Positions 1 through 64,000 of a stretch of DNA of 64,000 nt are shown here, piece after piece; position 1 is the stretch's first letter, and each line of letters begins with the position of its first letter. The stretch is taken from assembly GCA_910578765.1 (NCBI GenBank), contig CAJTRW010000001.1, positions 3,386 to 67,385 on the forward strand. Reading direction: 5' to 3'. The notes beneath the pieces were generated by a model, which made no database searches, was not told where the DNA came from, and worked only from the letters and a program-made list of their open reading frames with translations. Position numbers and translations under genes: made by a program. The stretch is from an uncultured Christensenella sp. (GTDB lineage: Bacteria > Bacillota > Clostridia > Christensenellales > Borkfalkiaceae).

Positions 1-50
1 AGCACTGCCTGACCGCCGATATAAGTACAATTTTTTTTCTGTTTTGCCAT
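1..50 (-). CDS. DUF1385-family (YqhQ-like) protein, first 16 codons only; gene continues past the window start
   Basis: ATG at 50-48 (minus), translation MAKQKKNCTYIGGQAVL. The IGGQA-hydrophobic start and the position just downstream of rpmE match my memory of DUF1385 genes in Firmicutes. Too short to be sure. Confidence 0.35.
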   Translation of the reverse strand, partial: MAKQKKNCTYIGGQAV

Positions 51-156
51 TTTTACCTTTGATTTGTTTTCGGTCTGCAAGGAATACCCTCCTTACAATT
101 AATTTACGCAGCGGAATAAATAAATATAGCTCCAAAGAAATTTGGAGCCACATTGT

Positions 157-360
157 TTACAAACCGTATCTTTTGTTGAACTTGTCTACACGGCCGCCTG
201 TATCAACAAGCTTCTGCTTACCGGTGAAAAACGGATGACATTTGTTGCAGATATCAACCTTTAAGGTTTCGACGTTCTTTGTCGTACCGGTCTTGAAAGT
301 AGCTCCGCAAGCGCATACAACCGTTACTTCATGATAGTCGGGATGTATTTCGGGCTTCAT
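157..360 (-). CDS. rpmE: 50S ribosomal protein L31 (zinc-binding type A)
   Basis: 67 aa with the canonical L31 N-terminus [12 protein letters not shown]. Cys pairs CAC and CNKC are present. RBS agaggt lies upstream. Confidence 0.95.
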
Positions 361-507
361 AATGTTACCTCTTTTTAATGCTTAATTCTTTAAATCTTAA
401 TAATTATATACAATATAACAAGTTAAGTCAATTGATTTTACGGCTATTCGACAAAAAAACATATGTTTTAAAAAAGTTGCTTATTTTGCGTTTTTAGGTT
501 ATTTTAG

Positions 508-536
508 TTGCCAAAAAGGCGTTTTTATCGTATAAT
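508..536 (+). promoter_or_regulatory. sigma-A type promoter, TTGCCA-17 nt-TATAAT
   Basis: TTGCCA at 508-513, 17-nt spacer, TATAAT at 531-536. It sits only 11 nt upstream of the ATG at 548. Confidence 0.5.
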
Positions 537-547
537 ATAGGTAATTT

Positions 548-1570
548 ATGGATAACTGGATTTTAAACGGCGTGCGTAATTTGGTAAATACGCCTGCCGC
601 GTCGGCGGAAATTTCGCCCACGCAGGTAAAAGTTAAAGTTACGCATCTGCTACTCTCCAATTACGACGCCCTGTTATGGGGCGGGGAGATTACCGCAAAA
701 TATCCCAAGACGTTAGGCAGGTTCGCCGTCGGTATAGTTACCGAAGCGGGCGCGGACTGTTACGGCATAAAGAAGAATAAGCGCGTGTATCTTCATCCCG
801 CAAGGGGCTGCGGCAAATGTCTTGCCTGCAAAAGCGGTAAAAAAGAAAATTGCACTGATATAGCGCTTGCCGGCAGAGATTTCGACGGTTTTCTGCGCGA
901 TTTCGTCGTATGCGATTATACTGAGGTTACACCTCTGCCCGACAACCTTGACGATATGCTTGCGCTTTGCATAGAAATGACGGGAATTGCCGAAAATATT
1001 TATGACAAACTTAATCTTTCCGCGGGTCAGAGAGTTGCGGTAATCGGCGGCGACTTTATGGGCAACATAATAGCGCAGGTTCTGCAATATCATAAGTTGA
1101 TTCCCATTGTTATCGAAAACAATCCCAGCAATTTGGATAAAGCGAAAAAGTGCGGCATAAGTTACGCTTTCCCCGACGACGACGACCTTGAAGGCAACGT
1201 TACGGACGCGACAAGCGGCGAGCTGTGCGACGCGGCGATATATTCGGCAAGCTCGCGCCTGCCTATGAATTTGCCTGCAAGACTTATCGGCAAGGAAAAA
1301 AGCATAGTTCTTAGCGGTTACACGGCAATGCACAGCAATATAGACGTATGCGACGTGCTTGAGAAAAATTTGAAAATTTTCGGCGTGACCAACGCTTACG
1401 GCTACACCGACGGGGTTATTAATATGCTGTTGCGCGGCGCCGTCAGGACCGACGTGTTCGACATAGAAGTTAAAACCGAGTACGACCCCGCTGCATTGAT
1501 TGCGGAGCGCTACGAAAACATCGCTTCGTCCAACAAAGCCAAAATGACGGTGCTTAAAATGATTCTCTGA
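548..1570 (+). CDS. Medium-chain dehydrogenase/reductase (zinc-ADH-like) family protein, divergent
   Basis: 340 aa. Structural-zinc lobe CGKCLACKSGKKENC and Rossmann segment VAVIGGDFMGN are present. The usual catalytic GHE is replaced by GRF, and the N-terminal catalytic Cys region reads SNYD. Confidence 0.7.
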   Translation: MDNWILNGVRNLVNTPAASAEISPTQVKVKVTHLLLSNYDALLWGGEITAKYPKTLGRFAVGIVTEAGADCYGIKKNKRVYLHPARGCGKCLACKSGKKENCTDIALAGRDFDGFLRDFVVCDYTEVTPLPDNLDDMLALCIEMTGIAENIYDKLNLSAGQRVAVIGGDFMGNIIAQVLQYHKLIPIVIENNPSNLDKAKKCGISYAFPDDDDLEGNVTDATSGELCDAAIYSASSRLPMNLPARLIGKEKSIVLSGYTAMHSNIDVCDVLEKNLKIFGVTNAYGYTDGVINMLLRGAVRTDVFDIEVKTEYDPAALIAERYENIASSNKAKMTVLKMIL

Positions 1571-1596
1571 CGCATACCGCGGGTTTCGATACCCGT

Positions 1597-2988
1597 ATGC
1601 GCAATTTACCGAAATTTATTTTTTCTTTGAATTTTTTATATATTGTCACGATTGCGGTTCAGGCGACCGCAATTATTTTTTTGTGCTTTTATATCCCTTC
1701 CTTTCTGCCGTCCGCAATTGTGTATGCCGCAATCTGGATAGTGACTGCGGCTGCGGCGACGGCGCTTTTTGCGCGCGGCGGCGCTCCCGAAGCAAAGTGC
1801 GCCTGGTTTGTGCTTATCACCGCTTTGCCCATAGCGGGCGCTGTCATATACCTGCTTGCCACTGTAAAGCGGAAGCCGTGCGGACTGCTGAAAATTAAAA
1901 CGCCTGACGGTAAAAGCTGTTGCGGGGCATGCGTTGCCGGCTACGACAGGGCGGAATACTTCGACTGCGGAAGCAAATTCTTTGACGCGGTATTCGAAGA
2001 AATTTCAAAGGCGCGTAAAAGCGTTTATCTGGAATTTTTTATAATAAGCCGCGGCACGGTGTTTGAAAGACTTACGGAGGCCTTGAACTCCGCCGCGCGC
2101 AACGGTGCGGAAATAAAAATTATTTACGACGGAATAGGCTCGGCTTTCAGAATAGGCAAAAAACAGATAAAACGGCTTGAAAAGCTTGGTGCCGAAGTCA
2201 AAATTTTTCACAGGCTGACCCCCTTCCCCCGCGCCCGCCTCAACTTCCGCGACCACCGTAAAATTATATCCGTCGACGGCAAAGCCGCCTTCACCGGCGG
2301 GATAAACATTGCCGACGAGTATGCGAATATAGACAGCCCGCACGGCTACTGGAAGGACAGCGGCGTCGGCGTCTACGGCGCGGCGGCTAAGGCGCTGGAA
2401 GCGATGTTTTTATCGGTCTGGTTCAAAAGCTTCGAAACGGAGCTGCCGTCGGGCGGAAATTTTTCATGTATGCCTTTTTACGACAGTCCGCCTTACAGGG
2501 CGTTTTGCGAGGACGCGTATGTCTGCGCCTTAAACAGAGCCGCCGAGCGTATTCATATTCTCACGCCGTATTTCTGCACAGGCGAAAAAACCGCGGCGGC
2601 GCTCAGGTTTGCGGCTTTACGCGGCGTGGACGTAAAAATAATAATACCGCATATTCCCGATAAGAAATATGCGTTTGAAATTTCAAAGGCGTATGCTAAA
2701 CCGCTTGCCGAGGCGGGCGTGAAGTTTTACGAATACACGCCCGGGTTCATGCACGCCAAATGCCTTATCTGCGACGGCGACGTCTATCTGGGAAGCTACA
2801 ACTTCGACTTCCGTTCCATGCACTATAACTTTGAATGCGGAATAAAGTTCGACGGGCGAATGACCGGTCTTGCGGAAAAGGATTTCGACTCTTGTTTAAA
2901 ACTTTCTTCCCCGCTCGACGAAAAACGTATAAGCGCGCCGCGACGTTTTTGCAGATTTCTTCTGAAGCTGTTCTCTCCGCTGATTTAA
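1597..2988 (+). CDS. cls: Cardiolipin synthase (PLD superfamily)
   Basis: 463 aa with N-terminal TM helices. Two HKD motifs are present (HRKIISVDG and HAKCLICDG). Confidence 0.9.
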   Translation: MRNLPKFIFSLNFLYIVTIAVQATAIIFLCFYIPSFLPSAIVYAAIWIVTAAAATALFARGGAPEAKCAWFVLITALPIAGAVIYLLATVKRKPCGLLKIKTPDGKSCCGACVAGYDRAEYFDCGSKFFDAVFEEISKARKSVYLEFFIISRGTVFERLTEALNSAARNGAEIKIIYDGIGSAFRIGKKQIKRLEKLGAEVKIFHRLTPFPRARLNFRDHRKIISVDGKAAFTGGINIADEYANIDSPHGYWKDSGVGVYGAAAKALEAMFLSVWFKSFETELPSGGNFSCMPFYDSPPYRAFCEDAYVCALNRAAERIHILTPYFCTGEKTAAALRFAALRGVDVKIIIPHIPDKKYAFEISKAYAKPLAEAGVKFYEYTPGFMHAKCLICDGDVYLGSYNFDFRSMHYNFECGIKFDGRMTGLAEKDFDSCLKLSSPLDEKRISAPRRFCRFLLKLFSPLI

Positions 2989-3041
2989 AAATTGCGGCGG
3001 TCGGAGTTGACACTCCGCCGCCGCAGTGGTATTATATTTGT

Positions 3042-3572
3042 ATGAAATTTTTAATAGCAAGCGATATTCACGGCTCCGCCGAATACTGCCGTCTGACGGC
3101 GGAAGCGTTCGCACGGGAAAAGGCGGATAAGCTTCTTCTTTTAGGCGATATACTTTACCACGGGCCGAGAAACCCTTTGCCTGCGGAATATTCCCCGCAG
3201 GAGGTTGTGCGTATCCTGTCCGGCTTGAAGGACAAAATTATCTGCGTGCAGGGCAACTGTGACAGCGAAGTCGACCAAATGGTTTTGCCCTTCCCCGTTT
3301 TGTGCGGTTATGCCGCGGTTTTCGCCGACGGATTGGAAATGATACTTTCGCACGGACACAGGGAAACGCCGCCGCTGAAAACGGGAAGCGTATATATCAC
3401 CGGACATACCCACGTTCCGCTGAACGCGGTTGAAAACGGCTGTTACCACCTTAATCCCGGGTCGGTTTCTCTGCCTAAAGAGGGCAGCGGACACGGATAT
3501 ATTGTGTATGAAAACAGGACTTTTGCGTTTAAGACCTTCGACGGAAATATTTACGACAAACTGAGCATATAA
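3042..3572 (+). CDS. YfcE-type metallophosphoesterase
   Basis: Start moved to MKFLIASDIHGS (ATG at 3042) inside track ORF 2835-3572. Calcineurin-like motifs DIHG, GDILYHG, GNCD, SHGH and GHTH are all present. Confidence 0.85.
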   Translation: MKFLIASDIHGSAEYCRLTAEAFAREKADKLLLLGDILYHGPRNPLPAEYSPQEVVRILSGLKDKIICVQGNCDSEVDQMVLPFPVLCGYAAVFADGLEMILSHGHRETPPLKTGSVYITGHTHVPLNAVENGCYHLNPGSVSLPKEGSGHGYIVYENRTFAFKTFDGNIYDKLSI

Positions 3573-3606
3573 AAAATCCGTCCGTTTTACGGACGGATTT
3601 TTTTGT
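3571..3606. terminator. Bidirectional rho-independent terminator
   Basis: Stem atccgtccg / cggacggat with loop tttta, flanked by an A-run and a T-run. It lies between convergent genes. Confidence 0.75.
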
Positions 3607-3611
3607 TTAAG

Positions 3612-3836
3612 TTATACGGGAATAATGCGCATAATGTGCTTGCTGACAATCATAAGGATTAAGTCGATAAGCCAAATGATACCCCAGCCGAGCAACAGAC
3701 GCAGAAGTCCTGCTACGATTTTGCCTTCCTGGAATCTGGTAACCGCGCCGCAAATCCAAGATGTTACGGGGATGATAGCCAAAATGAGGCTGACAATGTA
3801 GCTGAGGCCAAAATAATCGCTCTTACTAGCTGCCAT
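3612..3836 (-). CDS. Small two-TM membrane protein, TM2-domain-like
   Basis: 74 aa with two hydrophobic helices. The pattern TRFQEGKIVAGLLRLLLGWGIIWLIDLIL resembles the TM2 domain signature. Confidence 0.5.
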   Translation of the reverse strand: MAASKSDYFGLSYIVSLILAIIPVTSWICGAVTRFQEGKIVAGLLRLLLGWGIIWLIDLILMIVSKHIMRIIPV

Positions 3837-3980
3837 TTTAATTCTCCTTGAATAAATGTTTTGTAGTTATATTATACCATATCTGAAAAATATGTCAACA
3901 ATTAGCCGAAAAATATTTTAAGTCAAATATGAATAAAATTAATACCCTATATAATGTATTGCGTAATTTGGCAAATTATG

Positions 3981-4009
3981 ACAAAATGCGGCGGATTTCA
4001 CCGCCGCAT
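3981..4009 (-). terminator. Terminator of the alpha operon (after rplQ)
   Basis: Stem atgcggcgg / ccgccgcat, followed on the minus strand by TTTTGT. It lies 12 nt after the rplQ stop. Confidence 0.65.
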
Positions 4010-4020
4010 TTCAGTTTGCG

Positions 4021-4527
4021 TTAAACAAGCTCTATTATAGCTTCTTCCGCGCCGTCGCCGCGGCGCGAGCCGAGCAGATATACGCGCGTGTATCCGCCGC
4101 CCTGACCGAGTTCTTCGGCACGCTGTGCGTATTTGGGCGCAATTTCGTTGAAAAGCTTTTCCATAAGGGGATGCTGAATATCCGCCGTTCTCTTTTTGAA
4201 GTCGGACTTCTTTTCGCTGAAAGCCTTTACTTCCTGCAAGTCGCGCAGCTTAGCCATGATAGCGCGGCGCGCCGCAAGCTTTTTGGGGCTGTCCTTTATG
4301 GATTTTACGGTAACTTCTTTACCTTTTTTATCGGCTTTTTTGGTCTGCGTTTCGACATTGTCGTCGTAGACCTTTACCGCTTTGGTTATGATTTTTTCAA
4401 CGTAGGGCTGCAAAGCCTTAGCTCTCGCTTTGGTCGTGGTTATTTTACCGTACCACAACAGTTCGGAAGCCTGGTTACGGAGCATTGCCTGTCTTTGCTC
4501 AGCCGTCATTCCTAATTTTGCGGGCAT
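4021..4527 (-). CDS. rplQ: 50S ribosomal protein L17 (with a lysine-rich internal insert)
   Basis: 168 aa. LRNQASELLWYGKITTT-ARAK and the C-terminal GGYTRV...RRGDGA are L17 hallmarks. It is the last gene after rpoA. Confidence 0.93.
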   Translation of the reverse strand: MPAKLGMTAEQRQAMLRNQASELLWYGKITTTKARAKALQPYVEKIITKAVKVYDDNVETQTKKADKKGKEVTVKSIKDSPKKLAARRAIMAKLRDLQEVKAFSEKKSDFKKRTADIQHPLMEKLFNEIAPKYAQRAEELGQGGGYTRVYLLGSRRGDGAEEAIIELV

Positions 4528-4530
4528 CTT

Positions 4531-5484
4531 TTAATCCTCCTTGTTAGAAAGTGTAAGACCGTAAGACTGAAGCTTCAAAATAACTTCGTCCAAAGACTTC
4601 CTGCCGAGGTTTCTTACCTTTAACATCTCGTCTTCCGTCTTTCTTGTAAGATCTTCCACCGTATGAATGTTTGCGCGCTTTAAGCAGTTGTAGGAACGGA
4701 CGGAAAGGTCCATTTCCTCTATTGCCATAGCGAGTATCTTCTGTTGCTTGTCGTCCTCGTTCTTGACGAGAATATCCATACCCCTTATCGTTTCCGAAAG
4801 GTCTACGAAAAGCGAAATATGATCCTGCATTATCTTCGCCGCGAGGGAAACTATTTCCTTTGCGCCGAACGCGCCGTTCGTCCAAACTTCCAGCGTAAGC
4901 TTGTCATAGTCGGTGTTCTGTCCGACGCGGGTATTTTCAACCGAATAGTTTACCTTTTTAACCGGCGTATAGATGGAATCCACGGGGATATAGTCGAGAA
5001 GCTCGGTACGGGTATGATCCGCGCCCTTATAGCCCCTGCCGCGGCCCACGGTTATTTCCATATCGATTTTGCCGCCGGCGTCGACGGTACAGATGTGCGC
5101 GTCGCCGTTTATTATTTCTATTTCGGCATCTTCCTGAATGTCGCTTGCCTTAACCTCGCAGGGACCTTCCTTGTACAGGCGGAGAACCTTTACATAGTCC
5201 TTGTCCGTTATGCGGGTTTTTATTGCAAGAGATTTGAGATTAAGTATAATTTCAGTTACGTCCTCTTTGACGCCCGCGACAGCGGAAAACTCGTGCTTGA
5301 CGCTTCCGTCGAGGAATCTTACGCCCTGCGCCGCCGCCCCGGGAAGCGCCGATAAGAGAATTCTTCTCAGACAGTTGCCTATCGTCAGACCGAAGCCTTT
5401 TTCAAGCGGCTCTACCACTACTTTCGCATAGGCTTGATCGTCGCTTTCTTCGACCTCGATTTTGGGCATATCCATTTCGATCAT
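4531..5484 (-). CDS. rpoA: DNA-directed RNA polymerase subunit alpha
   Basis: 317 aa. GNCLRRILLSALPG and the C-terminal helix-hairpin-helix LSVRSYNCLKRANI...NLGRKSLDE are present. Confidence 0.97.
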   Translation of the reverse strand: MIEMDMPKIEVEESDDQAYAKVVVEPLEKGFGLTIGNCLRRILLSALPGAAAQGVRFLDGSVKHEFSAVAGVKEDVTEIILNLKSLAIKTRITDKDYVKVLRLYKEGPCEVKASDIQEDAEIEIINGDAHICTVDAGGKIDMEITVGRGRGYKGADHTRTELLDYIPVDSIYTPVKKVNYSVENTRVGQNTDYDKLTLEVWTNGAFGAKEIVSLAAKIMQDHISLFVDLSETIRGMDILVKNEDDKQQKILAMAIEEMDLSVRSYNCLKRANIHTVEDLTRKTEDEMLKVRNLGRKSLDEVILKLQSYGLTLSNKED

Positions 5485-5509
5485 TTTGTTACCTCCTGAA
5501 ATTTAGATG

Positions 5510-6133
5510 TTATTTGGAGTATAATTCGACAATCATGTGTTCGGAAATCTGGCTGTCGATATCTTCTCTGGTGGGAAGCGCTAAGATTTTGCCTTCAAGC
5601 TTTTCGGGGTTGAACTCCAACCACTTGGGCATAACGCCCACTTTCATAGCCTTAATCGCTTCGAAATATTTATTTGAGGCTTTACTTTCTTTAACGGTTA
5701 TAACGTCGCCTGCCTTAATTACAAAGGAAGGAATATTGACTTTTTTGCCGTTGACAAGAAAATGACCGTGATTTACAAGCTGCCTTGCCTGCGAGCGGCT
5801 TGCGCCTATACCCATACGGTAAATAACGTTGTCGAGTCTGCGTTCCAAAAGCGAAAGCATGTTTTCGCCGGTTATGCCCTTCATTCTGTCGGCTTTCTCG
5901 TAATATGCGCGGAACTGACCTTCCTGAACGCCGTAAATACGTTTAACCTTCTGCTTTTCACGAAGCTGCTGACCGTATTCGGAAACCTTTTTTCTGCCTG
6001 CGCCGTGTACTCCGGGAGGGGTAGGTCTCTTTTCGAACGGACATTTGCCCGTATAACATTTATCGCCCTTTAAAAACAGTTTTCCGCCTTCCCTTCTGCA
6101 AAGACGGCATTTTGCTTCTCTGTAAGTTGCCAT
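5510..6133 (-). CDS. rpsD: 30S ribosomal protein S4
   Basis: 207 aa. N-terminal CRLCRREG...KGDKC zinc-finger type and the S4 RNA-binding domain RLDNVIYR are present. Confidence 0.96.
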
Positions 6134-6152
6134 ATCTTTCTTCTACCTCCGA

Positions 6153-6557
6153 TTATACTCTGCGACGCTTGGGCGGTCTGCAACCGTTGTGGGGAATGGG
6201 CGAAACGTCGGAAATCAAAGTAATTTCCAAATCGCATGCGCCGATTGCCCTTATAGCCGACTCTCTGCCCGCGCCGGGACCCTTTACGTAAACTTCCACA
6301 GAACGCAGTCCGTGGTCCTTAGCGGCTTTAAGCGCCGTTTCGCAAGCCATCTGCGCCGCGAACGGAGTGCCTTTTCTGGAACCCTTGAAGTTAAGGCTGC
6401 CGGCACTTGACCAGGATATTACGTTGCCCTGTAAATCGGTTACGGTAATAAGCGTATTGTTGAAAGTGGACTGGATATGAACCTGACCCTTATCTACTTT
6501 TTTAAGCTCTCTGCGTTTTCTGGAAACGGTTTGCTTTTTGTTGTTAGCTGATGCCAT
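6153..6557 (-). CDS. rpsK: 30S ribosomal protein S11
   Basis: 134 aa. [16 protein letters not shown] and the C-terminal [13 protein letters not shown] are present. Confidence 0.97.
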
Positions 6558-6569
6558 ACCTTATCCTCC

Positions 6570-6944
6570 TTACTTCGCTCCCTTCTTCTTTGCAACCGTG
6601 CGGCGGGGACCTTTTCTCGTCCTCGCGTTGGTTTTTGTGGACTGTCCGCGTACGGGCAGACCTTTTCTGTGACGAATGCCGCGATAGCATCCTATTTCCA
6701 TAAGTCTTTTTATATTGAGCGAAACCTCGCTTCTGAGTTCGCCCTCAACCCTGTAATTATGGTCGATATATTCTCTCAGTTTGGATACGGCGTTTTCGTC
6801 CAAATCTTTAACTCTCGTGTCGGGGTCTATGCCCGTCGCCGCAAGAATTTTTTGGGACGTCTTCAAACCGATACCGTAGATATAGGTAAGCCCTATTTCT
6901 ATTCTCTTTTCTCTGGGTAAATCTACACCGGCAATACGTGCCAT
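6570..6944 (-). CDS. rpsM: 30S ribosomal protein S13
   Basis: 124 aa. [14 protein letters not shown] and [15 protein letters not shown] are present. Confidence 0.97.
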
Positions 6945-7056
6945 AACGATTTAATTCCTCCGTTAAAATTTTAAAAAGTGTATTTTTGTATGTCAACCGC
7001 TCGGCGCGCCCGCCCGAAAATTCGGAATGAGGCGGAAAACGCAGACGGAATTGTTT

Positions 7057-7164
7057 TTAACCTTACGTTAACGATGTATCATTATTGCTTTTGCGGCAAT
7101 TCTTTTTGCCGCCCGTCAAGCATAACCTTACGTTAACGACGTATCTTTATTGCTTTGACTGCAA
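7057..7164. repeat. Two copies of a ~43-bp direct repeat (period 65 bp) inside the rpsM-rpmJ spacer
   Basis: 7057-7099 reads taaccttacgttaacgatgtatcattattgcttttgcggcaat. 7122-7164 reads taaccttacgttaacgacgtatctttattgctttgactgcaat. A gcggcaa/ttgccgc hairpin lies at 7092-7111. Confidence 0.8.
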
Positions 7165-7381
7165 TCTGCTTTATAATAAGCAACCGTCATACCGCGCGTT
7201 AGCAAAGTATCTTGCAAGATTCTTCACTTCGTTCAGAATGACACAAAGAGGCGTGCAAGGCGTCTTCACTGCGCACAAAATTACAAAACAGGCGTAGCGG
7301 TGACGAGGCATGCCTATAACTGCTCCTCATACGTGAAGCCGTGCCCTTTTGGGAAGGCAAAGCGCGTAAATTCGCCCGACG

Positions 7382-7498
7382 TTAGCCCTGACGCTGTTTA
7401 TGACTTTTGTTCTTGGAACAAATAATCATTACTTTACCGTTTCTTTTAATTACTTTGCATTTATCGCACATAGGCTTTACAGAAGGTCTTACTTTCAT
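7382..7498 (-). CDS. rpmJ: 50S ribosomal protein L36 (absent from the ORF track because it is under 60 aa)
   Basis: Hand translation gives [38 protein letters not shown], 38 aa. The CxxC...C..H zinc form is present, with ATG at 7498-7496. Confidence 0.95.
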
Positions 7499-7521
7499 TT
7501 TCCTTATCTCCTTAAAATGTA

Positions 7522-7743
7522 CTAATTCTTACTACGCCAGACTATCCTGCCTTTGGTCAAATCGTAGGGGCTCATTTCAAGCTTGACGTTATCGCCCTCT
7601 ATGATTCTTATATAATTCATGCGGAGCTTACCTGAAATGTAAGCCGTAATTATATAGCCGTTTGACAGTTTAACCTTGAAATTTGCGTTGGGCAGGCACT
7701 CTATTACCTTGCCTTCCGCTTCGATTACGTCGTCTTTGGACAT
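7522..7743 (-). CDS. infA: Translation initiation factor IF-1
   Basis: 73 aa. AKDDVIE-type start and the S1-like fold sequence [23 protein letters not shown] are present. Confidence 0.96.
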
Positions 7744-8079
7744 TTAAACCTCTTCATTTTTGCACGCCGGCGGCGTATTTATTTCTTGATTTTCCTGTTT
7801 TTTTGCGGGGTCGTTGTAAATTCTCAATGCGGAATAAATTTCCGTATCGAACACCTGCCTGCCGTCCTCGAATTTTGCGGCTATCGACTCCGCCTTTTCG
7901 GGAAGAAGCCTGAGGTGTTTGAGATTTTTCTTTTTAGGCGCGGCAAGCTTTTTAAAATTGCCGTCCACGACGCCCACGGAGCTTTCGTTATAAACGTAAC
8001 GTATTATATAGTATCTGTCTTTGTCTCTGCCCTGCGTACTTTGACATATTCCGCCGGGAACAGGGGTTTTAACTTTCAT
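7744..8079 (-). CDS. KOW-domain RNA-binding protein (the map-infA spacer gene typical of Clostridia)
   Basis: MKVKTPVPGGICQSTQGRDKDRYYII. Start set at ATG 8079 (GGTGAG RBS 5 nt upstream) rather than the GTG at 8085. Confidence 0.75.
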   Translation of the reverse strand: MKVKTPVPGGICQSTQGRDKDRYYIIRYVYNESSVGVVDGNFKKLAAPKKKNLKHLRLLPEKAESIAAKFEDGRQVFDTEIYSALRIYNDPAKKQENQEINTPPACKNEEV

Positions 8080-8092
8080 GAACACTCACCGT

Positions 8093-8839
8093 TTACAGCG
8101 TTAAAATTTCTACCCCGTCCTCTTTGATAAGAACGGTATTTTCATAGTGCGCGGCGGGCTTCGAATCCGCGGTGCGCACAGTCCAGCCGTCGCTTCTGTC
8201 GAACGTTACTTTATACGTCCCCATGTTTATCATCGGTTCTATACAAATGGTCATGCCCGCTTTCAGACGCATACCCGTGCCTTTTTTGCCGTAATTGGGA
8301 ACGGACGGATCCTCGTGCATTTCCTTACCTATACCGTGACCGGTAAGCGCGCGCACGACGCCGTAACCGTTCGCTTCCGCATGGGTCTGAACCGCGTATC
8401 CGATATCGAAAAGCGGCGTGCCTTCGCGTAAGCCTTCCACAGCCTTGAAAAAGCACTCCTCGGTGACCTTGACAAGTCTTTTTTTATCCTCCGAAACGTT
8501 GCCTATTAAAAACGTCCTGCATGCGTCGCCGTGATAACCGTTCTTTTCCGCGGTTATGTCGACGCTGACGATATCGCCGTCGAGAATTACTCTGTCGGAA
8601 GGTATTCCGTGAACCACGACTTCGTTTACCGAAACGCAGGAGCTTGCGGGATAACCCTGATAGCCCAGCTCGGACGGATACGCCCCGCAGGAGGTTATAT
8701 ATCTGTAAACAAGCTCGTCAACCTGCTTAGTGGTCATGCCTGCGCGGATATTTTTACCCACGAAATCAAGCGTTTCCTTTACGATGCGGCAACTTTCGCG
8801 CATCAGCTCTATTTGGTTTTCGCTTTTCAGAGTTACCAT
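8093..8839 (-). CDS. map: Type I methionine aminopeptidase
   Basis: 248 aa. Metal-ligand context is present: DIVSVDI, GYHGD, TGHGIG, ICIEP, YENT. Confidence 0.95.
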   Translation of the reverse strand: MVTLKSENQIELMRESCRIVKETLDFVGKNIRAGMTTKQVDELVYRYITSCGAYPSELGYQGYPASSCVSVNEVVVHGIPSDRVILDGDIVSVDITAEKNGYHGDACRTFLIGNVSEDKKRLVKVTEECFFKAVEGLREGTPLFDIGYAVQTHAEANGYGVVRALTGHGIGKEMHEDPSVPNYGKKGTGMRLKAGMTICIEPMINMGTYKVTFDRSDGWTVRTADSKPAAHYENTVLIKEDGVEILTL

Positions 8840-8840
8840 T

Positions 8841-9461
8841 TTAACCGAGCAATCCGCACACGGCGGCGAAAACCTCGTCCGGAGTTTTCGTACCGCACAT
8901 TACGGTTTTCAATTTATTCTGCGCGCCGTAATAGGAAATCAGCGGAGCGGTCTGAATATTGTAGGTCGCAAGTCTTGCCTTCACCGTTTCGGGATTGTCG
9001 TCCTCGCGCGCGTACAGCTTGCCGCCGCACTTTGCACAGGTATCTTTGCCGTTAAGCGTAGAAATATGATAACTTGCCCCGCATGAGCAGACGCGCCTGC
9101 CGCATATTCTTTCTAAAAGAAGCGCTTCGTCCACGTCTATATCGAGACACACGTCTATGCTTGCAAACTTATCAAGCTCGTGCGCCTGAATGAGATTGCG
9201 CGGAAACCCGTCGAGCACGTATCCCGCGGAAACGTCCTTCTTTTCAAGCCTTTGCCTGACAATTTCGCACGTTACCTCGTCAGGAACCAGCTTGCCGGCG
9301 TCTATATAAGATTTGGCAACCTGACCTATGGGCGTATTGTCTTTAATATTCGCGCGGAAAATATCTCCCGTCGATATATGGACAAGTCCGTACTTTTCGG
9401 CTATCCTTACAGCCTGCGTGCCTTTTCCCGCGCCCGGGGCGCCGAGTAAAACTATGTTCAT
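8841..9461 (-). CDS. adk: Adenylate kinase (zinc-lid type)
   Basis: 206 aa. P-loop GAPGAGKGTQ is present, and the lid carries CSCG...CAKCGG. Confidence 0.96.
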   Translation of the reverse strand: MNIVLLGAPGAGKGTQAVRIAEKYGLVHISTGDIFRANIKDNTPIGQVAKSYIDAGKLVPDEVTCEIVRQRLEKKDVSAGYVLDGFPRNLIQAHELDKFASIDVCLDIDVDEALLLERICGRRVCSCGASYHISTLNGKDTCAKCGGKLYAREDDNPETVKARLATYNIQTAPLISYYGAQNKLKTVMCGTKTPDEVFAAVCGLLG

Positions 9462-9463
9462 AA

Positions 9464-10831
9464 TTATTTAAGGAAACCCTTATAATTCTTCATCATCAGC
9501 TGCGATTCGAGCTGCTTGTCGAGTTCGAGCGCAACAGAAACCACTATCAATATACCGGTCGTAGAGAATACGGAAAGAAGCGCGGTATCCGTGCCGAGGT
9601 TCAAGCTTGTGACTATCATTGAAAGGATAGAGGGTATGAATGCAACCAGCGACAGATAAATCGCTCCGAAAAGCGTAATTCTGTTCGATATCTTTTTAAG
9701 ATAATCCGCAGTGGGCTTGCCGGGTCTGAAACCCTGTATAAAGCCGCCGTTTTGCTGAATTGTTTTTGAAACGTCCTCCGGATTGAACTGCATAGACTGG
9801 TAGAAGAACGCAAATGCAAATATCAAAGCGCACAGCACTACCATGTAAATTAGCTGTCCGTACCAATAGGGTGACGAGCCGGAGAACCAGTTTGTTATGC
9901 CGGTTGCCGCGCCGCTGTCGGGCCAGAACAGACTTATTATCATCTGGGGGAACGAAATTATCGCGAATGCGAAGATGAGAGGCATAACGCCGGAGCCGGA
10001 AATTCTTATGGGAATTACCGACGACTGACCGCCGTACATTCTTCTTCCCTTGACCTGCTTTGCGTATTGTACGGGTACCCTCCTTTCCGAAAGGTCGACC
10101 GCGACAATTGCAATAAACTCCAAAACAGTCAGTATTACGAAGCCCAAAACCTCCCAAAGAACCGAAGGGGTTCCGGTAAACGCCGTAACGAATTTATCAA
10201 CGATGGTAAGTCCCGCAGTGGAGAGAATACCTATGAAAATTATAAGCGAAATACCGTTGGAAATTCCGTACTCCGTAATTCTTTCGCCTATCCACATGAC
10301 GAGCATTGCGCCCGCGGTATACACAACCGTAAGGAAAATGCCCGCAAGCCACTTTGCGCCCGTATCGCTTATGGCGCCTATCGCGCCGCCGCCGAACAGT
10401 GCAAGCTTTAAAGAGCCGCTTTGGATACCGAAGTTTACGACTATACCGACAGCCTGCGCTACGGCAAGCACTATCGTTACGTAACGCGTAATCTGCGCTA
10501 TCTTCTTCCTGCCCTCCTCGCCCTGCTTGGAAAGCCTTTCAAGCGCGGGGATACCTACGGTCAGAAGCTGCAGAATAATCGAAGCGTTGATATAAGGGCT
10601 TATACCGAGGGCGAACAGCGTGGCGTTTTGCAACGAACCGCCGGTGATGTCCGACAGAATTTCAAGGAAGGAATAGCTTCCGTTGGTAATATAGTCTTTA
10701 AAAGTTTCGACGGTTATGCCGGGTACCGGAATATAACAACCCAGTCTGAAAACAAGGAGGAGAGCAAGGGTTATCCAGATCTTCTTTCTTATTTCCTTAA
10801 CCTTAAAACAATTTTTTATTGTTTGAAACAT
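9464..10831 (-). CDS. secY: Preprotein translocase subunit SecY
   Basis: 455 aa, multipass membrane protein. LFALGI.PYI.ASII.QLL and the operon position are consistent. Confidence 0.96.
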   Translation of the reverse strand: MFQTIKNCFKVKEIRKKIWITLALLLVFRLGCYIPVPGITVETFKDYITNGSYSFLEILSDITGGSLQNATLFALGISPYINASIILQLLTVGIPALERLSKQGEEGRKKIAQITRYVTIVLAVAQAVGIVVNFGIQSGSLKLALFGGGAIGAISDTGAKWLAGIFLTVVYTAGAMLVMWIGERITEYGISNGISLIIFIGILSTAGLTIVDKFVTAFTGTPSVLWEVLGFVILTVLEFIAIVAVDLSERRVPVQYAKQVKGRRMYGGQSSVIPIRISGSGVMPLIFAFAIISFPQMIISLFWPDSGAATGITNWFSGSSPYWYGQLIYMVVLCALIFAFAFFYQSMQFNPEDVSKTIQQNGGFIQGFRPGKPTADYLKKISNRITLFGAIYLSLVAFIPSILSMIVTSLNLGTDTALLSVFSTTGILIVVSVALELDKQLESQLMMKNYKGFLK

Positions 10832-10894
10832 AAATAATCTCCTCGCGCGGAAGCTTTATAAAAAGCGCCGCGGCGGTTTCGGGTTTTAATTGCG

Positions 10895-11344
10895 TTATCC
10901 GACTATTTCGCAGGTGCCGCCGGCTTTTTCTATCGCGGCCTTGGCACTTTCGGAAAATTTTGCCGCCTTTACGGTGAGAGCGACCTTTAACTCGCCCGTG
11001 CCGAGGACTTTAAGTCCCGCGGAATTTTTTACGTCTTTGGCGAGATTGTTTTCTTCAACGTAAGCGAAGTCGACAACGGTGCCCTTTGCAAGCTTTTCAA
11101 GCTGGCTGAGATTTATTATCGTATAGTGCGTAGCCCACTTGTTGTGGAATCCGCGTTTGGGTATACGCCTTGCGAGAGGCATCTGACCGCCTTCGAACCC
11201 GGGACGTACGCCGCCGCCGGAACGCGCCCACTGACCTTTATGTCCTTTACAGGACGTCTTGCCGTGACCGGAGCCTATGCCTCTGCCGAGTCTTTTTACG
11301 CGGGAGGTGGAGCCTTCCGCGGGCGATAAAGTATCTATTCTCAT
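10895..11344 (-). CDS. rplO: 50S ribosomal protein L15
   Basis: 149 aa. RVGRGIGSGHGKTS..GHKGQ.ARSGG is present. Confidence 0.96.
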   Translation of the reverse strand: MRIDTLSPAEGSTSRVKRLGRGIGSGHGKTSCKGHKGQWARSGGGVRPGFEGGQMPLARRIPKRGFHNKWATHYTIINLSQLEKLAKGTVVDFAYVEENNLAKDVKNSAGLKVLGTGELKVALTVKAAKFSESAKAAIEKAGGTCEIVG

Positions 11345-11348
11345 AACT

Positions 11349-11525
11349 TTACTCTCCCTTTTCTACTTTCAGAAGATATCCCGCTTTCTTGACCTGACCG
11401 AGAACGGCGGGTGATTCTTCAAAGGTTTTAGTCTGACCTATTTTTTTGAGACCCAATGCCTCAACGGTGGCCTTGACCGTTTTTGTTTCGTTAGAAACGC
11501 TTTTAATTAAAGTAACCTTAATCAT
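11349..11525 (-). CDS. rpmD: 50S ribosomal protein L30 (absent from the ORF track because it is under 60 aa)
   Basis: Hand translation gives MIKVTLIKSVSNETKTVKATVEALGLKKIGQTKTFEESPAVLGQVKKAGYLLKVEKGE, 58 aa. It lies between rpsE and rplO. Confidence 0.92.
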   Translation of the reverse strand: MIKVTLIKSVSNETKTVKATVEALGLKKIGQTKTFEESPAVLGQVKKAGYLLKVEKGE

Positions 11526-11537
11526 ACCCGTCCTCCG

Positions 11538-12074
11538 TTATACAGTCAAATCTTCCACGTTTTTGCCGCGCGCGTTCGCAACGTCCTCGGGGGACATAAG
11601 CTCGAACAGACCGCAAATAGCGGCTTTAACGCAGTTTATGGGATTGGAAGTACCGTGAGATTTCGTTCTTACGTCCTTAACGCCTGCCGCTTCCATAACC
11701 GCACGTACGGGGCCGCCGGCGATAACGCCGGTACCTTCGGACGCAGGCATCATGAGGACGGAGCCCCTGCCGAACGTGCCGAGCACGGTATGAGGAATGG
11801 AAGTGCCTTTAAGGCAAACCTTGCGCATGTTTTTCTTTGCCTGTGCGTTGGCTTTTTCGATAGCTTCGGGAACTTCCTTGGATTTACCCATTCCGTATCC
11901 TACCGAGCCTTTGCCGTCGCCGACAACCACAAGCGCCGCGAAGCGCATGTTTCTGCCGCCCTTTACGGTTTTGGTAACTCTGTTAACCTGAATGAGTTTT
12001 TTGATTAAGCCGTCGTCTTCCTGCTGTCTTCTTCTGTTATCTTTTCTTGCAGGTCTTTCTTTCTTTTCTTCCAT
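11538..12074 (-). CDS. rpsE: 30S ribosomal protein S5
   Basis: 178 aa. [27 protein letters not shown] is present. Confidence 0.97.
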
Positions 12075-12084
12075 AATAAGCTCC

Positions 12085-12453
12085 TTAGAAATTGAGTCCG
12101 GCTTCTCTCGCGCCGTCCGCTACCGCCTGAACACGACCCGTATAAAGGTATCCGCCCCTGTCGAAAACAACCTGTTTAACGCCGTTTTTGAGCGCCTTTT
12201 CCGCAACCGCCTTGCCTACAACCTTAGCCGCGTCGGTCTTGGTCATGTCCTTTACGGCAGACTTAACGTCCTTTTCCATTGTGGAAGCGGAACAAAGCGT
12301 TACGCCTTTCGTATCGTCGATAACCTGAACGTAAATATGGTTAAGACTTCTGTAAACGCTGAGTCTGGGCGTTTCCGCCGTTCCGAAAATCTTTTTCCTG
12401 ACTCTCGCGTGGCGGCGCTGCCTTTCCTTATTTTTATCTATCTTATTAATCAT
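12085..12453 (-). CDS. rplR: 50S ribosomal protein L18
   Basis: 122 aa. [11 protein letters not shown]...PRL.VYRS..HIY.Q.IDD and FDRGGY.Y.GR are present. Confidence 0.97.
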
Positions 12454-12466
12454 ATTTTTTTACCTC

Positions 12467-13015
12467 TTACTTCTTACCCTTGCCGCCGGTCTTGCCTTCC
12501 TTGCGCTCGATTACTTCGTCGCTGTAAGCGATGCCGTAGCCGTGGTAAGGTTCGGGTACTCTGAGTTCGCGGATATTCGCGGCGGTCTGACCGACAAGAT
12601 TTTTGTCTATGCCGGAAACCACTATTTCGTTGGGGCCGGGACATTCAAGCTTTACGCCGTTGGGCTCGGGGAAGTCTACGGGGTGCGAGAAGCCGATATT
12701 GAGAACGACTTTGTTGCCCTGTTTTGCAACCTTCCAGCCGACTCCGTTTACTTTAAGCGTTTTTTTGTATCCTTCCGTCACGCCCACAACCATGTTGTGT
12801 AAAAGCGCGCGGTAGAGTCCGTGTTTCGCGTCGGCGCCTTCTTTGTCTGCGGTTTTGATTACGTGCGCTTCCGCGCCCTCAACCTTAATATCTATATCGC
12901 CGACTACATTTTGCGTAAGCGTTCCCTTCGCACCTTTTACGGTCAGAAGTCCGTTTTCAAACGTTATCGTAACGCCTGCGGGAACCGCTACGGGTAATTT
13001 ACCTATTCTCGACAT
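12467..13015 (-). CDS. rplF: 50S ribosomal protein L6
   Basis: 182 aa. The MSRIGK.P start and PEPYKG-like VPEPYHGYGI are present. Confidence 0.97.
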   Translation of the reverse strand: MSRIGKLPVAVPAGVTITFENGLLTVKGAKGTLTQNVVGDIDIKVEGAEAHVIKTADKEGADAKHGLYRALLHNMVVGVTEGYKKTLKVNGVGWKVAKQGNKVVLNIGFSHPVDFPEPNGVKLECPGPNEIVVSGIDKNLVGQTAANIRELRVPEPYHGYGIAYSDEVIERKEGKTGGKGKK

Positions 13016-13030
13016 ATTTAAATTACCTCC

Positions 13031-13423
13031 TTACCAGACGTAGCAAAGCACTTCGCCGCCAACGTTTGCGGCTTTTGCCTGCCTGTCCGTCATTATTCCT
13101 TTGTTTGTGGAAAGTATTGCAACGCCAAGTCCGTTAAGAACCTTCGGCATATCTTCCACGCCGGAATAAGACCTGAGTCCGGGCTTGGATACCCGCTTTA
13201 ATCCGTTTATTACCGAACGTTTTTTGCCGATATATTTAAGCGTGATGACAAGCTTACCGTTGTAACCGTCTTCTTCGGTCTTTACGTCGGAAACGTATCC
13301 CTCGGCAAGCAATATGTCCGCAATTGCTTTCTTCATGTTGGATGAGGGAACCTCAACCGTGTCTTTATTTACCATTATCGCATTTCTGATGCGTGTGAGC
13401 ATATCCGCTATAGGGTCTGTCAT
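13031..13423 (-). CDS. rpsH: 30S ribosomal protein S8
   Basis: 130 aa. [15 protein letters not shown] and the GGE.LCYVW end are present. Confidence 0.97.
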
Positions 13424-13440
13424 AACTTATTACCTCCGTC

Positions 13441-13626
13441 TTACCAACTCGATTTCTTTACGCCGGGGATTTGTCCCTTGTAAGCAAGGTTTCTGAAACA
13501 GATACGGCATACTCCGTACTTTCTGAGAACCGCGTGCGGTCTGCCGCAAATGGAGCATCTCGTATACGCCCTCGTGGAGTATTTAGCAGGCTTTTGCTGC
13601 TTATTTATCATTGCTTTCTTTGCCAT
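13441..13626 (-). CDS. rpsN: 30S ribosomal protein S14 type Z (zinc form)
   Basis: 61 aa. [22 protein letters not shown] and the C-terminal KSSW are present. Confidence 0.96.
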
Positions 13627-13636
13627 AATTCTCTCC

Positions 13637-14200
13637 TTACTTCTTGAAGGGCATACCCAGCGCCCTTAAAAGCTCTCTCGCTTCTTCGTCCGTTTTAGCG
13701 GTAGTAACGAAGCAAATGTCCATACCTCTTATCTTTTCAACCTGATCGTACTGGATTTCGGGGAAGATAAGCTGTTCCTTGACGCCCATGCAATAATTGC
13801 CTTTGCCGTCGAACGCTTCGGGAGAAACGCCGCGGAAGTCGCGCACACGGGGCAAAGCGATTGAAACGAACTTGTCGTAGAATTCGTACATCATCTTGCC
13901 GCGAAGCGTAACTTTAAGTCCTATCGTCATGCCCTCGCGCAGTTTGAAGTTTGCTACGGATTTTTTCGCTTTGCAGAGGACGGGCTGCTGACCCGCAATC
14001 TGTTTAAGCTCGTTCTGCGCCATCTGAATGGATTTCGCGTTGTCCTTTATGTCGCCCAGTCCCGAGCTTATTACTATCTTGACAAGCTTGGGAACCTGCA
14101 TAGGGTTATTGTAACCGAATTTTTTGATAAGGGCGGGGACTGCTTCCTTTTCGTAAGCTTCGCATACTCTGGAATTATAAACTTTTTCTTTCTTAGCCAT
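13637..14200 (-). CDS. rplE: 50S ribosomal protein L5
   Basis: 187 aa. [11 protein letters not shown] and DGKGNY..G..EQ.IFPEI are present. Confidence 0.97.
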
Positions 14201-14211
14201 TTTTCCGCTCC

Positions 14212-14646
14212 TTACTCTGCCTTATCGCCGTCGGGTGTTTCCGGCGTCGTTTCGGCTTCTTCTTTCTTGGCGCGCTTTCTTACGCGCTTCTTGGGTTCTT
14301 CTTTCTTGGCGCTCTTTGCAGCCTTGCCGCCGTAAGCTTTATCGAGTACCGCGCCGCATTTGGGGCAGACCCTTACTTTCTTTTCGCCTTCCAAACCGTG
14401 CTTTACGCGGATTGCTTTATCGCAGGAGGGGCATACCACCATTACGTTGGAAACGTCAATGGGACCCTCAACGCTTACTATGGAAGAAACTTCGTTCGCC
14501 CTTCTCGCTTTCTTGGCTTTTTTGTGAATATTCACGCCTTCTACGGTTACCGTTGCGCTTTTGGGAGACGCGGCAATTACCTTGCCCTGCTTGCCCGCAT
14601 ACTTACCGGTGATAACCAAAACATTATCATTCAATTTTACGTTCAT
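14212..14646 (-). CDS. rplX: 50S ribosomal protein L24 with a CxxC-x18-CxxC ribbon and a ~40-aa K/E-rich C-terminal tail
   Basis: 144 aa. KOW core [13 protein letters not shown] is present. CPSC...CPKC is followed by [29 protein letters not shown]. Confidence 0.9.
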
Positions 14647-14662
14647 AGCTTTATCTCCTTAA

Positions 14663-15031
14663 TTACAGAACCTCGGGCGCGAGAGAAATTATCTTCATGT
14701 AGTTTTTCTCTCTCAGCTCTCTTGCAATCGGTCCGAAGATACGCGTTCCGCGCGGCTCCTGATTGTTGCCGATTATAACCGCGGCATTGTCGTCGAACCT
14801 GATGTATGTGCCGTCCTCGCGCCTGATTCCTTTGGCGCTGCGCACTATTACCGCCTTGACTACCTCGCCCTTCTTGACCGCGCCGCCGGGGTTTGCGGTC
14901 TTAACCGAGCATACGATAACGTCGCCTATGTTTGCGGTCTTTCTGAAAGACCCGCCTAACACCTTAATACACATAAGCTCTTTCGCGCCGCTGTTGTCCG
15001 CGGCTTTGAGCCTTGTCTGGGGTTGTATCAT
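14663..15031 (-). CDS. rplN: 50S ribosomal protein L14
   Basis: 122 aa. The MIQ..T.L..ADNSGAK start and the GPIARELR end are present. Confidence 0.97.
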
Positions 15032-15279
15032 AAAAACTCTCCTATTTTTGAACTTACAACTTTATTTACGCAGAGGATTGCGCCGCGTGCACATAAGCGA
15101 AGTGAGTGTTCCGCTCTCCATTACGCGCCGTCAAACAATCTTGCCGTTATTTGCCTATATTCGGTTTTGAATATACAAGCAAAACGGAGCGCGAGCAATT
15201 GCGCGGGGCGTACAAGACGTACGCGGCCCGATCAAAGCCCAAACACAACAACGTTTTGCGAAGTACGTACAAAGCCGGA

Positions 15280-15537
15280 TTATTTTGCCTTCTCGACGAC
15301 TTCCGCCACGCGCCAGTTTTTATCCTTAGACAGCTTGCGCGTTTCCACTATCCTTACCGTGTCGCCCTCGCCGCACTCGTTTTTCTCGTCGTGCGCCTTA
15401 AAACGCGTGGTCTTGGTTATGGTCTTTTTATAAAGAGGATGCTTTGCCTTTTCGGTTACGGCTACTACGACCGTTTTATCCATTTTGTCCGAAACGACTA
15501 TTCCTACTCTTTCCTTTCTGAGGTTTCTTTCTTCCAT
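15280..15537 (-). CDS. rpsQ: 30S ribosomal protein S17
   Basis: 85 aa. [13 protein letters not shown] and K.W.V...V.KA are present. Confidence 0.96.
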
Positions 15538-15547
15538 TAGATACTCC

Positions 15548-15751
15548 TTACGCCTTTAACTGTCTTGCGCGGATAACCGTATTGACGCGCGCGATATCCT
15601 TTTTTACAAGGTTTATCGACAGGGGGTTTTCAAGCTGTCCGCTTGCATGGCGGAAACGAAGATTGAAAAGCTCGGTCTTAAGCTCTTTGAGCTTTGCGTC
15701 GAGTTCTTCGTCGCTTAAATTGACTATTTCCTTAGCTTTCATTGGCTTCAC
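15548..15751 (-). CDS. rpmC: 50S ribosomal protein L29
   Basis: 67 aa. The sequence EL...L.ELK.ELFNLRF is present. Confidence 0.93.
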
Positions 15752-16166
15752 CGCCTTCGGTTTCTTTCTTTACGAATTTGCACTTAATGGGAAGCTTGTG
15801 GCTGGCAAGGCGCATAGCCTCTCTTGCCACGTCCTCAGCAACGCCCGCCATTTCGAACATTACTCTGCCGGGTTTTACTATAGCTACCCAATATTCAACC
15901 GCGCCTTTACCGGAACCCATACGGGATTCCGCGGGGTGCTTTGTTATAGGCTTGTGGGGGAAAATGTCTATCCAGACCTTTCCGCCTCTCTTTATGAATC
16001 TCGTCATTGCTACACGGGCGGCTTCTATCTGGCGGGAGGTAATCCTTGCGGGCTCCTCCGCGACAAGACCGTACTCGCCGTAAGCAATTTTATTGCCTTT
16101 CTGCGCGGAGCCTTTTATCTTGCCCCTGTGCTGTCTTCTTCTTTTAACTCTCTTGGGGATTAACAT
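15732..16166 (-). CDS. rplP: 50S ribosomal protein L16
   Basis: 144 aa. The [12 protein letters not shown] start is present. Confidence 0.97.
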
Positions 16167-16167
16167 T

Positions 16168-16839
16168 TTACTCTTCTCCTCCGTCCGAGATCGTCAGCTT
16201 CTTCGTAGCGTCAAGCACTTCGCCTTTGTAAATCCAGCACTTGATGCCGAGCACGCCGAAAGTGGTATGCGCTTCCGCGAAGCCGTAATCTATTTCCGCA
16301 CGTATGGTCTGAAGGGGAATGGAACCGTCGTGATAGCTTTCGCTTCCTGCGATTTCCCTGCCGTCAAGCCTGCCGCTGACGGTTATTTTAACGCCCTTTA
16401 CGCCGGTCTTTGCAACCTTTGCAATCTGCTGTTTTACAGCCCTTCTGTAAGATACGCGCTTTTCAAGCTGGGAAGCTACCGCCTCCGCAACAAGCTGTGC
16501 GTCCTGGTCGATTTTTTCGACCTTTCTGACGTTGATTATTATTGCCTTGCCTTTCGTAAGCTTGGAAAGGTCTTTCTTAATTACCTCTATCTCGGAGCCG
16601 GCTTTGCCGATAAGCACGCCGGGACGCCCCGTATAGATGCCTATTTCGACCTTGTTGGCCGCCCTTATGATAGTAATTTTGCTGATAGCTGCGTCATAAT
16701 ACTTTTTCTTGATAAAGGTACGGATATCGCTGTCCTCTTTGAGGTTGGTAGCGAAAGTTTTCTTATCCGCGTACCACTGGGTATCCCAAGGGGTTATTAT
16801 GCCGACTCTTAAACCGTGAGGATTAACTTTTTGTCCCAT
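16168..16839 (-). CDS. rpsC: 30S ribosomal protein S3
   Basis: 223 aa. MGQKVNP.GLR start, KH domain and GRL.G.EIA are present. Confidence 0.97.
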
Positions 16840-16849
16840 ATTCTTCTCC

Positions 16850-17239
16850 TTAAACCTTCTTCGCGTCGAGTATTACGGTAACGTGGCTCGTTCTCTTTAA
16901 AATCGCATGTCCGCGCCCCTTGGAAACGGGTTGCATTCTTTTTAAATGAGGTCCGCCGTTTGCGAACGCCTCCGCTACTATAAGATCGCTTCTGTCCATG
17001 CCCTTGTTATGCTCTGCATTGGCTGCCGCAGACAACAGCACTTTCTTTACTTCGTCGCTGCCGCCCTTGTTGCAATAAGTGAGTATCGCCTCGGCTTCGT
17101 CTACGGATTTACCGCGGATAAGCGCGAGCACCGTGCGCACTTTGTAAGGGGACAGTCTGAGATATTTTGCCGTTGCGTAAGGACGCTTATCCCCGTTGGC
17201 GGCAATTCTTTCTACCTTTTTATTCATATTGCTTGCCAT
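16850..17239 (-). CDS. rplV: 50S ribosomal protein L22
   Basis: 129 aa. R.SP.K.R.V..LIRGK.V.EA..IL is present. Confidence 0.95.
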   Translation of the reverse strand: MASNMNKKVERIAANGDKRPYATAKYLRLSPYKVRTVLALIRGKSVDEAEAILTYCNKGGSDEVKKVLLSAAANAEHNKGMDRSDLIVAEAFANGGPHLKRMQPVSKGRGHAILKRTSHVTVILDAKKV

Positions 17240-17250
17240 AATAGTACTCC

Positions 17251-17523
17251 TTACTTCTTGGCGGTTTTAGCCGCGTGCCCCTTGAACGTTCTGGTGGGGG
17301 CAAACTCGCCGAGCTTGCAACCTACCATATCTTCGGTTATATATACGGGAACGTGCTTTCTTCCGTCGTAAACCGCTATAGTGTGTCCGACCATCTGGGG
17401 GAATATCGTTGTCGCGCGCGACCAGGTTTTAACAACCTTCTTCTCGCCGGCAGCGTTCATCGCCTCGATTCTTGCCATAAGTCTACCTTCGGCATAAGGG
17501 CCTTTTTTAACGCTTCTTGACAT
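17251..17523 (-). CDS. rpsS: 30S ribosomal protein S19
   Basis: 90 aa. SRS.KKGP start, TWSR..TI.P..VGHTI.VY.G and [12 protein letters not shown] are present. Confidence 0.97.
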
Positions 17524-17536
17524 TGTCTATTCCTCC

Positions 17537-18364
17537 TTAATTGATTCTCTTTAATATGAATTTGGAAGTGGGGTTCTTCTTCTTTCTCGTCTTATAGCCG
17601 AGCGCAGGCTTGCCCCAAGGGGTCATAGGACCTGCATGGCCGACGGGCGATTTGCCCTCGCCGCCGCCGTGAGGGTGGTCGTTGGGGTTCATGACCGCGC
17701 CGCGGACGGTGGGCTTAATGCCGAGGTGACGGGTCTTGCCGGCTTTGCCGACGCGGATAATCTCATGCTCGAGATTGCCGACCTGACCTATCGTCGCTTT
17801 GCACGTTACGGGAATGAGTCTCATTTCACCGGAAGGCATTTTGATTGTGGCGTAAGCGCCTTCTTTTGCCATTATCTGCGCGGAGATGCCCGCAGACCTT
17901 GCAATCTGCGCGCCCCTGCCGGGCTTCATTTCTATCGCGTGGACGACCGTACCTACGGGGATATCCGCAAGAGCAAGCGCGTTGCCCGCTTTGATGTCCG
18001 CGCCGGAACCCGATACGACCTTATCGCCTACGTTAAGACCTACGGGAGCGAGAATGTATCTCTTTTCGCCGTCCGCATAAGCGAGGAGAGCTATGTGCGC
18101 AGACCTGTTGGGGTCGTACTGAATGCTCTTGACCGTCGCGGGGATACCGTCCTTATTGCGCTTGAAATCTATTATTCTGTATTTGATTCTGTTGCCGCCG
18201 CCGATGTGACGTACGGTTATTTTGCCCTGATTATTTCTTCCGCCCGACTTGCGCTTATCGTGAAGCAAGCTTCTTTCGGGTTTGTCGCCCGAAAGCTCCG
18301 TATACGCGCTGACCGTCATGAAACGGCGTGCGGGGGAGGTCGGTTTATACCTTTTTACTGCCAT
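17537..18364 (-). CDS. rplB: 50S ribosomal protein L2
   Basis: 275 aa. GGG....YR.IDFKR and [11 protein letters not shown] are present. Confidence 0.98.
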
Positions 18365-18376
18365 TTTCTTTTCTCC

Positions 18377-18667
18377 TTACGATAACGAGTTGAAGAATTC
18401 AATCGCCTTGGAATCGGCTGTAAGCTGGACGATTGCTTTCTTGTAGTCGGGTGTGTAACCTTCGTTTCTGCCCATGCGCTTCAACTTGCCTTTGCAGTTT
18501 ACCGTGTTGACGCTGTCTACTCTTACGTTGAAAAGCTTTTCAACCGCAAGCTTTATCTGGGTTTTGTTTGCCGATTTGGCTACTATGAAAGTATACTTTT
18601 TATCGGCTATGCCGTCGTATCCCTTTTCCGTGAGGAGGGGTTTTAAAATTATATCTTCGGCTACCAT
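18377..18667 (-). CDS. rplW: 50S ribosomal protein L23
   Basis: 96 aa. Y.F.V...ANK..IK.AVE..F.V.V..VNT is present. Confidence 0.95.
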
Positions 18668-19293
18668 TATTCTCCGTAGACCTCCTCTATTTTCTTGACC
18701 GCTTCTTTGGTAAGAACGACCTTATTGTTCGCAACCACTTCATACGCGGAAATCTGCGCTACGGGAAGCGTTCCGAAATTTTCTATGTTCTGCGCGGCGC
18801 GTATAACCTTTACGTCGTCGTTATCCATAAATACTATCGCGCTTTTGTCAAGCTTCAAGGCTTTTTGGAAAGCGACCATCTCTTTGGTCTTGCCGTCCTT
18901 AACCTCCAACTTGTCCACAACCAGAAGTTCTCCGTCCGCAACTTTTTTGGAAAGAGCGGAAACAAGCGCGGCGATTTTCGCCTTCTTGTTCATATCTTTG
19001 GAAAAATCGCGGCTTTTGGGTGCGAACACAACGCCGCCCTTATTCCACTGGGGCGCCCTTATAGAGCCCTGACGCGCGTTGCCCGTGCCCTTCTGTCTCC
19101 AAGGCTTTCTTCCGCCGCCGCGCACTTCCGTGCGGGTGAGAGTGGATTTGGTTCCCTGTCTTTCGTTTGCGAGACGGGTAACGACCGCCTGGTGTATGAG
19201 AGCTTCGTTGTATTCCGCGCCGAATACTTTTTCGCTTAAATCTATCGTGCCGGCCTCTTTGCCGTCCATCTTATAAACTTTTATATTAGGCAT
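18667..19293 (-). CDS. rplD: 50S ribosomal protein L4
   Basis: 208 aa. T..R.EV.GGG.KPW.QKGTG.AR.GS.R.P.W..GG..F.P is present. Confidence 0.97.
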
Positions 19294-19304
19294 CTTGATA
19301 CTCC

Positions 19305-19934
19305 TTATTTAACGGTGTCGTTTATGGTAACGACGCTGCCGTTCGCGCCGGGAACCGAGCCCTTTACGAGAATGCAGTTTCTTTCAACGTCGACGCGCAC
19401 GATTTCCAAATTCTGAACGGTGACGTTTTCAACGCCGTACTGTCCCGCGAGACGCTTATTCTTGAAAACCCTCGAAGGCGAGCTGTTCGCACCCATGGAG
19501 CCGGGCTCTCTGTGTACGGGGCCGACGCCGTGCGTTTCTTTCAGTCTGTGCTGGTTCCATCTTTTGATGACGCCCGTATAACCGTGACCCTTGGTCACCC
19601 CGTGTACGTCCACCCTGTCGCCCACGGTGAAAACGTCCGCCTTGATTTCTTTTCCGACTTCGTATGACGATAAATCGTCAAGCCTGAATTCCTTCAAGAC
19701 TTTGCAGGGCTTAACGCCCGCTTTTTTGAACTGACCGAGTTCGGGTTTCGTCAACGCTTTTTCCTTTGCCTCGTCGAAGCCGAGCTTCAAAGCGCAGTAA
19801 CCGTCTTTTTCCGCAGTCTTGATTTGGACAACGGGGCAGGGACCTGCCTCTATTACGGTTACGGGAATTACTTTTCCCTCCGGCGTAAATATCTGGGTCA
19901 TACCCGCTTTACGTCCGATGATTGCTTTATTCAT
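19305..19934 (-). CDS. rplC: 50S ribosomal protein L3
   Basis: 209 aa. G.K.GMTQIF and GKG..G..KRW are present. Confidence 0.97.
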
Positions 19935-20058
19935 TGATAAAGTTCTCCTTTCCTTATATTATATATTTCTCGGATACCGCGCGCCGCCGTCCCGCCGTTG
20001 CCGTCGTCTGCTTTACGTAGAGTATCCATAAATAAGCTTAATTACTTTGCTTTAACCG

Positions 20059-20358
20059 TTAAAGCTTTATCTTGATATCTACGCCCGCGGGAAGATGAAC
20101 GGTGTCCAAAAGCTTAGCGTTGGGGGTATAGATGTCTATAATCCTTTTATAAGTTCTCTGTTCGAACTGTTCGCGGCTGTCCTTGTATTTGTGGGGAGAG
20201 CGGAGAATAGTAACAATCTCCCTCTCGGTGGGAAGGGGAACGGGTCCCGAAATTTTAGCGCCGCTCTTTTTCATGGTTTCGACTATGCGCGAAGCCGCCA
20301 AGTCTACCAATTCGTGGTCGTATGCCGCAAGTTTAATTCTTATTTTCTGTCCTGCCAT
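20059..20358 (-). CDS. rpsJ: 30S ribosomal protein S10
   Basis: 99 aa. KIRIKL.AYDH..VD and GP.PLPT...V.T.LRSPH..K.SREQFE.RT.KR.I are present. Confidence 0.97.
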
Positions 20359-20600
20359 TTGTGTTGCTCCTTTTTATACTAACATTTTACGGCGTGTCAA
20401 CTTATCCGTGTGTATCGCGCTTTTTGAAATTAAAAAACACCGTTTTAAGGGCGTTTAAAAGGTAAAGCCGCGGTTAGTCGCAGAAGTCTTGCTTCTACAT
20501 TTGTCGGCGCAAATTATCTGTCGCTTCCGGCTTGAAAATCGGGCGTTTTACAGTAACTTTACGCTTCATCCCATACGCACATTATTTTACACGCTTGACT

Positions 20601-20629
20601 ATTATATTAAATAATGCAACAAAAGTCAA
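20601..20629 (-). promoter_or_regulatory. S10 superoperon promoter, TTGACT-17 nt-TATAAT, leaving a ~240-nt leader
   Basis: Minus-strand reading is ccgTTGACTtttgttgcattatttaaTATAATagtc. The -10 lies at 20606-20601 and the -35 at 20629-20624. Confidence 0.7.
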
Positions 20630-20731
20630 CGGATTTTTATTACTTTTTTTCATAAATTTGCATATTTTTTATAACCGCGGCATGACGGAAACAACAACGC
20701 CGCGCGTAAATCTACGCGCGGCGGCAAATTT

Positions 20732-20896
20732 TCAAGCCATTTCTTTTTTTTCTTTTAATAACTGTATGTGTTTTACTATGTCTTCAACCGTCCTCGAAGG
20801 GGTCTTTAAAACTTCCTCAACTTTTTCAAGTTCCTTTTCGATTCTGGCAAGGCAGATTACTTTGTCTATATAGTTTTGATCAAGCGAAATTTTCAT
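20732..20896 (-). CDS. Hypothetical 54-aa helical protein (absent from the ORF track)
   Basis: GGAGG RBS 7 nt before ATG 20896. Translation is MKISLDQNYIDKVICLARIEKELEKVEEVLKTPSRTVEDIVKHIQLLKEKKEMA. A gccgcgcgta/tacgcgcggc hairpin (20697-20725) follows. Confidence 0.45.
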   Translation of the reverse strand: MKISLDQNYIDKVICLARIEKELEKVEEVLKTPSRTVEDIVKHIQLLKEKKEMA

Positions 20897-21021
20897 GTGT
20901 TTTCCTCCGAAACCTTTGTATAGTTAAAGTTTAACACATAATTTTTCAAAAAACAAAAAATTTCGTCACAAAAACCGTCGGTCCTCAAAAGTAGTGTAAT
21001 TTCGTCAAAATACGACCGTTT

Positions 21022-21993
21022 TTAATAGTAGGTTGCGACAATTTCTGCGGGCGGCTCCGCAATTTCGAGCTTTTCCGCTATTAAAACGGGACCTTTAGCA
21101 CGATACGCGGCATTATATTCGTATACGATTTTTGCGGTTACGGTAAGCCAGTCGCGCGTTTTTATATCATTCAAAAGTCCGCAGGTCTTGACCGCAAAAC
21201 CGTCGTACGCGATATCCGCCTCGCAGCAGGTCATAATGTGCCTGCCCAGAATAACGCAACCCGACGGCGTTTTTTTGGAAACGGCCGCCATGCCCTTGTA
21301 CTTTACGGTTTTTCCTATATAGCTTTGAGTGTTTTCCGCCATGTCGCGGTAGAACCAGGCAAAATCCCTGTCCTCTATCTCTACTACGGGCGCGTCGACG
21401 TCGAAAGGCATAGGGTCCTCAATTTCGTCGAACTCCGGTTTTCCGCCCTGATACTCGTAAACGATATCGGGGCGGCGGGAAACACCGCGCACTGTTTTAT
21501 GGAACTGCATTTTATCGTATTCGCCCTTGAAGCGGTTGAATACAACCATCTGCGTCATTTGTATCTTATCGAAAACAAGCTGACGCATATTAGCATTATA
21601 ATTAAGGAAAGTGTTGCTGTCGAAAAAGGTCATCATCTGGTTAATGACCCAGCTTTCGGGCATGGCGTCGAAAAACTGCTGTAACAGCCAGGTGCCGTTA
21701 TACTCGACGATAACGCGCTGCGCCTTATGCTTTGCGGTTAAAGATTCCAGCGTCTGCACGGTAAGCTCGCTTGCGTTTTCCAAAGTAACCACAACCACGT
21801 TGTTTACCTGAAACTTGTCCGGCTCGTATTCCTCCACGCCCTCCTCGCAGACGAGAAGCATAGTCCGCTCCCCGTTTTCCATGCGGGGGTCTTCCAGCGT
21901 TTCCTGTATGAATTTGGTTTTACCCGATTCCAGAAAGCCCAGAAACAGGTATACGGATACGTCCTGCATTTTATACCCCGAAGTGTTTTTCAA
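21022..21993 (-). CDS. COG0523-like P-loop protein lacking CxCC, fused to a DUF1980-like C-terminal domain
   Basis: 323 aa. Walker A GFLESGKT is present, LLVCEEG replaces GCxCC, and the C-terminus has ILGRHIMTCCEADIAYDGF (the MTCC.AD motif I associate with DUF1980/YcgQ). It overlaps the upstream paralog by 23 nt. Confidence 0.6.
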   Translation of the reverse strand: MKNTSGYKMQDVSVYLFLGFLESGKTKFIQETLEDPRMENGERTMLLVCEEGVEEYEPDKFQVNNVVVVTLENASELTVQTLESLTAKHKAQRVIVEYNGTWLLQQFFDAMPESWVINQMMTFFDSNTFLNYNANMRQLVFDKIQMTQMVVFNRFKGEYDKMQFHKTVRGVSRRPDIVYEYQGGKPEFDEIEDPMPFDVDAPVVEIEDRDFAWFYRDMAENTQSYIGKTVKYKGMAAVSKKTPSGCVILGRHIMTCCEADIAYDGFAVKTCGLLNDIKTRDWLTVTAKIVYEYNAAYRAKGPVLIAEKLEIAEPPAEIVATYY

Positions 21994-23074
21994 GCGCGCC
22001 GCCGTCTATACCGGCGCCTATAACACACAGCCTGCCGGTAACAGCCGCCGCGCCCGTACGCACGTTGACCTCGCCCGGGATATAGTCGAAATGAATCCAT
22101 TCCGACCCGCTACCCGCAACAATTCCCTTTGCACGGAGCACTTCGCCGAAACGCGCCGCCTCGGAAAGAGAGGAAAGAAGTTTTTCCAGCTCCGCCTTAT
22201 CGAATTTTTTGCTTGTTTCAACGCCCCAGCTTGTAAATACTTCGTCGGCGTGATGGTGTCCGTGGTCATGGTGATGACCGTGACAGCACTCGTGCTCGTC
22301 TTCGTGGTGGTGACCGTGACAGCACTCGTGCTCGTCTTCGTGGTGGTGGTGTCCGTGGCAGCACTCGTGTTCTTCTTCGTGGTGGTGGTGACCGTGACAG
22401 CACTCGTGCTCTTCATGGTGGTGATGTCCGTGACAGCATTCGTGTGCTTCTTTTAAATCCGTAAGCTCGGTTTCAAGCGTAGTAGCATGCTCCATTGCGG
22501 CGAGAATCTCTTTACCGTCAAGCTGTTGCCAATCCGTGGTGACGAAGGTCGCCTTGCCGTTATGCCCGCGCACGAGCTTTACTGCCGCTTCAAGCTTGTC
22601 CGGGTCGGTTACGTCGGCATGACTGAAAATTATGCATGCCGCGGTTTCTATCTGGTCGTTGAAAAATTCGCCGAAGTTTTTCATGTACATTTTGCACTTG
22701 GACGCATCGACCACGGCGGTGTAAGCGTTTATTTTACAGTTGTCGAGCCCCGCGCTTTTGACCGCGCTTATTACGTCCGAAAGCTTGCCCACGCCAGAGG
22801 GCTCTATCAAAATTCTGTCGGGGCGGTATTCCGCGTAAACTTTTTTAAGCGCTTTTGCGAAGTCGCCTACAAGCGAACAGCATATACAGCCCGAATTAAG
22901 CTCGTTCACCTTTATGCCCGCGTCCTGCATAAAGCCGCCGTCGACGCCTATTTCACCGAATTCGTTTTCGATAAGCACAAGCTTTTCGCCCGCATAAGCT
23001 TCCTTGATAAGCTTTTTAATAAGCGTGGTTTTGCCCGCGCCCAAAAATCCCGAAAAAATATCTATCTTTGTCAT
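21971..23074 (-). CDS. CobW/COG0523-family metallochaperone GTPase with a His/Cys-rich repeat insert
   Basis: 367 aa. P-loop GFLGAGKTT, metal motif GCICCS and ExSG switch IEPSGVG are present, with five HECCHGHHH repeats before the CobW_C-like end. Confidence 0.88.
   Translation of the reverse strand: MTKIDIFSGFLGAGKTTLIKKLIKEAYAGEKLVLIENEFGEIGVDGGFMQDAGIKVNELNSGCICCSLVGDFAKALKKVYAEYRPDRILIEPSGVGKLSDVISAVKSAGLDNCKINAYTAVVDASKCKMYMKNFGEFFNDQIETAACIIFSHADVTDPDKLEAAVKLVRGHNGKATFVTTDWQQLDGKEILAAMEHATTLETELTDLKEAHECCHGHHHHEEHECCHGHHHHEEEHECCHGHHHHEDEHECCHGHHHEDEHECCHGHHHDHGHHHADEVFTSWGVETSKKFDKAELEKLLSSLSEAARFGEVLRAKGIVAGSGSEWIHFDYIPGEVNVRTGAAAVTGRLCVIGAGIDGGALEKHFGV
22247..22444 (-). repeat. In-frame tandem repeat (36-39 bp units, 5 copies) encoding HECCHGHHH(H)E(E/D)(E)
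   Basis: The repeated DNA unit gtgacagcactcgtgctc(g/t)tcttcgtggtggtg... is visible on the plus strand. It encodes aa 211-276 of the CobW-family protein. Confidence 0.9.
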
Positions 23075-23130
23075 AACACACTCCTTAAAATATTTTATAA
23101 ACTTAAATAAAGAATATCAAACTTTTAATA

Positions 23131-23157
23131 CGAAAACGCCCGCGCGACGCGCGGGCG
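23131..23157 (-). terminator. Rho-independent terminator after the DUF2188 gene
   Basis: GC stem cgcccgcgcg / cgcgcgggcg, followed on the minus strand by TTTTC. Confidence 0.65.
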
Positions 23158-23169
23158 CAATGCTTTATT

Positions 23170-24093
23170 TTACTTTCTGCTGCCGTAATTAAGACTTCTG
23201 AAAGAGCCGTCCATCTTATGCACTACAACGCGCGCGGGCTGGTTGTCGGCTATAGCCTTGGCGTAATCGATTGCTTCCTGCTGGGTATAGAAAAGCTTGA
23301 TTGCCTTTGCGCCGCCCTCCGCCTTTATCTGCCACTTTCCGTCGTCCTTGCGTTTGGAAATATGGTAAACCTTTTTATCGCTGTCGTCGTTTTTATTTGA
23401 AACGGCGGGCTTTTCTTCCTTTTTGGGCGCGGGCTTTGACGCGGGTTTTGCGGTCTTGCTCTCCGCCGCTTTTACCGCGGGCTTCGTCTCTTTTTTGGCA
23501 GTCGTTTTTGCCGCGGGTTTGGTTTCTTTCTTTTCCGCGGGTTTTGCCGCCGCCTTCGCCGCTTTTTCTTCCTTAGCCGCTACAAGCTTTGCGGTAGAAA
23601 CTCGCTTTGCCGCAGGCTTTTCTTCTTTCTTTTCGGTTGCGGGTTTTTTCGCAGGCTGCTTCGCCGCGGGTTTTGTTTCCTTCTTGACGGCGGGCTTTGA
23701 CGCAGGTTTTTTCGCCGCGGATTTTGCTGGCTTTTTCTCCTGCGTTTCTTCTGCGGGAACTTCTTCAACCACCACTTCTTCCACGACTTGTTTTACGGTA
23801 ACTTCTTCAAGTCCGTCGTCTGCCGCGGGCGCGGGGTCTGCGGGATTGTAAGTGTAAGTTTCGTAAGGCTCTGCCGCGACGTAACGTTCCTCCGTTACGG
23901 CGGTCTGCCCGGGGACGGAAACCGCTTCTTCTTCACGAGGCGCGGGCGAAGATTTTTCGCCTTTGCGCTTACGGTTCTTACCTACCACCGCTATAATAAT
24001 AATTAAGATTGCCAATACAACCAGAACCAACGCTATTGCAAGCCAGGCCCAGTTCGGTAAAAATAAAGGAGAATTTTGCAACCATTCTGACAT
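23170..24093 (-). CDS. Membrane-anchored protein with a P/A/K/E-rich linker and a C-terminal DUF2188-like domain
   Basis: 307 aa. N-terminal TM WLAIALVLVVLAILIIIIAVV, then ~200 aa of PAAK/KKETKPA low complexity. The C-terminus KVYHISKRKDDGKWQIKAEGGAKAIKLFYTQQEAIDYAKAIA resembles DUF2188. Confidence 0.55.
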   Translation of the reverse strand: MSEWLQNSPLFLPNWAWLAIALVLVVLAILIIIIAVVGKNRKRKGEKSSPAPREEEAVSVPGQTAVTEERYVAAEPYETYTYNPADPAPAADDGLEEVTVKQVVEEVVVEEVPAEETQEKKPAKSAAKKPASKPAVKKETKPAAKQPAKKPATEKKEEKPAAKRVSTAKLVAAKEEKAAKAAAKPAEKKETKPAAKTTAKKETKPAVKAAESKTAKPASKPAPKKEEKPAVSNKNDDSDKKVYHISKRKDDGKWQIKAEGGAKAIKLFYTQQEAIDYAKAIADNQPARVVVHKMDGSFRSLNYGSRK

Positions 24094-24257
24094 AATGCAT
24101 TACCTCTGTGAATACTTTATTAAATTGTATAACAAAATTTTTTCAAAATCAAGTAAATTCATTAACAAATATGGCGCTTAAAGCGCATTTGACGCATGTT
24201 TTTGCGTTAATACGCCGCAACGCGTTAAAAACACGTAAAACGCCGCATATGCGCCCG

Positions 24258-24992
24258 TCAGCGCCGCAAATCCGCTTTTCCGCTTTTTCCCGCGGCGACG
24301 TATTTTATCACCTCGCCGGCGATTATAAAACCTGCGACGGGAGGAACGAAAGAATTGCTGGCAGGCACGGTTTTTCCGTCTCCGTTTTCCGCGGCGGCGG
24401 CGCCCTGCGGAAGCTCTTTCGAATACACCGTTTTCAATTTTTCCACGCCGCGTTTTTTCAGTTCCCTGCGCATCACTCTCGCCAGCGGGCAGACCGAGGT
24501 GGAGTAAATATCCGCCACCTCGAACGCCGTGGAATCCAGCTTGTTGCCGGTGCCCATGCAGCTTATGGCGGGAACGCCGTTCTTCTTTGCGTTGACGGCT
24601 ATCGCAATTTTGCCGGACACCGTGTCTATGGCGTCGACGACATAGTCGAACGCGGAAAAATCCAACACGTCGGAATTTTTTTCCGTATAAAATATCATAT
24701 GCGTTTTGACGTCGCATTTGGGATTGATTTGTAAAACACGTTCCGCCGCGACCTCTGTTTTAGCCCGTCCGACGGTGCTTTGCAACGCAAAAATTTGACG
24801 GTTTATATTAGTTTCGTCAACGACGTCGCCGTCTATTAAATCAAGCGCGCCGATACCTGCGCGTGCAAGCGCTTCCGCCGCATAGCCGCCGACGCCGCCC
24901 AACCCGAATACCGCCACGCGCGCGGCGGCGAGTCTGCACATTGCTTCTGCGCCGAACAGCGCTTCCGTCCTTGAAAATGATTTTTCAGTCAT
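24258..24992 (-). CDS. tcdA: tRNA threonylcarbamoyladenosine dehydratase (ThiF/E1-like)
   Basis: 244 aa. The start FSR...LFG and the nucleotide loop VFGLGGVGGYAAEALARAG, IDGD.V..TN.NRQ are present. Confidence 0.82.
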   Translation of the reverse strand: MTEKSFSRTEALFGAEAMCRLAAARVAVFGLGGVGGYAAEALARAGIGALDLIDGDVVDETNINRQIFALQSTVGRAKTEVAAERVLQINPKCDVKTHMIFYTEKNSDVLDFSAFDYVVDAIDTVSGKIAIAVNAKKNGVPAISCMGTGNKLDSTAFEVADIYSTSVCPLARVMRRELKKRGVEKLKTVYSKELPQGAAAAENGDGKTVPASNSFVPPVAGFIIAGEVIKYVAAGKSGKADLRR

Positions 24993-25069
24993 GCTTAAAA
25001 TATAGCAGTTACGGCTTTTAAAGTCAACACTTTACGCCGTTTACCGTCAAGCGCGTTTAAGCAAAGTAA

Positions 25070-25103
25070 CCGCGGCGCGGACAATACATTGTCCGCGCCG
25101 CGG
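25070..25103. terminator. Strong GC hairpin downstream of the pot operon
   Basis: 16-bp arms ccgcggcgcggacaat / attgtccgcgccgcgg. The T-run (ttgttttatttg) is on the plus side, so orientation is ambiguous. Confidence 0.55.
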
Positions 25104-25131
25104 TTGTTTTATTTGCTTGGAAGCAAGCAAT

Positions 25132-26598
25132 TTATTTTTCTACTTTTTCGTATCCCTTTTTGGGTTTATACTTACCGAAAATTCTGTATCTGAAAACGTA
25201 AAGCAAAATGCCTGTGACGGCAACGGCGGCAACGGCGGCTGTTACGCCTATCGCGACGGGAGAAATATCCTTTAAATCCTGACAGCGCACGCTTATCCAC
25301 ATTGCGTTTATGTCCGAAAGCTTGTCGCCGAAATCCATCATAATTACGCTTCTGTCAATTACGTTCTGCGGGGGGTACTGCGCGAAAAGCTGTCTGCCGC
25401 GGTTTATATTTGTACCGTCGAAGCCGAAGTCCGCTTTATCCGCGATTATTTTGCAATCCCCGCCGAAAAAGTAACTTACGTCATATTCCAACGTTTCCTC
25501 CGCCCCGCCGGAGGCGTAGCTGTCGTTTATATATTCGTACACCTCGTCGCCCGCTATCGCCGAAGTGTAACCGATATACTCCATATTCCTGACGGCATTG
25601 TCCGGACGGGACAGGAAGTTTACGAACGCTTCCGCCGCGACACGCCTTTGTCCGTTTCCGTTTATGCCGCGTTTTAACATAAGCCAGCCGTCGAACCAGA
25701 GATTGGCGCACTCGTCGGGGACGGAATACCAAAGAGTTTTACCGTCGTTTTCCGCTTCGTCCATGATATAAACGGCGTCGCCCGACCACTGGTAATTTGC
25801 TATAACCTTGCCCGTCACCATATCGGATTTGCCAGCGTCCGTTTCAAAGGAATAAACGTTTTCCTTTATTTTCTTTAAAACGCGCTCCGCTTCTTCTATG
25901 GTCCGCGCGTCAACGTCGTTTAACAGGGCGCTTCGTTCCGCGGAAGTTATTTCACCGCCCAGTTTATCGCTGTTGATTATGCCGAGAGTCGCAAAATACG
26001 CGTCGCGCACGTTGTCCTTTACGGTGACCTGCCTTTTATAAGCTTCGTTTAAAAGTATTTTCCAGGTGGAAACGTCCTTCGTATTTTTTAACTTATCGGT
26101 ATTGTAAACCAGCCCCGTCGTACCCCACATGTAGCATGCGGCCTTTTTGTCCCAGCCGTTTGCTTTGAAAATTCCGTCTATATAGGGCGAAACGTTGTTG
26201 ACGTAATAATTTTCCTCCGCCGCGACGTCAAAGAATTCGTCCGAATAGTCCAGACATTCGTCCTCGGCAATAAGCTTCATAATCATATAATCGGACGGAC
26301 AAACGAGGTCGTAAACGTCGCCCAGACTTAAACTGTTGTACAAATCCTCGTTGGTGCCGAAAGTGGAATACTCTACTTTCACTTTATAGTCGTGCGAGGA
26401 ATTGAACCACTCCGTAAAGTCGTCGACCATGGGATTTATCCCTTCCTCCCTGTCGCCCTCGTCGATATATTCTTCCCAACTGCACACGCGCAGGGTGATT
26501 GCGGAGTCGCTTTTTTTACAGCCCGCAAAGCCGACAAAACACGGAAAAATAATTGCCGCCGCCGCAAAAGCGGAAAAAAATCTTTTAACGAGACTCAT
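25132..26598 (-). CDS. potD: Spermidine/putrescine ABC transporter substrate-binding lipoprotein with an extra C-terminal TM anchor
   Basis: 488 aa. Lipobox GFAGC is present, with a PotD-like fold sequence (WEEYID, YMWGTTGLVYN, WYSVP). The C-terminus is ISPVAIGVTAAVAAVAVTGILLYVF plus a basic tail. Confidence 0.8.
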   Translation of the reverse strand: MSLVKRFFSAFAAAAIIFPCFVGFAGCKKSDSAITLRVCSWEEYIDEGDREEGINPMVDDFTEWFNSSHDYKVKVEYSTFGTNEDLYNSLSLGDVYDLVCPSDYMIMKLIAEDECLDYSDEFFDVAAEENYYVNNVSPYIDGIFKANGWDKKAACYMWGTTGLVYNTDKLKNTKDVSTWKILLNEAYKRQVTVKDNVRDAYFATLGIINSDKLGGEITSAERSALLNDVDARTIEEAERVLKKIKENVYSFETDAGKSDMVTGKVIANYQWSGDAVYIMDEAENDGKTLWYSVPDECANLWFDGWLMLKRGINGNGQRRVAAEAFVNFLSRPDNAVRNMEYIGYTSAIAGDEVYEYINDSYASGGAEETLEYDVSYFFGGDCKIIADKADFGFDGTNINRGRQLFAQYPPQNVIDRSVIMMDFGDKLSDINAMWISVRCQDLKDISPVAIGVTAAVAAVAVTGILLYVFRYRIFGKYKPKKGYEKVEK

Positions 26599-27391
26599 TT
26601 TTTTTCTCCTTTTTTCTGCCGGACAGCACGTTCATGAGCACGACCGCAACTATCACAACAATGAAAATCAAAGTGGAAAGCGCCCAAAGCGCGGTTTTCG
26701 CTTCCGTCTGGCTGCCCTTCGTCGCGTTTACGACGTAAGTGCTTATCGTGTCGAACGTGGAAGGCTTTGTGTACGTTGTCACGAAATAATCGTCCAAAGA
26801 AAGAGTTACCGCCAGCATAAAGCCCGAAAGTATACCAGGAATAAGCTGGGGAATAACCACCTTGAACAGCGCCTGCGCGGGGGTTGCGCCCAAATCGAGC
26901 GCGGCTTCGTACAGACTGTTATCCATTTGTTTAAGCTTGGGAAGTATGGAAAGATATACAAAGGGCGCGGTGAGAACTATATGTCCCAGACCGAGCGGAA
27001 TATACGTGTCCTTGCTTACCTGCATTATAACTATGAGAAGCACGCATATGGAAAAGCCGGTAACTATGTCCGCGTTTACGACGGGTATCTGATTGACGGC
27101 GTTCAAAAGCGATTTGGTGACCTTTTTTGAATAAAACGCGCCTATCGCCCCGAAAGTTGCAAGCACGGTTGAAACAGCCGCGCAGACAACGGCAAGCACA
27201 ATCGTGCCGAAAATCATATTCCTCAGACCCTCGTCGGCAAAAAGATTTACGTAGTTTTTAAAGGAAAATCCGTTTGCCGACGCGCCGACCATAGAAGCGT
27301 CCGTAAAGCTGTACACGGCAAGCACGACCACGGGCACGTATATGAACGCAAGCACAAGAACCAACCATATTATGCCTAAATACTTTTTCAC
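26585..27391 (-). CDS. potC: Spermidine/putrescine ABC transporter permease
   Basis: 268 aa, 6 TM. EAA loop YEAALDLGATPAQALFKV is present. Confidence 0.88.
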   Translation of the reverse strand: MKKYLGIIWLVLVLAFIYVPVVVLAVYSFTDASMVGASANGFSFKNYVNLFADEGLRNMIFGTIVLAVVCAAVSTVLATFGAIGAFYSKKVTKSLLNAVNQIPVVNADIVTGFSICVLLIVIMQVSKDTYIPLGLGHIVLTAPFVYLSILPKLKQMDNSLYEAALDLGATPAQALFKVVIPQLIPGILSGFMLAVTLSLDDYFVTTYTKPSTFDTISTYVVNATKGSQTEAKTALWALSTLIFIVVIVAVVLMNVLSGRKKEKKNESR

Positions 27392-28182
27392 AGCAGCGTC
27401 CCCCTGTTGCCCGAATCCTTTTCACTGAAACGGTTTGTGGCTAACGTAACTATAAAAATTATGACAAGCAGCACGAGAGATATAAGCGCGCCGTTATTCC
27501 AGTCGTACGCGCTGAAATAACTGCCGATAAGGCTGCCCATAATGTATGTGCTGTTGTACAGCATATCCAGAACCACGTAGTTGGTCATGGAAGGGAGAAA
27601 CACCATAGTCACGCCCGAAATTATGCCCGGGACCGAAAGCGGCAGGGTTACGCGCATGAACGTCGTAAATTTACCCGCGCCCAAATCCGCCGCGGCTTCC
27701 AGATAGCTTTTGTCAAGCTTGGAAAGCGACGTGTACAGCGGCAGTATCATAAAGGGCAGAAAGTCGTACGTCATACCCGTTACGGAATTAAAAAACTGAT
27801 ATTTCGAAATGTTTCCTTCGATAAGCGTAAGTATTTCTTTAAGCGCGGTTACCCTGAGCGTGAAGTTAATCCACATGGGAAGTATGAAAAGCAGAAGCAG
27901 TGCGTACTTCTTTTTAAAGTTGCTTCTTGCAAGTATGTACGCCGTGGGATAAGCTATCGCAAGGCAGACAAGCGTTGTGACGGCGGCAACCGCAAACGAA
28001 TATAAAAGCGTGCCGAGTGTGTTTGTGCTTGAAAAAAAGGCGGTAAAATTGGAAAAAGTAAATTTACCCTGTCCGTTTGTAAACGCGTGATACACAAGCA
28101 CTAACAGCGGAAATATTACAAACAGTATCAAAAACACAGCGTACGGGATACAAAGCTGTTTTCTGTTGAATCTCAGCTTCAT
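27388..28182 (-). CDS. potB: Spermidine/putrescine ABC transporter permease
   Basis: 264 aa, 6 TM. EAA loop LEAAADLGAGKFTTFMRVTLP is present. It overlaps potC and potA by 4 nt each. Confidence 0.88.
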   Translation of the reverse strand: MKLRFNRKQLCIPYAVFLILFVIFPLLVLVYHAFTNGQGKFTFSNFTAFFSSTNTLGTLLYSFAVAAVTTLVCLAIAYPTAYILARSNFKKKYALLLLFILPMWINFTLRVTALKEILTLIEGNISKYQFFNSVTGMTYDFLPFMILPLYTSLSKLDKSYLEAAADLGAGKFTTFMRVTLPLSVPGIISGVTMVFLPSMTNYVVLDMLYNSTYIMGSLIGSYFSAYDWNNGALISLVLLVIIFIVTLATNRFSEKDSGNRGTLL

Positions 28183-29693
28183 TTAACGTCTTCCCCCGTA
28201 ACTTTTAAGGTAAGCTTTATTTTTTCTTTGGGGATTATCACGCCGACCAAGTCGCCGGTGTTCCACAGGTCGGGACAGGACAGAACGTAGTCCTCCTCGT
28301 TTTCTTCTGTTCTGACAATATAGCGGTAATGGTCGCCCTTGTATATCATGGAAATGATATTTCCCTGAGCCCCGCCCGAGGATATGTCGTCCGTCATGGT
28401 TATGGCGTGCGTGTCTACCTCAACGCAAACTTCCGTGCCGGTCAAATCTATTTTTTCGCCCTGAGCGGTGATAAGGTAACCTTCTTCGTCCAGATGTGAA
28501 CCTTTGTAAAGCTGAGTGACGTCGCAGTCGAAAACGCCGTCGCCGAACTCCACCGCGTTGTTTTTTGTAACGACTCCGTCGTATTTGTTGACGGTGTAGA
28601 CCTTACGCATAAGATGTATACCGTCAGGCTCTATGCGCATGCCTATGGTTGTGCCCGCCTCCGCATTGGACGTGCTTTGTATTATAATTTCAAACTTGCC
28701 TATACCTACCGTTATTTCGTAATGGACGCCCTTAAAAACGGTTGACAGCACCTTGCCTTTAAGCTGCCCTTCCCCGGGCGAACAAATTTTAATATCCTCG
28801 GGACGCACGACGACGTCCACAAGCTGGTTTATCTCGTAATCGTCAAGGCAGTCGAACGTCGCGCCGCAAAATTTTACTTTCAGTTTGCCGACGACAGCCC
28901 CGTTGAAAATGTTGCTTTCGCCTATGAAGTCCGCAACGAAGGTGTTTACGGGCTCGTTATAGATTTCCGTGGGCGTGCCCGTCTGCTGTATTTCGCCGTC
29001 GTTTATGACGACTACTTTGTCCGACATGGTAAGCGCTTCTTCCTGGTCGTGCGTGACGTAGATAAAGGTTATGCCCAGCCTTTTGTGCATATTTTTAAGC
29101 TCGATCTGCATTTCCTTGCGCATTTTAAGGTCAAGCGCGCCCAAAGGCTCGTCCAGAAGAAGAATTTCCGGTTCGTTTACTATTGCACGCGCTATTGCTA
29201 TACGCTGCTGCTGTCCGCCCGATAAAGTGGAAACGCTTCTCTTTTCAAAGCCTTCCAAGTCGACTATTTCAAGCGCTTTTTTGACTTTTTTGTCTATTTC
29301 CGCACGGGAAAGTTTCTGCTTTTTGGTATATTCGTCGCCGTCTTTATTGCGGTATGTATTTATCACCCTTTTCAGCCGCAGACCGAACGCAATGTTTTCG
29401 TAAACGTTTAAATGCGGAAAGAGCGCGTATTTCTGGAACACGGTGTTTACGGGTCTTTTATTGGGCGGCAGGCGGCTTATGTCCTCTCCGTCCAAAAGTA
29501 TTTGCCCCGACGTGGGAAGCTCGAAGCCCGCAATCATTCTTAGCGTTGTGGTCTTACCGCAACCCGACGGACCGAGAAAGGTAACAAACTCGCCCTTTTT
29601 TACCTGTAAATTGAAATTTTCCACGGCAACGGTGTCGCCGTCGTATACTTTTTTTACGTCTATCAATTCGATTATGTTTTCGCTTTTGCCCAT
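28179..29693 (-). CDS. potA: Spermidine/putrescine ABC transporter ATPase with an additional ~130-aa C-terminal domain
   Basis: Start set at MGKSENIIELIDVKK (ATG 29693). The track ORF reaching 29930 would overlap the regulator. GPSGCGKTT, LSGGQQQR and LLLDEP are present. It is 505 aa versus ~370 typical. Confidence 0.88.
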   Translation of the reverse strand: MGKSENIIELIDVKKVYDGDTVAVENFNLQVKKGEFVTFLGPSGCGKTTTLRMIAGFELPTSGQILLDGEDISRLPPNKRPVNTVFQKYALFPHLNVYENIAFGLRLKRVINTYRNKDGDEYTKKQKLSRAEIDKKVKKALEIVDLEGFEKRSVSTLSGGQQQRIAIARAIVNEPEILLLDEPLGALDLKMRKEMQIELKNMHKRLGITFIYVTHDQEEALTMSDKVVVINDGEIQQTGTPTEIYNEPVNTFVADFIGESNIFNGAVVGKLKVKFCGATFDCLDDYEINQLVDVVVRPEDIKICSPGEGQLKGKVLSTVFKGVHYEITVGIGKFEIIIQSTSNAEAGTTIGMRIEPDGIHLMRKVYTVNKYDGVVTKNNAVEFGDGVFDCDVTQLYKGSHLDEEGYLITAQGEKIDLTGTEVCVEVDTHAITMTDDISSGGAQGNIISMIYKGDHYRYIVRTEENEEDYVLSCPDLWNTGDLVGVIIPKEKIKLTLKVTGEDVK

Positions 29694-29703
29694 GTCAGTC
29701 TCC

Positions 29704-30237
29704 TTAAAAATTAGGCGGTGTGGAAATCCACAGAAATTTCGCCGTTCCGTTTCCGTTGTTTGAAATATTGTGCGACTTGTCCGCCGCATAGTAAAAGGTT
29801 TCGCCCTTTTTGCAAATATATTTCTTTTTGCCCAGCTCCAGACATATCCTGCCTTCCAAAACGTATCCGAACTCCTCTCCCTCGTGAGGGAAATCGACCG
29901 AGGTGGACGCGCCCGCCAACAGCTCAACAAGGACGGGTTCCATTTCGTTTTTCTGCGCGTTGGGTATTATCCATTTCAAAAGCATGCCGTTTTCATGCTT
30001 TTCTATGAAATCATCGGCGGAGAAAACTATGCGCGCGTCGTCCTCTTTTTTGAAAAACTCGGCAAGGTCGGTACCCAAAGCCGAAAGAATGTCGCGCAAG
30101 GTCGAGATAGACGGCTCCGTCAAATCGTTTTCAAGCTGCGATATGTAGCCCTTGGTCAGCTCGCACCGGTCGGCAAGCTCCGCCTGCGAAAGGTTTAGCT
30201 GCAGCCTCAACCGTTTTATTTTATTGCCTATATCCAT
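29704..30237 (-). CDS. XRE-family HTH plus cupin transcriptional regulator (PuuR-like)
   Basis: 177 aa. N-terminal IKRLRLQLNLSQAELADRCELTKGYISQLEN and a C-terminal cupin (HEGEEFGYVLEG) are present. Confidence 0.82.
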   Translation of the reverse strand: MDIGNKIKRLRLQLNLSQAELADRCELTKGYISQLENDLTEPSISTLRDILSALGTDLAEFFKKEDDARIVFSADDFIEKHENGMLLKWIIPNAQKNEMEPVLVELLAGASTSVDFPHEGEEFGYVLEGRICLELGKKKYICKKGETFYYAADKSHNISNNGNGTAKFLWISTPPNF

Positions 30238-30353
30238 AATAATCCTCGGGATTAGAGATTTTAAACAAAAAGTTTAATAAAAATAAACCCAAACAAGAAG
30301 ATTATATATATACAGCCCCCCTATGTCAAATATTTTTGTATAGTAATAAAAAA

Positions 30354-30375
30354 ATTCCCCGTCGAAACGGGGAAT
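30354..30375. terminator. Bidirectional terminator after the SGNH esterase gene
   Basis: Stem attccccg / cggggaat with loop tcgaaa, flanked by an A-run and a T-run. Confidence 0.7.
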
Positions 30376-30392
30376 TTTTATTTACTGATGAA

Positions 30393-32195
30393 TTATGCGT
30401 TTACCCATTCGCCCGAAGCAAATGTAATATTGCTGAAACTTGCCCTGGTTCCTCTTACTACCCACAAACAAACATAAACGTATTTATTATCCGAAGCGCC
30501 GAGATCAAAATCTTTTACCGCGCTGTACGGCGCTTTATCGTTAAATGTAGCGACAACGGACTGGCTTGTTCTTGCAATTGACAAGCTATATTTCGTGCCT
30601 GTGGTTATACCGCTGTCCTTAACGCCCGAAGTGAATAACGTTCCGTTAAGTCTACCGGAATAAACATTGGCGTCAGCCCCCTTATTAGTCACGATACAAC
30701 CGGTATTTACGTAATTACTTTTCGCTGTATTTAAAGAATCTACCATTATGTCATCCCTGAGCATCATACCAAAGCCCGACTGATTATTAGAGCTATCGAA
30801 AGTTTCCAAAGTTACGTCCGCCGTCACTGTGAACGCGGTAGCAAACGGTATTTGTATAAATATACCGACAAGACTGTCGTCGCCGCTTTGTATCTTACCT
30901 TTACCTGCGTCGGCATTGACCGTAAACGTTACTCCGTCCTCGTCCGTTCCCTGTGTAATAGAATATTGACTTGTTGTAGCAATATTGGTAATACCCAGAT
31001 TTGCGCCGAACGCAGTGCCGTACCAGTTGTAAACCTTTTCGGAATTTGCGTCCTTAGTGGAACCGTTTACTGCCCATTTCGAGGATTTATCGGTATCGGG
31101 ATTGAAAGGTTCTTGCGAGGGCACTTCATAATCGTGATTAACCATAGCCGTCGCATTTTCGGCATAAGTCGGTTTTTTTGCGTTTGTCTTTACGCTTGCC
31201 GAAAGCGGTAAAGTTGTAGATTTAATAGCGTCAGCTATATAATAGCTGTTCATTTTAGCACCGAAAAGGTTTGTATGTGTTCCGTCATACGAAGCCAAAT
31301 CGGGAACGATTGACGATTTGGATTCATCACTCCATTTACCGCCTTTAATAGAATGATATTTAATGGCTTCGTCATAACCGATAGCCTTATAATCATTTTT
31401 GGTAAGCGTGGTTAAATCCACAAGCGTTAAATTCTGTTCAGTCGCCAAATCGCGTATTGCCTGCGCATAGTTGCCACCGTTCCAGTCGGTAGTAATATTT
31501 TTGTTGGTAGAATCGGTATAATTAGTTTTCGATTCCGTAATATGATCGGAATCATACTTTGCAGAGTCGGAAGCAAGTCTTACTATAGGCGTACAAAGAA
31601 TTGGCGTCGCTCCTTTGCTTACCGCAAGATCGATATAATAATGTTTCAATATGTACTTGAACGAAACAGGGCGTTGCGCGTCATAAGTCCCTATCATAGT
31701 CGAGGTATCCGAGGAAGAAAGCGTCGGGTCGGAATATCTGTCCGCTTCATACTTCTCGTCATTATGTCCGAAGCCGATAATAAGATAATCACCGTTCGTT
31801 ATATTCGAAAGCTGTGAATAGTTATTCTCTTTTGTAAAGCTGTAAGAGCTCCTTCCGGAAAGCGCAATGTTTATGACGTTTGCTTTATCTATGTTTATAT
31901 ATTCTTGAATCTGCGTACCGTAACCGTAGCGCGGTATGTACAACGCTTTGTCGGTACTGCCGAAGTCGCAGACCGTGCTGTCGCCGACAAGGTAAATTTT
32001 ACCCGTGAATTTTACGGAAGTATCTTGTTCGGGCGTCCCGCCTTCGGGAGGGTTGGTTGTGCCGCCCGGGGGATTAGTCGTTCCGCCGTTTTCCTTATCC
32101 TTGCCCTTGCAGGCGGTCATGCCAACGCAGGCGAACGCCGTGCCGATACACAGTGCGGACGCCAGAACCGCGCTTAAAATTTTTTTGCTTTTCAT
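30393..32195 (-). CDS. Lipoprotein with an SGNH/GDSL esterase domain (rhamnogalacturonan acetylesterase RhgT-like) and a C-terminal beta-sandwich domain
   Basis: Start set at MKSKKILS (ATG 32195, AAGGAG RBS). Lipobox MTAC is present. SGNH blocks are IYLVGDSTV, GFGHND and DGTHTN. Confidence 0.75.
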   Translation of the reverse strand: MKSKKILSAVLASALCIGTAFACVGMTACKGKDKENGGTTNPPGGTTNPPEGGTPEQDTSVKFTGKIYLVGDSTVCDFGSTDKALYIPRYGYGTQIQEYINIDKANVINIALSGRSSYSFTKENNYSQLSNITNGDYLIIGFGHNDEKYEADRYSDPTLSSSDTSTMIGTYDAQRPVSFKYILKHYYIDLAVSKGATPILCTPIVRLASDSAKYDSDHITESKTNYTDSTNKNITTDWNGGNYAQAIRDLATEQNLTLVDLTTLTKNDYKAIGYDEAIKYHSIKGGKWSDESKSSIVPDLASYDGTHTNLFGAKMNSYYIADAIKSTTLPLSASVKTNAKKPTYAENATAMVNHDYEVPSQEPFNPDTDKSSKWAVNGSTKDANSEKVYNWYGTAFGANLGITNIATTSQYSITQGTDEDGVTFTVNADAGKGKIQSGDDSLVGIFIQIPFATAFTVTADVTLETFDSSNNQSGFGMMLRDDIMVDSLNTAKSNYVNTGCIVTNKGADANVYSGRLNGTLFTSGVKDSGITTGTKYSLSIARTSQSVVATFNDKAPYSAVKDFDLGASDNKYVYVCLWVVRGTRASFSNITFASGEWVNA

Positions 32196-32236
32196 ATAAT
32201 TCTCCTTAAAAAATATTTCAAACTGATAAGGATATT

Positions 32237-32276
32237 TGTGCGTTAATTCATTAACGCACAAGAGGGTACCCTCTTG
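32237..32276 (-). terminator. Two abutting hairpins right after the TIR gene stop (probable end of the island operon)
   Basis: Stems tgtgcgttaa / ttaacgcaca (32237-32260) and caagaggg / ccctcttg (32259-32276). There is no strong T-run. Confidence 0.45.
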
Positions 32277-32291
32277 CATTTCGACTTTTAA

Positions 32292-33431
32292 TTATAAATT
32301 TTTACCGAGCAGATATTTTTTGTATTTATTGTAATCTATGTCGATAACCGGTATTATGCTTGCGCAGGCGTCCACGTTTATTTGACGGTAAACGTCGTCG
32401 CTGCCCCTGTCCGCAAAAAGTATGTTGCCCTGACTGTCGCCGACAAAGAAATAACCGTCGTCTATCGAATCTGTCAGCGGCGCTTTTTCAAGCACTTCTT
32501 TCAGTTGCGGATAATTATTTTCATGCTCGGCAGCGCGCAGAAACCTGATTGCTTTGCCGTTGCCGTCCTTTTTCAGACACTCCGCAAAAGACGGTTCTAA
32601 CTCAATATGTTTTTCTTTCAGTCGCACGTCCCCTTTGTCAAGGAAAAGACCGTCGTTTATATAATCCATGACGCTTACCGCCAAGGAACGGCAAGCCGCG
32701 CCGTACAGCTCGTCTGAAACGAAAATTGCGCTAATCGTATCACCGTTATAGGCAAACACCTTCCACTCCGCATCCTGACCGTTGACCACGTTTTCAACTA
32801 TGCGGCAGGAAGTTTTTATGCGGTAATTCGCGTCTGTAAGCCCGTCCTCCGCAAGCGCGTCTATCTTGCCGCTTTCCTGCGACAGACACCCCCAGGTGGC
32901 AAACACGTCCTTTATAAGGGAATTGACAAGACCGTCGTCGTCCGTGCGCCCGAAAGCCGCCGTCTTATATATCCTGTCTTTATCGAACTTTTTTGAAAAG
33001 TGTCCCGTGCGCTCTAAAATTTTATCGAAATCCGCGGGATGCGCGCCGAGGAGCTTCTGTGTGGAAACGCTGAGAAAATTCTGCAAATTCATAGGGTCGC
33101 CGTCGCCCATAAGTACGTACGCCGTACCGAATTTTTTATGCGATTTTTCAAGACTTTCCGCCATATCGAACTCTTTGAGGCACGCCTCGCTGAAAATGAA
33201 ATCCGGACTGACAAGATATAAAATACCGCAGCAGTTTTTATTTGCCGTGACTTCCTCTACCTTTTTAAGCCAGTTCTGACCCGTTTTAAGCTCCGCGTCG
33301 TACCAAAAGTCCGCGCCATAATCGTTAAGCGCGGAAAGAAGCTTTGACACCGCTTCGCCATCCGCATGAGAATAGCTTACGAAAACGTATTTGCCGGAGG
33401 GGTTTTTTCTGCCGAGATATGTGTTGATCAT
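32292..33431 (-). CDS. TIR-domain protein with a ~230-aa uncharacterised C-terminal domain
   Basis: 379 aa. N-terminal KYVFVSYSHADGEAV...FWYDAEL..G.NW...V......CCGILYLVSPDFIFSEACLKEFDMA is a bacterial TIR pattern. The start overlaps the upstream stop (ATGA). Confidence 0.8.
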   Translation of the reverse strand: MINTYLGRKNPSGKYVFVSYSHADGEAVSKLLSALNDYGADFWYDAELKTGQNWLKKVEEVTANKNCCGILYLVSPDFIFSEACLKEFDMAESLEKSHKKFGTAYVLMGDGDPMNLQNFLSVSTQKLLGAHPADFDKILERTGHFSKKFDKDRIYKTAAFGRTDDDGLVNSLIKDVFATWGCLSQESGKIDALAEDGLTDANYRIKTSCRIVENVVNGQDAEWKVFAYNGDTISAIFVSDELYGAACRSLAVSVMDYINDGLFLDKGDVRLKEKHIELEPSFAECLKKDGNGKAIRFLRAAEHENNYPQLKEVLEKAPLTDSIDDGYFFVGDSQGNILFADRGSDDVYRQINVDACASIIPVIDIDYNKYKKYLLGKNL

Positions 33432-35857
33432 TGCTTTTCACCCTCCTTTATCACGGTCTCGTAAAATTTGGAGCACCTTATCAGTATAGGATAAGTTATC
33501 CAGCGCGTTTTTTCGAATTTCTTCGGCGCGATGTAATAATATCTTTTACTTATCTCGTACGAAAAATATGTAATGACGTTGTATTCCTTTTTTGGAAGAT
33601 ATTGCTCGCTTTCGTATACGGTGAAGGCGTTTATAGTGGTTTTATCTACGTTTACCCGACTTGAAGTATGCGTAAGAACCTGCGGGTAACAGGCAAACCT
33701 TGTACCGCCCGCGTCGTCGCCCTTGAAAAATTTCAAAAGCTCTATAACCCTGCCGATGAATTTGTCTCGTTCGCCGCGACACTGCTCCTCGTCGTCGAGG
33801 TCGCAACGGTATACGTATTCGAATCCGCCGCCGGATTTTCTTCTGCGTTCTACCAGATAGCACTTGCCGTTTTTATCGTCCATGCTTATAAACGCGCCGA
33901 GGGGTGTAAGACTTACCATCTCCCTGCCGAGCATAATGGATATTTCGGACTTCTGCTCCTCGGTGTCGTCGATAAGATTTCTGAAAAGAGTATAAAAAGT
34001 AGGCGACTGCCCCAAAACTTTAAGCTTACCGCGCACCCCCTGCATGAAAGCGAAATCTATCGCCTCCCTGCATTCCTTTACCGCCTGCGCGTTCAGCGAC
34101 GAGGTTTGTTCCGCCTTTATTTCGTAATCGAGCTGCTGGCTTGTGCAATTGGCAAGTCCCGCGTAGTAAGTTAAAATAATTTTTAAGGTGTCTCGCAACG
34201 CCGAGCGGACGTCCATAATACCGCTCATGCCGCTTATCAAATCTATTTTGTTTTGTATGCTGTAAACGTTTTCGCTGGGGCTTACGCTGTGGTCGGTCTT
34301 GTCCCTGTCCAAATTTTCGAGGCTGTACACAAGCGCGTCGGTATACGCCCTGATTTTAAAGGGCTTCAACGTCTGCGCAACCACGCCGTCATCACCGTCT
34401 ACCTCGCCGAGATTAAGGGAAAGATACTTAATAGACTCACCGTAAAACTCTTTTCTGAGTTCTTCCACTTCGACCGAGTCGAAATCCGCAAATCTTTTTT
34501 CCAGCTGACGGTTCACCTGTGAAAACAGCTCGTCATAGCTTTGGGTACCTATATATTCGAACTTAGCGAAAAGCTGAGGAAGAATTTCCTTACAGCCGAC
34601 GACAGAAAACAGAATTGTCAAAATGGATACTATATCCATATTGCTTACGCAGTCTGCTTTAAGCCTGTCCTTCGACTCGATAACCCTGTCTTCGTTACAA
34701 AGTCTGTTCCGCGCGCCGAATTTACAGCCCGCGCCGGAGCATACGCAGTCCTCTTTGCATATATTGAAGTTGTTTTTGATAACGGGCAGAATATAATTTT
34801 CCACTACGGCAAATTGCTTGTCCTTGGCAACGACGAGAATTTCAAGCGCGTCCATAACGGAGGCAGCAAGCTCGCCGTAATATTTATAGCTAGAAAGTCC
34901 GTTACAGAATGACATTCTGTGTCTTTTCCGCAACAGGTCTCCCGTTATGTAAGAGTAAATCTTACCAGTGCTGGGCGCAAGAATTATCAGTCCCCTGTCC
35001 GCCTGCGGATTTATTTCCGGAGAAAAGAAAATTTTCACCGCCTCGCTTGTGTCGTTGTCGCTAAGCCCCGTATAGTTAAGGCGCAGAACCTTGGGACCTT
35101 TTTTATTTGATAATTCTTCAATGTTTCTTAAAAGCAGAAATTTATCGCAATATTCGTTCGGCGAATATCTGACAAGCGCATATTTCGACGGATAGAAATT
35201 GTCGCCGACCTTGAAGCAGCACGGAACAACCTTTGCGTCCGCGTCCGCATATTCGCCGTCGTCGGTAATTTCAATGTCGCAGATAAACCCGAATTTTTTG
35301 AAAAGAGTATATAAAATATCGTTCGACTCCGTCATGTGCCCCTTCTTTTTGAAGGATGACTGGCGCAGCTTTTGGATATGCCTGAAAACGGAAATATATT
35401 CCTTCGTTTCGCTGTAAAAAGCGCCGCCCTTTTTTAAAACGTCGAATTTGTCGCGGAAGCTTTCGCTTGCGTCAAGCCCCAGCGCGATATTCAAAAGCAC
35501 GAAGCGCACCACGTCGTCGGTCACGTTATACGTGCTGTATAAATTGTCTGCGGCGTGCTTTATACGCGCTTCGCAATTGGATTCCGCACGGAAATCAACT
35601 GTCTTGTATAGCGCCTTGTATTTTGAAACGATGTACGCGAAAACGAGGTTGACTATACGGTTGAACATTTCCTCGCGGTAAATGGAAGCCGTTCTTAAAT
35701 TTTTTTCCAGCTTTTTCAGCTCTTTTTCGTAGTCCGAAACGAAATCCAAACCGAGTACTATCTGTCTGACGTACTTATCCTTTATCCCGCGACATAAATC
35801 AATAATTTTATCTGTGGCGTCTTTTTCTTCAAAGACGTCTGCACTTTCTAACGGCAT
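33428..35857 (-). CDS. Hypothetical 809-aa protein (no family recognised)
   Basis: Long uninterrupted ORF in operon context. The only motif noticed is the Cys cluster CKEDCVCSGAGCKFGARNRLC (about 34697-34765). Confidence 0.7.
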   Translation of the reverse strand: MPLESADVFEEKDATDKIIDLCRGIKDKYVRQIVLGLDFVSDYEKELKKLEKNLRTASIYREEMFNRIVNLVFAYIVSKYKALYKTVDFRAESNCEARIKHAADNLYSTYNVTDDVVRFVLLNIALGLDASESFRDKFDVLKKGGAFYSETKEYISVFRHIQKLRQSSFKKKGHMTESNDILYTLFKKFGFICDIEITDDGEYADADAKVVPCCFKVGDNFYPSKYALVRYSPNEYCDKFLLLRNIEELSNKKGPKVLRLNYTGLSDNDTSEAVKIFFSPEINPQADRGLIILAPSTGKIYSYITGDLLRKRHRMSFCNGLSSYKYYGELAASVMDALEILVVAKDKQFAVVENYILPVIKNNFNICKEDCVCSGAGCKFGARNRLCNEDRVIESKDRLKADCVSNMDIVSILTILFSVVGCKEILPQLFAKFEYIGTQSYDELFSQVNRQLEKRFADFDSVEVEELRKEFYGESIKYLSLNLGEVDGDDGVVAQTLKPFKIRAYTDALVYSLENLDRDKTDHSVSPSENVYSIQNKIDLISGMSGIMDVRSALRDTLKIILTYYAGLANCTSQQLDYEIKAEQTSSLNAQAVKECREAIDFAFMQGVRGKLKVLGQSPTFYTLFRNLIDDTEEQKSEISIMLGREMVSLTPLGAFISMDDKNGKCYLVERRRKSGGGFEYVYRCDLDDEEQCRGERDKFIGRVIELLKFFKGDDAGGTRFACYPQVLTHTSSRVNVDKTTINAFTVYESEQYLPKKEYNVITYFSYEISKRYYYIAPKKFEKTRWITYPILIRCSKFYETVIKEGEKQ

Positions 35858-35873
35858 AATATTTCCCTTTAAA

Positions 35874-36827
35874 TCAATTGCGTCTTATAAGCAGATTTGC
35901 AAGCTGCCTGTACTTTTCCTTTGCCATTACCTCGTCGGGGGCATCGGTGGCAAGCTTTGCAAGACAGCACTCCTGCCATTTGAACCTGTCCACCTCGGGA
36001 ATGCCGGGCACCGCGCCCTCCTGCATACCCCACGCCAGTCTGATAACTCCGCGCGTGTCGTGTGCCTTTGTATCCATTTCCTCACGGAAGCCCGCAAACA
36101 GATTGTCCTTGTAATATGCAGGATATACGTGCGTATCGATCTGCATTTCCCTGAAAGGAACCGCCGAGGGACAGAAGATTATCTTTTTCTCGTTTTTGAC
36201 CGCCGCCCATTTTGCCATAAGCTTTTCGAAGCACAGCCTTGTGCCCTTTTCGAACTGTACGGACGGGCGCATGCAGCACACTATGGTGTCCGACCTGTCA
36301 AGCGAGAAGGTAGCCATGTCCTGCGTGCCCGACGGAGTATCGAAAACGACGGTACAGTCGCATCTGTCCATGACGTCGAACGCGGCGGTTAAATTTTTGT
36401 TTTCCGGCCCCTGACCGTTCATTGCGAAAACCGTTTCCCAAAGAGCGTCCTGCTCTGCGGGGGTAACGTCGGAGCGAAGAAGAAGAACCGCCTCGTTTTC
36501 CACGTCGCGCGTAAAATAATTGCCAATGGGGATAAAATACTCGTTCAGTTTTTTATACGAGCCCCAGTCCGTCGGGTCGCCGTTATAATTGAATGTGTCG
36601 GATTTGGCGCGGACGCCGAGACCCTGCAAGGATTGCTCCGCGTCGTACTTGGCGCCGGAATCCTTTATAAGCATGGACATGCCGTAGCTTTCCGTATCAG
36701 CGTCCACTATGATAAGCGGAGATTTGCGGGTGGGCTTTTGCTCCTGAATAAGATAATAAAGGGTATTAAGCGTTGCGGTCGTTCTGCCGGAACCGCCTTT
36801 ATATGAAAAGAATGAAATAACCGACAT
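35874..36827 (-). CDS. ParA/MinD-like (SIMIBI) ATPase with a KGGSGR variant Walker A
   Basis: 317 aa. ISFFSYKGGSGRTTATLN is a deviant Walker A with Arg in place of the GK[ST] lysine. IVDADTES and a Walker B-like VVFDTPSG are present. Confidence 0.75.
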   Translation of the reverse strand: MSVISFFSYKGGSGRTTATLNTLYYLIQEQKPTRKSPLIIVDADTESYGMSMLIKDSGAKYDAEQSLQGLGVRAKSDTFNYNGDPTDWGSYKKLNEYFIPIGNYFTRDVENEAVLLLRSDVTPAEQDALWETVFAMNGQGPENKNLTAAFDVMDRCDCTVVFDTPSGTQDMATFSLDRSDTIVCCMRPSVQFEKGTRLCFEKLMAKWAAVKNEKKIIFCPSAVPFREMQIDTHVYPAYYKDNLFAGFREEMDTKAHDTRGVIRLAWGMQEGAVPGIPEVDRFKWQECCLAKLATDAPDEVMAKEKYRQLANLLIRRN

Positions 36828-36855
36828 AAAAAATTTTTCTCCTTGGTTTCCCCGT

Positions 36856-39201
36856 TTACTCCTTGTTCGACGGCACCTTTGCCGTGAGATAAGTTATAAG
36901 ATTGCGCATGAATTTAGAGCTGTCTCCCTCCGCGCCGAAAACGTTTCTGATTATTGTGCTGTGCGCGTCCTTTCTGTCCTCGGGGTCGCCGTTTTTCAAA
37001 AAAGCCACAAGCTGGGGATTGTATTCCATAGAAAGTAAGGACAAAAGCTGTAATTTTTCCGTAAGGTGCACAAGCTTGGTAAGCTTAACCGCGTCGGTAT
37101 CCTTGTCGAAGGAATTCAACTTGTCTATAACCTTTTCGCGGTTGCTTCTTTCGCCCGCTTCCAGATTGGCAAGCAGATTGTCCGCCGTAAGCTGGTCGTC
37201 TATAAGGTCTATAAGCCCGTTAGCGACGAAACCCGCTATGTCTCTGAAAAGCTTCCTTGTACGTCCGATATATTCGTCGCGCCAGGCAATTTCCTCCGCG
37301 TGCTTTTTATGCGCGGCGGAAAGCACGTTTTCGTACTTTTCGCGCTCTGCCTGCGCTGCTTTCTTTTCCTGTCTGCGCCTGTTTCTTTCGCTGTCGATAA
37401 AGGGCTCCTCATACTGCTCGTAATAGCGGTAGAAGGATATAAGCGCGTCAATGTAATAGTAGTTGGTAATTGCGTTGAAGCCGTCCTTATCCCATACCCA
37501 GCTCGACTCTCCGCCCTTGCGCTTTTTGTTGCGGATGATATCTTTTAAAGACTCCTTCATCTGCTTCTGAGGATACTGCACAACATACTGACTCATCAGG
37601 TTGTTGTTTTTAAGCATAAGGGGCAGAAGCGGAACCGCCGCTATATTGACTTTTCTGAGCTGTTTGGCAAGCTCGGAATTGGTGTCGTCCACCTTGTCGG
37701 AAAAGTCAAGTATATAGCTGTCTATTTTATATAAAAGTCCTTCGTTCTCGATCTCGTTATAACAGCGCTGCGTATTCTGTATAGCTATCTGGAAGGTGTT
37801 CAGCATTTTTTCGTATTCTTCGGGGTCGTTTACGGAAAGCTCATAATCGTACGCCGAATTCAATATTATGCCTATTACGAAAAGATTGTTGAAAAACGCG
37901 TTGTTGTGGCTGGAAAGCCTTACCGTATCCATGTCGACGAGAGTACCGTCCTCGTAACAGGGGCCCTTGGACATATTGACCTTAAAAGGCGTTTTTGTTT
38001 TCAGGTTGCCGAAGCCCTCGTTCCACAGACTTTCCGCAAGAGAGACGGAGGCTTCTTTCAATACAGTGAAAGCGCCGTCTGCGCCGTCCTCGTCCGCCCT
38101 GTACGTCAGCGGCTGCCCGGCGTTGATTGCGTTATAAAGCAGGTCAAGCTCTTTTAAAGAGTCCGCGGAAAGGTTGGAAAGGAAGTCCGCAAATTCGTCG
38201 AACCCGTCGCGTTTAAGGCGCTGCACCGTCTTTTCAAGCGAGGCCGGGTTGGTCAGCCCATGATAAAATTTAAAGTGCGCGACGGTGTCGCCCGAGGCCG
38301 AAAGCTGCTTTTCGAAGCGTCTTAATTTGCCGACAATATCAGCGCCGCAATCGAACCGTTTAAAAAGCCCCAGATAGACCGTCGACGCAACGTAAGAGAA
38401 ATATAACGAAGGCTCTGCCCCGCTCATCTTCCTGAACGACCAGCCCGCCACTTTTCCATCGCGACGGACTATGCAGTCGCACGTGATTCTGATACATTCG
38501 AGATACAGCGCGCGGACAGCCTTTTCCACTTCCTCAGCGGAAAGTGTTTCGTCCGCGGTATAAACCCTGTCGCCCTTTATTTCCCATTTGATTTTAGCGT
38601 ATTCTTCGGGGGCTACCCTTTTCATGCGGGCAAGGAAGCTTTCAACCGAGTCCGCGGCAAGGAACACCCAGCTTGCGCTGTCCAAATAGCCGCCCGTATC
38701 CCAACGAAGCCCTTCCGTCGCGGTGGTGTCGTCGTAAAAAGGCATACTGGAAAGAAGTATTCTTCCGCCCGACTTAACGCCCGAAGGGAAGCACTCGGCA
38801 AGCAGCTTGCAGACCGAATTTACAATTACGTTCAGTGTAGAGGGCTTGCCTTCCGTAAGCATTTCGGCAAAAGTTACACCTTCCGCCCCCTCCTCCTTTT
38901 CGTCCTCCAATAAGGAAATCTCTAACAGAAGCGCGGAGAGCGACGGGGCTATGGAAAGCACCCCCACCTCCTGCATTTCGTCGGAAAGGAAAAGTCCCTC
39001 GTCTGCGAGAGCGCGGCGCGTTCTTCTGTCGCCCGAACGGTATCCGTTAGCTATAAGGTCTTTAATCCACTCCCTTGCCGCAACTCTTTTGCTTTTGAAT
39101 TTTCTGAATATGCCGCTCTCTCCGCCGGCTTCCGCAAGACCGTCGAACTCGTCCGCGGCATTATAATTCTTTTCGCTCAATTTCTCTCTCTCCTTTATCA
39201 T
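36856..39201 (-). CDS. Hypothetical 781-aa, largely alpha-helical protein (no family recognised)
   Basis: Long ORF 11 nt after the radical SAM stop. It is rich in helix-like W/Y segments (ASWVFLAADS, SLYFSYVASTVYLGL, WVWDKDGFNAITNYYYIDALISFY) and has a coiled-coil tail. Confidence 0.7.
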   Translation of the reverse strand: MIKEREKLSEKNYNAADEFDGLAEAGGESGIFRKFKSKRVAAREWIKDLIANGYRSGDRRTRRALADEGLFLSDEMQEVGVLSIAPSLSALLLEISLLEDEKEEGAEGVTFAEMLTEGKPSTLNVIVNSVCKLLAECFPSGVKSGGRILLSSMPFYDDTTATEGLRWDTGGYLDSASWVFLAADSVESFLARMKRVAPEEYAKIKWEIKGDRVYTADETLSAEEVEKAVRALYLECIRITCDCIVRRDGKVAGWSFRKMSGAEPSLYFSYVASTVYLGLFKRFDCGADIVGKLRRFEKQLSASGDTVAHFKFYHGLTNPASLEKTVQRLKRDGFDEFADFLSNLSADSLKELDLLYNAINAGQPLTYRADEDGADGAFTVLKEASVSLAESLWNEGFGNLKTKTPFKVNMSKGPCYEDGTLVDMDTVRLSSHNNAFFNNLFVIGIILNSAYDYELSVNDPEEYEKMLNTFQIAIQNTQRCYNEIENEGLLYKIDSYILDFSDKVDDTNSELAKQLRKVNIAAVPLLPLMLKNNNLMSQYVVQYPQKQMKESLKDIIRNKKRKGGESSWVWDKDGFNAITNYYYIDALISFYRYYEQYEEPFIDSERNRRRQEKKAAQAEREKYENVLSAAHKKHAEEIAWRDEYIGRTRKLFRDIAGFVANGLIDLIDDQLTADNLLANLEAGERSNREKVIDKLNSFDKDTDAVKLTKLVHLTEKLQLLSLLSMEYNPQLVAFLKNGDPEDRKDAHSTIIRNVFGAEGDSSKFMRNLITYLTAKVPSNKE

Positions 39202-39212
39202 TTGTTACTTTA

Positions 39213-40313
39213 TTAAGGGTGTTTGTATTTGAATTCGCCGCCGAAACGGGCATAGTCGCCGCCTATTTTAGCGTATATGTATCTAAGCGGCTCGCACACG
39301 GTTTTTTTGATAGTAAACAAATCGCCGCGTTCGTTCAAAGTTTCGCCAAGACAAAAGCCCGCGCAATGCTCCCGCGCGATACAGTCTCGACATTCGGGAA
39401 GATTGTCCAGCGTCCTGCTCTGTAAAACGTCTATCTTCTTTTTATCGTAAATTATACGGTTGTTTTCTTTATCGTACTTGCCGTAGATAAACGCATCCAT
39501 CTGTGCGGCGTTTTCGCCGCTTGTACACATTTCGCAGGCGGAAACGTAACCGTCCATGGTCAGGTGCGGCATAGGCAGGCAAGAGCGGCAATTATAACAC
39601 GTTGGACCGTCGAAGTTGGTGGTGAAGTTGCTTTCGTAAAAAACCCCGCGCGTTTTGCCGTATTCCCTCGCCTCTATAAACCTGCGCGCAAAATGCATAT
39701 TGTCTATCGGCTCGAAAGTCTTATCCTCCGTCTCGCTGACGGGCGCGAAAATGGGGTCGACCCAGATATGCTTTATACCCAGCGACAAAAGATAGTCAAT
39801 GCCCTCCTTTTGCCTGTCTATATTGTACGGCGTAATAGTACTGCGCACGCCGACCATGGCGCGCTTGTTTTCGAGGTTTTTGAAATATTTCAGGTTGCGC
39901 TCTATAACGGCGGACGTAGGTTTTCCGCTGACCGTCACGCGGAACATGTCGTGCGTTTCGGGAAGCAAGTCCATGGACACCCAGATTTCGTCCATGTTAT
40001 AAGCCAGCCACTCCGCAAGGCGGGGGTTGAAAAACCCGTTAGTCTGTATTTCGCAGTTTACATCCGGTTTGAATTTCCTTGCGTACGCGCATATTTGTTT
40101 TATAAGCTCCGGCTCGGTCGTGGGTTCGCCGTCGCCGAAAAATCTTATTCCGTTCACTACGCCCGTGGCGACGTACTCGTCTATCCCGCACTTCGCAAAG
40201 TCCAAATCCAAAACGGTATATTTGGCTTTGCGCGCGCCGTAACAGTATTTGCACGCCATATTGCAACGCGACGTAAGCAGAAACGATATTATTCTTTTGT
40301 TACAGTAAGGCAA
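39213..40313 (-). CDS. Radical SAM enzyme with a C-terminal SPASM domain
   Basis: 366 aa. CNMACKYC is the CxxxCxxC cluster. The C-terminus has CYNCRSC...ACEMC and CRDCIAREHCAGFC (CxxCx5Cx3C). The apparent start is TTG at 40313, after GGGAGGA. Confidence 0.85.
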   Translation of the reverse strand: MPYCNKRIISFLLTSRCNMACKYCYGARKAKYTVLDLDFAKCGIDEYVATGVVNGIRFFGDGEPTTEPELIKQICAYARKFKPDVNCEIQTNGFFNPRLAEWLAYNMDEIWVSMDLLPETHDMFRVTVSGKPTSAVIERNLKYFKNLENKRAMVGVRSTITPYNIDRQKEGIDYLLSLGIKHIWVDPIFAPVSETEDKTFEPIDNMHFARRFIEAREYGKTRGVFYESNFTTNFDGPTCYNCRSCLPMPHLTMDGYVSACEMCTSGENAAQMDAFIYGKYDKENNRIIYDKKKIDVLQSRTLDNLPECRDCIAREHCAGFCLGETLNERGDLFTIKKTVCEPLRYIYAKIGGDYARFGGEFKYKHP

Positions 40314-40359
40314 ACAATCCTCCCGCGCGGCGTAAAGCCGAGTTAAAGTTACGAAAAAA

Positions 40360-40388
40360 ATTATACAACAAATTTATACGCAAGTCAA
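40360..40388 (-). promoter_or_regulatory. Promoter of the radical-SAM-to-TIR operon, TTGACT-17 nt-TATAAT
   Basis: Minus-strand reading is ccgTTGACTtgcgtataaatttgttgTATAATttttttcg, about 40 nt upstream of the start codon. Confidence 0.7.
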
Positions 40389-40420
40389 CGGTTACGGCAA
40401 ATAATCGGGGCATAAAAACG

Positions 40421-42601
40421 TCATACGCGCTTAACTATTTTAAACCCGCAGCGCGTTAACAGCCAATAGGCGTCGTCCATTAACTGATAGTCGTATTTTA
40501 TAACGTCGGTTTCGTTTTCGTCAAGGTTATCCCTTTCGGCAATAATGCGCCTGAACTCCGCCAGCCCGTCGAAGGTGGTGATATTCCCGTGGCGGCGCAG
40601 GTTATAGTTTTTGCCGTCGGTGAAAACGGTCCTGCCGTTCTTTACGGTCGTTTCGTTGAGTATTTGCTGTTTATCGGCGGGTATTACGCCCTTCGACAGC
40701 ATGAAAGCGTTCCACCTGTAATGCTCGGATACTGCCAGATTTTTTCTCTTGGATTCGGGAAAATCCAGCGTGTAATTAATAATTTTTTTGCCGTCCGCCG
40801 TGACGGAATCATATCGCGCGTCGGGCGCGTCTCCGTCGGCGTAGACCTGCATATATTCGCTTTCGGAAAGTGCGGGCAGCGCACTGTCCTCCGCGTCGCA
40901 ATAGTCCAACCCCAGCATATTCAACTTGGAACGCAGACTGAGACAGCAATACAGACTCGACTCCCTTTCGAGACTGGATTTTTCCGTAAACCACTTTTTC
41001 TCGGCAACCAGGCGGCACTCCGCAAGGCTTTGCTCGGTCGGGGTGAAAGCCGCGTCCGTCGTAATTCTTTTTTCCAGCTCGTATATATAATCGCGCAGCT
41101 TTGCCATGCGTGAAATTTTGTCGTCCGTAATCTGCTCTATGTCGTAAACGTCGGATTTCTCGTCGCCTATCGGGTAACAGTTTTCCCCCGTGACAAGCTT
41201 GCCGTATCTCTCCGCATCGCGCACCTTGACGAATATCGCGACGTCGCTCAAGCCCCACTCCGCGCGCTTTTCCGTAAGCTTGCAGGCAAGGTCTATGTTT
41301 TCGAGATCGGTACCGAAAGATATTATTATGAAGCCGACGCCGTTTTTACACGACGCCGCCTTTCTTATATCGCTGTAAAAGTCGGGGCTGTTGACGTCAA
41401 GATGCCTGTATTCCTCTATTGCGGGCAGAGGCGGCAACGGCAGATAATCCACCGCGTCCGCGTCCGGAAATTCGTTTTTAAAACGGTAATAAGTATGATT
41501 GAGGTTTTTGTTTTCTTCGGACGAATTTTTATCGAATATAAAGTATTTGACGGGCTTTACGGAAAGACACTTCCCGTCGCGGCAGAGGAACTGGTTGTTT
41601 GCCACAGAAGCGAGGAATATCCTGCGGTTGGCGTTGCCGAAGCCTATCAGACAGACGTTTATTTCCGTTTGCTTTTTGACAAGCGCGGTTTCGTAATCGA
41701 TGTGCCGCCCGTCCATAAAAGAAGATAAAGGATATCTGTCGGTAAAGCGCGCCGCAAGCATGAGATACTTGTTTTTGTATTGAATACAGCCCGCCGACTG
41801 CGCAACCGCCTGACCGTAAACAGCCTCATGTGCGGGATCGCCGAAAACGTAGACGCGCAGGCGGCACCGTTCTTTGCCTGACGTAACGGCTTTGTTCGTT
41901 TGCTCGTTGAAAAGGCGGCATATATTCAGGTTTTTTCCGTCGTCGCCGGTATTTATCACAATCGTACTATCAGCGCCGTCTCCGCCTATCCGCCGCATTA
42001 TGCCGCACACGGCGGCTTCGTAATTTTTAAGATTTATGTAATTAATCTTCTTGCGGTAAAGGAAAAGTCTGTCCTCCGCCGAAAGACCGTCTACTATCAA
42101 TGCCGCGTAGCGCCCCGCGCTTTTGTAAACGTTGATGTTGTCTTTGTTATAACCGAAGATATACAGTTTGGGTTTGCGGCTGAAACGCAGATAAATCGAG
42201 CTTGCAAAACGCCGTATCTGCTGGCTTGTAAGCGAAAACGTAAACAGCAGCGCGTTTAACAGGACGAGTATACAGCAGTAGTAAACCGTTATTTTATAGA
42301 ACAGGTCCGCTTTCATCAGGGCGGATATATCCGACAGACTGTATTTAAGTACGACAAGGTTTACGGTGTTGCCCACCGCTTTGAAAAACGCCGTTAAAAA
42401 ATCCGCGCCGCCGTACATGAAGCCTATGCAGAAAAGAGGTATGGCCAGTACAAGCACTACGGCGCACTTGCCTTTTTTAAAGCTTCTCAGATAAGCTATC
42501 CTGTCCTCCCTGTTCTTTACCGCGAAGCTGACCGCCGTATAAATAACCGCGACGGTCAGTAAAGTAAAGCATATTGCCGTGACAACGTTGTAAGCCGCCA
42601 T
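40421..42601 (-). CDS. Membrane protein: N-terminal TM helices, two Rossmann-like segments and a C-terminal EHxRW (RyR-like) module
   Basis: 726 aa with about 4 TM helices in the first 130 aa. KLYIFGYNKDN and INVCLIGFGNANRR are beta-Gly-rich starts. The C-terminus has LAVSEHYRWNAFMLSKG. Confidence 0.6.
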   Translation of the reverse strand: MAAYNVVTAICFTLLTVAVIYTAVSFAVKNREDRIAYLRSFKKGKCAVVLVLAIPLFCIGFMYGGADFLTAFFKAVGNTVNLVVLKYSLSDISALMKADLFYKITVYYCCILVLLNALLFTFSLTSQQIRRFASSIYLRFSRKPKLYIFGYNKDNINVYKSAGRYAALIVDGLSAEDRLFLYRKKINYINLKNYEAAVCGIMRRIGGDGADSTIVINTGDDGKNLNICRLFNEQTNKAVTSGKERCRLRVYVFGDPAHEAVYGQAVAQSAGCIQYKNKYLMLAARFTDRYPLSSFMDGRHIDYETALVKKQTEINVCLIGFGNANRRIFLASVANNQFLCRDGKCLSVKPVKYFIFDKNSSEENKNLNHTYYRFKNEFPDADAVDYLPLPPLPAIEEYRHLDVNSPDFYSDIRKAASCKNGVGFIIISFGTDLENIDLACKLTEKRAEWGLSDVAIFVKVRDAERYGKLVTGENCYPIGDEKSDVYDIEQITDDKISRMAKLRDYIYELEKRITTDAAFTPTEQSLAECRLVAEKKWFTEKSSLERESSLYCCLSLRSKLNMLGLDYCDAEDSALPALSESEYMQVYADGDAPDARYDSVTADGKKIINYTLDFPESKRKNLAVSEHYRWNAFMLSKGVIPADKQQILNETTVKNGRTVFTDGKNYNLRRHGNITTFDGLAEFRRIIAERDNLDENETDVIKYDYQLMDDAYWLLTRCGFKIVKRV

Positions 42602-42620
42602 TTTTTACCTCTGTGAAAAT

Positions 42621-44903
42621 TTATCTGAAACAGTCTATAAAGTGAATTGTTTCGTTATCCTTTAAGCCGCGCTTGCGGGCAATATCTATGCAGTGATACG
42701 TGCCGCCGCGGTTTATGGGATTGTTGTCCCTGTCGTGAAGGGGAAGCTCTTTGCCGTCCCATACGGCGATTAGCCTGTCGCATTTTTCTATAAGATATTT
42801 TCCCGACTCGTAGTAAGTATAAACGGGGTCCGGCACGACCTTGCACACTACGGCAAGGGCTAAAAGATGCCTCAGGTGCAACACCTCATTTTCCGTCATA
42901 GGGTTGCCGTGCGTTTGCCTGTCGCCGATAACGTCCCTTATGTGCTGTTCGTACTCCATTGGCAGGACGGCTTTGGTTGTAAGGTTAAGCTCGTCGGCGC
43001 ACTCGGCTATGAGTATATCCGCCCCGTTAGCGTAACACGTCCTGACTATGACGCGGTATTCCTCGGCATATTTTTTCAAAATAGCTTTTATTTTTTCTTT
43101 AATCAAATTTCTCGTAGCGGGGTCGGTGTCCTCGGTAAAGTATCTGTGACCCGTACCCGCAATTACCAAATCCTCCTTCCTGCCGGAGCGGTAATTATAT
43201 ATCTTTATGCCGCTGTTGAATTTTTTCAAAAGCGGTATTATGTTGCGAATCATTAAAACGTCCTTGCTTTTTTCGCTTTCGGAAAGCGCTTCGTACGGCA
43301 CTATGGACTTGTGGATTTTTTTACAGTTTCTCTCCTCCGCGGTTTTGTAATCGGTTCCGTAGCGCCAGCCGAGGTTAAGCTTTTCCCTGACCCAGCGCAA
43401 ATGCTCCTCGCGCGCGAGAAACTCCACGTTTCTCGCCCCCCGGTTCCCGAGGCGGCAGTCGTTAAAGTCGTCCACAACGGGATAGTCTAAATTTTTACTG
43501 CTGTAAAAGCAGTTTATAAGCTCCAGCTTGTAAGAGTAAGATTTTGCCTGTTCGATATTGGATACCTTATATTCCAGCGGCAATTCCGCAAAGGAACAAT
43601 TCAGATGGTCGATATTATAGTCCAGACAGTGCTTTATGTAACTTGCGTGTATCGCCTTGGCGAAGTCGCAAAGATTTATGAAGTTATCCTCTGAAGCGTA
43701 TAAATAGGATTTCTTTTTCTTCGTCCTTTCCGCCGCCGAAGCGTCCAGCCGCAAATCGGATTTTATAAAGCTTTTTATCGCTTTGACGAAATCTCCGTCC
43801 TGTATATCGTTAAAGCTTTTATTGGGACGCTTCTTTAAAAACCCGTCGGAATAATCGTCTACGGAATAACTTTCGAATATATACCGCGCGGAAATATAAT
43901 CGTCGGAAACCGTAAGCTCTACGTCCCAGGCTATGGGGTCGCATTTGCTCGCCTTGCCGTAAGCAAGCCTGTCCCAGTTCTGCAATTCGTCGCAGAGAAT
44001 GAGAAGGTACGCAAGGGGATGCTCGTTTAATTCAATCGGATGTGCATTTTCTATTTCGTATTTATTCAGACTGTTGTGAAGAAGTATCGCCGTCAGTACA
44101 TCCAGCCTTTCCGCGTCTAAAACAAGCCCGTCGTTTTCAAACAGGCTTTTCGCAAGAATGACCGCACTGAAATAGCCGTGGTCCATAAATTTCGGCTGGC
44201 GTTCCACGCGCGTTTTCAACTTTCCGCAAACATAGTCGAAGTCGTACCCCTCGCGCTTTTGCAGCCCGTAAGATAAAAGCTCGTTAACGGACGAAAAGGT
44301 CCTGTCGGCTTTCAAACTTTCTCTTATGCGCTTACCCGTTGCGTCGTCTAATTTTAAAAACCCGTCCATATTGCCGAACGAAACGTAGGGTTTTTCGCCG
44401 CCTTCCCACAGCTCGCCCGCGTAGACTTTAAGTTGCTCGTGCGCAAGTTGGAAGGGATAACCCACGTCGTGGAAAAGCGAAACGGTACCCCATAGACGCA
44501 AAAATTTTTCCGCCGCCTCGCCGCCCGTAACTTTATAAAAATTATCGAACGCGGAACGCAGCTTCCCGTCGTGCGCGTACATCGCCAGACCCAAAGCGAA
44601 AACGTAAACCGAATGCGAATAATGGTCGCGGTGTTTGGACAGCAGCTCGCCGGAATGATATTCGTGGTCGGAAAGAGTTTCCAATAGCTTTTGCGTGTTC
44701 TCGTAACCGCTGCCGAAAAGCTTGAAAATCTCACTGAAACAAAAATAGACGACGAATGCGTCCGCCTTTTTGCCGCTTTTTAAAAACGCTTCCGTAGCTT
44801 TGCGAAAACAGGTCATTTCGTTTTTCGGGATTTCGCCGCCGTTGCCGCAACGGTTTTCCATCATATCGAAATAGCCGCCGCATAGTTGTAACAATGTGTT
44901 CAT
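42621..44903 (-). CDS. HD-domain / RyR-domain / SLOG-like three-domain protein
   Basis: Start set at MNTLLQL (ATG 44903, AAAGGTGA RBS). HD: HRDHYSHS...LFHDVGYP. RyR: LAREEHLRWVREKLNLGWRYG...HKSIVPYEALSESEKSKD. C-terminus: VIAGTGHR...YANGADILIAECA...IAVWDG...NRGGTYHCI (LOG/SLOG-like). Confidence 0.7.
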   Translation of the reverse strand: MNTLLQLCGGYFDMMENRCGNGGEIPKNEMTCFRKATEAFLKSGKKADAFVVYFCFSEIFKLFGSGYENTQKLLETLSDHEYHSGELLSKHRDHYSHSVYVFALGLAMYAHDGKLRSAFDNFYKVTGGEAAEKFLRLWGTVSLFHDVGYPFQLAHEQLKVYAGELWEGGEKPYVSFGNMDGFLKLDDATGKRIRESLKADRTFSSVNELLSYGLQKREGYDFDYVCGKLKTRVERQPKFMDHGYFSAVILAKSLFENDGLVLDAERLDVLTAILLHNSLNKYEIENAHPIELNEHPLAYLLILCDELQNWDRLAYGKASKCDPIAWDVELTVSDDYISARYIFESYSVDDYSDGFLKKRPNKSFNDIQDGDFVKAIKSFIKSDLRLDASAAERTKKKKSYLYASEDNFINLCDFAKAIHASYIKHCLDYNIDHLNCSFAELPLEYKVSNIEQAKSYSYKLELINCFYSSKNLDYPVVDDFNDCRLGNRGARNVEFLAREEHLRWVREKLNLGWRYGTDYKTAEERNCKKIHKSIVPYEALSESEKSKDVLMIRNIIPLLKKFNSGIKIYNYRSGRKEDLVIAGTGHRYFTEDTDPATRNLIKEKIKAILKKYAEEYRVIVRTCYANGADILIAECADELNLTTKAVLPMEYEQHIRDVIGDRQTHGNPMTENEVLHLRHLLALAVVCKVVPDPVYTYYESGKYLIEKCDRLIAVWDGKELPLHDRDNNPINRGGTYHCIDIARKRGLKDNETIHFIDCFR

Positions 44904-44943
44904 AAATTCACCTTTTCTCTTACGGCAAAAAACCGCTTTGTTT

Positions 44944-44972
44944 ATTATATCACTAAAAACGCGCGCCGTCAA
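44944..44972 (-). promoter_or_regulatory. Promoter of the HD-RyR-SLOG transcription unit, TTGACG-17 nt-TATAAT
   Basis: Minus-strand reading is aatatTGACGgcgcgcgtttttagtgaTATAATaaac. The -10 lies at 44949-44944 and the -35 at 44972-44967. Confidence 0.7.
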
Positions 44973-44998
44973 TATTCGCCGCGGAATATCTTGCGGCA

Positions 44999-45027
44999 TT
45001 GACATTAATTGCGTTTAGTGTTATAAA
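44999..45027 (+). promoter_or_regulatory. Divergent promoter of the 550-aa membrane protein gene, TTGACA-17 nt-TATAAA
   Basis: TTGACA at 44999-45004, 17-nt spacer, TATAAA at 45022-45027. RBS ggagag precedes ATG 45060. Confidence 0.65.
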
Positions 45028-45059
45028 ATAAGCATATCAAAAATAACGGAGAGAATATT

Positions 45060-46712
45060 ATGATTTACGAGCTGGAATATGTAAACAAAAGGTACGACGA
45101 AATTATAAAAGAAGTCGACTTCGTAAACAATAAGGGCACAGACCCGCAATCCTTATTTATCTATATAAAAGGTTGCGGTTTGCTGTCGAATATAAAGACT
45201 TATTTTGTTTATGCAAAATTGTTAAAAAAACTAAAAAAGTTAATGACTTTAAGCGGATATATGCTTGATTATCATGAAAGTTATAAAAGCAACTCCGTCG
45301 GCAAAAAGCAATTGAAACAAAGAAAAAAAGCAGGAAAATATTTTTCAAAGAAAAAAGATAATATAGACGCCGACTACTCGCAAGAAAAAGACGAAAGAGA
45401 TCCCGACGAAATCATTGCGGACCTGAAAGAAATCAGAGAAAATATAGCGCAGCTTATAGTTAAAATAGAGCCTCTGTTAAAGAGCCTTAGGGAATATTTA
45501 TTCAACACGGTCATTATTGCGTTTATGCCGTTTACCGTTGTAGGCTATGCTTTGCTGACAAGCTTTTTAAAAAACAACGCCGTAGACGTTACGGCAACCG
45601 TCACGGCATTCGTATGCTGGTCGGGATATTTAGCCGCAAGAGCGGTATACCTTATAAAATTTACGCGTTACTACAAGTTGGACGGGAAAGCCGCTTGCAT
45701 TAAATTGATGTATCACCTGTCCGCAATTTTTACATATTTTTCGATAGACCTGCTGTTCTGCCTTACTTGCTTCGGTTGCGGCGATTTGCCTGCCGCCGTG
45801 TTGTTGCTGATATTATGCGGCGTTTTCATTTTTACATTTTTATACGATATTTTCTGCTCGTCGAAATTTTTTATAGGCGAACTCGGGTACTGTTCGTTTG
45901 TCGTTTTGGCGGGCGCGGTACTGTGCGTTATTCTTTTCGCCGTCGAAAACGTTATAATTTCCCGAATAGTTTCGGGGTTTTTGATTTCGGTTGAAATAGG
46001 ACTTCTGCTGATAATATTCAAGGCGTTTATTATAGAGCAAAGGAAAATCGAAACCTTAGTGCAAATAATATGTATAATAATAATCGTGCTTATGAGTATC
46101 TGCATAGGCGCGGTGTTGATTTACCGCTTTACCTGGGTTTCCCCCACGGAAGGAAAACCTGCCGACAATACTCTTTTCAGCGCCGTAATGGGCATATATG
46201 CCGCGCTTATCGGCGGAGTTCTTACTTTCACGGGCGTGGCCTGGACTATACGGCACAACGAACAACAGCGTAAAGCAGACGAAAAAATGCGAGTAAGACC
46301 TTATTTGGTCAATAGCAGTTATAGCAACAATCACCCTATTTATCCCTTGCTGTTCAAAAATTTTTCGAATGAAAACGAGGAACCGCTCATAATTAAAAAA
46401 ATATACGTTTATGTAACCGATGCGGCGGACTGTATCTTTCTCGGACTTATGACGAAAGAAAAATTTTTCCCTATGGACGGAGAGATTTATACAAAACGCA
46501 ATTCTTACCATGCTACCGTAGAATTGCGTTTACCGCAAAATACACGTTTGGATAAAACTTACCTGATAGTAAAAGATTTGCTTGATAATTTGTATAAATT
46601 CGAATGTAAGCTTGAAGCTTGCGAGGACGGCAAATATCAATGCGTCGACATAGGAATACCCGAAGAACTTGACAAAAACCGGCTTCAACTAATAAATTCC
46701 GATAAACAATAA
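45060..46712 (+). CDS. Hypothetical multipass membrane protein (soluble N-terminus, ~8 TM, soluble C-terminal domain)
   Basis: 550 aa and the only plus-strand gene in the region. It is visibly AT-rich and I recognise no family. Confidence 0.65.
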   Translation: MIYELEYVNKRYDEIIKEVDFVNNKGTDPQSLFIYIKGCGLLSNIKTYFVYAKLLKKLKKLMTLSGYMLDYHESYKSNSVGKKQLKQRKKAGKYFSKKKDNIDADYSQEKDERDPDEIIADLKEIRENIAQLIVKIEPLLKSLREYLFNTVIIAFMPFTVVGYALLTSFLKNNAVDVTATVTAFVCWSGYLAARAVYLIKFTRYYKLDGKAACIKLMYHLSAIFTYFSIDLLFCLTCFGCGDLPAAVLLLILCGVFIFTFLYDIFCSSKFFIGELGYCSFVVLAGAVLCVILFAVENVIISRIVSGFLISVEIGLLLIIFKAFIIEQRKIETLVQIICIIIIVLMSICIGAVLIYRFTWVSPTEGKPADNTLFSAVMGIYAALIGGVLTFTGVAWTIRHNEQQRKADEKMRVRPYLVNSSYSNNHPIYPLLFKNFSNENEEPLIIKKIYVYVTDAADCIFLGLMTKEKFFPMDGEIYTKRNSYHATVELRLPQNTRLDKTYLIVKDLLDNLYKFECKLEACEDGKYQCVDIGIPEELDKNRLQLINSDKQ

Positions 46713-46716
46713 ATTA

Positions 46717-46747
46717 CGCCCGTCCGCTTTTACGGACGGGCGTTTTT
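46717..46747. terminator. Bidirectional terminator between convergent genes
   Basis: Stem cgcccgtccg / cggacgggcg with loop ctttta, followed by TTTTT. Confidence 0.8.
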
Positions 46748-46757
46748 AAATTGTAAA

Positions 46758-48293
46758 TTAATTTATTTCCGTTTCTCCGACGCATTCCGTAAGCACTTTC
46801 TCGCCGCTTACTCCGCAAAACGTTACGTCTTTAAGACGCACACATTCCGTAAAGCGGAAATCCAACCCGATATTTTTAACCGCCTCGTTTTTTTCGCGCA
46901 TGTCGGGAAAGCCCGCTTCGCAGGCCGAGTTGTAGGTAAAGCTTACCCTTTCCAGCTCCACCCGCTTTATAGGCGATTCGGGCAAGCCGTAAAACGCGCC
47001 CGCGGCGTATTCGACACCCGTACATAAGACGTCTTTAAAACAGAAGCTGCCCACCTCCGGCGTGCGGTTATCGACGGGAAGCTTTTTTGTGCTCCACACG
47101 TATTCGGTATGTCCGTTTTCGTCGCCCATGTTATAGTACATGTTTATGACAAACGGCACCTTTACGTTTTTCATTACCACATTTGAAAAATTTACGCCGT
47201 CGCACTTGCCTATACGCCCGCGCCCGCGCCGCGTCTTGATACGGAAGCCCCTGTCCGTTCCGTCGAATATACACCGCTCGACAAGCACGTTTTCTATTCC
47301 GCCCGACAGCTCGCTGCCGAACACGACGCCGCCGTGCCCCTCGCGCATAAGACAGTTTCTTATTGTTATGTTTTTACAGGCGGTCCTGTACTTTTCGGCC
47401 GCCTCCAACGTACAGGATTTTACCGCAATGCAGTCGTCGCCGACGGATATGTCCGCCCCTATAATTTCCACGCCGTCGCAACAGTCGGGGTCCACCCCGT
47501 CGGTCGTGGGCATTTCGGGCGGGTTTTGCAAGCTTAAACCGTAAAGCTTTACGTCTTTACAGAAGTACGGGTGTATATTCCAGCTTGCTGTATTCTTGAC
47601 CGTCACGCCCTGAACAAGCACGTTTTCGCAGCGGTTGAAAAACATCCCTCTCGGTCTCCACGCGCCCCTTTTTACGCGGTGGTTCACATACCAGTCGCCG
47701 TCCGCCGCGTTGCAGTCTATTTCGCCCTCGCCGATAACGGCGATATTTTTTTGCCCGTAGGAATACAGCGGCGAAGCAAAGCAGTCCGCCTCCTCGCCCT
47801 GCCAGGTGCCGAAGTTAAGCGTTCCGTCCGCGCAGTTTATAACAGCGGGCAAAACGGGATATTTCTCCCTGTCCGTGCGGAACGAAAGGCGCGCGCCCTT
47901 TTCAAGATAAATCGTTATACCGCTTTTGAGAAATAGCGGTCCGACGGCATATATCCCCGCGGGAACGGTCACAACGCTTCCCGCAGGCATACAGTTTATC
48001 GCCGCGGCAAACGCGTCCGTATCGTCGTGCTTTCCGTCGCCCCTTGCGCCGAACAACTTCACGTCCGCCTCGGCATACGGCGCGGGCAATACAAACTCCG
48101 CGCGCTCGCCGCTCGCTTCCACTGTATAGCCTTTCCCGCTTCCCAACCCGAAAAGCGAAAACACGTTTTTGCCGGTTTTCTTAACGGCTTTGCCGTTCAG
48201 GGTTACAGTAAATTCCGCGGGCGCAAAATATGCGGTTTTATTGTTTTCAAGCTCTAACGTCACGCTTTTGTAAGTAAGGCATAAAATTTTCAT
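46758..48293 (-). CDS. Glycoside hydrolase family 28 (polygalacturonase-type, right-handed beta-helix)
   Basis: Start set at MKILCLTYK (ATG 48293). GH28 motifs are present: PTTDGVDP, GDDCIAVKS, GHGGVVFGSE, RGFRIKTRRGRG. Confidence 0.85.
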   Translation of the reverse strand: MKILCLTYKSVTLELENNKTAYFAPAEFTVTLNGKAVKKTGKNVFSLFGLGSGKGYTVEASGERAEFVLPAPYAEADVKLFGARGDGKHDDTDAFAAAINCMPAGSVVTVPAGIYAVGPLFLKSGITIYLEKGARLSFRTDREKYPVLPAVINCADGTLNFGTWQGEEADCFASPLYSYGQKNIAVIGEGEIDCNAADGDWYVNHRVKRGAWRPRGMFFNRCENVLVQGVTVKNTASWNIHPYFCKDVKLYGLSLQNPPEMPTTDGVDPDCCDGVEIIGADISVGDDCIAVKSCTLEAAEKYRTACKNITIRNCLMREGHGGVVFGSELSGGIENVLVERCIFDGTDRGFRIKTRRGRGRIGKCDGVNFSNVVMKNVKVPFVINMYYNMGDENGHTEYVWSTKKLPVDNRTPEVGSFCFKDVLCTGVEYAAGAFYGLPESPIKRVELERVSFTYNSACEAGFPDMREKNEAVKNIGLDFRFTECVRLKDVTFCGVSGEKVLTECVGETEIN

Positions 48294-48295
48294 GG

Positions 48296-49381
48296 CTACA
48301 CCGTCATAAGACCGCAACCCATAAGTATAAGCACGGTCGCGAATATTGTTATTATTGAGCCCAAACTCGTCCACACGACGTATTGGGTCGCAAGCTGTTC
48401 GTCGTTTTTCATTGCCCCAGCCATAATGGCGCTGGAAACGGCCACGGGCGTGCCGAACAGCGCGATAAGCGTGGGATATACCGCGTCCAAATCGTTCAAG
48501 ACCGGCGTAAGCTTACTGAACAGAACAGCAAGCCCTATGCCTATAAGCGGGGCGAGAACTATCCTCCACACCGTGCCGACAATTATCTCCTTAGTCATGC
48601 CCTTTACGGCGGAAAACTCGAACTGCCCCCCAAGTATCACGAGGGCAAGCGGCGTGGCGACGGACTTTATATCCTTTACCGCGGTATACAAAAATTTCAA
48701 TTGATTGTTCAGCGCGAACGGAACTTCCCCACCGCAGCAAGCGCGCTCTATCTCCCTTATGCCGACGAAAAGCAGCCCCACGGCAACGCCTATTATAAGC
48801 GGATTTTTTATTATGTTAAGCAATATATCCTTTGCGCTTTTACCGAATTTTTTAGCTTTAGATACGGGCGGCGCTTCGACGGCAACCCCGTCCATGCTCT
48901 CCGCAACCTCGGGAGAAGGTTCCTTAACGAATACGGAAAGAGCTATAACGGCAAGTATATTGAACACCGGTATGGAAAACGCGGATATAACGCTTGCGAT
49001 ACCGACGTCACCGCCAAGCCTTTCCACCAGCGCAAGCCCTATAATTGCGAAGTTACTGCGGAACGAGCATTGAAGAATTACCCCGCGTCTGTCCGCGCGC
49101 TTTGTTGTGAGTATCGCCGTGACAAGACCAAGCCCGAATATAAGGCAGATAACTATTACGGCATATAAAACTATGTCCCAGCGGATATCCGCAAAGCTGT
49201 CCATTTTGTCGTATATATTGATGAACAGCATGCACGGAAGGCACACTTTAAAAACGAATCCGTTGCCGACCTTTAAAAAATTCCCGTTCAGAATTTTAAT
49301 GCGTTTTAAAAAATAACCCAGCAATATAAGCAAAATAATAGGCAGTATCGCGTTTATGCAGGTTAAAACAATTTCACCCAT
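48296..49381 (-). CDS. AEC (auxin efflux carrier) family transporter
   Basis: 361 aa with ~10 TM helices in two halves. The N-terminus ILPIILLILLGYFLKR is typical of AEC permeases. Confidence 0.75.
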   Translation of the reverse strand: MGEIVLTCINAILPIILLILLGYFLKRIKILNGNFLKVGNGFVFKVCLPCMLFINIYDKMDSFADIRWDIVLYAVIVICLIFGLGLVTAILTTKRADRRGVILQCSFRSNFAIIGLALVERLGGDVGIASVISAFSIPVFNILAVIALSVFVKEPSPEVAESMDGVAVEAPPVSKAKKFGKSAKDILLNIIKNPLIIGVAVGLLFVGIREIERACCGGEVPFALNNQLKFLYTAVKDIKSVATPLALVILGGQFEFSAVKGMTKEIIVGTVWRIVLAPLIGIGLAVLFSKLTPVLNDLDAVYPTLIALFGTPVAVSSAIMAGAMKNDEQLATQYVVWTSLGSIITIFATVLILMGCGLMTV

Positions 49382-49411
49382 AACCTATCCCCTTGGTACG
49401 TTTACGCGGAC

Positions 49412-49440
49412 AGTATATCAAAAAAAATTTGCGTTGTCAA
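49412..49440 (-). promoter_or_regulatory. Promoter of the AEC-GH28 unit, TTGACA-17 nt-TATACT
   Basis: Minus-strand reading is aaaaTTGACAacgcaaattttttttgaTATACTgtcc. Confidence 0.6.
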
Positions 49441-49576
49441 TTTTAGATGATCGGCGTTTTACGTATTGATTTCCGCTTACACGAAAAAAGCGGCGCACTT
49501 TGGCATGCAGTGGATTGCCGTAAGAAGATAAGCTACGTAATAGCGGCGGCACAACAAAAAATATAAGCGGTTAAAA

Positions 49577-49745
49577 CTAACCGCTTATTATTTTAATAAA
49601 ATATGATTTTATCCTGAAATGATTTAAATTGCCGATATGCTGCATATTGACTATGTCTTGTCCGTTTGCATCAAGCACAGCATGATTACCCCAACAATCG
49701 TAAATATATTTTACCACAATGTTACCTGTATTGTCAATATTAGTT
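49577..49745 (-). pseudogene. Orphan RHS core fragment (relic, no start codon and no toxin tip)
   Basis: It reads NIDNTGNIVVKYIYDCWGNHAVLDANGQDIVNMQHIGNLNHFRIKSYF... It is about 85-90% identical at DNA level to 51169-51297 of the intact RHS gene, including a 49-nt perfect run. Hairpins flank it at 49563-49588 and 49753-49779. Confidence 0.8.
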
Positions 49746-49752
49746 AAACAAA

Positions 49753-49779
49753 GAAGGGGACGGCATGCGTCCCCTTCTT
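49753..49779 (-). terminator. Terminator after the RHS immunity candidate
   Basis: Stem gaaggggacg / cgtccccttc, followed on the minus strand by TTTGTTT. Confidence 0.7.
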
Positions 49780-49782
49780 CGT

Positions 49783-50301
49783 TTAAGGATTATTGATTTT
49801 TTCTTTAACAAAATTTATTACATTTGTATAGCCCGTTTCAAAATCAAGATATGTTTTACCGTTAATATCTACCGCAAATACAGGATAGCGCCAACCGTCC
49901 CACCCGATATAATCGTTTGTCGTAAATGTAATTACCGTATCTTCATTAATATCGTCGAAAAATCCTGATTCCTCTAAGATAACAATGCTCTCATCAACAA
50001 AATAAAATCTTTGCCTTTGATATGCAGTAACCGCCGCTTGCGCATTAGGATAATCCTTATATTTTTCAAAAAAGTCGTCGGAATCAATTAAGATTTTAAA
50101 CTCTGTCTTTATTTCAGCAAAAGTCTTTTGGGTAATGGTTGCATTAAAAGTTTGAAATACAAATCTTTCTGTTTTATTTGTATAAGCGTCATAAACTTGT
50201 TTCCACTGAGTACGCGCGCACGCTTTACAGCCGCTAAAAGAAAATAAAACGGTAAATATAAAAACTATTATCGCAAAAAGTTTAACGCTTTTATTTTTCA
50301 T
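49783..50301 (-). CDS. Lipoprotein, candidate cognate immunity protein of the RHS toxin
   Basis: 172 aa. A signal peptide with lipobox FSFSGC is present. It lies 19 nt downstream of the RHS stop and I recognise no family. Confidence 0.55.
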   Translation of the reverse strand: MKNKSVKLFAIIVFIFTVLFSFSGCKACARTQWKQVYDAYTNKTERFVFQTFNATITQKTFAEIKTEFKILIDSDDFFEKYKDYPNAQAAVTAYQRQRFYFVDESIVILEESGFFDDINEDTVITFTTNDYIGWDGWRYPVFAVDINGKTYLDFETGYTNVINFVKEKINNP

Positions 50302-50320
50302 AATATCACCTTAATTAATT

Positions 50321-53300
50321 TTAAAGTTTTTTATAGAAAGAATGTACTATAGGTCCTAAAAAATAAGAATATACTAAATACTTTAATGCTCGTTTATAAT
50401 CTGCATTAGAATGTCCGCTTGAAATGCCACCAAAGAGATCGGCTCCAGCGTCCCACGGCGTTTCATAATAATCCCATGATGTTCTGTTATACCAGTTTTT
50501 ATATGAAGGTATTCCTATACAAACTCCATACCTAAAAATCCCTAACATCATAAGCTGAGGGACATGCCCAAACTCGTGTCTTACTGTGTCCGCATCCGTA
50601 TCAGACCTATCAAGTAGTATAATACCGAAAGAACCTGACCGCCCACTACCTATATTTGCCCTAATTACCGGAACTCCTTTGTAAAAGGACATTACTTGAG
50701 CTTTTGCCGCATTGTCCGCATTGGTGTTGTAAGGATTCCAACTTATTGCCGACATATCACTTTCTATGGCGCTATTAAAAACCGAGCCGACCAGCGCCGC
50801 GCCGTAAAGGCTTAGCGTCAAACCGAATTCAGCCGCAACGGCAAATAAGGGGCTTGCCATTGCAGGCAACAGCGTTGACGAAGTAATTGCCACGCCGACG
50901 GCGGCTAAAACTATACCGCCGACAACTTTGCCCGCCTGCACCCACCAGTCTTTTTTCCAAATCTCATACCACTTTGCTTTCATTCCGCTCGGGTCAACGT
51001 ACATCACGGGATTATTGCCGCAGTATGCAAACAAATTTAAGCCGTTTACGCTTTCATAGTCGGCGTATTCAATGCTGTCCTGTGAGATAAATCTGCCAAG
51101 CTCGGGGTCGTAATACCGCGTTTGTAAATAATACAAGCCTGTTTCGGTATCGTAATAGTAACTGCGGTATCTGAACGGATTTAAATTGCCGATATGCTGC
51201 ATATTGACTATGTCTTGTCCGTTTGCGTCTATAACCGCATGATTGCCCCAACAATCGTATACATATTTTACCACAATGTTACCGTCACGGTCAAGTATTG
51301 CTACAATATTCCCCTGCGCGTCCTTACGGTAAAAATACTGTTTATCCGCATATATCACACCCGCAACGCCGCTATTGTCATAGATAAACTGTAACCCGTT
51401 GCTTTGCGCTATTAAGTTGCCTGCGCTGTCGTAAACATAACTTATGGTGTTTTTATTTACGCGCCTGCCCGTACCGTCGTAAACGAAGCTTACTCCGTCA
51501 CAGTTAGTAAGTACTTTGCCGTAGCTCCACTGCAACGCTTTGCCGCGGTATACCGTGGGACTGCCGAAGTTGTTATATGTGAACAATTCCCCGTTATAAT
51601 TTTTAAGCCTGTCGCCGTCGTAGTCGTAAGTGAAGTGATTACAAATTTTTTCGGAAAGCTCCTCTCTGCTTTTCGAGGAATACTCGTACTCGCAACGCTC
51701 GGTTATGTTACCGTTTGTATCGTAAGTATACAGTACGGTTTTGTTTAAAGGTTTGTTGTCCTCTCTTACAATTCTGCCCAGAGTATCATATGAATACTTT
51801 GCAAAAACATGACCGTTTTCAATTATCTCGCAGATATTGCCGCGGTTGTCGTATTTGTACTTTATGCTGTCCTTGATATTTGCGCCGTTGCCGTACCAGA
51901 CCGTGGCGGGCATATTTGTTGCATGGTCGCCGACTTTGCGGTAACTGATATATTCACAAGAAATTTTGTTGGAACCGTTTAAAATCTCCTTGCCCGTATT
52001 CCTGCCGTTTATGTCAGTTAAAGGTTTAAACGAATATTCTTTGAATTTAATTTCGCTTAGCTTTTGCGCCGCAGTGTTGTCGTAGTAATAAGCATAAGTC
52101 TGCGAAACCGCGCCCGATATTGCTTTGCGTTTTAAAGCGTTCAATTCGTCATATGTATAGCTTTCCGTCACCTGCGCGGAGGAGTTTTTAAGCGTCGTCG
52201 CGGAAGTTAAATTGCCGTAACCGTCGTAAACGAACGAAGCGTTGTATTTGTCGGCGGAACCGATACATTTACTTTCCACACTTTCCAACTGCTGTTTGGC
52301 GTTGTACTTTTTCTCGCTCAGTTTAGTTCCGTCAACGGAAGCGGTTTGCGTCCTTATAACTCCGTCCGCGGTATCTACGCCCGTGTCGCTTTGCGTGACA
52401 GTACATATAATTTCGCCGTCGATAATCGAGGTTTGCTTTTCGCCGAAAACATACTTGCCGGTTGCGGCGGCGTAAGTATAATCTTTATAAGAATATTCGG
52501 CATAGTCGCTATTGTTTACCGACGCGAAAATTTTTCGGCGGGTATGGTCGTAGGTATTAGATATGACCGTGCTGCCGCTTTTTATTTCAACCGGTAAACC
52601 GCAGTTGTAAAAAACGTCGGTTGTGTTTGCTTCGCCGTTTGCGTCGCTTGCGGTTACGGAAGTTATCATGTCGTTATACGCATCGCGTCCGTATGCGATT
52701 TTACCGCCGTCGGGATAGGTAACGGAATTAATTACGTTAGTACCGTTCTTATACCCGTATTCCGCAACGCGCGCGCCGGTTTCGTCGACGTCGGCGATTA
52801 TCTGACCGTTTTCCGCCGTAACGCTTTCGCTATAAAACTTGGTGGAACTGTCCAGCGTGTTGTAGCTGACCGTTTTTACTGCGTTACCGTTTTTATCGTA
52901 AAAGCGCTCCTCGATATTTTTACCCGTAACAAGCTCCTCTCCCTCGACGTAGCTTTCGGTGAGCGTAAGACTGCCGTGCGAATTATAACGGTAATTCGTC
53001 ACGTAGTTTTTTTGCGTTATTTCGCCGTTAACCTCGGTATATTCGCAGGTTATTGCGGAAATTAAATTTTCATCATTGTCGTAGGAATAATTGATTTCCG
53101 TCTTAACGCGCGCGGTGTCGGATATGTTTTGCCAGTCTGAAACCGACGAAGTAAGCAAATTGAAATTGTCGTATTTTTCAACCGTGGTTACCGTTTTGTT
53201 GTCGGGCTTTGTCACGGTTACCGCCGTTACCGTTTTGCCGTCGGTGTAGTCGTAAACGTAATTTGTGACCGCCTCAGCGCCCGCCCCGTCCCTTTGCGTA

Positions 53301-56056
53301 AATTTTTTCACTTTTTTGCCGGAGTCGAAAACGTAGCTTTCGCTGTGACCGTTTTTTTCCGAAATTTCCGCGGTATTCTCGCCGTAAATAAAAGTTGTTT
53401 TCGCAAGAGTTTTATTAAACGAGTCTTTTTCGGTAATTACGTTTCGTGATATAGTTACGGGTTTCGAATTGGTGTTAATTTCCGTTATGCGGCTGTCTGC
53501 GTCGAATGAAAATTTATACTGCAAGCCGTCTTCCGTCTCAATACTGCGTATCTGATTACTCTGATATTTTAATTTCAAAAATCCGCCGTCCGCAAATTTT
53601 ACCGACTGCAAATTTAAGCCGCTGTATGCGTATTCGGTCTTTCTGCCGAGGCTGTCGGTTATGCTTGTAAGCAGCCCGTTTTCATAACCGAAGCGCAAAG
53701 TTTTACCCTCGTTGTCGTATACGGAAATTATTTTATTAGCCGAATCGTACTCTAAGGATATAGTGTTTCCGTGCGCGTCGAACATACATACGAGATTGCC
53801 GTTCTTGTTGAAACCGCTTATTACTCCGTTTTCGTCTTTGAGGTAATTAACCGGCGTATGTTTAAGCAGTAATTCCAGCTCTGCTTTTTTGGCAAAATAG
53901 TTTATAAAGCTTTGCTTTACCGCTTCGAAATTTTTCCTTGCCTGGGAAATAATGCTGTCCGATTGCCCTTTTACGGCACTTTTTTGACTTCTTAACAGCT
54001 CTGTGTCGGACGTTATACCGCTCTGCGTTTCCTGTTCACTAATTTCTTTTTCCAGCTGCTTTATACTTACCGATAACGATTGCAACTGATAAGCCGAGCC
54101 CGCGGGCAAGAGGATATAATTTGAATTTTCGCTTACGCCCTCGAACAATCTTTCGCAACTATTTTCATCAAGATCCGAAGCCCGGTAACTTATATTTAAA
54201 TCCGGCAAAATAAGTTTGACGTATTCCGACAGTGACGCTTTATAAGCTTTAACGGTTTCTTCAAGCTGAATTTGCTCCTGACGGCGCTGTTCGATAAGCT
54301 GGTAGTTTTTGAAATCGTCTATCACGGGTATCAGTGTAAAATTATCGCAAACCTGATGCCTGATTATTTGTTTTCCGTTGTAAGTCAAATTACCGCTGAC
54401 GTCTATCGCCACGTCGTTTTTATAAACGAAATGTCTTTCGCCGTTTTCGACGTAATAATAAACCTCTTTAAAAGTATGTTCGTCGCCAAGTTCATCGGTA
54501 TATGTATAAATTGTTTTATTTGCCATATCTTCTTGAGCAAGTTTCAGCTTGCTCCATAAATTCAGCTTCCAGTTTTCGCCGACGTAATTGCGCCCGTTAC
54601 CTTTCCTGTAAGAATTAACGATATTCAACGGAAAAACAAACCCGTCGCCGTCAAAGCTGTTTATTTCGCAAGTTACCGCGCCGGTGTTTACATCAACCGA
54701 CGCCACAACGTTTTTGCCGAGTTTAAACCGTTTGATATTCGCTTTATCCGCAGGGACTTTATCGGCTTCGGATTCCTTTTCTTCCCCGCCAGATTCGGGT
54801 TTGTTAGGGACGTAATCAATAATAAGCTGAGGCGCGTTTTGTCCATTTGCATAAAATTCAACATTTGAATTCTGTACTTCGGGATAATATGTTTTACCCT
54901 CGAAAATTATGAGGACATTACCGTTTGTATTGACATAATCTTCGGTTATATCGAAAATAAACGCACCGCTTTGATAAGTATATACCGTACTTTCTTTGCC
55001 GTTTATAAAAAAATAGCCGCTTCCGCCCTCCATAGCCGTAACTTTTAATTTTACGCTGTTTATCGCTCCGTCTACTTTTACTTTATCTTTATAAATCGTA
55101 ATTTCCGCAGTTTCTTGTGTTTGATTGTTAGTACTGCTGTATAAAAAAAGCTGGTTTTCAAAATAGCTCAATTCCGGATCGCTGGGATTATAATAACAGG
55201 TCTCAAACTTAAATGCCGTACTCGCGTTCACTATTATCTGCGGGTCGATTGTGACGGGTAAGGCGGTGGTTTCGGCGTTGATAAACTCCGCGTCGGCGAC
55301 AACTTTTATATTAAGCATACCGCTGTTCGCGTTTATTTCGTAGCTTACCTTATCGGAAAATTTATTGTTTGCGTCGTACATAAAAGGCGCAGGAATTATA
55401 AACTGTATCTTTCCGTTTTCATCGCTTAAACGCAGAGTATTATTTTCACCCTTTTCCGCTTTTAAGCCGCCTATATCCAGCGTGAAAAAGTACTCGTATA
55501 AGTCCTTCCTTTGCGTAATTTTAATATTTTCCTTTACCCTGTCGGCAAGCGGTAGATACTCTATTTCCGTACCGTCGTCAAGCGTCGCAAGGACTGTGGA
55601 ATTCCCATCGCAAAGGCGGCATGCGCAACCGCAGGAGCACCTTGCCCTCAAGCCTCCCGCCGAAAGAGTAATAACCTTTTCCCCCTTGGTAAGAGAGAAT
55701 ATTTTACCGTTGTTTGCGTCTTTGTCGAATTTCACCTTATAGCCGTTTTCGGCGTTTTCTATAATTTTTCCGTTATCGTAAAGACGGGTGTCGATTGGTT
55801 TTAATTTTCCGTCATCGCCGCAAAAATGCAGCGGCGCGGCGGATATTACTTTGCGCAAAAGATTATTGTTGCGCATGTAGGTATAAGAGTTTTGCGTGCG
55901 GAGATCTACGCTTTCATTTATGTATCCCCCGTCCTTTTCCGAAGCTGCGCAAGTATTTTTTACCGCCGCGTGACGGTTGTCACGCGGCGCTTCGTTTGCG
56001 CAGGAGGTGTTTTTTTCGCTTTCGCAAAAAACCGAATTGAATTTTAAAGTTCCCAT
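50321..56056 (-). CDS. RHS/YD-repeat polymorphic toxin, 1911 aa
   Basis: Many YD repeats (for example YDSANKIISVYDNEGKTLRFGYENGLLTSITDSLGRKTEYAY). RHS core end YYDPELGRFISQDS...NLFAYCGNNPVMYVDPSG is present. AAGGAG RBS lies upstream and there is no N-terminal signal peptide. Confidence 0.92.
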   Translation of the reverse strand: MGTLKFNSVFCESEKNTSCANEAPRDNRHAAVKNTCAASEKDGGYINESVDLRTQNSYTYMRNNNLLRKVISAAPLHFCGDDGKLKPIDTRLYDNGKIIENAENGYKVKFDKDANNGKIFSLTKGEKVITLSAGGLRARCSCGCACRLCDGNSTVLATLDDGTEIEYLPLADRVKENIKITQRKDLYEYFFTLDIGGLKAEKGENNTLRLSDENGKIQFIIPAPFMYDANNKFSDKVSYEINANSGMLNIKVVADAEFINAETTALPVTIDPQIIVNASTAFKFETCYYNPSDPELSYFENQLFLYSSTNNQTQETAEITIYKDKVKVDGAINSVKLKVTAMEGGSGYFFINGKESTVYTYQSGAFIFDITEDYVNTNGNVLIIFEGKTYYPEVQNSNVEFYANGQNAPQLIIDYVPNKPESGGEEKESEADKVPADKANIKRFKLGKNVVASVDVNTGAVTCEINSFDGDGFVFPLNIVNSYRKGNGRNYVGENWKLNLWSKLKLAQEDMANKTIYTYTDELGDEHTFKEVYYYVENGERHFVYKNDVAIDVSGNLTYNGKQIIRHQVCDNFTLIPVIDDFKNYQLIEQRRQEQIQLEETVKAYKASLSEYVKLILPDLNISYRASDLDENSCERLFEGVSENSNYILLPAGSAYQLQSLSVSIKQLEKEISEQETQSGITSDTELLRSQKSAVKGQSDSIISQARKNFEAVKQSFINYFAKKAELELLLKHTPVNYLKDENGVISGFNKNGNLVCMFDAHGNTISLEYDSANKIISVYDNEGKTLRFGYENGLLTSITDSLGRKTEYAYSGLNLQSVKFADGGFLKLKYQSNQIRSIETEDGLQYKFSFDADSRITEINTNSKPVTISRNVITEKDSFNKTLAKTTFIYGENTAEISEKNGHSESYVFDSGKKVKKFTQRDGAGAEAVTNYVYDYTDGKTVTAVTVTKPDNKTVTTVEKYDNFNLLTSSVSDWQNISDTARVKTEINYSYDNDENLISAITCEYTEVNGEITQKNYVTNYRYNSHGSLTLTESYVEGEELVTGKNIEERFYDKNGNAVKTVSYNTLDSSTKFYSESVTAENGQIIADVDETGARVAEYGYKNGTNVINSVTYPDGGKIAYGRDAYNDMITSVTASDANGEANTTDVFYNCGLPVEIKSGSTVISNTYDHTRRKIFASVNNSDYAEYSYKDYTYAAATGKYVFGEKQTSIIDGEIICTVTQSDTGVDTADGVIRTQTASVDGTKLSEKKYNAKQQLESVESKCIGSADKYNASFVYDGYGNLTSATTLKNSSAQVTESYTYDELNALKRKAISGAVSQTYAYYYDNTAAQKLSEIKFKEYSFKPLTDINGRNTGKEILNGSNKISCEYISYRKVGDHATNMPATVWYGNGANIKDSIKYKYDNRGNICEIIENGHVFAKYSYDTLGRIVREDNKPLNKTVLYTYDTNGNITERCEYEYSSKSREELSEKICNHFTYDYDGDRLKNYNGELFTYNNFGSPTVYRGKALQWSYGKVLTNCDGVSFVYDGTGRRVNKNTISYVYDSAGNLIAQSNGLQFIYDNSGVAGVIYADKQYFYRKDAQGNIVAILDRDGNIVVKYVYDCWGNHAVIDANGQDIVNMQHIGNLNPFRYRSYYYDTETGLYYLQTRYYDPELGRFISQDSIEYADYESVNGLNLFAYCGNNPVMYVDPSGMKAKWYEIWKKDWWVQAGKVVGGIVLAAVGVAITSSTLLPAMASPLFAVAAEFGLTLSLYGAALVGSVFNSAIESDMSAISWNPYNTNADNAAKAQVMSFYKGVPVIRANIGSGRSGSFGIILLDRSDTDADTVRHEFGHVPQLMMLGIFRYGVCIGIPSYKNWYNRTSWDYYETPWDAGADLFGGISSGHSNADYKRALKYLVYSYFLGPIVHSFYKKL
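50324..50980 (-). other. C-terminal toxin tip of the RHS protein: 2 TM helices plus an HExxH domain
   Basis: 219 aa follow DPSGM. VVGGIVLAAVGVAITSSTLLPAM and PLFAVAAEFGLTLSLYGAALVGSVF are hydrophobic helices, followed by DTVRHEFGHVPQ. Confidence 0.7.
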
Positions 56057-56068
56057 TTTATTCTCCTT

Positions 56069-56524
56069 TTAGTCTTTTTTGCGGTTTGTCAGAATTATTG
56101 TTTCACTTTCCGGCGTCTGCTTATCCGTGTTTTGAGACTCTTCCAGACTTTCCTTGATTTTTTCAACCGCTTCCTTGTTTGCCTGAATTTCCGTTTCCGT
56201 TAAAAACTTTTTCTCTGACGGAACAAATTTTTCCCAAAACGCGTAAATCGCAAGGCTGAGACTTACCGCAGACAGCCATTTCATGAAAAACTGCGCGTCG
56301 AAATGGGATTGTCCTGTCAGTAAAAAGTTTATAAGGGTCGTCATTCCGAAGCCTGTAACCAACGGCAGAAAAACTATGAAGCGCGTAATTTTTTTCGCGC
56401 AAGTAAATTTTTCCGCCAGCTTTTTTAAGGGCAGTTTTATAATGCCCGTCAGGATAACCGTCGCCAGGGCCGCAATTGCGGTTATCCCGCCGTCATCCGA
56501 TAAAAGCGCGATTAACTTATCCAT
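56069..56524 (-). CDS. Small 3-TM membrane protein with an acidic/basic tail (holin-like topology)
   Basis: 151 aa, ending 12 nt before the RHS start. Three hydrophobic helices are followed by the charged tail KKFLTETEIQANKEAVEKIKESLEESQNTDKQ. Confidence 0.5.
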   Translation of the reverse strand: MDKLIALLSDDGGITAIAALATVILTGIIKLPLKKLAEKFTCAKKITRFIVFLPLVTGFGMTTLINFLLTGQSHFDAQFFMKWLSAVSLSLAIYAFWEKFVPSEKKFLTETEIQANKEAVEKIKESLEESQNTDKQTPESETIILTNRKKD

Positions 56525-56659
56525 ACTTCCTCCTTTTTATTATTTTTTTAAACATATGTCTGCTATCTGTATAACCCTTAAAGATGACAGCCTGCGTGTA
56601 CATTAAAAAATTTTTTTCGTTTTTTTTATTAATTTTTGCATGGATTTTAAGCAACTAAT

Positions 56660-57095
56660 AAAAATCCACCCGCATAGTGGGTGGTATTTCATTTTCGGGC
56701 ATAGCCCTAATCAATATTGGCTGCGCACAAGTGCGCCGGAGAATTGACCTGTCAGTCATGCATCTTTTACTTGCTACCCTTAAAAGGGTCGTTCGGGTCG
56801 AACACGCTTAATTGGTCTGCTTCTTTATCTTGCTTTAATTGCTTTGCAAATTTCATATTGCCCCACTTTTGGTATATCATTAGACTGCTCTTGCCTTTAT
56901 ACTTGCAATTCCATTTCGTATGTGCTAAACTGTTTGTGATATTATTTTGCTCTGGCATTTCAATTATCCTCCGTTTGATTTTCTTCTTCTGCAACTGGCA
57001 GGTCGCAGTTTTATTATAATTCAAACGGAGTTTTTTGTCTTATTTATTAGCAATAGCCTCATTAGAACCCCGCCACTATGGCGGGGTTTTCGTTT
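56660..57095 (-). mobile_element. Decayed IS200/IS605-family element
   Basis: It contains the truncated tnpA, bracketed by hairpins ccaccc/gggtgg (56666-56684) and aaccccgcc/ggcggggtt (57066-57088). Confidence 0.55.
56767..57024 (-). pseudogene. tnpA: IS200-type Y1 transposase (TnpA) with an internal deletion
   Basis: 85 aa. The N-terminal SLAHTKWNCKY is joined directly to the C-terminal KGKSSLMIYQ...DQLSVFDPNDPFKGSK. The HUH and catalytic-Tyr region is missing. Confidence 0.7.
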
Positions 57096-57102
57096 ACACA
57101 AT

Positions 57103-57130
57103 AAAAAACAGTCAATTAAGACTGTTTTTT
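57103..57130. terminator. Bidirectional terminator after the InlB-repeat lipoprotein gene
   Basis: The sequence aaaaaacagtc-aattaa-gactgttttttt forms the hairpin. Confidence 0.7.
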
Positions 57131-57136
57131 TATTGT

Positions 57137-59356
57137 TTAAACTATTTTTTCAAAAATCGCAGACGCTCCTAAAAAGGATATAATATTTGTTTCACACCGT
57201 TCTGCAGTAGTTACGCCGTCAGACCACCTTACAAACCGGTATCCTTCATAGGGTATTGCTTTTACCATCAACGAACTGCCGTATTCTATACGTTTTGAAA
57301 CATATAATTCGGAACTCGGCACCTCTGTACCGTTATTAATCTCAACTATTTTCCCTACACGATATAAATTTAACGGTTCATCCACAAAATTAACTGCTAC
57401 GGTTACTTTATGTTTCCAAAATTCCCAAGGTATTCCGCATTCCTTTCCGTCTATTTCCGCTTCTCTCAATAAATAATCTTTAATACTGTCAAACTCTTTT
57501 AATTTCAATTTATAAATATAATACGTCAATACGTCATGAAATCCCTTACCGACAACTTCGTTCTCAAGCCATCCATAAGACATTTCGCAAGTGTGTATAA
57601 ATTCGTGCAAAAACGTTCCTATTATAGATGTATTATCGTCGGATATAACTTTGCTGTCTATTTGTTTCTGCAAAAATTTATGTAAGGGTATATTATTTCT
57701 CTTTGGAGAAGATATTATATCTTCAATATAGATACAGCCATACTTATTCCCTGCCACACCGCTGCAAAAATGCAATAGGTCTTGGTAATCGTTCATACAA
57801 AACGCTGTCAATACACTGTGGTACAAATTGTTTAACGTTGCCAATTCGGGTATATCGTTACCATATAGAGTATAATCTACATTATCTCCGCTTGTTCCCG
57901 AACTGAAACTATCCGTTCCAACGGGAATTAAAGTGAAATATGAATCTATTTCAAATTTAACTTTGCCTTCAAACCATTGGTTAAGACAGATTTGCATTTT
58001 ATCTGTTACCGCAGTACAAAGCACGCGTTCAAAACCTGACATTTTGTAATCAACTTCTATTTCCGTATTAGTTTTCGACGATTTAAGCGTTGCATGTACT
58101 TCGTCTACGTATGTTATCAGAATTTTATAAACAGGAACTTCGGGGTCCTCTTCACCTTCCCACCTTGCATACAACGTATTCGCATCCAACGTTAAGCCGT
58201 TATAACCTAACATATATAAGCCGTTTTCATTTACGACTTTAATTTTATATTCTTTATCCGCATACCAACCGCCGAATTTATATCCGCTTAATTCCGGTAT
58301 TACGAATTTTAAATTTTGTACGTTGTTTCTGTTTATTTTAACTTCGGATGCCGCAGGCGTTTTATAATTTGTGCCGTAATCATATTTAAACACTCTTTCT
58401 ATCGGTTCGAAGTATGCCATATATTCGAAATTTTTTTTTGCGGATAAATCACGCCTTATCGGATTCATACTCAAATCCGACCAGCCGCTAAACACGTAGC
58501 CATCGTCCGCTACGGCTTCTATTTTACTGCAATTTTGTTCGGGCATTACCTCCTGATATGTTTCGCCTTTTAATTTCCCGCCAACGTTATCGTTAACTTT
58601 ATATTCTATGCGACATCCGAAATACGCTATTATATGTAAATCTTCGGAAATTCCTGTATCCCGACGGGTGGGCGTCGTTACTCCGTCAGACCACTTCAAA
58701 AAGATATAGTTATTAAAGGCTACCGCCGTTACGCTTTGCGCATCTTCACCGTATAGTACTTTCTGATCGTACCATCCCTCTATTTTGCCCATACCGAATA
58801 CATTGACATCATAACGTAACGTATACTTTACTTTTTTAAATATTGCAGTATACGTCTTATCTTGGTTTGTTCCAGTATCCTGTCTTTCAGAAGTTACTTT
58901 TCCGTCCGACCATTTCTCAAATTCATATCCGTAGTTCGCAACAGCAATTACCGTTTCTCCAACGTCGCCCGCTTTAATATTTTGTTCGTTTTTTCCGCTT
59001 ATTGTACCGTTCCCGTCCGTTTCATACCGCAATGCAAATTTTACTTTTTTAAATTGCGCCGTAACACTTATATCGCTTGTTACGTTTTTATCTTGTCTTG
59101 TCACTTCAGTTAATCCGTCCGACCATTTTACAAATTGATAGCCGTCATTGGGTACAGCAGTAACCTCGGTTCCGTCTTCACCCTCTTTTACGGATTGATT
59201 GGCGGTGCCGTTTATTGCTCCGCCCGCACTTACAGAATAAGTTACGGTAAAATACTGCTCTTCATTTTCTGTATGAGCAGGGGTTGCGCAACCGCATATT
59301 AATATTCCGCAAGCCAGCGAAAGAATAAAAATCAAAACAGGAAGTATTTTCTTCAT
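57137..59356 (-). CDS. Lipoprotein with at least 5 InlB-B/Listeria-Bacteroides-type repeats and an HExxH domain
   Basis: 739 aa. Lipobox LICGC is present. The repeat ...DGYQFVKWSDG / YGYEFEKWSDG / NNYIFLKWSDG / DGYVFSGWSD / EGYRFVRWSDG recurs. The central domain carries FLHEFIHTCE. Confidence 0.7.
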   Translation of the reverse strand: MKKILPVLIFILSLACGILICGCATPAHTENEEQYFTVTYSVSAGGAINGTANQSVKEGEDGTEVTAVPNDGYQFVKWSDGLTEVTRQDKNVTSDISVTAQFKKVKFALRYETDGNGTISGKNEQNIKAGDVGETVIAVANYGYEFEKWSDGKVTSERQDTGTNQDKTYTAIFKKVKYTLRYDVNVFGMGKIEGWYDQKVLYGEDAQSVTAVAFNNYIFLKWSDGVTTPTRRDTGISEDLHIIAYFGCRIEYKVNDNVGGKLKGETYQEVMPEQNCSKIEAVADDGYVFSGWSDLSMNPIRRDLSAKKNFEYMAYFEPIERVFKYDYGTNYKTPAASEVKINRNNVQNLKFVIPELSGYKFGGWYADKEYKIKVVNENGLYMLGYNGLTLDANTLYARWEGEEDPEVPVYKILITYVDEVHATLKSSKTNTEIEVDYKMSGFERVLCTAVTDKMQICLNQWFEGKVKFEIDSYFTLIPVGTDSFSSGTSGDNVDYTLYGNDIPELATLNNLYHSVLTAFCMNDYQDLLHFCSGVAGNKYGCIYIEDIISSPKRNNIPLHKFLQKQIDSKVISDDNTSIIGTFLHEFIHTCEMSYGWLENEVVGKGFHDVLTYYIYKLKLKEFDSIKDYLLREAEIDGKECGIPWEFWKHKVTVAVNFVDEPLNLYRVGKIVEINNGTEVPSSELYVSKRIEYGSSLMVKAIPYEGYRFVRWSDGVTTAERCETNIISFLGASAIFEKIV

Positions 59357-59405
59357 ATTTAATATTTTATATTATTTATTATTCATTGTCAAATATTAAA
59401 AAAAA

Positions 59406-59435
59406 CCCGATGCGGGGCGGCTGCCCCGCATCGGG
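59406..59435. terminator. Bidirectional terminator
   Basis: Stem cccgatgcgggg / ccccgcatcggg, flanked by an A-run and a T-run. Confidence 0.8.
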
Positions 59436-59458
59436 TTTTAAATTTATTGATAGTTTTT

Positions 59459-61810
59459 TTACGGTTGCACGCGCGTCAGGTGGAACGTTCTGCCGTACCG
59501 GTCCTCCAAAAGCAATTGACCCGCGTCGTCGACAAATAAATCTATACCGAGATTTTCACCCGAAACATGCGTAAGGACGATTGAAACGCCGTCCGTATCC
59601 ACACTGAAATTCAAGGTCTGCGTTTTTGCCTGTTCAGGCAAAAGCGTGCCGTCCTCATTGGTGGGCGTAACGGTTATTTTAACCGTACCGCTTACCCCCT
59701 CACCCGCGGAGGAGGGCGTAAATACCAGATTGAAAATATTTCCCTCGCGTTCGTCGACCGTCGTGTATTCGCCGCCGAGCAACGATTCGAAATCCGGTAA
59801 ATCGCTGACGGTAAACGTGAACAGGCACCTTATGGGCGAACCGGATAAAGAAGTTACCGTAACGTTGTACGTGCCTGCCGCCGCAGCTTTGAATTTAAAG
59901 CACTTCACGCCGCCCAGCGTAACCTGCTCTACCGTCGCCGACGACGAGTTGGAGGAAGTGACTTCCGCCTTCTGGTCGGCGTTTGCATATTCGTTTACCG
60001 CGCCGCGGAAATATACGTCACCGCCGATTGCAACCGTCTTTTTATCTCCGTTGCCGAACTTGCCCGTCACGGGGTTGCCTATCTGGGAAACCATCTGCGT
60101 GGGGTCTACACCCTTTACGTTAAACGTAATAGTCTTTTCTGTCAGCGAAGTCCTGATTTTAAGCTTCCACACCCCGCCGTTTCTAAGCTTTATTTTTAAA
60201 ACGTTGCCGCTGCGGTAAGCAGTAAAGCCGGTTGAAACCAGTACGGACGAGCTGTTGACTTCTCCGCTATGGTTGCCCTCATAGTCCAAATACATGGGGT
60301 CGTGCGTAAAGTCCGCGGTCGAGGGCATTATATCCTCTATATTTATGGTCAGCGAAGGATTTTTCACGTCGCACTCTATTTCGCCGTTATCGCCTAAATC
60401 GACGTCGTTGTGCATTAATTTATACGATTTCAGCTTGAACATATCGGGCGAATAAGGCATATTTTCCGTTCTTTCACCGACGCTCTGGTCGACAACCGTA
60501 AAATTTCTCTGCGTGTACGGCGACGCCGGCGTCGTTATTCCGTTCACTGTAACGAAGCTTGGCGTATACCAATCGGCTCCCGCCGCGCTGTCGTTGTTTT
60601 CGTAATAATCCTGCGTAAATTCCACGTGCTCTACGTTGTATTTTTCGCCGAGGGTAAAGGTAACCGTGGTCTCGTAATAATCCGCATTATTTGAACGGAA
60701 TTCCAATCCGGAAAAGGAGAAAGAATATTTCCTGTTCTGCTCGTCTGCGGTTTCCTTCAAATCACCGTTTGAGCAAACCTTTGCATGCTTATAGAGGCTT
60801 GCCAAGGTATTTTCTATGCCGTACTGCGTATCGCTGCTGTACCAAAGGAAGTTGGGCGAGCCGCCCATTGCGTCCGCGGACAGCTGATTGTTGGCGACGG
60901 TTTTCCCGTCCTGAAGCTGCACGCCGAAGATGCCGTCGCTTTCCATGCTGTAATGATACTCGTAAACAACGTAACGGAGAATTTCGTTTGTGGCTTCGTC
61001 CTTAACCGGCGTACTTGCATCTTCTTTGACATAAGTGTAATTGTCGCCGAATTTATAGTCGTAGTCGAAGATTTTAACGCCGTCTTTGATGTCGCCGCCC
61101 TTCTTGGCCGACCAAACCGTCTGCGAGCCGGAAACAACCTCCGATTTGAACGCGGAACCGACCGCTATCGCGCCCTGAACCGTGGAAACGTCCACACCCG
61201 CCACCTTTACGGTGTACGAAGCCTGAACAGCCCCCTGCGAAACGGTTATGACGTAATCGTCCAGCGCAGAAAAGACCGTGCCTGAAATATTCCCCGAGGA
61301 GTCCTTTATTTCCAGCTTGAAATTTTTCAAATCCTCGGTAACGCGTTCGACAAGCTGTCCCTGCGCGTTCTCGTAAGTGCATTTAAGTTTCAAACCGCTG
61401 TAAGAAATTTCTTCGCCGAGTTTGTAGTCCTTTTTTACCGCCGCGGTATCCAACTCTATCTTGCGCAGAATATTGTCGAAGCTTCCGACGTAAACGGTAT
61501 ATACAACCTTTTTGCCGCCGTAACCGACGGTTATCATGTAATCTCCCGCAACGCTCATATCGAAGCCCTTTTCCTGCGTGATTTTCGCCTCGTCGGTAAC
61601 GTCGACGGTCTTACCGTCGCTGTAATGCGCCGTAACCGTAAAATCCTCGCCCAGCACAAACTCGTCCCCGACTTTGAAATCCGTCCTTGCGTTTTCAACG
61701 GTAATGCTTTCCAGCTTGGAGCCGCCGCACGCGGAAAGCCCTGCGACGGTGCATACAGCCGCGGTAACGGCAAGCAAAACCGTCAGGAATATTTTTAAAG
61801 TTTTTTTCAT
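59459..61810 (-). CDS. Surface lipoprotein with bacterial Ig-like domains
   Basis: 783 aa. Lipobox LSACGG is present. N-terminal modules ITVENARTDFKVGDEF...VTAHYSDGKTVDVT fit the Big-type pattern. Confidence 0.6.
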   Translation of the reverse strand: MKKTLKIFLTVLLAVTAAVCTVAGLSACGGSKLESITVENARTDFKVGDEFVLGEDFTVTAHYSDGKTVDVTDEAKITQEKGFDMSVAGDYMITVGYGGKKVVYTVYVGSFDNILRKIELDTAAVKKDYKLGEEISYSGLKLKCTYENAQGQLVERVTEDLKNFKLEIKDSSGNISGTVFSALDDYVITVSQGAVQASYTVKVAGVDVSTVQGAIAVGSAFKSEVVSGSQTVWSAKKGGDIKDGVKIFDYDYKFGDNYTYVKEDASTPVKDEATNEILRYVVYEYHYSMESDGIFGVQLQDGKTVANNQLSADAMGGSPNFLWYSSDTQYGIENTLASLYKHAKVCSNGDLKETADEQNRKYSFSFSGLEFRSNNADYYETTVTFTLGEKYNVEHVEFTQDYYENNDSAAGADWYTPSFVTVNGITTPASPYTQRNFTVVDQSVGERTENMPYSPDMFKLKSYKLMHNDVDLGDNGEIECDVKNPSLTINIEDIMPSTADFTHDPMYLDYEGNHSGEVNSSSVLVSTGFTAYRSGNVLKIKLRNGGVWKLKIRTSLTEKTITFNVKGVDPTQMVSQIGNPVTGKFGNGDKKTVAIGGDVYFRGAVNEYANADQKAEVTSSNSSSATVEQVTLGGVKCFKFKAAAAGTYNVTVTSLSGSPIRCLFTFTVSDLPDFESLLGGEYTTVDEREGNIFNLVFTPSSAGEGVSGTVKITVTPTNEDGTLLPEQAKTQTLNFSVDTDGVSIVLTHVSGENLGIDLFVDDAGQLLLEDRYGRTFHLTRVQP

Positions 61811-61862
61811 GTTTCAACCTCCCGTTAAACGGTTATTACTATTTACAGGTATTATCCTTTGA

Positions 61863-63320
61863 TTATTTGTAGAAACCGCACGCGAACAGCCACAGCGCGT
61901 CCTGGTTAGCAGAGTATCCCTTTTCTTCGGGAGTTCCTTCCGACGTTCCCGCGCCGTCGGTATACAGCGAATGACTTTCGGCAAACTTCTGTAAGAAATC
62001 TTTAAGCTCCTTGGTGACGTAGCACACGCCGTCGGAATTGCTAACCCTGTTATAGTCCTCGCGTATGAAATCCGTATAATTCAGAACGACGTACTTGTGC
62101 TCTTCTTCAAGCCACATGTTGTAAAGCCTTAAAAAGTTTTGACCCAGCCCGACAAAGTGCGCGTCGTACAGCGTGGTTACGGAATAAGACTCGATAGGCA
62201 TCGATATTGCGCAGCAAAGTATAGGTCCGTAATTTTTGCCGTAACCGTACGGGTCGTCCGCGTAATCTTTGTTATAGTAATGGAAAAAGCCCGTGTCCTC
62301 GTTATACTTGTAATTGTATTCGGTAGTTTTCGTCGTTTCGTCATAATACGTATAGATAAATTGCTTCTTCCCCAAATCGGCGAACGTAAACTTTTCCCCG
62401 GGCTTCTTTTCCGCCGCTTTTATCTTGGCTTCCTTTGCGCGGTATATCCTTTCGTCGGAGTTGCCGCTGACGTATTCGCCCTCGTATGTTATAGCAAAAT
62501 CAACCGTCAACGGGTAGTCCGTATTTTTACCCTGCGCGCTTACCGCGAAGGTGAAGGAGTGCCCGACCTCGCTTTTGTCTATCTTATATTCGTAACGGAA
62601 ATTTCTTGTAAACCCGCCTTCGAGCGAAACTCCGCCGCCGTTGGCGTCCTTGGGGTTAAACTTATAGCTGCCCGAGCCGCTGTACGTCCTGAGAAGGGGA
62701 TTTATCTCGTCCGCGTAAACGCTGACGCAGGATTCTACCGAGTAAAACCCCGCCGCGGTGGGCGTATACTGGTAATAAAGATATTCGCCCTCGTAAGAAA
62801 TTTGCGCGCGGTAATTGCCGTCGTATCTGACTACATAGCAACCGCCGTCCACATAAAGCCCCTTGCCGTCACCCCTTTCCGGCTGTTTTACGTCGGTAAG
62901 AAGAATGGTTATTTTACGGTTTTCCGCCGTGGCGGTGTTTGCGTTGGGATTGTATGCGTAGTGAGAGGGAAGCCCCTCCAAATATACTCCGTAATCGCCG
63001 TCCAGCTCGCCCGCGTCCGCCTTGCCGTCCGCGCCGAGAGCGACTCTTTTCACGTTTAAGTCGTTTTTCCAGACGACGGTTATATCTTCACCCGCGGGGT
63101 CGAAAAGCTTATTGTTATAAAATACGGAGACCGTATAATGCGTTTCGGGCACGGAGGGGTCTACGGGTTCGTCGGGCTTCACGGGATTATCGGGGTCGGT
63201 CGGGACGGTAGGCTTGTTATTTCCGCCGTTATTGTCTATATAACTGCCGAGACCGCAACCCGCAAAGCACGAAACCGCGCATGCGAAAACGAGCATCAGG
63301 GATAAAATTTTCTTTTTCAT
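61863..63320 (-). CDS. Hypothetical lipoprotein
   Basis: Start set at MKKKILSLMLVFACAVSCFAGCG (ATG 63320). A Pro-rich linker follows and I recognise no family. Confidence 0.6.
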   Translation of the reverse strand: MKKKILSLMLVFACAVSCFAGCGLGSYIDNNGGNNKPTVPTDPDNPVKPDEPVDPSVPETHYTVSVFYNNKLFDPAGEDITVVWKNDLNVKRVALGADGKADAGELDGDYGVYLEGLPSHYAYNPNANTATAENRKITILLTDVKQPERGDGKGLYVDGGCYVVRYDGNYRAQISYEGEYLYYQYTPTAAGFYSVESCVSVYADEINPLLRTYSGSGSYKFNPKDANGGGVSLEGGFTRNFRYEYKIDKSEVGHSFTFAVSAQGKNTDYPLTVDFAITYEGEYVSGNSDERIYRAKEAKIKAAEKKPGEKFTFADLGKKQFIYTYYDETTKTTEYNYKYNEDTGFFHYYNKDYADDPYGYGKNYGPILCCAISMPIESYSVTTLYDAHFVGLGQNFLRLYNMWLEEEHKYVVLNYTDFIREDYNRVSNSDGVCYVTKELKDFLQKFAESHSLYTDGAGTSEGTPEEKGYSANQDALWLFACGFYK

Positions 63321-64000
63321 CTGCGCCTCCCGACAATTCCCGAGAAGAACGAAGTCACGTCCTTCCACTTCAACTGTCTTATTACTATATCTGTTATGAA
63401 CAACACCGCGCAGACTATCATAAGCGGCATTGTAAAGTCGAATACGTAAGACGTATACGCCGAATCGGAATTTTCAAGCTTGGTTATCTCGTCCGGCTCG
63501 AAAATCGTTCCGTTTTCACTCACAAGTCTGTACAGCGAAGATTTGCTGTAAGAAGTGAAGCTGTCGTATTCCGCATAATACGAAACGCAGAACTCCGCCT
63601 CCGCTTCGTAATGCAGTCCGTTGAAATTATAGTCCAGCTTAAAGCGGTAGGTACCGGGCGCGTCCGTCGCAAACGTTGCGAAATATTCGCTTGAATCGAA
63701 TGTAAGCGCCTTTTCCGAAACCAAACCCGTAGGTCCTGTCAGCGCAGCCGTAAAAGCCGTACTGTTTTGCAACGACTGCGAAGTTTTTACTTTAAGCGTA
63801 GTCGAGTTACCGTTACCTTCGACGTCTATAATAAACGGCACGTTTATTCTTACGTCGGGAAGGGTTGCCGCGGGAATGTTTTTAAGAAATTTGCCGCCCT
63901 CGGTTCCGTCCGTCCAGCCGCCCGCCCATGAGGTGATGTCCGAAAGAAAACTTACTACTTTGCCGTTGCCTCCGCTCCAATAAGCGTATAAAGGAACGTC
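63317..64000 (-). CDS. Hypothetical protein with a C-terminal TM anchor; the 5' end lies outside the window
   Basis: The frame stays open from 63841 to the window edge (…YAYWSGGNGKVVSFLSDITSWAGGWTDG…). The C-terminus has MPLMIVCAVLFITDIV. The stop overlaps the next start by 4 nt. Confidence 0.55.
   Translation of the reverse strand, partial: DVPLYAYWSGGNGKVVSFLSDITSWAGGWTDGTEGGKFLKNIPAATLPDVRINVPFIIDVEGNGNSTTLKVKTSQSLQNSTAFTAALTGPTGLVSEKALTFDSSEYFATFATDAPGTYRFKLDYNFNGLHYEAEAEFCVSYYAEYDSFTSYSKSSLYRLVSENGTIFEPDEITKLENSDSAYTSYVFDFTMPLMIVCAVLFITDIVIRQLKWKDVTSFFSGIVGRRR

Follow-up and report, generated by a model that had tools for sequence, protein, structure and literature searches.

A conserved five-gene TIR operon with RyR-domain partner genes, probably a new relative of the Thoeris anti-phage system

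Seven minus-strand genes located in the window (the whole stretch of 64,000 nucleotides that was analysed, from a gut bacterium of the Clostridia) seem to us, at about even confidence, to constitute a conserved and undescribed TIR-based signalling system of the conflict or immune type, in which a signal-generating core of five genes would be served by two genes encoding effector or receiver proteins with RyR domains. Judging by its domain composition, the locus is probably a new and elaborate relative of the Thoeris anti-phage system. The assumption that it has no named counterpart was upheld, as PADLOC models matched only the TIR domain, the radical SAM core and the P-loop, and full-text literature searches found no published description of this gene set.

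All seven open reading frames were verified (Table 1), and their intergenic distances of -4, 16, 28, 11, 107 and 19 nt, as well as the promoter in the longest gap, are as the sequence-only reading had given them. No peptide reading frame is present in the 107-nt gap upstream of the radical SAM gene. The other promoter falls inside a mechanically called ORF of 794 aa, upstream of the M35 start at 44903; since homologues align only from residue 25-35 of this ORF, the start chosen earlier, giving 760 aa, is right. The 550-aa gene on the opposite strand, the eighth of the stretch, was rejected as a member of the system: it is conserved nowhere, and a strain of 99.5% identity has lost it by deletion.

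Table 1. Genes and promoters of the locus, in window coordinates
Feature	Coordinates	Strand	Remarks
TIR protein, 379 aa	32292..33431	-	TIR_2 at residues 16-137 (Pfam E 2e-13); last core gene
Protein B, 809 aa	33428..35857	-	Orphan family; mostly helical, two small beta modules
ParA/MinD-like P-loop ATPase, 317 aa	35874..36827	-	Variant Walker A SYKGGSGRTT
Protein A, 781 aa	36856..39201	-	Orphan family; all-alpha with a ~90-residue helix
Radical SAM/SPASM enzyme, 366 aa	39213..40313	-	TTG start; Pfam Radical_SAM E 2e-12
Sigma-70-type promoter of the five-gene core	40360..40388	-	TTGACT-17-TATAAT, 11/12 matches; in the sole long gap (107 nt)
Membrane partner, 726 aa	40421..42601	-	3-4 N-terminal hydrophobic helices, TrkA-N/RCK-like domain, divergent C-terminal RyR (R12)
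Soluble partner, 760 aa	42621..44903	-	HD-type phosphohydrolase, RyR (R12), C-terminal Rossmann-like domain
Sigma-70-type promoter with extended TG, 5' of both RyR-domain genes	44944..44972	-	TTGACG-17-TATAAT, 11/12
550-aa gene	45060-46712	+	No family match

The core is strictly syntenic, with the genes for the radical SAM/SPASM enzyme, Protein A, the ATPase, Protein B and the TIR protein following one another in this order. We found the same order in every sufficiently complete locus among 34 non-redundant related ones, down to about 25% identity, that is in all close relatives and also in distant loci in which Protein A is only 24-30% identical. It recurs in 6 GTDB species and about 20 metagenomic loci, so the core genes do stay together in other genomes, and the arrangement is far beyond chance. 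Across these 34 loci, which were defined by holding Protein A and many of which lie on truncated contigs, the ATPase was found in 30, Protein B in 26, TIR in 21+3 and the radical SAM enzyme in 20, while the family of the 726-aa protein was found in 12 and that of the 760-aa protein in 7. The distribution is very sparse and patchy (Protein B in 6 of 185,579 species, Protein A in 193 clusters). The neighbours of the island in the window are pectin-degradation genes, and related loci of the radical SAM type are flanked mostly by housekeeping genes rather than by defence islands; the immune role is thus drawn from domain logic and not from context. In agreement with the earlier observation, no integrase was found at the island, nor did plasmid and phage collections yield a match, and no strain without the island was found.

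The radical SAM enzyme is the most conserved product of the operon, as it retains 51-59% identity where Protein A is at 24-30% and Protein B at 19-23% (A, B and TIR together at about 20-30%), a pattern that fits diversifying sensor and effector parts arranged around a conserved enzyme. Across 19 homologues, 100 of its 366 positions are invariant, 12 of them cysteines, including the CX3CX2C motif (C17/C21/C24) and C242, C245, C260, C308, C311, C317, C321 and C340. With this motif, a Cys-rich C-terminal domain of the kind that carries auxiliary [4Fe-4S] clusters and a full-length match to a PapB-type radical SAM/SPASM maturase (NCBIfam E 5e-30, with all families below their cut-offs), it belongs to the radical SAM/SPASM superfamily, as had been proposed; its start is preceded at 5 nt by GGGAGG. 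The enzyme is integral to the core and under strong constraint; peptide maturases of the PapB, QhpD and SCIFF types gave its best NCBIfam matches. No RRE domain was found on the enzyme, whose cluster motif begins at residue 17 and thus leaves no N-terminal domain, and no conserved small ORF lies upstream of the core in other loci. In sister operons its place is taken by an agmatinase (178 bits, above the cut-off) or an agmatine deiminase (E 3e-92), accompanied by AdoMetDC-like enzymes, and in others by a GNAT protein; homologues of AdoMetDC may act as decarboxylases of arginine or ornithine (PMC10407285). Because there is no RRE or precursor, because the enzyme is conserved far above its partners and because it is swapped for small-molecule enzymes, we lean weakly towards a part in the synthesis or tailoring of a small molecule, either the signal or a co-substrate, rather than in the maturation of A or B. 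It is not a viperin: the PADLOC pVip model (E 1e-11) matches a radical SAM core, here likewise in a defence-like context, but covers residues 9-191 only, and the SPASM domain with its two auxiliary-cluster cysteine sets is absent from viperins. The HXS system, in which an anti-phage effector is matured by a radical SAM enzyme (PMC13128918), offers a precedent for such an enzyme being integral to a defence operon and modifying a full-length protein instead of a short peptide; however, that system, a periplasmic one, lacks both a TIR protein and an ATPase, and our locus has neither HxsA nor HxsD, with only weak matches to the HxsB model (59 bits, cut-off 370) and the HxsC model (34 bits, cut-off 268).

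Proteins A and B are true orphan families, as was suspected from their sequences. Protein A gave no Pfam, NCBIfam, PADLOC or PDB sequence match, and its AF2 model (pLDDT 68) had a best Foldseek match of only E 0.08, to (alpha/alpha)6 barrels. The same databases returned nothing for Protein B, with PDB sequences searched even with a broad profile, and its AF2 model (pLDDT 72.6) had no Foldseek match at E<0.001 in PDB or BFVD. Both proteins are rare: a deep HMM search of 1.84 billion representatives recovered the 193 clusters of A, and only 24 clusters of B exist at >=54% identity among 5.8 billion proteins. Protein A keeps the motifs YPQKQM, WxWxxDGY and NYYYxxAxxxFYxYYxxYE and marks the whole superfamily of systems; in all variants of the operon its gene directly precedes that of the KGGxGR ATPase. 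Protein B has a strongly conserved C-terminal module (YP.V.T...D...I..ILTEF.Y.IN..YY..PN...WW..P), and its distant homologues hold the same position in the radical SAM, agmatinase and GNAT variants.

The call of a variant ParA-like ATPase held as well. The protein matches NF047398 (AAA_KGGVGR) at E 1e-13, with 52 bits against a cut-off of 90, and ParA_partition with 26 bits against 180; its best PDB match is Soj (E 0.032). It is not a canonical ParA/MinD/Soj (SIMIBI) protein with KGGxGK[ST]T and a catalytic lysine, as arginine replaces the P-loop lysine in its Walker A motif; it retains both Walker B (FDTPSG) and the Asp residues of switch I. The substitution is a family trait: SYKGG[SA]GR[ST][ST] is present in 28 of 29 homologues, the remaining one having KGGSCR, and DxDxxSxG, FD[TS]P.G.Q and CCMRP..QF are kept in nearly all of them. 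Domains of the KGGVGR type have been described as inactive MinD/ParA-like domains of VMAP ternary conflict systems (Kaur et al. 2020, PMC7159879). Our protein shares with these the ParA/MinD-like P-loop, the arginine and an association with conflict-type systems that often carry TIR domains, but it is a stand-alone protein encoded between A and B, and no vWA-MoxR-VMAP components are present.

The TIR protein, whose assignment also stood, matches the PADLOC ThsB model at E 2e-8 and no NCBIfam model at E<=0.01. A catalytic-type glutamate (E87, motif CLKEF) is invariant in 14 diverse homologues, and the protein thus probably cleaves NAD+. The C-terminal 240 aa or so belong to no known family, with no Pfam match in 14 members. 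Its gene ends the core in all close loci and is the least conserved of the five, with 44-57% identity between close relatives. The sister locus L017 lacks it and has, at the 3' end of the operon, a gene for an unrelated protein of 506 aa.

The two upstream RyR-domain genes are recurrent partners of the core and not chance neighbours, which bears out the suggested evolutionary link between the two transcription units. Of 17 radical SAM-type loci with a complete core and usable flanks, about 15 encode a RyR-domain protein beside the core, at varying positions and on either strand. The 726-aa family adjoins the core, on its upstream or its downstream side, in 12 loci and the 760-aa family in 7-8; one locus (L012) has a RyR-TIR fusion. 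Neither L001 nor L011, two well-flanked loci, has a RyR protein in its neighbourhood, and the partners are thus not obligatory. The 726-aa protein, scanned alone, matched no family. Its hydropathy segments (residues 1-29, 41-69 and 100-127), the TrkA_N matches found in 4 of the 11 family members (E 1.9e-5 at best), the match of the family profile to TrkA in PDB entry 3l4b (E 0.0024) and the hhalign match of the family C-terminus to RyR (Prob 96.7%, E 3.9e-10; below the Pfam threshold) nevertheless agree with its initial description as a membrane protein with a Rossmann-type and a RyR-like domain. The description of the 760-aa protein as an HD-RyR-SLOG fusion fared less evenly. Its RyR domain stands (PF02026, E 2e-10, 41.1 bits against a gathering score of 27.4; E 3e-12 when aligned to RyR repeats, with the H, W, H and D ligand residues kept). 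The HD domain is weak (Pfam E 0.013 and an H..HD motif), and its motifs are conserved in the HD-RyR homologues of L012 and L029. SLOG was not confirmed: YAcAr matched at E 0.15, a five-member profile found as its best PDB match the Rossmann domain of SAH hydrolase (E 0.027), and Pfam scans of five members gave no SLOG family. The C-terminal domain may still be a SLOG domain, with the GxGHR...GAD..AE...WDGK...GGT pattern being suggestive only. Partner modules vary between loci, from HD-RyR and TM-RCK-RyR to a fusion of one 726-aa family member with a CitMHS/ArsB transporter and to weak SLATT-like proteins in L012 and L028. Such swapping of effectors is typical of signalling defence systems.

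Proteins with the PF02026 RyR domain bind or cleave 2'cADPR, 3'cADPR and cADPR, as two preprints of 2026 have shown (PMC13232231; 10.64898/2026.06.04.730250). Those described, RyDEP (PMC13232231) and RyR Tad (10.64898/2026.06.04.730250), are small phage proteins that act as sponges or glycosidases and switch immunity off. They share with our proteins the domain, the H/W/H/D ligand-binding residues and a functional tie to TIR-made cADPR isomers; in our locus, however, the RyR domain is host-encoded, linked to a TIR operon and, in this family of loci, fused to HD, TrkA-N/TM, transporter or TIR domains. This fusion and linkage suggest, from sequence, a receptor or regulator role on the side of defence. 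To assign a receptor role in the host would be an extrapolation, since the RyR-domain proteins known so far are sponges or hydrolases of phages; the domain could just as well break the signal down.

Thoeris consists essentially of one or more TIR proteins and one effector. A Thoeris-like pairing of a signal producer with a receiver remains the best reading, with one correction: the domain that would link the two sides is RyR (R12), found in both partner proteins, and not SLOG. With Thoeris (types I-IV, and V-XI of 10.64898/2025.12.03.692087) the locus has in common a ThsB-like TIR with the catalytic glutamate and a genetic link to variable effectors, putative ones in our case, in which a nucleotide-binding domain is joined to a toxic module such as a membrane protein or a hydrolase; the ion-channel effector of type X is a precedent, and some of our loci carry SLATT-like neighbours. 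The compact architecture of Thoeris, with the TIR as sensor, is not found here, as the TIR gene closes a five-gene operon and is locked together with a radical SAM/SPASM enzyme, the KGGSGR ATPase and two orphans of about 800 aa. Moreover, the putative sensor is RyR/R12 instead of SLOG, Macro or another described domain, and there is no ThsA-type protein. The preprint on types V-XI does not mention radical SAM, ParA or RyR-domain effectors (10.64898/2025.12.03.692087).

We propose the following course of events. A complex of A, B and the ATPase would sense a trigger, presumably phage infection, and the nucleotide switch with arginine in place of lysine, together with the fast-evolving A and B, would license the TIR protein, which probably cleaves NAD+. 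The product may be a cADPR-type nucleotide bound by the RyR (R12) domains of both partners. Binding would turn on the HD phosphohydrolase, leading to degradation of nucleic acids or nucleotides, and the membrane TrkA-N/RCK protein, leading to an ion leak, with growth arrest or abortive infection as the presumed outcome. We counted in favour of the main reading the synteny, the RyR recurrence, the TIR glutamate, the H/W/H/D residues, the cADPR precedent, effector swapping, the pattern of rates, the context of sister operons and an operon of Parabacteroides; counted against it were the housekeeping flanks, the lack of an integrase, of plasmid or phage matches and of an island-free strain, L001 and L011, the agmatine/polyamine enzymes of sister operons and the LoaP antiterminator of one related locus.

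It might be argued that the TIR protein is itself the end effector, killing through the loss of NAD+ with no diffusible signal being read, and that the RyR proteins have an accessory, regulatory part in which they bind products of the ADPR type or hydrolyse them as an off-switch, for self-protection or for NAD+ salvage, like the phage RyDEP. The terminal position and low conservation of the TIR gene, its absence from L017, the two full loci without RyR partners and the catalytic dyad of RyDEP (H and D), which is kept in the RyR domain, all speak for this explanation. Fusion of RyR to effector-like HD, TM+RCK and transporter modules is hard to square with a pure scavenger, and the partners vary as swapped effectors do; we find it unlikely, albeit the strongest of the rivals. 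Ranked after it, and unlikely too, is a non-immune function, namely a pathway of biosynthesis or regulation centred on a modified nucleotide, amine metabolite or protein, in which the TIR protein would use NAD+ to donate ADP-ribosyl groups or to exchange bases, the radical SAM enzyme would do the tailoring and the membrane RCK-RyR protein would serve as exporter or sensor. The exchange of the radical SAM enzyme for agmatine-related, possibly decarboxylating, or GNAT enzymes, the transporter fusion and the housekeeping flanks would suit it, as would a glutamate-5-kinase-like gene in some radical SAM-type loci and a LoaP antiterminator in one related locus; agmatine/polyamine enzymes and LoaP hint at metabolite biosynthesis. 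Such a pathway is at odds with the patchy distribution, with the fast divergence of the non-enzyme components and the varying partner genes, with the conjugative or defence-like islands that hold sister loci (amid TIR-TPR, TraG, ClpP, SbcCD-like and ADP-ribosylglycohydrolase genes) and with the TIR plus RyR-domain logic of known immune signalling.

That two unrelated systems, a RyR-domain gene pair and a five-gene TIR operon, simply lie side by side could be supposed from their separate strong promoters (at 44972 and 40388) and from related cores without RyR genes. We regard this as improbable, given that RyR proteins recur by the core across deep divergence in varied position and orientation, that about 15 of 17 complete loci have one, that one is fused to TIR and that no other gene family recurs at a similar frequency. 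Very improbable is a Firmicute version of the uncharacterised actinobacterial FxSxx-COOH clusters (FxsA/FxsB/FxsC/FxsT), which we take, from the NCBIfam/TIGRFAM definitions, to unite a radical SAM/SPASM enzyme, a TIR-like protein and an NTPase, or else a RiPP or sactipeptide-type cluster in which the enzyme matures a ribosomal peptide. The outline composition is similar, and the enzyme's best matches are peptide maturases, but every tested feature of this analogy, raised in the sequence-only reading, failed. Of the 61 NCBIfam matches of the radical SAM enzyme, the best 25 include no Fxs model, an FxSxx C-terminus is missing from all seven proteins (the ends are LGKNL, GEKQ, IRRN, SNKE, YKHP, VKRV and DCFR), there is no NB-ARC/TPR protein, A and B are unrelated, the phylum is another one, and the RRE and leader or upstream small ORFs of a RiPP maturase cluster are missing.

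A bolder version of the signalling reading, which we find possible yet on the whole doubtful, would make the locus a new class of TIR immunity. In it, RyR (R12) would be a host receptor for cADPR-type messengers that gates the TrkA-N/RCK protein and the HD hydrolase, the messenger or co-substrate would come from interchangeable enzymes (radical SAM/SPASM, an arginine-to-agmatine-to-putrescine route, or GNAT), and an Arg-finger-type ParA-like switch with two new sensors would be in control. If true, this would be a prokaryotic counterpart, and possibly an ancestor, of the cADPR-ryanodine-receptor axis of animals, which has long been debated. An independent operon comprising a TIR protein, a nucleotide kinase, a radical SAM/SPASM-like enzyme and a homologous HD protein is present beside an integrase on a Parabacteroides plasmid.

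All genes named in the sequence-only reading were recovered in our ORF list with the coordinates that it had given, and the seven minus-strand genes follow one another at distances of -4, 16, 28, 11, 107 and 19 nt (see the table). A promoter had been claimed for the 107-nt gap, and it was indeed found there (TTGACT-17-TATAAT), together with a GGGAGG ribosome-binding site; the 107-nt leader in front of the rSAM gene contains no peptide ORF and no precursor peptide. A second strong promoter lies within the mechanical 794-aa ORF of the gene furthest upstream. Since homologue alignments begin only at about residue 25-35 of this ORF, we consider the previously proposed 760-aa start to be correct. 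The rSAM gene begins at M19 in public gene calls, which gives a product of 348 aa. Because residues 4-17 are invariant in 19 homologues and the shorter version loses C17, we take the TTG at 40313 as the true start. Judged from this alignment, automated annotation assigns a wrong start to the rSAM family, and the first Cys of the CX3CX2C motif is removed.

Positions of the island genes and of neighbouring features in the window
Feature	Position	Strand	Remarks
Binding protein gene	25132-26598		named spermidine/putrescine-binding by one source
ABC transporter operon	24900-30240	minus	two genes from the island; HTH-cupin regulator present
GDSL/PelX-like pectin acetylesterase gene	30393-32279	minus	begins 12 nt past the TIR stop
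TIR	32292-33431	minus	379 aa
B	33428-35857	minus	809 aa
KGGSGR ATPase	35874-36827	minus	317 aa
A	36856-39201	minus	781 aa
rSAM/SPASM	39213-40313	minus	366 aa, TTG start
726-aa partner	40421-42601	minus	726 aa
760-aa partner	42621-45005/44903	minus	mechanical ORF 794 aa; start at 44903 gives 760 aa
Second strong promoter	44972..44944
550-aa protein	45060-46712	plus	550 aa; multi-pass membrane protein, about 8 hydrophobic segments, 40% GC
Terminator hairpin	46716-46743		perfect, bidirectional; between the 550-aa gene and the GH28 gene

The five-gene core is rare and well preserved. Only 24 clusters of B, all at least 54% identical, were found among 5.8 billion proteins, and B is present in 6 of 185,579 GTDB species, namely Christensenellaceae and Clostridia MAGs. 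In all B-bearing loci detected by tblastn the order rSAM-A-ATPase-B-TIR is the same, with differing genomic surroundings. Related operons were reached through distant ATPase homologues (28-32% identity), and in all of them the A profile matches the protein encoded directly upstream of the ATPase (E 6e-54 to 4e-27); a full HMM search with this profile returned only 193 clusters among 1.84 billion representatives. A metagenome scan with a closer alignment subset added 22 loci. After annotation and clustering, 34 non-redundant A-bearing loci remained, many of them on truncated contigs, and the component counts refer to this set: the ATPase occurs in 30, B in 26, the TIR family in 21 (plus 3 long TIRs), rSAM in 20, the 726-aa family in 12 and the 760-aa family in 7. 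The core order is kept even where A is only 24-30% identical. By gene order and alignments, the five genes are a conserved, co-inherited unit. In one metagenomic contig, from a strain of the window organism (L045:8848-9988), the TIR gene is split into ORFs of 303 and 67 aa with the other operon genes intact; the split may reflect a natural loss of function or else an error of assembly.

The 809-aa and 781-aa proteins had been called ORFans, and profile as well as structural comparisons bore this out. The A, B, 726-aa and 550-aa proteins have no match in Pfam, NCBIfam or PADLOC. Searched against PDB sequences with close-family profiles, B gave nothing at E<=1 and A nothing significant, only three RAP-domain chains at E 0.05-0.25; broad profiles of both again gave no significant match. 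AlphaFold2 gave models of only moderate quality (pLDDT 72.6 for B and 68.4 for A; pTM 0.65), and Foldseek found no match at E<0.001 for B in PDB and BFVD, or for A in PDB. An (alpha/alpha)6 barrel was considered for A, and was not relied on as it is too weak (E 0.08, TM only 0.16-0.3). A and B are genuine orphans, and the locus contains three protein families without a described relative. In the close clade, B has invariant cysteines C367, C371, C373, C378, C387 and C403 in a region of low model confidence. This cluster is missing from distant B homologues and could be a clade-specific metal site.

The remaining core proteins belong to recognizable superfamilies. The rSAM/SPASM protein is matched over its full length by NCBIfam models, the best being PapB-type (E 5e-30), all of them under cut-off, and its core is matched by the PADLOC pVip model (E 1e-11). 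Its identity is 51-59% in loci where the ATPase shows 29-34%, B 19-23% and TIR about 25%. Across 19 homologues 100 of its 366 residues never vary, among them the rSAM triad and eight SPASM-type cysteines; by alignment, it is by far the most constrained core component. The best match of the P-loop protein is NF047398, "KGGVGR-motif variant AAA ATPase", with 52 bits against a cut-off of 90. As nearly all family members keep Walker B, the Asp residues of switch I and the motif SYKGG[SA]GR[ST][ST], the replacement of Lys by Arg is a fixed functional feature rather than decay. The TIR protein contains a TIR_2 domain (Pfam, residues 16-137, E 2e-13), is matched by PADLOC ThsB (E 2e-8) and keeps, as a family, the catalytic-type glutamate E87; its C-terminal part of about 240 residues had no Pfam match in the 14 members scanned.

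Both genes upstream of the core encode proteins with a RyR domain. In the 760-aa protein this domain (E 2e-10) aligns with animal RyR R12 repeats and with a Bacteroides RyR-like protein (E 3e-12), and the His, Trp, His and Asp positions of the repeats are conserved, within EH..W, IH and KD. Its HD domain is indicated only weakly, by a Pfam match at E 0.013 and by motifs. A SLOG domain had been suggested for this protein and was not confirmed: Pfam scans of five homologues gave no SLOG family, a sub-segment scan of the C-terminal domain gave YAcAr at E 0.15, and a five-member profile of it against PDB gave only a Rossmann domain (E 0.027). The 726-aa family has hydrophobic helices at the N-terminus, a TrkA-N/RCK-like domain that is matched in 4 of 11 members (best E 1.9e-5; family profile against PDB TrkA, E 0.0024) and, at the C-terminus, a divergent RyR domain (hhalign Prob 96.7%, E 3.9e-10) with the motif LA..EH.RW..GW...H.CITTF.GL. 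One member is fused to a CitMHS/ArsB-type transporter.

In sister systems the A-ATPase-(B) unit is invariant, and the surrounding enzymes change. Some operons (L013-L016, L018) encode TIR, agmatine deiminase (E 3e-92), A, ATPase, a short B and an AdoMetDC-like protein; another (L017) has no TIR and encodes agmatinase (178 bits, above cut-off), A, ATPase, B and an AdoMetDC-like protein, followed by a 506-aa protein; L019 encodes TIR, A, ATPase, B and GNAT. Because some homologues of AdoMetDC have evolved into decarboxylases of arginine or ornithine (PMC10407285), these operons plausibly encode a route from arginine through agmatine to putrescine or N-carbamoylputrescine. We found no paper combining TIR with agmatine enzymes. 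Genes for TraG, ClpP, TIR-TPR, SbcCD-like, ASCH, metallophosphatase and ADP-ribosylglycohydrolase proteins neighbour the sister loci, and some of the operons L013-L019 lie on conjugative-element-like islands.

How might these components work together? We propose that the A/ATPase/B assembly would sense a trigger and license TIR, that TIR would make a cADPR-type messenger, and that the RyR domains would read it and activate both the HD enzyme and the RCK protein in the membrane, leading to growth arrest. This mechanism draws on the co-inheritance of the five genes, the intact TIR active-site residue, the intact rSAM/SPASM cofactor set, the fixed variant P-loop and the recurrent RyR-domain neighbours fused to effector-like modules. 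In phages, PF02026 RyR-domain proteins either bind 2'cADPR, 3'cADPR and cADPR at nanomolar affinity or cleave these molecules, and they do so with exactly the conserved residues seen here (PMC13232231; 10.64898/2026.06.04.730250). In the two 2026 preprints RyR/R12 figures solely as an anti-Thoeris sponge or hydrolase of phages, and host-encoded RyR-domain effectors appear in neither of them (PMC13232231; 10.64898/2026.06.04.730250). The role of rSAM is the weakest point of the mechanism. It is somewhat more likely that the enzyme acts on a conserved small molecule, a signal or a co-substrate, than that it matures A or B, since both an RRE and a precursor gene are missing, the sequence of rSAM is much better conserved than those of the rapidly evolving proteins beside it, its place in the sister operons is taken by small-molecule enzymes, and another TIR and rSAM operon includes a kinase. 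The HXS system makes rSAM maturation of a full-length defence protein a possibility as well (PMC13128918). Two parts of B were considered as rSAM substrates. The C-terminal module, its most conserved stretch (very low model confidence), was rejected as it is equally conserved in operons without rSAM, and the Cys-rich segment (residues 367-403) was rejected because it is limited to the close clade.

Four main rivals were weighed against this mechanism. One is that the RyR unit and the core are adjacent by chance. RyR proteins recur beside the core, either upstream or downstream and sometimes on the opposite strand. Among the 17 rSAM-type loci in which the core is complete and the flanks can be used, about 15 by our own count have a RyR neighbour; only L001 and L011 do not. 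The domain comes in changing forms (HD-RyR, HD-RyR-Rossmannoid, TM-RCK-RyR and a 98-aa stand-alone RyR), one TIR protein carries an N-terminal RyR fusion, and no other gene family recurs beside the core at comparable frequency in the 34 non-redundant loci. By this recurrence, the two upstream genes are real partners of the core, with RyR as the link. Another rival, a cluster of Fxs-like or RiPP-like type, failed all the tests run; the Fxs analogy had been suggested at first by the combination of rSAM with TIR-like and NTPase proteins.

The two others concern what TIR and the whole locus do. TIR might be a terminal NADase, with the RyR proteins as regulators or scavengers; the fusion of RyR to HD and membrane modules speaks against pure scavengers. 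The locus might also be a non-immune metabolite pathway. Some observations count against the immune reading: pectin-degradation genes neighbour the island in the window, no defence-island enrichment was seen in the flanks of related rSAM-type loci, which are mostly housekeeping genes, and no integrase is present at the locus. On the other side, the pairing of TIR with RyR agrees with known immune signalling. PADLOC matched only TIR, the rSAM core and the P-loop protein, with no system-specific component; rSAM, ParA and RyR-domain effectors are all absent from the text of the systematic survey that covers TIR signalling systems (Thoeris types V-XI), and we found no paper mentioning KGGVGR or joining SPASM, anti-phage and TIR. 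The original idea of an undescribed conflict system has partial support: the conserved and undescribed unit stands, and the immune role is one that we infer. We conclude that the locus is probably a new, complex variant of TIR signalling immunity, with RyR as its likely receiver domain.

If this is true, a RyR/R12 domain would act on the host side of TIR signalling, and the locus would bring a host system into the very recent work on RyR and cADPR and offer a directly testable bacterial model of cADPR-type ligands acting on RyR-domain proteins, an open question in animal ryanodine receptors. TIR activation could be under the control of an ATPase machine of several proteins, a radical-SAM enzyme among them, unlike the self-contained ThsB sensors. 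A and B would be defined as new protein families, the ParA-like ATPases with Arg for Lys as a functional clade, and the sister operons would tie TIR systems to agmatine/polyamine enzymes, hinting at new ADPR-derived messengers or metabolic immunity. Isolate-based surveys would have missed the family, given its rarity and its restriction to uncultured Clostridia of the gut and other lineages known from metagenomes.

The limits of the island were also assessed. The 550-aa gene, counted at first as a member, does not belong to it: no related locus has it, and in L020, a metagenomic contig of 99.5% identity, window 45066-46564 is deleted and a 3' remnant is left. At the other end, the GDSL/PelX-like gene may share the operon transcript because of its distance and strand relative to the TIR stop; it lacks conservation in other loci, and most of it (window 30357-31962) is unmatched in contig L021. 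An island-free strain was sought through the flanking genes and none was found, as every contig with the GDSL/PelX product bears the island and the GH28 product gave no record. The proximity of the ABC transporter, notable given the polyamine enzymes of the sister operons, is probably a coincidence. By tblastn, A had no match in plasmid or phage collections, and the 726-aa protein none in plasmids.

Several further gene combinations were observed. Paralogous membrane proteins of 688-716 aa adjoin the core in L012:886-5239 and L028:6089-8176, and could serve as alternative effectors at the membrane; the one scanned (L012:886-2952) matches SLATT_3 weakly (E 4e-4). A glutamate-5-kinase-like (AA_kinase) gene accompanies some rSAM-type loci; it lies upstream of rSAM or A in four distant loci (L032:522-1349, L033:384-1232, L036:686-1513, L039:1998-2873), and in L039:1452-1997 a LoaP-type NusG antiterminator gene (134 bits, above cut-off) precedes the entire operon. 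The 760-aa protein gave one weak, HD-only tblastn match among plasmids, which led to an operon adjoining an integrase on the Parabacteroides distasonis plasmid NZ_OY725812.1 (L042, 45648-50806). It consists of hyp166, TIR161, hyp213, a nucleotide-kinase-domain protein, an rSAM (PqqE/SPASM-like) and a 521-aa HD protein, a homologue of the HD domain in the 760-aa protein (E 6e-12), and thereby shows a second combination of TIR, rSAM and HD, apparently an undescribed one.

What the first reader, a model, noticed from the sequence alone, without database searches (positions are those of the whole stretch)
39213..40313. Radical SAM/SPASM enzyme heading a TIR operon, with no visible precursor peptide and a TTG start
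CxxxCxxC plus a complete SPASM motif (CxxCx5Cx3C) normally marks peptide or protein-modifying maturases. I see no short ORF with an RBS in the 107-nt upstream gap (it is filled by the promoter) or in the 11-nt downstream gap. The substrate may therefore be one of the large neighbouring proteins, for example the Cys cluster CKEDCVCSGAGCKFGARNRLC in the 809-aa protein, or a small molecule. Apart from viperins, radical SAM enzymes are rare in described defence systems. The first in-frame start is TTG, only ~4 nt after GGAGGA.
Basis: partly seen in the sequence, partly recalled or inferred. Interest (0 to 1): 0.68.

Follow-up and report, generated by a model that had tools for sequence, protein, structure and literature searches.

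The report
Peptide-less radical SAM enzyme in TIR cassette
A real iron-sulfur "radical SAM" enzyme with no peptide substrate gene is the first gene of a five-gene operon with a TIR immune-type enzyme, and it turns out to be an optional add-on to a wider, undescribed family of probable bacterial defence cassettes.

Summary
Window 39213..40313 (minus strand) encodes an intact 366-aa radical SAM enzyme with CxxxCxxC, a complete eight-Cys SPASM domain and a TTG start. Homologous loci start at the same codon, eight of them also with TTG.

It opens the operon rSAM–B(781 aa)–ParA-like "KGGxGR" ATPase–D(809 aa)–TIR. All 11 rSAM homologues with ≥53% identity whose contexts were surveyed sit in this cassette. 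None has a conserved small ORF nearby. The enzyme lacks a peptide-recognition (RRE) domain and falls far below every curated family cut-off.

The proposed substrate, the Cys cluster in the 809-aa protein, is confined to one sub-clade of rSAM-bearing cassettes, so it is not the general substrate.

New here: B+ATPase+D is the core of a larger family (193 clusters of B). The slot 5′ of B holds rSAM, TIR or an agmatine/arginine deiminase. Of 29 informative metagenomic loci, 13 have rSAM, 12 have TIR without rSAM, and 4 have neither.

Relatives at 40–47% identity lie among small-molecule enzymes, once beside another TIR.

I read the rSAM as an accessory enzyme, probably acting on a small molecule. 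Modification of a cassette protein is the main rival. B and D match no known family or fold. Function is untested.

The parts
40360..40388 (-). sigma-70-like promoter, TTGACT-17-TATAAT, in the 107-nt gap upstream of the rSAM gene
   Evidence: 11 of 12 matches. A consensus match only.
40318..40324 (-). Shine-Dalgarno GGGAGGA, 4 nt before the TTG start
   Evidence: Read from the sequence. GGAG-type SD sequences lie at the same place in homologous loci.
39213..40313 (-). radical SAM/SPASM enzyme, 366 aa, TTG start. The family hallmarks are an N-terminal M-P-Y-C..K and a C-terminal His-Pro-COOH.
40242..40265 (-). codons for C17-x3-C21-x2-C24, the radical SAM [4Fe-4S] motif
   Evidence: Invariant in 26 homologues.
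39294..39590 (-). SPASM domain codons: C242, C245, G255, C260, C308, C311, C317, C321, C340
   Evidence: All invariant.
36856..39201 (-). protein B, 781 aa, all-alpha with a long coiled coil. It is the core component of the wider system family and has no Pfam, NCBIfam, PADLOC or PDB relative.
38062..38301 (-). B residues ~301-380, a helical insert. It is mostly absent from B proteins of cassettes that lack the rSAM.
   Evidence: gap fraction per 20-aa block 0.9, 0.6, 0.4, 0.6 in rSAM-less loci against 0.4, 0.1, 0.1, 0.2 in rSAM-bearing loci
35874..36827 (-). ParA/MinD-like P-loop protein, 317 aa, with variant Walker A SYKGGSGRTT (Lys to Arg)
   Evidence: NF047398 'KGGVGR-motif variant AAA ATPase' at 52 bits, below its cut-off of 90. 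Alignment. It follows B in every locus with enough sequence.
33428..35857 (-). protein D, 809 aa, helical plus two beta domains, with no detectable relative
34649..34759 (-). It is restricted to one sub-clade.
34895..34945 (-). D loop 305-321, ITGxLxxxR....SF[CF][NR]G. It is conserved only in rSAM-bearing cassettes and has low pLDDT.
32292..33431 (-). TIR-domain protein, 379 aa (TIR_2 at residues 16-137). The invariant E87 aligns with the conserved Glu of the Brucella TcpB/BtpA TIR.
30393..32279 (-). GDSL-like 628-aa protein, last gene before the terminator. It is not part of the conserved cassette.
30350..30379 (-). strong intrinsic-terminator-like hairpin (13-bp stem followed by a T run) at the end of the operon
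40421..45005 (-). two upstream genes: a 794-aa RyR-domain protein (42621..45005) and a 726-aa TM/RyR-like protein (40421..42601). They are a recurrent optional neighbour pair of these cassettes.

Best explanation
Shown: the ORF is an intact three-cluster radical SAM/SPASM enzyme translated from a conserved TTG. It is the first gene of the operon rSAM-B-KGGxGR ParA-like ATPase-D-TIR. It belongs to an uncharacterised family of about 360 aa that lacks an RRE domain.

Shown: the operon is one clade of a wider, undescribed cassette family. That family is built on B + ATPase + D, and the position 5' of B is a variable enzyme slot holding TIR, a PAD_porph deiminase or this rSAM.

Inferred: the cassette is a conflict/defence system. 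B-ATPase-D would be the sensing and switching core, and TIR an NAD+-consuming effector or signal generator.

Inferred: the rSAM is an accessory catalytic module, not a RiPP maturase. It uses SAM-derived radical chemistry on a non-ribosomal substrate. The most likely substrate is a small molecule, such as a nucleotide or ribose derivative of TIR/NAD+ chemistry or an amino-acid-derived metabolite. The most likely chemistry is anSME/BtrN-type oxidation or viperin-type dehydration. The product would feed into, or add a second arm to, the TIR response.
For: Cassette:
- All 11 surveyed loci with an rSAM at 53-86% identity carry TIR+rSAM+B+ATPase+D. The order rSAM-B-ATPase-D is fixed and TIR sits at either end. 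Flanking genes differ between loci.
- A further 16 rSAM-bearing loci came from metagenomes.

Not a RiPP maturase:
- No conserved small ORF is present.
- The alignment to CteB starts at CteB residue 103, so there is no room for an RRE domain.

The rSAM is optional:
- B has 193 representative clusters.
- Of 29 loci with at least 1.3 kb upstream of B, 13 have rSAM, 12 have TIR directly upstream and no rSAM, and 4 have neither.
- In three of those four (L083, L084, L085), and also in L052 which has TIR as well, the gene upstream of B is PAD_porph (E about 1e-87). AdoMet_dc follows D in L083 and L085 and lies downstream in L052. A GNAT follows D in L069.

Conservation: the rSAM is much better conserved than its partners. 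In L009 the identities are rSAM 53%, B 27%, ATPase 32%, D 22% and TIR 38%.

Small-molecule flavour of relatives at 40-47% identity:
- Neighbours include AsnB, AMP-binding enzymes, SDR, further rSAMs, APH kinases, DegT aminotransferases, PAD/ADI, SET, PHP and PnuC.
- One relative (L027) lies in another locus with a TIR-FGE fusion and a RyR protein.

TIR: E87 aligns with the conserved catalytic-site Glu of TcpB.
Against: - No experiment links the cassette to defence. PADLOC has no model for it.
- The closest characterised relatives by sequence are all peptide or protein thioether maturases: PapB 105 bits, QhpD 78, SCIFF/CteB 75. A full two-auxiliary-cluster SPASM domain is most typical of peptide or protein substrates.
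- rSAM-bearing cassettes have specific features in partner proteins that could be docking or substrate sites. These are the D loop 305-321, an insert in B at about 301-380, and ATPase Cys184 (21/21 against 4/14) and Cys288 (18/21 against 0/14).
- The small-molecule contexts come from relatives at only 40-47% identity, which may have other substrates.
- rSAM-bearing loci may be one monophyletic clade, so these counts are not independent events.
Confidence: 0.5

Rival explanations
1. The rSAM is a protein maturase working like anSME or QhpD. It installs a crosslink or an oxidised residue in a co-encoded large protein: D, B or the ATPase. This modification would be needed to arm the complex in this clade.
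For: - Translation is tightly coupled to B. The rSAM-B gap is -47 to +29 nt in all 11 loci, and the order rSAM-B never varies.
- There is no RRE domain and the size is about 366 aa, like anSME.
- The best sequence matches are thioether-forming maturases.
- Features specific to rSAM-bearing cassettes: the conserved but low-pLDDT loop in D (305-321), the insert in B (~301-380), and Cys enrichment in the ATPase.
Against: - No residue of the usual target types (Cys, or an aromatic motif) is both invariant in rSAM-bearing partners and absent from rSAM-less ones. D C318 is Phe in half of the clades.
- The D Cys cluster is sub-clade-specific.
- Partners diverge to 19-35% identity while the enzyme stays above 53%.
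- Cassettes without the rSAM have the same core, so the core needs no such maturation in general.
Confidence: 0.3
2. The rSAM is a viperin-like or SAM-consuming effector that works independently of TIR. It would either make a chain-terminating nucleotide analogue or deplete SAM once the B-ATPase-D core fires.
For: - PADLOC's only hits are pVip models, at E=1e-11 and 6e-10.
- The equivalent slot or flanks in rSAM-less cassettes hold other metabolite-consuming enzymes: TIR, AdoMet decarboxylase and PAD_porph.
Against: - The pVip match covers only the generic rSAM core (residues 9-191, profile positions 2-177 of 257).
- Viperins lack SPASM. PDB viperins score E about 5e-5, against 3e-22 for CteB.
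- The rSAM is always accompanied by TIR wherever the contig is long enough.
Confidence: 0.12
3. The rSAM is an ordinary RiPP maturase, or a housekeeping maturase such as anSME, whose precursor or substrate is encoded elsewhere. On this reading its position next to TIR is coincidental.
For: - The SPASM architecture fits.
- Relatives at 43-47% identity are solitary genes in archaea, Chloroflexota and Clostridium.
Against: - Co-occurrence with the cassette is strict: all 11 of 11 surveyed loci with rSAM homologues above 53% identity, in different flanking contexts, plus 16 metagenomic loci.
- anSME scores 59 bits against a cut-off of 349, and no curated family is reached.
- There is no RRE domain.
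Confidence: 0.05

Closest known systems
Thioether-forming SPASM maturases (CteB/SCIFF, PapB, QhpD)
   Same: They share the CxxxCxxC motif plus a full SPASM domain. They are the best full-length sequence matches: PapB 5e-30, and CteB (PDB 5wgg) 3e-22 with a profile.
   Different: Scores are 3-6 times below the family cut-offs. There is no N-terminal RRE domain and no precursor peptide or small subunit gene. Eight SPASM Cys suggest fully ligated auxiliary clusters, unlike the open site of CteB (an inference).
Anaerobic sulfatase maturase (anSME) and BtrN-type rSAM dehydrogenases
   Same: Both are about 370 aa, lack an RRE domain and have anSME-like Cys spacing in SPASM. They act on a folded protein or a small molecule rather than a leader peptide. 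Distant relatives of this enzyme sit next to DegT aminotransferases, SDRs and APH kinases, as BtrN does.
   Different: TIGR03942 scores 59 bits against a cut-off of 349. No sulfatase or aminocyclitol genes are in the cassette.
Prokaryotic viperins (pVip)
   Same: Both are radical SAM enzymes in a defence-type context with no peptide substrate. pVip models are the only PADLOC hits.
   Different: The match is to the rSAM core only. Viperins have no SPASM domain and usually stand alone or with a kinase, not in a five-gene TIR cassette.
FxSxx-COOH (Fxs) modules of VMAP/AP-ATPase conflict systems (PMC7159879)
   Same: They combine an rSAM/SPASM enzyme, a TIR-like protein and an 'inactive' MinD/ParA-like (KGGVGR) domain in a conflict system.
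   Different: No FxSxx-COOH precursor, vWA-MoxR, AP-ATPase/TPR or MPTase peptidase is present. FxsB is not among the top 25 NCBIfam hits (all lower hits are below 34 bits). The KGGVGR model scores 52 against a cut-off of 90.
HXS antiphage system (HxsA-D; PMC13128918)
   Same: rSAM enzymes are essential parts of a demonstrated antiphage operon.
   Different: HXS matures a secreted HxS-repeat peptide with twin rSAMs. Here HxsB scores 59 against 370 and HxsC 34 against 268. There is no repeat-peptide gene, and a TIR is present.
Thoeris and other TIR defence systems
   Same: The TIR_2 domain carries the conserved Glu, gives a ThsB-like PADLOC hit (2e-8), and sits on a mobile cassette with fast-evolving partners.
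   Different: There is no ThsA (SIR2, Macro or SLOG effector). The partners B, D and the ParA-like ATPase are unknown in Thoeris.

Membership tests
Radical SAM superfamily with SPASM domain | CxxxCxxC motif, a GGE-type SAM motif, and the C-terminal signature Cx9-15Gx4C...Cx2Cx5Cx3C...C | tested here: met
   C17/C21/C24, GDGEP at 60-64, and C245-x9-G255-x4-C260, C308xxC311x5C317x3C321, C340. All are invariant in 26 sequences. Pfam PF04055 scores 48 bits against a cut-off of 29.5.
RiPP rSAM/SPASM maturases (PapB NF047865, SCIFF TIGR03974, QhpD TIGR03906) | score at or above the curated family cut-off | tested here: not met
   105 against 340, 75 against 425, and 78 against 453.
RiPP rSAM/SPASM maturases | RRE/PqqD-like leader-binding domain | tested here: not met
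   The rSAM core begins at residue 9-13 and aligns to CteB from residue 103. The 366 aa are fully used by the core plus SPASM.
RiPP rSAM/SPASM maturases | co-encoded precursor peptide | tested here: not met
   No conserved small ORF (15 aa or longer) lies within 1.5 kb of the cassette in 11 loci. Intra-cassette gaps are -112 to +82 nt, apart from one 204-nt gap in L008.
Anaerobic sulfatase maturase (TIGR03942) | family score, and a sulfatase substrate | tested here: not met
   59 bits against a cut-off of 349. No sulfatase domain is present in the operon proteins.
Prokaryotic viperin (PADLOC pVip) | full-length match including the viperin C-terminal nucleotide-binding extension | tested here: not met
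   The match covers profile positions 2-177 of 257, E=1e-11. PDB viperins score E about 5e-5 over residues 11-123 only.
FxSxx-COOH system | FxsA-type protein ending in FxSxx-COOH, and an FxsB-family rSAM | tested here: not met
   The C-termini of the five proteins are ...KYKHP...PSNKE...LIRRN...EGEKQ and ...LGKNL. FxsB is not among the 25 best NCBIfam hits, so it scores below 34 bits.
HXS system | HxsB/HxsC-family rSAMs | tested here: not met
   TIGR03978 scores 59 against 370 and TIGR03977 scores 34 against 268.
KGGVGR-motif variant ParA-like ATPase (NF047398) | variant Walker A KGGxGR, and the family score | tested here: inconclusive
   The motif SYKGGSGRTT is invariant, but the score is 52 bits against a cut-off of 90.
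TIR NADase-type domain | TIR fold match and the conserved catalytic Glu | tested here: met
   PF13676 scores 51 bits against a cut-off of 28. The invariant E87 aligns with the Glu of the TcpB/BtpA motif 'ARELD'. NADase activity itself is not testable here.
Thoeris | ThsA effector (SIR2, SLOG or Macro) next to ThsB | tested here: not met
   No such domain is present in any operon protein.
Anti-phage defence system (general) | experimentally shown protection | not testable with these tools
   Only indirect evidence is available: the TIR domain, variable flanks, fast-evolving partners, and neighbours with RyR, DUF4062 and TPR domains.

The most novel reading that the evidence does not exclude
The rSAM/SPASM enzyme performs radical chemistry on a TIR-made NAD+/ADPR-derived nucleotide, or on another ribose or amine metabolite. 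This would create a new class of immune signal or antiviral small molecule. B-ATPase-D would be a previously unknown sensor and switch scaffold that accepts interchangeable metabolite-editing enzymes: rSAM, arginine/agmatine deiminase, AdoMet decarboxylase and GNAT.
Probability: 0.22. Interest if true: 0.9.

Novelty: new variant of a known kind. Interest (0 to 1): 0.68.

Why it matters
TIR systems are central to immunity in bacteria, plants and animals, and their known chemistry stops at NAD+ cleavage or cyclisation. This cassette couples a TIR to a three-cluster radical enzyme that has no peptide substrate. In sister cassettes the same position holds deiminases and decarboxylases. That points to an unexplored layer of metabolite editing in bacterial conflict systems.

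Two large core proteins have no detectable relatives. The locus is common in gut Clostridia: exact proteins are seen on hundreds of contigs.

It also gives a well-defined, uncharacterised rSAM/SPASM family to enzymologists. Its hallmarks are the N-terminal M-x-[HY]-x-x-K, the C-terminal His-Pro-COOH, and the absence of an RRE domain.

Tried and rejected
- **Precursor peptide.** I ran an all-against-all comparison of ORFs of 15-130 aa in and around 11 cassettes. Nothing was conserved.
- **The 37-aa ORF at 40300..40413.** Rejected: it has no SD, overlaps the promoter and the rSAM start, and is not conserved.
- **D Cys cluster as substrate.** Rejected: it is sub-clade-specific.
- **D C-terminal tail (725-800; conserved, low pLDDT) as a fused core peptide.** Rejected: it is equally conserved in cassettes without the rSAM.
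- **ATPase as a NifH/Mrp-like Fe-S protein.** No Cys is conserved across the whole family. Cys184 and Cys288 are enriched only in rSAM-bearing loci, which may be a phylogenetic effect. Left as a lead.
- **Homology for B and D.** Pfam, NCBIfam, PADLOC, PHROGs, PDB profile searches, AF2 models (pLDDT 68 and 74) with Foldseek against PDB, and Pfam on 10 distant B relatives gave nothing significant. There was only a weak hint of an (alpha/alpha) toroid for B (E at least 0.15).
- **Viral contigs.** No relative of the rSAM was found.
- **Rfam and tRNA scans of the window.** Nothing was found.
- **Literature.** No paper was found on a TIR + rSAM/SPASM + ParA-like cassette.
- **Metagenome scan.** A hand-made DNA pattern replaced it.
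Full report
**1. What is at the coordinates**

The ORF lies on the minus strand at 39213..40313. It encodes 366 aa and starts with TTG. Its motifs are:
- the radical SAM motif C17-x3-C21-x2-C24;
- a GDGEP SAM-binding motif at residues 60-64;
- a complete SPASM signature, C242-x2-C245-x9-G255-x4-C260 ... C308-x2-C311-x5-C317-x3-C321 ... C340.

All of these cysteines, plus C4, are invariant in 26 homologues at 54-86% identity. Pfam Radical_SAM is above its cut-off. NCBIfam gives full-length but sub-threshold alignments to many SPASM maturases. The best is PapB at 105 bits against a cut-off of 340. anSME scores 59 against 349. The closest solved structure is the SCIFF maturase CteB. It scores 1e-14 with the single sequence and 3e-22 with a profile. 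That alignment starts at CteB residue 103, so the RRE domain of CteB has no counterpart here.

The eight SPASM cysteines are spaced as in anSME. This suggests two fully Cys-ligated auxiliary clusters. That is an inference from spacing only.

**2. Start codon and flanks**

The minus strand reads GGGAGGA-TTGT-TTG-CCT-TAC-TGT. The next in-frame ATG is M19, inside the cluster motif. Public gene calls split between 366-aa forms and 348-aa forms, and the 348-aa forms lack C17. At the homologous codon, 8 loci of the same clade use TTG and 12 more distant ones use ATG. All continue with P-[YH]-C. The TTG start is therefore real and conserved.

The 107-nt upstream gap holds a TTGACT-17-TATAAT site at 40388..40360. 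The operon ends at a strong terminator-like hairpin at 30379..30350.

**3. No precursor peptide**

The only small ORF in the upstream gap (40300..40413, 37 aa) has no SD and overlaps both the promoter and the rSAM start. Across 11 cassette loci, no small ORF in or within 1.5 kb of the cassette is conserved. The only matches are a shared downstream DNA stretch between L010 and L011. Gene junctions range from -112 to +82 nt, apart from one 204-nt gap in L008.

**4. The cassette**

The database search listed the 120 best of 169 rSAM family members. Contexts were fetched for a sample of them and scored with the window's proteins. Eleven loci have an rSAM at 53-86% identity. They come from Christensenellaceae, Clostridia and Bacilli MAGs. 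All eleven carry the following genes:

| Gene | Size | Identity to the window protein |
|---|---|---|
| B | 720-890 aa | 27-65% |
| ParA-like protein | 313-347 aa | 27-75% |
| D | about 810-840 aa | 22-66% |
| TIR protein | not recorded | 24-56% |

(D is split in L008.)

The order rSAM-B-ATPase-D is fixed, and TIR sits at either end. Flanking genes differ from locus to locus, so this is a mobile cassette. Homologues at 47% identity or less lack the cassette.

The ParA-like protein has an invariant variant Walker A, SYKGGSGRTT. It is closest to NF047398, 'KGGVGR-motif variant AAA ATPase', at 52 bits against a cut-off of 90. The TIR protein has an invariant E87, which aligns with the conserved Glu of Brucella TcpB/BtpA.

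**5. B and D are orphans**

Neither protein hits Pfam, NCBIfam, PADLOC or PHROGs. PDB profile searches find nothing. AF2 models have mean pLDDT 68 for B and 74 for D. Foldseek against PDB gives no match at E<0.001. B shows only weak hints of an alpha/alpha toroid, at E of 0.15 or worse.

**6. The rSAM is an optional module of a wider system**

A full HMMER scan with the B profile found 193 representative clusters. Ten distant members have no Pfam domain.

One distant locus, L030, reads TIR-B-ATPase-D with no rSAM. I then scanned metagenomes for the B motif W.W-x19-F[YF].YY..[YF]E as a DNA pattern. This gave 61 loci, about 51 of which are true B loci. I classified their ORFs with HMMs built here.

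B is followed by the ATPase in every locus with enough sequence. Among the 29 loci with at least 1.3 kb upstream of B:
- 13 have the rSAM immediately upstream;
- 12 have TIR immediately upstream and no rSAM;
- 4 have neither.

Three of those four (L083, L084, L085) have a PAD_porph deiminase upstream of B (E about 1e-87). L052, which also has a TIR, has one too. An AdoMet_dc protein follows D in L083 and L085 and lies downstream in L052. L069 has a GNAT after D. L052 also carries GDSL, DUF4062 and TPR genes.

The position 5' of B is therefore a variable enzyme slot.

**7. What the rSAM's relatives do**

Members at 40-47% identity occur as follows:
- L026 and L028: clusters with an SDR, AsnB, an AMP-binding enzyme and further rSAMs. 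L028 adds a HAD enzyme and APH kinases, and the C. perfringens plasmid cluster L026 an MFS transporter.
- L005, L017 and L020: next to APH kinases.
- L016 and L027: next to DegT or class V aminotransferases.
- L019 and L029: next to SET-domain proteins.
- L029 and L027: next to PAD or ADI enzymes.
- L022 and L028: next to PHP proteins.
- L023: next to PnuC.

L027 is a second, different TIR locus. It reads RyR, cyclase, TIR-FGE fusion, 2-hydroxyacid dehydrogenase, DDAH/ADI, rSAM, aminotransferase, AAA, VWA. No RiPP hallmarks were seen in any of these loci. The whole family ends in His-Pro-COOH (104 of 120 members) and begins M-x-[HY]-x-x-K.

**8. Candidate protein substrates**

- The D Cys cluster (C367..C403) occurs only in the window-type sub-clade, 10 of the 19 D proteins from rSAM-bearing loci in the wider alignment.
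- D's conserved, low-pLDDT C-terminal region is shared with cassettes that lack the rSAM.
- Features specific to rSAM-bearing cassettes do exist. These are the D loop 305-321 (ITGxLxxxR....SF[CF][NR]G), an insert in B at about 301-380, and ATPase Cys184 (21/21 against 4/14) and Cys288 (18/21 against 0/14).
- These could be docking or target sites, or they could simply be clade markers.

**9. Verdict**

The enzyme is peptide-less, heads a TIR operon and belongs to no known family. The proposed Cys-cluster substrate fails.

Best model, confidence about 0.5: the rSAM is an accessory radical enzyme of an undescribed B-ATPase-D/TIR conflict cassette and acts on a small molecule. The main rival, about 0.3, is maturation of a cassette protein.

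Known analogues are the Fxs modules (PMC7159879), HXS (PMC13128918), viperins and Thoeris. All failed the membership tests run here.

Novelty is a new variant of a known kind, with a real chance of new chemistry.

Noticed in passing
window 40421..45005 (-); L010, L011, L050, L080, L086, L009, L036, L063, L069, L076: A pair of RyR-domain proteins sits upstream of the cassette. One is 794 aa with Pfam RyR at residues 513-598. The other is 726 aa with N-terminal TM helices and a RyR-like C-terminus. The pair recurs beside B-ATPase cassettes both with and without the rSAM, in either gene order. It may be an optional part of the system. L027, a different TIR+rSAM locus, also starts with a RyR protein.
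   Followed up: partly
window 30393..32279 (-); L052 10028..11209; L074 8359..10257: A GDSL-like hydrolase gene lies between the TIR gene and the operon terminator. A GDSL gene also sits next to the TIR in the unrelated locus L052. It is absent from most cassettes.
   Followed up: partly
L083, L084, L085, L052 (metagenome loci): Four B-ATPase loci carry a PAD_porph deiminase 5' of B. Three of them (L083, L085, L052) also have a duplicated AdoMet_dc-fold protein downstream; D is detected in only two. Three of the four lack TIR, and L052 has a TIR as well. The pairing resembles arginine decarboxylase plus agmatine deiminase, used here in a conflict-type cassette.
   Followed up: partly
window 39213..40313 and the public gene calls of its 90% cluster: Public annotations split between 366-aa forms (TTG start) and 348-aa forms (ATG at M19). 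The shorter form deletes the first Cys of the radical SAM motif, so many database entries for this protein are truncated.
   Followed up: yes
L005, L017, L020, L028: An APH-family kinase is a recurrent neighbour of distant rSAM relatives, from archaea to Clostridium. The kinases share 37-43% identity between archaea and Clostridium. This hints at a transferable rSAM+kinase module for a small-molecule substrate.
   Followed up: no
window 35874..36827 (-): The ParA-like protein of rSAM-bearing cassettes is enriched in paired cysteines. C184/C185 sit in 'IVCCMRPS' and C287/C288 in 'WQECCL'. It is not clear whether this reflects metal or cluster binding, a target site, or just clade history.
   Followed up: partly
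window 50321..56056 (-): A 1911-aa RHS-repeat protein, a likely polymorphic toxin, lies about 5 kb beyond the island. Small ORFs downstream (49783..50301) could be immunity genes.
   Followed up: no
window 45060..46712 (+): A 550-aa multi-pass membrane protein with no family match is transcribed divergently from the RyR genes. No relative was found in the other loci.
   Followed up: no
L027 880..3543: A TIR domain is fused to an FGE-sulfatase (formylglycine-generating-enzyme fold) domain, in the same operon as a 42%-identical relative of this anSME-like rSAM. This may be a coincidence, or a hint at formylglycine-type chemistry.
   Followed up: no

Follow-up and report, generated by a model that had tools for sequence, protein, structure and literature searches.

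Does a bacterial protein in which an HD-like domain, a ryanodine receptor (RyR) repeat and a SLOG domain follow one another take part in TIR-dependent immunity, and, if so, which of its domains would perceive the signal? This question is raised by a minus-strand gene of the window, by which we mean the whole analyzed stretch of 64,000 nucleotides from an uncultured Christensenella sp. (contig CAJTRW010000001.1); the same strand also carries a gene for a TIR protein. The relevant features are collected in Table 1.

Table 1. Features of the HD-RyR-SLOG gene, its product and the adjoining gene array (positions in the window; aa numbering of the 760-aa protein).
Feature	Position	Strand	Remarks
Whole gene, HD-like/RyR/SLOG protein, 760 aa	42621..44903	-	ORF; stop codon 42621-42623
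Promoter-like site TTGACG-17-TATAAT with TG extension	44972..44944	-	consensus match only; within the supposed 34-aa extension
All-helical N-terminal domain, aa 1-321	43941..44903	-	H97, H145-D146, D241-H242, H276, D305
Small beta-rich subdomain, aa 325-392	43728..43931	-	strands 327-392 in both AF2 models
Helical linker, aa 408-462	43518..43682	-	AF2 model; invariant FINLCDFAKAIH / SNIEQAKSY motifs
Single RyR/R12 repeat, aa 479-564	43212..43469	-	Pfam PF02026; PDB RyR repeats; RyR3 Repeat12 fold match
C-terminal SLOG domain (predicted), YpsA-like, aa 567-757	42633..43205	-	motifs AGTGHR, GADxLIAE, WDG...GGT
N726, downstream partner, 726 aa	40421..42601	-	start 19 nt past the stop codon of the HD-RyR-SLOG gene
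Array after N726	30393..40313	-	intergenic gaps <=107 bp
rSAM/SPASM	39213-40313	-	same-strand array
781-aa protein (U781)	36856-39201	-	same-strand array
KGGVGR-motif ATPase	35874-36827	-	same-strand array
809-aa protein (U809)	33428-35857	-	same-strand array
TIR_2 protein	32292-33431	-	same-strand array; PADLOC ThsB model match E 2e-8
GDSL-like, 628 aa	30393-32279	-	same-strand array
Terminator-like hairpin	30379..30350	-	beyond the GDSL-like gene

Extent and domain composition of the protein

Counted from its first ATG, the reading frame would extend over 42621..45005 and encode 794 aa, while the first-pass annotation had placed the start at 44903, corresponding to M35 of the longer frame (MNTLLQL...). 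We prefer the latter start because the N-termini of aligned homologues coincide with M35, because a Shine-Dalgarno sequence (AAAGGTGA) is located 6 nt 5' of this ATG, and because the promoter-like site lies inside the extension; a protein length of 760 aa is therefore adopted. Translation of the 34 codons before M35, which the same three observations oppose, was rejected. Each homologue among the 120 matches listed covered 93-96% of the 794-aa query. All motifs quoted in the first-pass annotation are present in the translation, and the order of HD-like, RyR and SLOG domains given there is correct. Also, no transmembrane (TM) segment was found in the 760-aa protein, which is accordingly regarded as cytosolic. 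Residue conservation was determined with 33 homologues that are 55-78% identical to the 760-aa protein. The AlphaFold2 model, obtained from a shallow input alignment (33 sequences, >=55% identity), had a pTM of 0.81 and a mean pLDDT of 85.

When the single sequence of the 760-aa protein was scanned with Pfam, NCBIfam and PADLOC models, RyR was the sole match. The repeat scored 41.1 bits with PF02026 (E 2.2e-10; aa 513-598 of the 794-aa frame), which is above the curated cut-off of 27.4 bits, and as a sequence assignment the RyR call made earlier for the middle of the protein is certain. A phmmer search of the 760-aa protein against the PDB returned ryanodine-receptor repeats only, a family-wide profile found RyR2 at an E value of 8e-34 in a list swamped by RyR matches, and the AF2 model showed a fold match to RyR3 Repeat12. 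Residues E500, H501, R503, W504, H531, K547 and D548 of the repeat are invariant among the 33 homologues. The putative ligand residues are H501, W504, R525/K528, H531, K547 and D548, and H501, W504, H531 and D548 align with identical residues in RyR1 R12 and in phage RyR proteins; in one SLOG-less subgroup the second histidine of the pocket is a threonine. The roles of these residues are transferred from two 2026 preprints, in which the pockets were assigned to H75/W78/H100/D117 of RyDEP (PMC13232231) and to H129/W132, K147/H154 and K170/D171 of RyR Tad (10.64898/2026.06.04.730250).

Phage proteins with a single RyR repeat bind 2'/3'-cADPR and cADPR with nanomolar Kd, or cleave them (PMC13232231; 10.64898/2026.06.04.730250), and the earlier view that no function has been assigned to bacterial RyR domains is thus outdated. 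The repeat studied here is 33-44% identical to annotated phage RyR proteins. Because phage RyR repeats bind 2'/3'-cADPR and the corresponding ligand residues are invariant in the present family, the repeat is the likelier primary sensor rather than an unexplained piece between sensor and effector. In the literature searched, no description of host RyR-domain proteins in TIR loci was found, and searches on SLOG plus RyR and on KGGVGR returned nothing relevant. RyR or PF02026 effectors are not listed in the text of a systematic TIR survey or in those of its supplements that were covered.

According to the AF2 model, in which pLDDT values are 88-95 across aa 590-760, the C-terminus folds as a Rossmann-like SLOG domain, and the LOG/SLOG pattern noted earlier in this region thereby gains structural backing. 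The top PDB match of the region in Foldseek was YpsA from B. subtilis (2nx2; E 1.2e-5, TM 0.66, 20% identity), followed by ShosA, TM1055, DprA, the Moco carrier protein and TRPM2 MHR1/2, all of which we take to be SLOG-fold proteins. Invariant in the 33 homologues are G585, H586, R587, G627, D629, E634, W715, D716 and T735. Pfam matches of 22 relatives were sub-threshold (YAcAr in 6, YpsA in 5 and DprA in 4; best E 0.002), and a PDB profile search with the SLOG alignment gave nothing significant. In BLASTP, the SLOG domain matched proteins in which a SLOG domain is fused to about four TM helices (SLOG-4TM) with E values of 1.7e-9 to 3e-6. The label 'ThsA-like' did not hold up, as PADLOC gave no ThsA match, the nearest SLOG is that of YpsA and no ThsA structure occurs among the 50 best fold matches.

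Among the three domain calls, that of HD is the least secure. Alignments and AF2 models display an H ... HD ... (H) ... D pattern on an all-helical domain, and the residues invariant in the 33 homologues are H91, R92, D93, H94, H97 and S98; H145 and D146; H155, E156 and Q157; D241 and H242; H276 and N277; and D305, Q308, W310, D311 and R312. Even in 59 distant relatives, H97, H145-D146, D241-H242, H276 and D305 are invariant or nearly so. The 760-aa protein itself has no match to Pfam HD; PF01966 was found below threshold in 9 of the 59 and in 6 of 10 relatives, with a best score of 19.6 bits (cut-off 22) over model positions 4-40. Both the H and the HD doublet fall within these sub-threshold alignments. 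Foldseek comparisons of the N-terminal model were weak: nothing below E 0.01 was obtained in the PDB and BFVD, the latter giving no match at all, and the best PDB matches included the HD-like C-terminal domain of PPX (E 0.024, probability 0.85) at the top and a 926-residue CRISPR-associated protein (4q2c, presumably a Cas3) at E 2.4. Similarly, a PDB profile search with the N-terminal alignment gave nothing significant, and a local HMM built on the HD core missed those TIR fusions in family loci that contain HD_3. Of the HD head proposed earlier, the invariant H..HD..H..D residues stand, whereas matches to HD families and structures stay sub-threshold or weak. Judged from its conserved residues, the N-terminal domain is probably a divergent, putative metal-dependent phosphohydrolase of the HD superfamily. 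The beta-rich subdomain that follows it has no family match.

Distribution of the family and its gene neighbourhoods

The family comprises more than 2,000 matches at 90% clustering, and its N-terminal domain has 1,796 representatives at 50% identity. In a collection with one genome per species, 558 stretches were confirmed, so that at least 558 species possess a member, and the distribution over Clostridia, Bacilli, Eggerthellaceae and Bacteroidota bins is patchy. In the sample of 59 distant relatives of the N-terminal domain, RyR was present in 39 and a SLOG-clan family was matched in one; some relatives stop directly after RyR, and in others SLOG is encoded by a separate gene for a SLOG-4TM protein. 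The family thus has HD plus RyR as its conserved core, with SLOG being optional. SLOG had been regarded as the partner of the HD head, which these counts contradict, as does the finding that TIR adjacency survives without SLOG. The family is of host origin, as it hardly occurs in collections of phages and plasmids. A phage or plasmid origin was rejected, as only 1 of 50,697 phage records held the family and a single weak match was obtained among 72,556 plasmids. The RyR repeat alone matched 69 phage records, some of them annotated as RyR-domain proteins.

The link to a TIR gene, noted before for the window, turned out to be real and general. A TIR gene was present in the fetched flanks of 27 of 78 non-redundant loci; among 32 loci with full flanks it was located within 10 kb in 18 and directly adjacent (<=300 bp) in 11, leaving about 44% of complete loci without a TIR gene within 10 kb. 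For scale, Thoeris is found in only about 8% of genomes. Isolated cassettes of two genes, TIR and a family member, were observed at loci L080 and L009, and the two-gene cassette of L075 has ABC transporter genes on its flanks. In L081 three TIR genes are followed by HD-RyR and SLOG-4TM genes, and SLOG-less members adjoin TIR genes in, e.g., L079, L080 and L076. The surroundings of family genes vary and resemble islands, in which RHS, TIR, KGGVGR ATPase and SLOG-4TM genes occur. Recurrent partner genes are N726, SLOG-4TM and a U781/KGGVGR ATPase/U809 module with radical SAM, and locus L003 contains conjugation genes.

In the window, 9 kb and five genes separate the TIR gene from the HD-RyR-SLOG gene, and the TIR protein is therefore only a candidate for the cognate signal source. 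Two further loci (L005 and L038) have the same gene order as the window up to the TIR gene. The immediate downstream neighbour, N726, has 3-4 N-terminal TM helices and a cytosolic part that ends with an invariant EHxRW RyR-like motif; homologues occur in 34 of 82 family loci. Pfam scans of 28 N726 members and a PDB profile search gave no match. With hhalign, the EHxRW C-terminus aligned weakly with the RyR repeat of the HD-RyR family (E 0.083, probability <1%), and the linker of the HD-RyR-SLOG protein aligns weakly with the N726 stretch that precedes this motif. The RyR-like character of the N726 C-terminus is a lead from sequence comparison.

A tentative signalling route and competing readings

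We tentatively propose, as the likeliest reading although with somewhat less than even prospects, that the HD-RyR-SLOG protein is a Thoeris-like effector of a TIR system, in which RyR is the receptor, HD the output and SLOG an accessory nucleotide module. Upon infection, the TIR protein of the locus would turn NAD+ into an ADP-ribose-derived signal, by analogy with Thoeris TIRs. As in phage RyR proteins, the signal would probably be held across a homodimer, in the conserved pocket of the RyR/R12 repeat. Binding would activate the HD-type phosphohydrolase, and hydrolysis of nucleotides or nucleic acids would halt phage replication. SLOG would be a second nucleotide-binding module with a part either in perceiving this or a related signal or in processing it; we consider it accessory because split HD-RyR and SLOG-4TM genes as well as SLOG-less members exist. 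As both split and fused forms occur, SLOG may represent the soluble half of a neighbouring SLOG-4TM effector, later fused to HD-RyR. The H and D of the RyDEP dyad are conserved here, and cleavage instead of sensing is therefore conceivable.

A bolder version seems doubtful to us. In it, the RyR/R12 repeat would serve the cell as cognate receptor for a cADPR-type signal produced by TIR and define a new Thoeris type (TIR plus HD-RyR, with or without SLOG), HD-RyR-SLOG might, at loci such as that of the window, pair repeat-to-repeat with N726 in a signal-gated membrane complex, and the arrangement would be a bacterial antecedent of RyR Repeat12 and of the modulation of ryanodine receptors by cADPR.

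As the main rival reading, the protein might be a host enzyme that clears the signal, an off-switch or NAD+ recycler limiting the self-toxicity of the adjoining TIR system instead of killing. In this enzyme RyR, like RyDEP, would split 2'/3'-cADPR at its ribose-ribose bond, and HD and the LOG-like SLOG would process ADPR or nucleotides further. The equivalents of the RyDEP catalytic dyad, H501 and D548, are invariant, all three domains are plausible nucleotide-processing enzymes, and several loci offer other candidate effectors (SLOG-4TM and TM proteins). However, H and D are equally conserved in non-catalytic sponge-type RyR proteins, only one of nine phage proteins tested showed cleavage, and cassettes of TIR and HD-RyR(-SLOG) exist without another candidate effector. 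A large protein whose HD site is strictly conserved over about 1,800 clusters fits an output enzyme, and we consider signal clearing to be a rather unlikely main function.

In the model drawn from the first-pass annotation, only SLOG would perceive the TIR signal, as it does in ThsA, while HD would be the effector and RyR a structural or regulatory spacer. The SLOG fold predicted here, its conserved GxD and GGT loops, the sensing of gcADPR by SLOG in type I Thoeris and the presence of SLOG in type III and IX effectors agree with this assignment, which we nevertheless find unlikely: many TIR-adjacent members lack SLOG, RyR is far more frequent than SLOG among distant relatives, the nearest structure is YpsA and not ThsA, and the RyR pocket is invariant and matches experimentally defined cADPR-binding residues.

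A non-immune housekeeping or stress enzyme that acts in the metabolism of nucleotides or NAD (YpsA-like, with an HD nucleotidase), placed in a variable region by chance, is very improbable. Although YpsA-clade SLOG proteins include non-immune members (cell division, NAD salvage) and about 44% of the complete loci have no TIR gene in their vicinity, TIR adjacency far exceeds any background, and neither the island-like neighbourhoods nor the patchy distribution fits such a role. An anti-defence sponge of Thoeris signals from a prophage or mobile element, a large relative of RyDEP and RyR Tad, could account for the identity of the repeat to phage sponge proteins and for the conjugation genes of L003, but is hardly credible for a family nearly missing from phages and plasmids and tightly packed, in co-orientation, with TIR genes at many chromosomal loci.

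If the proposed effector model is true, RyR/R12 would be a new receptor domain and HD a new output enzyme for TIR/Thoeris immunity, in a family found in hundreds of Bacillota species from the gut. The model would further account for the RyR-repeat sponges and glycosidases of phages, as copies of a host receptor fold. A small soluble bacterial system would become available for asking whether R12-type repeats are genuine receptors of the cADPR family, a question that for animal ryanodine receptors dates from the linking of cADPR to Ca2+ release. In addition, the family loci expose recurring uncharacterised partners (N726, SLOG-4TM and U781/KGGVGR ATPase/U809).

Comparison with known systems

Like ThsA (SIR2-SLOG) of type I Thoeris, which acts with the TIR protein ThsB, the protein is cytosolic, has TIR genes in its neighbourhood and combines an N-terminal enzymatic head with a C-terminal SLOG fold; the expected logic, activation of an effector by a TIR-made ADPR-derived signal, would also be the same. 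In contrast to ThsA, the head is HD-like and Pfam finds no SIR2 domain, SLOG is YpsA-like without a ThsA/STALD match, and an additional RyR repeat lies between the two and accompanies the head as its conserved partner, whereas SLOG is dispensable in the family.

HD phosphohydrolases and nucleases are known from immunity, such as the Cas3 HD nuclease and dNTPases of the dGTPase/SAMHD1 type. The N-terminal domain resembles them in its H..HD..H..D metal-ligand pattern, its all-helical character and possibly a terminal D-x-x-x-W-D motif like that of SAMHD1/dGTPase, and searches with it gave no match to Cas3 HD or dGTPase/SAMHD1 that was significant in sequence or in fold, 4q2c being the best.

YpsA, the best structural match of SLOG, shares the GxD/E-type motif that is the signature of the YpsA clade (G627-A-D629 here). 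It stands alone, with a length of about 180 aa and a link to cell division, whereas SLOG forms the tail of a three-domain protein in the window. The Pfam YpsA model matches relatives below threshold only. The predicted 'SLOG and 4TM' Thoeris effectors (10.64898/2025.12.03.692087) are related in that SLOG-4TM homologues of the SLOG domain studied adjoin HD-RyR and TIR genes, and differ in that the membrane part is gone from the window protein, which has acquired HD-RyR. In the same study E. coli was not defended by the SLOG-4TM candidates, and SLATT effectors constitute type VII, ThsH (10.64898/2025.12.03.692087).

Finally, phage RyDEP (PMC13232231) and the RyR Tad protein gp68 (10.64898/2026.06.04.730250) share the single RyR/R12 repeat with the same H-x-x-W ... 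H ... K-D residues. These are small viral proteins (165 and 233 aa in two examples) that sponge or cleave the signal against Thoeris. The present protein, in contrast, is a 760-aa host protein with HD and SLOG fused to the repeat and is encoded beside TIR genes, and we therefore place it on the side of defence.

Gene start, domains and the HD-like N-terminus

An ORF call on the window places the HD-RyR-SLOG gene in a single long ORF, the second methionine of which is the real start: aligned homologues begin with MNTLLQL-type N-termini, AAAGGTGA lies 6 nt 5' of the start ATG at 44903, and a promoter-like site with a near-consensus extended -10 falls within the supposed N-terminal extension. Among the matches listed, each of 120 homologues covered 93-96% of the 794-aa ORF. 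No transmembrane (TM) helix was predicted in the 760-aa product. All motifs quoted in the first-pass annotation are present in it and are invariant across 33 homologues (55-78% identity) and are therefore not chance strings. The observation was confirmed.

The HD assignment is the weakest of the three domain calls. HD models of Pfam did not match the window protein itself, a profile of its N-terminus matched nothing in the PDB, and a BFVD fold search with the domain model returned nothing. A dedicated structure model of aa 1-400 (pLDDT 81) matched known folds only weakly: the six best matches (E 0.024 at best, with a probability of 0.85) are to the C-terminal part of the exopolyphosphatase PPX, which is classed with the HD-domain/PDEase-like superfamily; 4q2c, a 926-residue CRISPR-associated protein that we take to be a Cas3, was matched at E 2.4. 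An exhaustive profile search for the domain collected 1,796 cluster representatives. In 59 distant relatives the only recurrent Pfam families were RyR (39/59) and HD PF01966 (9/59, best E 0.0012), and in a second set HD was matched in six of ten, at up to 19.6 bits against a cut-off of 22. The better HD matches place model positions 4-40 on HSVNVF...LFHDIGYP, which holds the first histidine and the HD doublet. At a mean column identity of 14%, H97, H145-D146, D241-H242, H276 and D305 are invariant or nearly so. On this evidence, the N-terminus is very probably a divergent HD-superfamily domain with a predicted intact metal site.

For the C-terminus, the AlphaFold2 full-length model (mean pLDDT 85, pTM 0.81) had B. 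subtilis YpsA as its best PDB fold match (2nx2, E 1.2e-5, TM 0.66), followed by RyR3 Repeat12 and then by ShosA, TM1055, DprA, the Moco carrier protein and TRPM2 MHR1/2, which we take to be SLOG folds. Pfam searches of individual relatives gave only sub-threshold YAcAr, YpsA and DprA matches in this region. The predicted LOG/SLOG fold was therefore recovered, but its nearest clade is YpsA and not the ThsA type that had been suggested, and PADLOC ThsA models did not match; the protein is not a ThsA family member.

Putative ligand residues of the RyR repeat

The RyR repeat matched Pfam PF02026 with 41.1 bits (cut-off 27.4), and phmmer against the PDB returned solely ryanodine-receptor repeats and a Bacteroides 'putative ryanodine receptor', which bears out the domain call. 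A profile built on distant relatives matched RyR2 at E 8e-34. Used alone, the repeat matched 69 phage records at 33-44% identity.

Two 2026 preprints have overtaken the earlier statement that bacterial RyR domains lack an assigned function. RyDEP is a phage R12/RyR homodimer with one repeat that cuts the ribose-ribose bond in 2'/3'-cADPR using H75 and D117, while W78 stacks on the adenine and H100 touches the phosphates; six of eight homologues bound the signals, and two characterised ones did so with nanomolar Kd and without cleavage (PMC13232231). RyR Tad gp68 binds 3'cADPR, 2'cADPR and cADPR through H129/W132, K147/H154 and K170/D171 (10.64898/2026.06.04.730250). The equivalents in our protein (H501, W504, R525/K528, H531, K547 and D548) align in register with those of RyR1 R12 and of the phage RyR proteins, and these putative pocket residues are invariant in the 33 homologues. 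In a SLOG-less P0236-type subgroup (~570-590 aa) the H531 equivalent, the second pocket histidine, is threonine, so that this branch may bind another ligand or bind in another way. Both preprints are silent on cellular RyR-domain proteins in defence loci, and RyR effectors are absent from the lists in the text and in part of the supplements of a 2025 TIR survey, which name 'SLOG and 4TM' (10.64898/2025.12.03.692087).

Family architecture, TIR linkage and gene neighbourhood

Scanning a collection in which each species is represented by one genome gave 558 confirmed stretches that code for relatives. The 78 loci retained come mostly from gut MAGs (Christensenellales, other Clostridia, Bacilli and Eggerthellaceae); ORFs were called and clustered in 81 loci plus the window (82). 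Members at 33-38% identity in L074 and L076-L080 stop directly past the RyR repeat; in L072, L073 and L081 the next gene encodes a homologous SLOG domain fused to ~4 TM helices, and such a SLOG-4TM protein also adjoins full-length members (L003, L026, L036, L039, L070). From these SLOG-less, split and fused forms it follows that HD plus RyR is the invariant core of the family and SLOG a mobile accessory. One SLOG-4TM protein has a weak match to DUF4231, a SLATT-related domain. In their make-up the SLOG-4TM proteins are like the candidate Thoeris effectors that the TIR survey names 'SLOG and 4TM' (10.64898/2025.12.03.692087). Also, members of the c14 membrane family combine N-terminal TM helices, a weak mid-protein ThiF match, possibly a Rossmann-type fold, and, at the C-terminus, a RyR repeat that scores 26.8 bits in Pfam; their gene is directly downstream of HD-RyR-SLOG in L020, L021 and L057, and in L052 it stands two genes upstream.

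With an iterated TIR profile, TIR genes were found in 27/78 non-redundant loci. Where full 10-kb flanks were available, 18 of 32 loci had one, in 11 of the 32 within 300 bp, which bears out the proposed TIR link and is far above background, since Thoeris overall occurs in only ~8% of genomes. Minimal cassettes consist of HD-RyR followed after 13 bp by a TIR gene (L080) or of HD-RyR-SLOG directly adjoined by a large TIR protein of ~985 aa (L009, and L075, which is flanked by ABC transporter genes); the large TIR protein of L001 has a precomputed Pfam HD_3 match together with TIR. In L081, three TIR genes, HD-RyR and SLOG-4TM form, in this order, an overlapping array.

In the window, the gene is the first of a closely packed array on one strand (44903 to 30393; gaps of at most 107 bp) with the promoter-like site at its start, in the order HD-RyR-SLOG, N726, radical SAM/SPASM enzyme, 781-aa protein without assigned function, KGGVGR-motif ParA-like ATPase, 809-aa protein without assigned function, TIR_2 protein and GDSL-like protein; L005 and L038 share this order up to the TIR gene. 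N726 starts 19 nt past the stop codon, translationally close, and has homologues beside relatives in 34/82 loci. It has no match in Pfam or PDB; its C-terminus carries an invariant EHxRW...H...Y-D-Y and bears a weak likeness to the RyR repeat (hhalign E 0.083).

A module of TIR, a 690-880 aa protein (U781/c10), the KGGVGR ATPase (module in 16/82 loci) and a 770-990 aa protein (c4/U809), in that order, is recurrent and uncharacterised, sometimes with radical SAM/SPASM or with AdoMet decarboxylase-like, radical SAM and PPDK_N genes. Its sole PADLOC match is a weak PDC-M28B on the ATPase, and the module may form a multi-gene TIR system of its own. The divergently transcribed 550-aa protein has no family match and no homologue in the other loci. 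The RHS locus, which we read as polymorphic-toxin-like, identifies this part of the window as a conflict island of variable content. The TIR survey mentions DUF2188 among putative effector domains of Thoeris (10.64898/2025.12.03.692087).

Features of the window and of loci of relatives (L numbers)
Feature	Position	Details
HD-RyR-SLOG gene	42621-44903 (-)	HD-like aa 1-321, RyR/R12 aa 479-564, SLOG aa 567-757
Long ORF	42621-45005 (-)	794 aa
Promoter-like site	44972-44944	
N726, downstream partner	40421-42601 (-)	726 aa, 3-4 N-terminal TM helices
TIR-KGGVGR module	30393-40313 (-)	Also L014, L032, L065, L031, L068, L026, L005, L038, L016, L043, L055, L057, L058
Terminator-like hairpin	30379-30350	Strongest of the region
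Divergent gene	45060-46712 (+)	550 aa, ~7 TM helices
RHS-repeat protein	50321-56056 (-)	1911 aa; small ORFs next
DUF2188 protein	23170-24093 (-)	307 aa, DUF2188 C-terminal; ~8 kb from TIR gene, past ABC transporter operon
SLOG-4TM genes	L003 7998-9785; L026 6355-8136; L036 12265-14163; L039 12337-14112; L073 3773-5413; L081 11767-13428	546-632 aa
Large TIR proteins	L009 12325-15288; L075 12171-15119; L001 18520-21495	~985-995 aa
c14 membrane family	L020 12250-14115; L021 12380-14212; L052 1961-3808; L057 9659-11371	571-622 aa

Proposed role and comparison with Thoeris

The observed architecture, residue conservation, TIR linkage and split and fused forms are best read as those of a Thoeris-like effector, whose ligand, activation, HD substrate and defence phenotype we infer. 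Its main rival is a host enzyme that clears the signal, because the RyDEP dyad is conserved in our protein; the two-gene cassettes, with no other candidate effector in them, speak against it. The first-pass annotation was right about architecture and TIR link, but the dispensability of SLOG among family members speaks against its model of SLOG as the sole sensor. Among 50,697 phage and 72,556 plasmid records the family is all but missing. Both an anti-defence and a housekeeping role are unlikely.

As a Thoeris-like effector, the protein would take up the TIR product in its RyR pocket, probably in a dimer, and respond with HD phosphohydrolase activity, while SLOG, recruited from a SLOG-4TM partner, would be a second module that binds or processes nucleotides. 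The family offers a tractable cellular system in which to test whether RyR/R12 repeats act as receptors for signals of the cADPR family. Compared with known Thoeris effectors, its proposed way of working would be similar, but with another receptor and another head.
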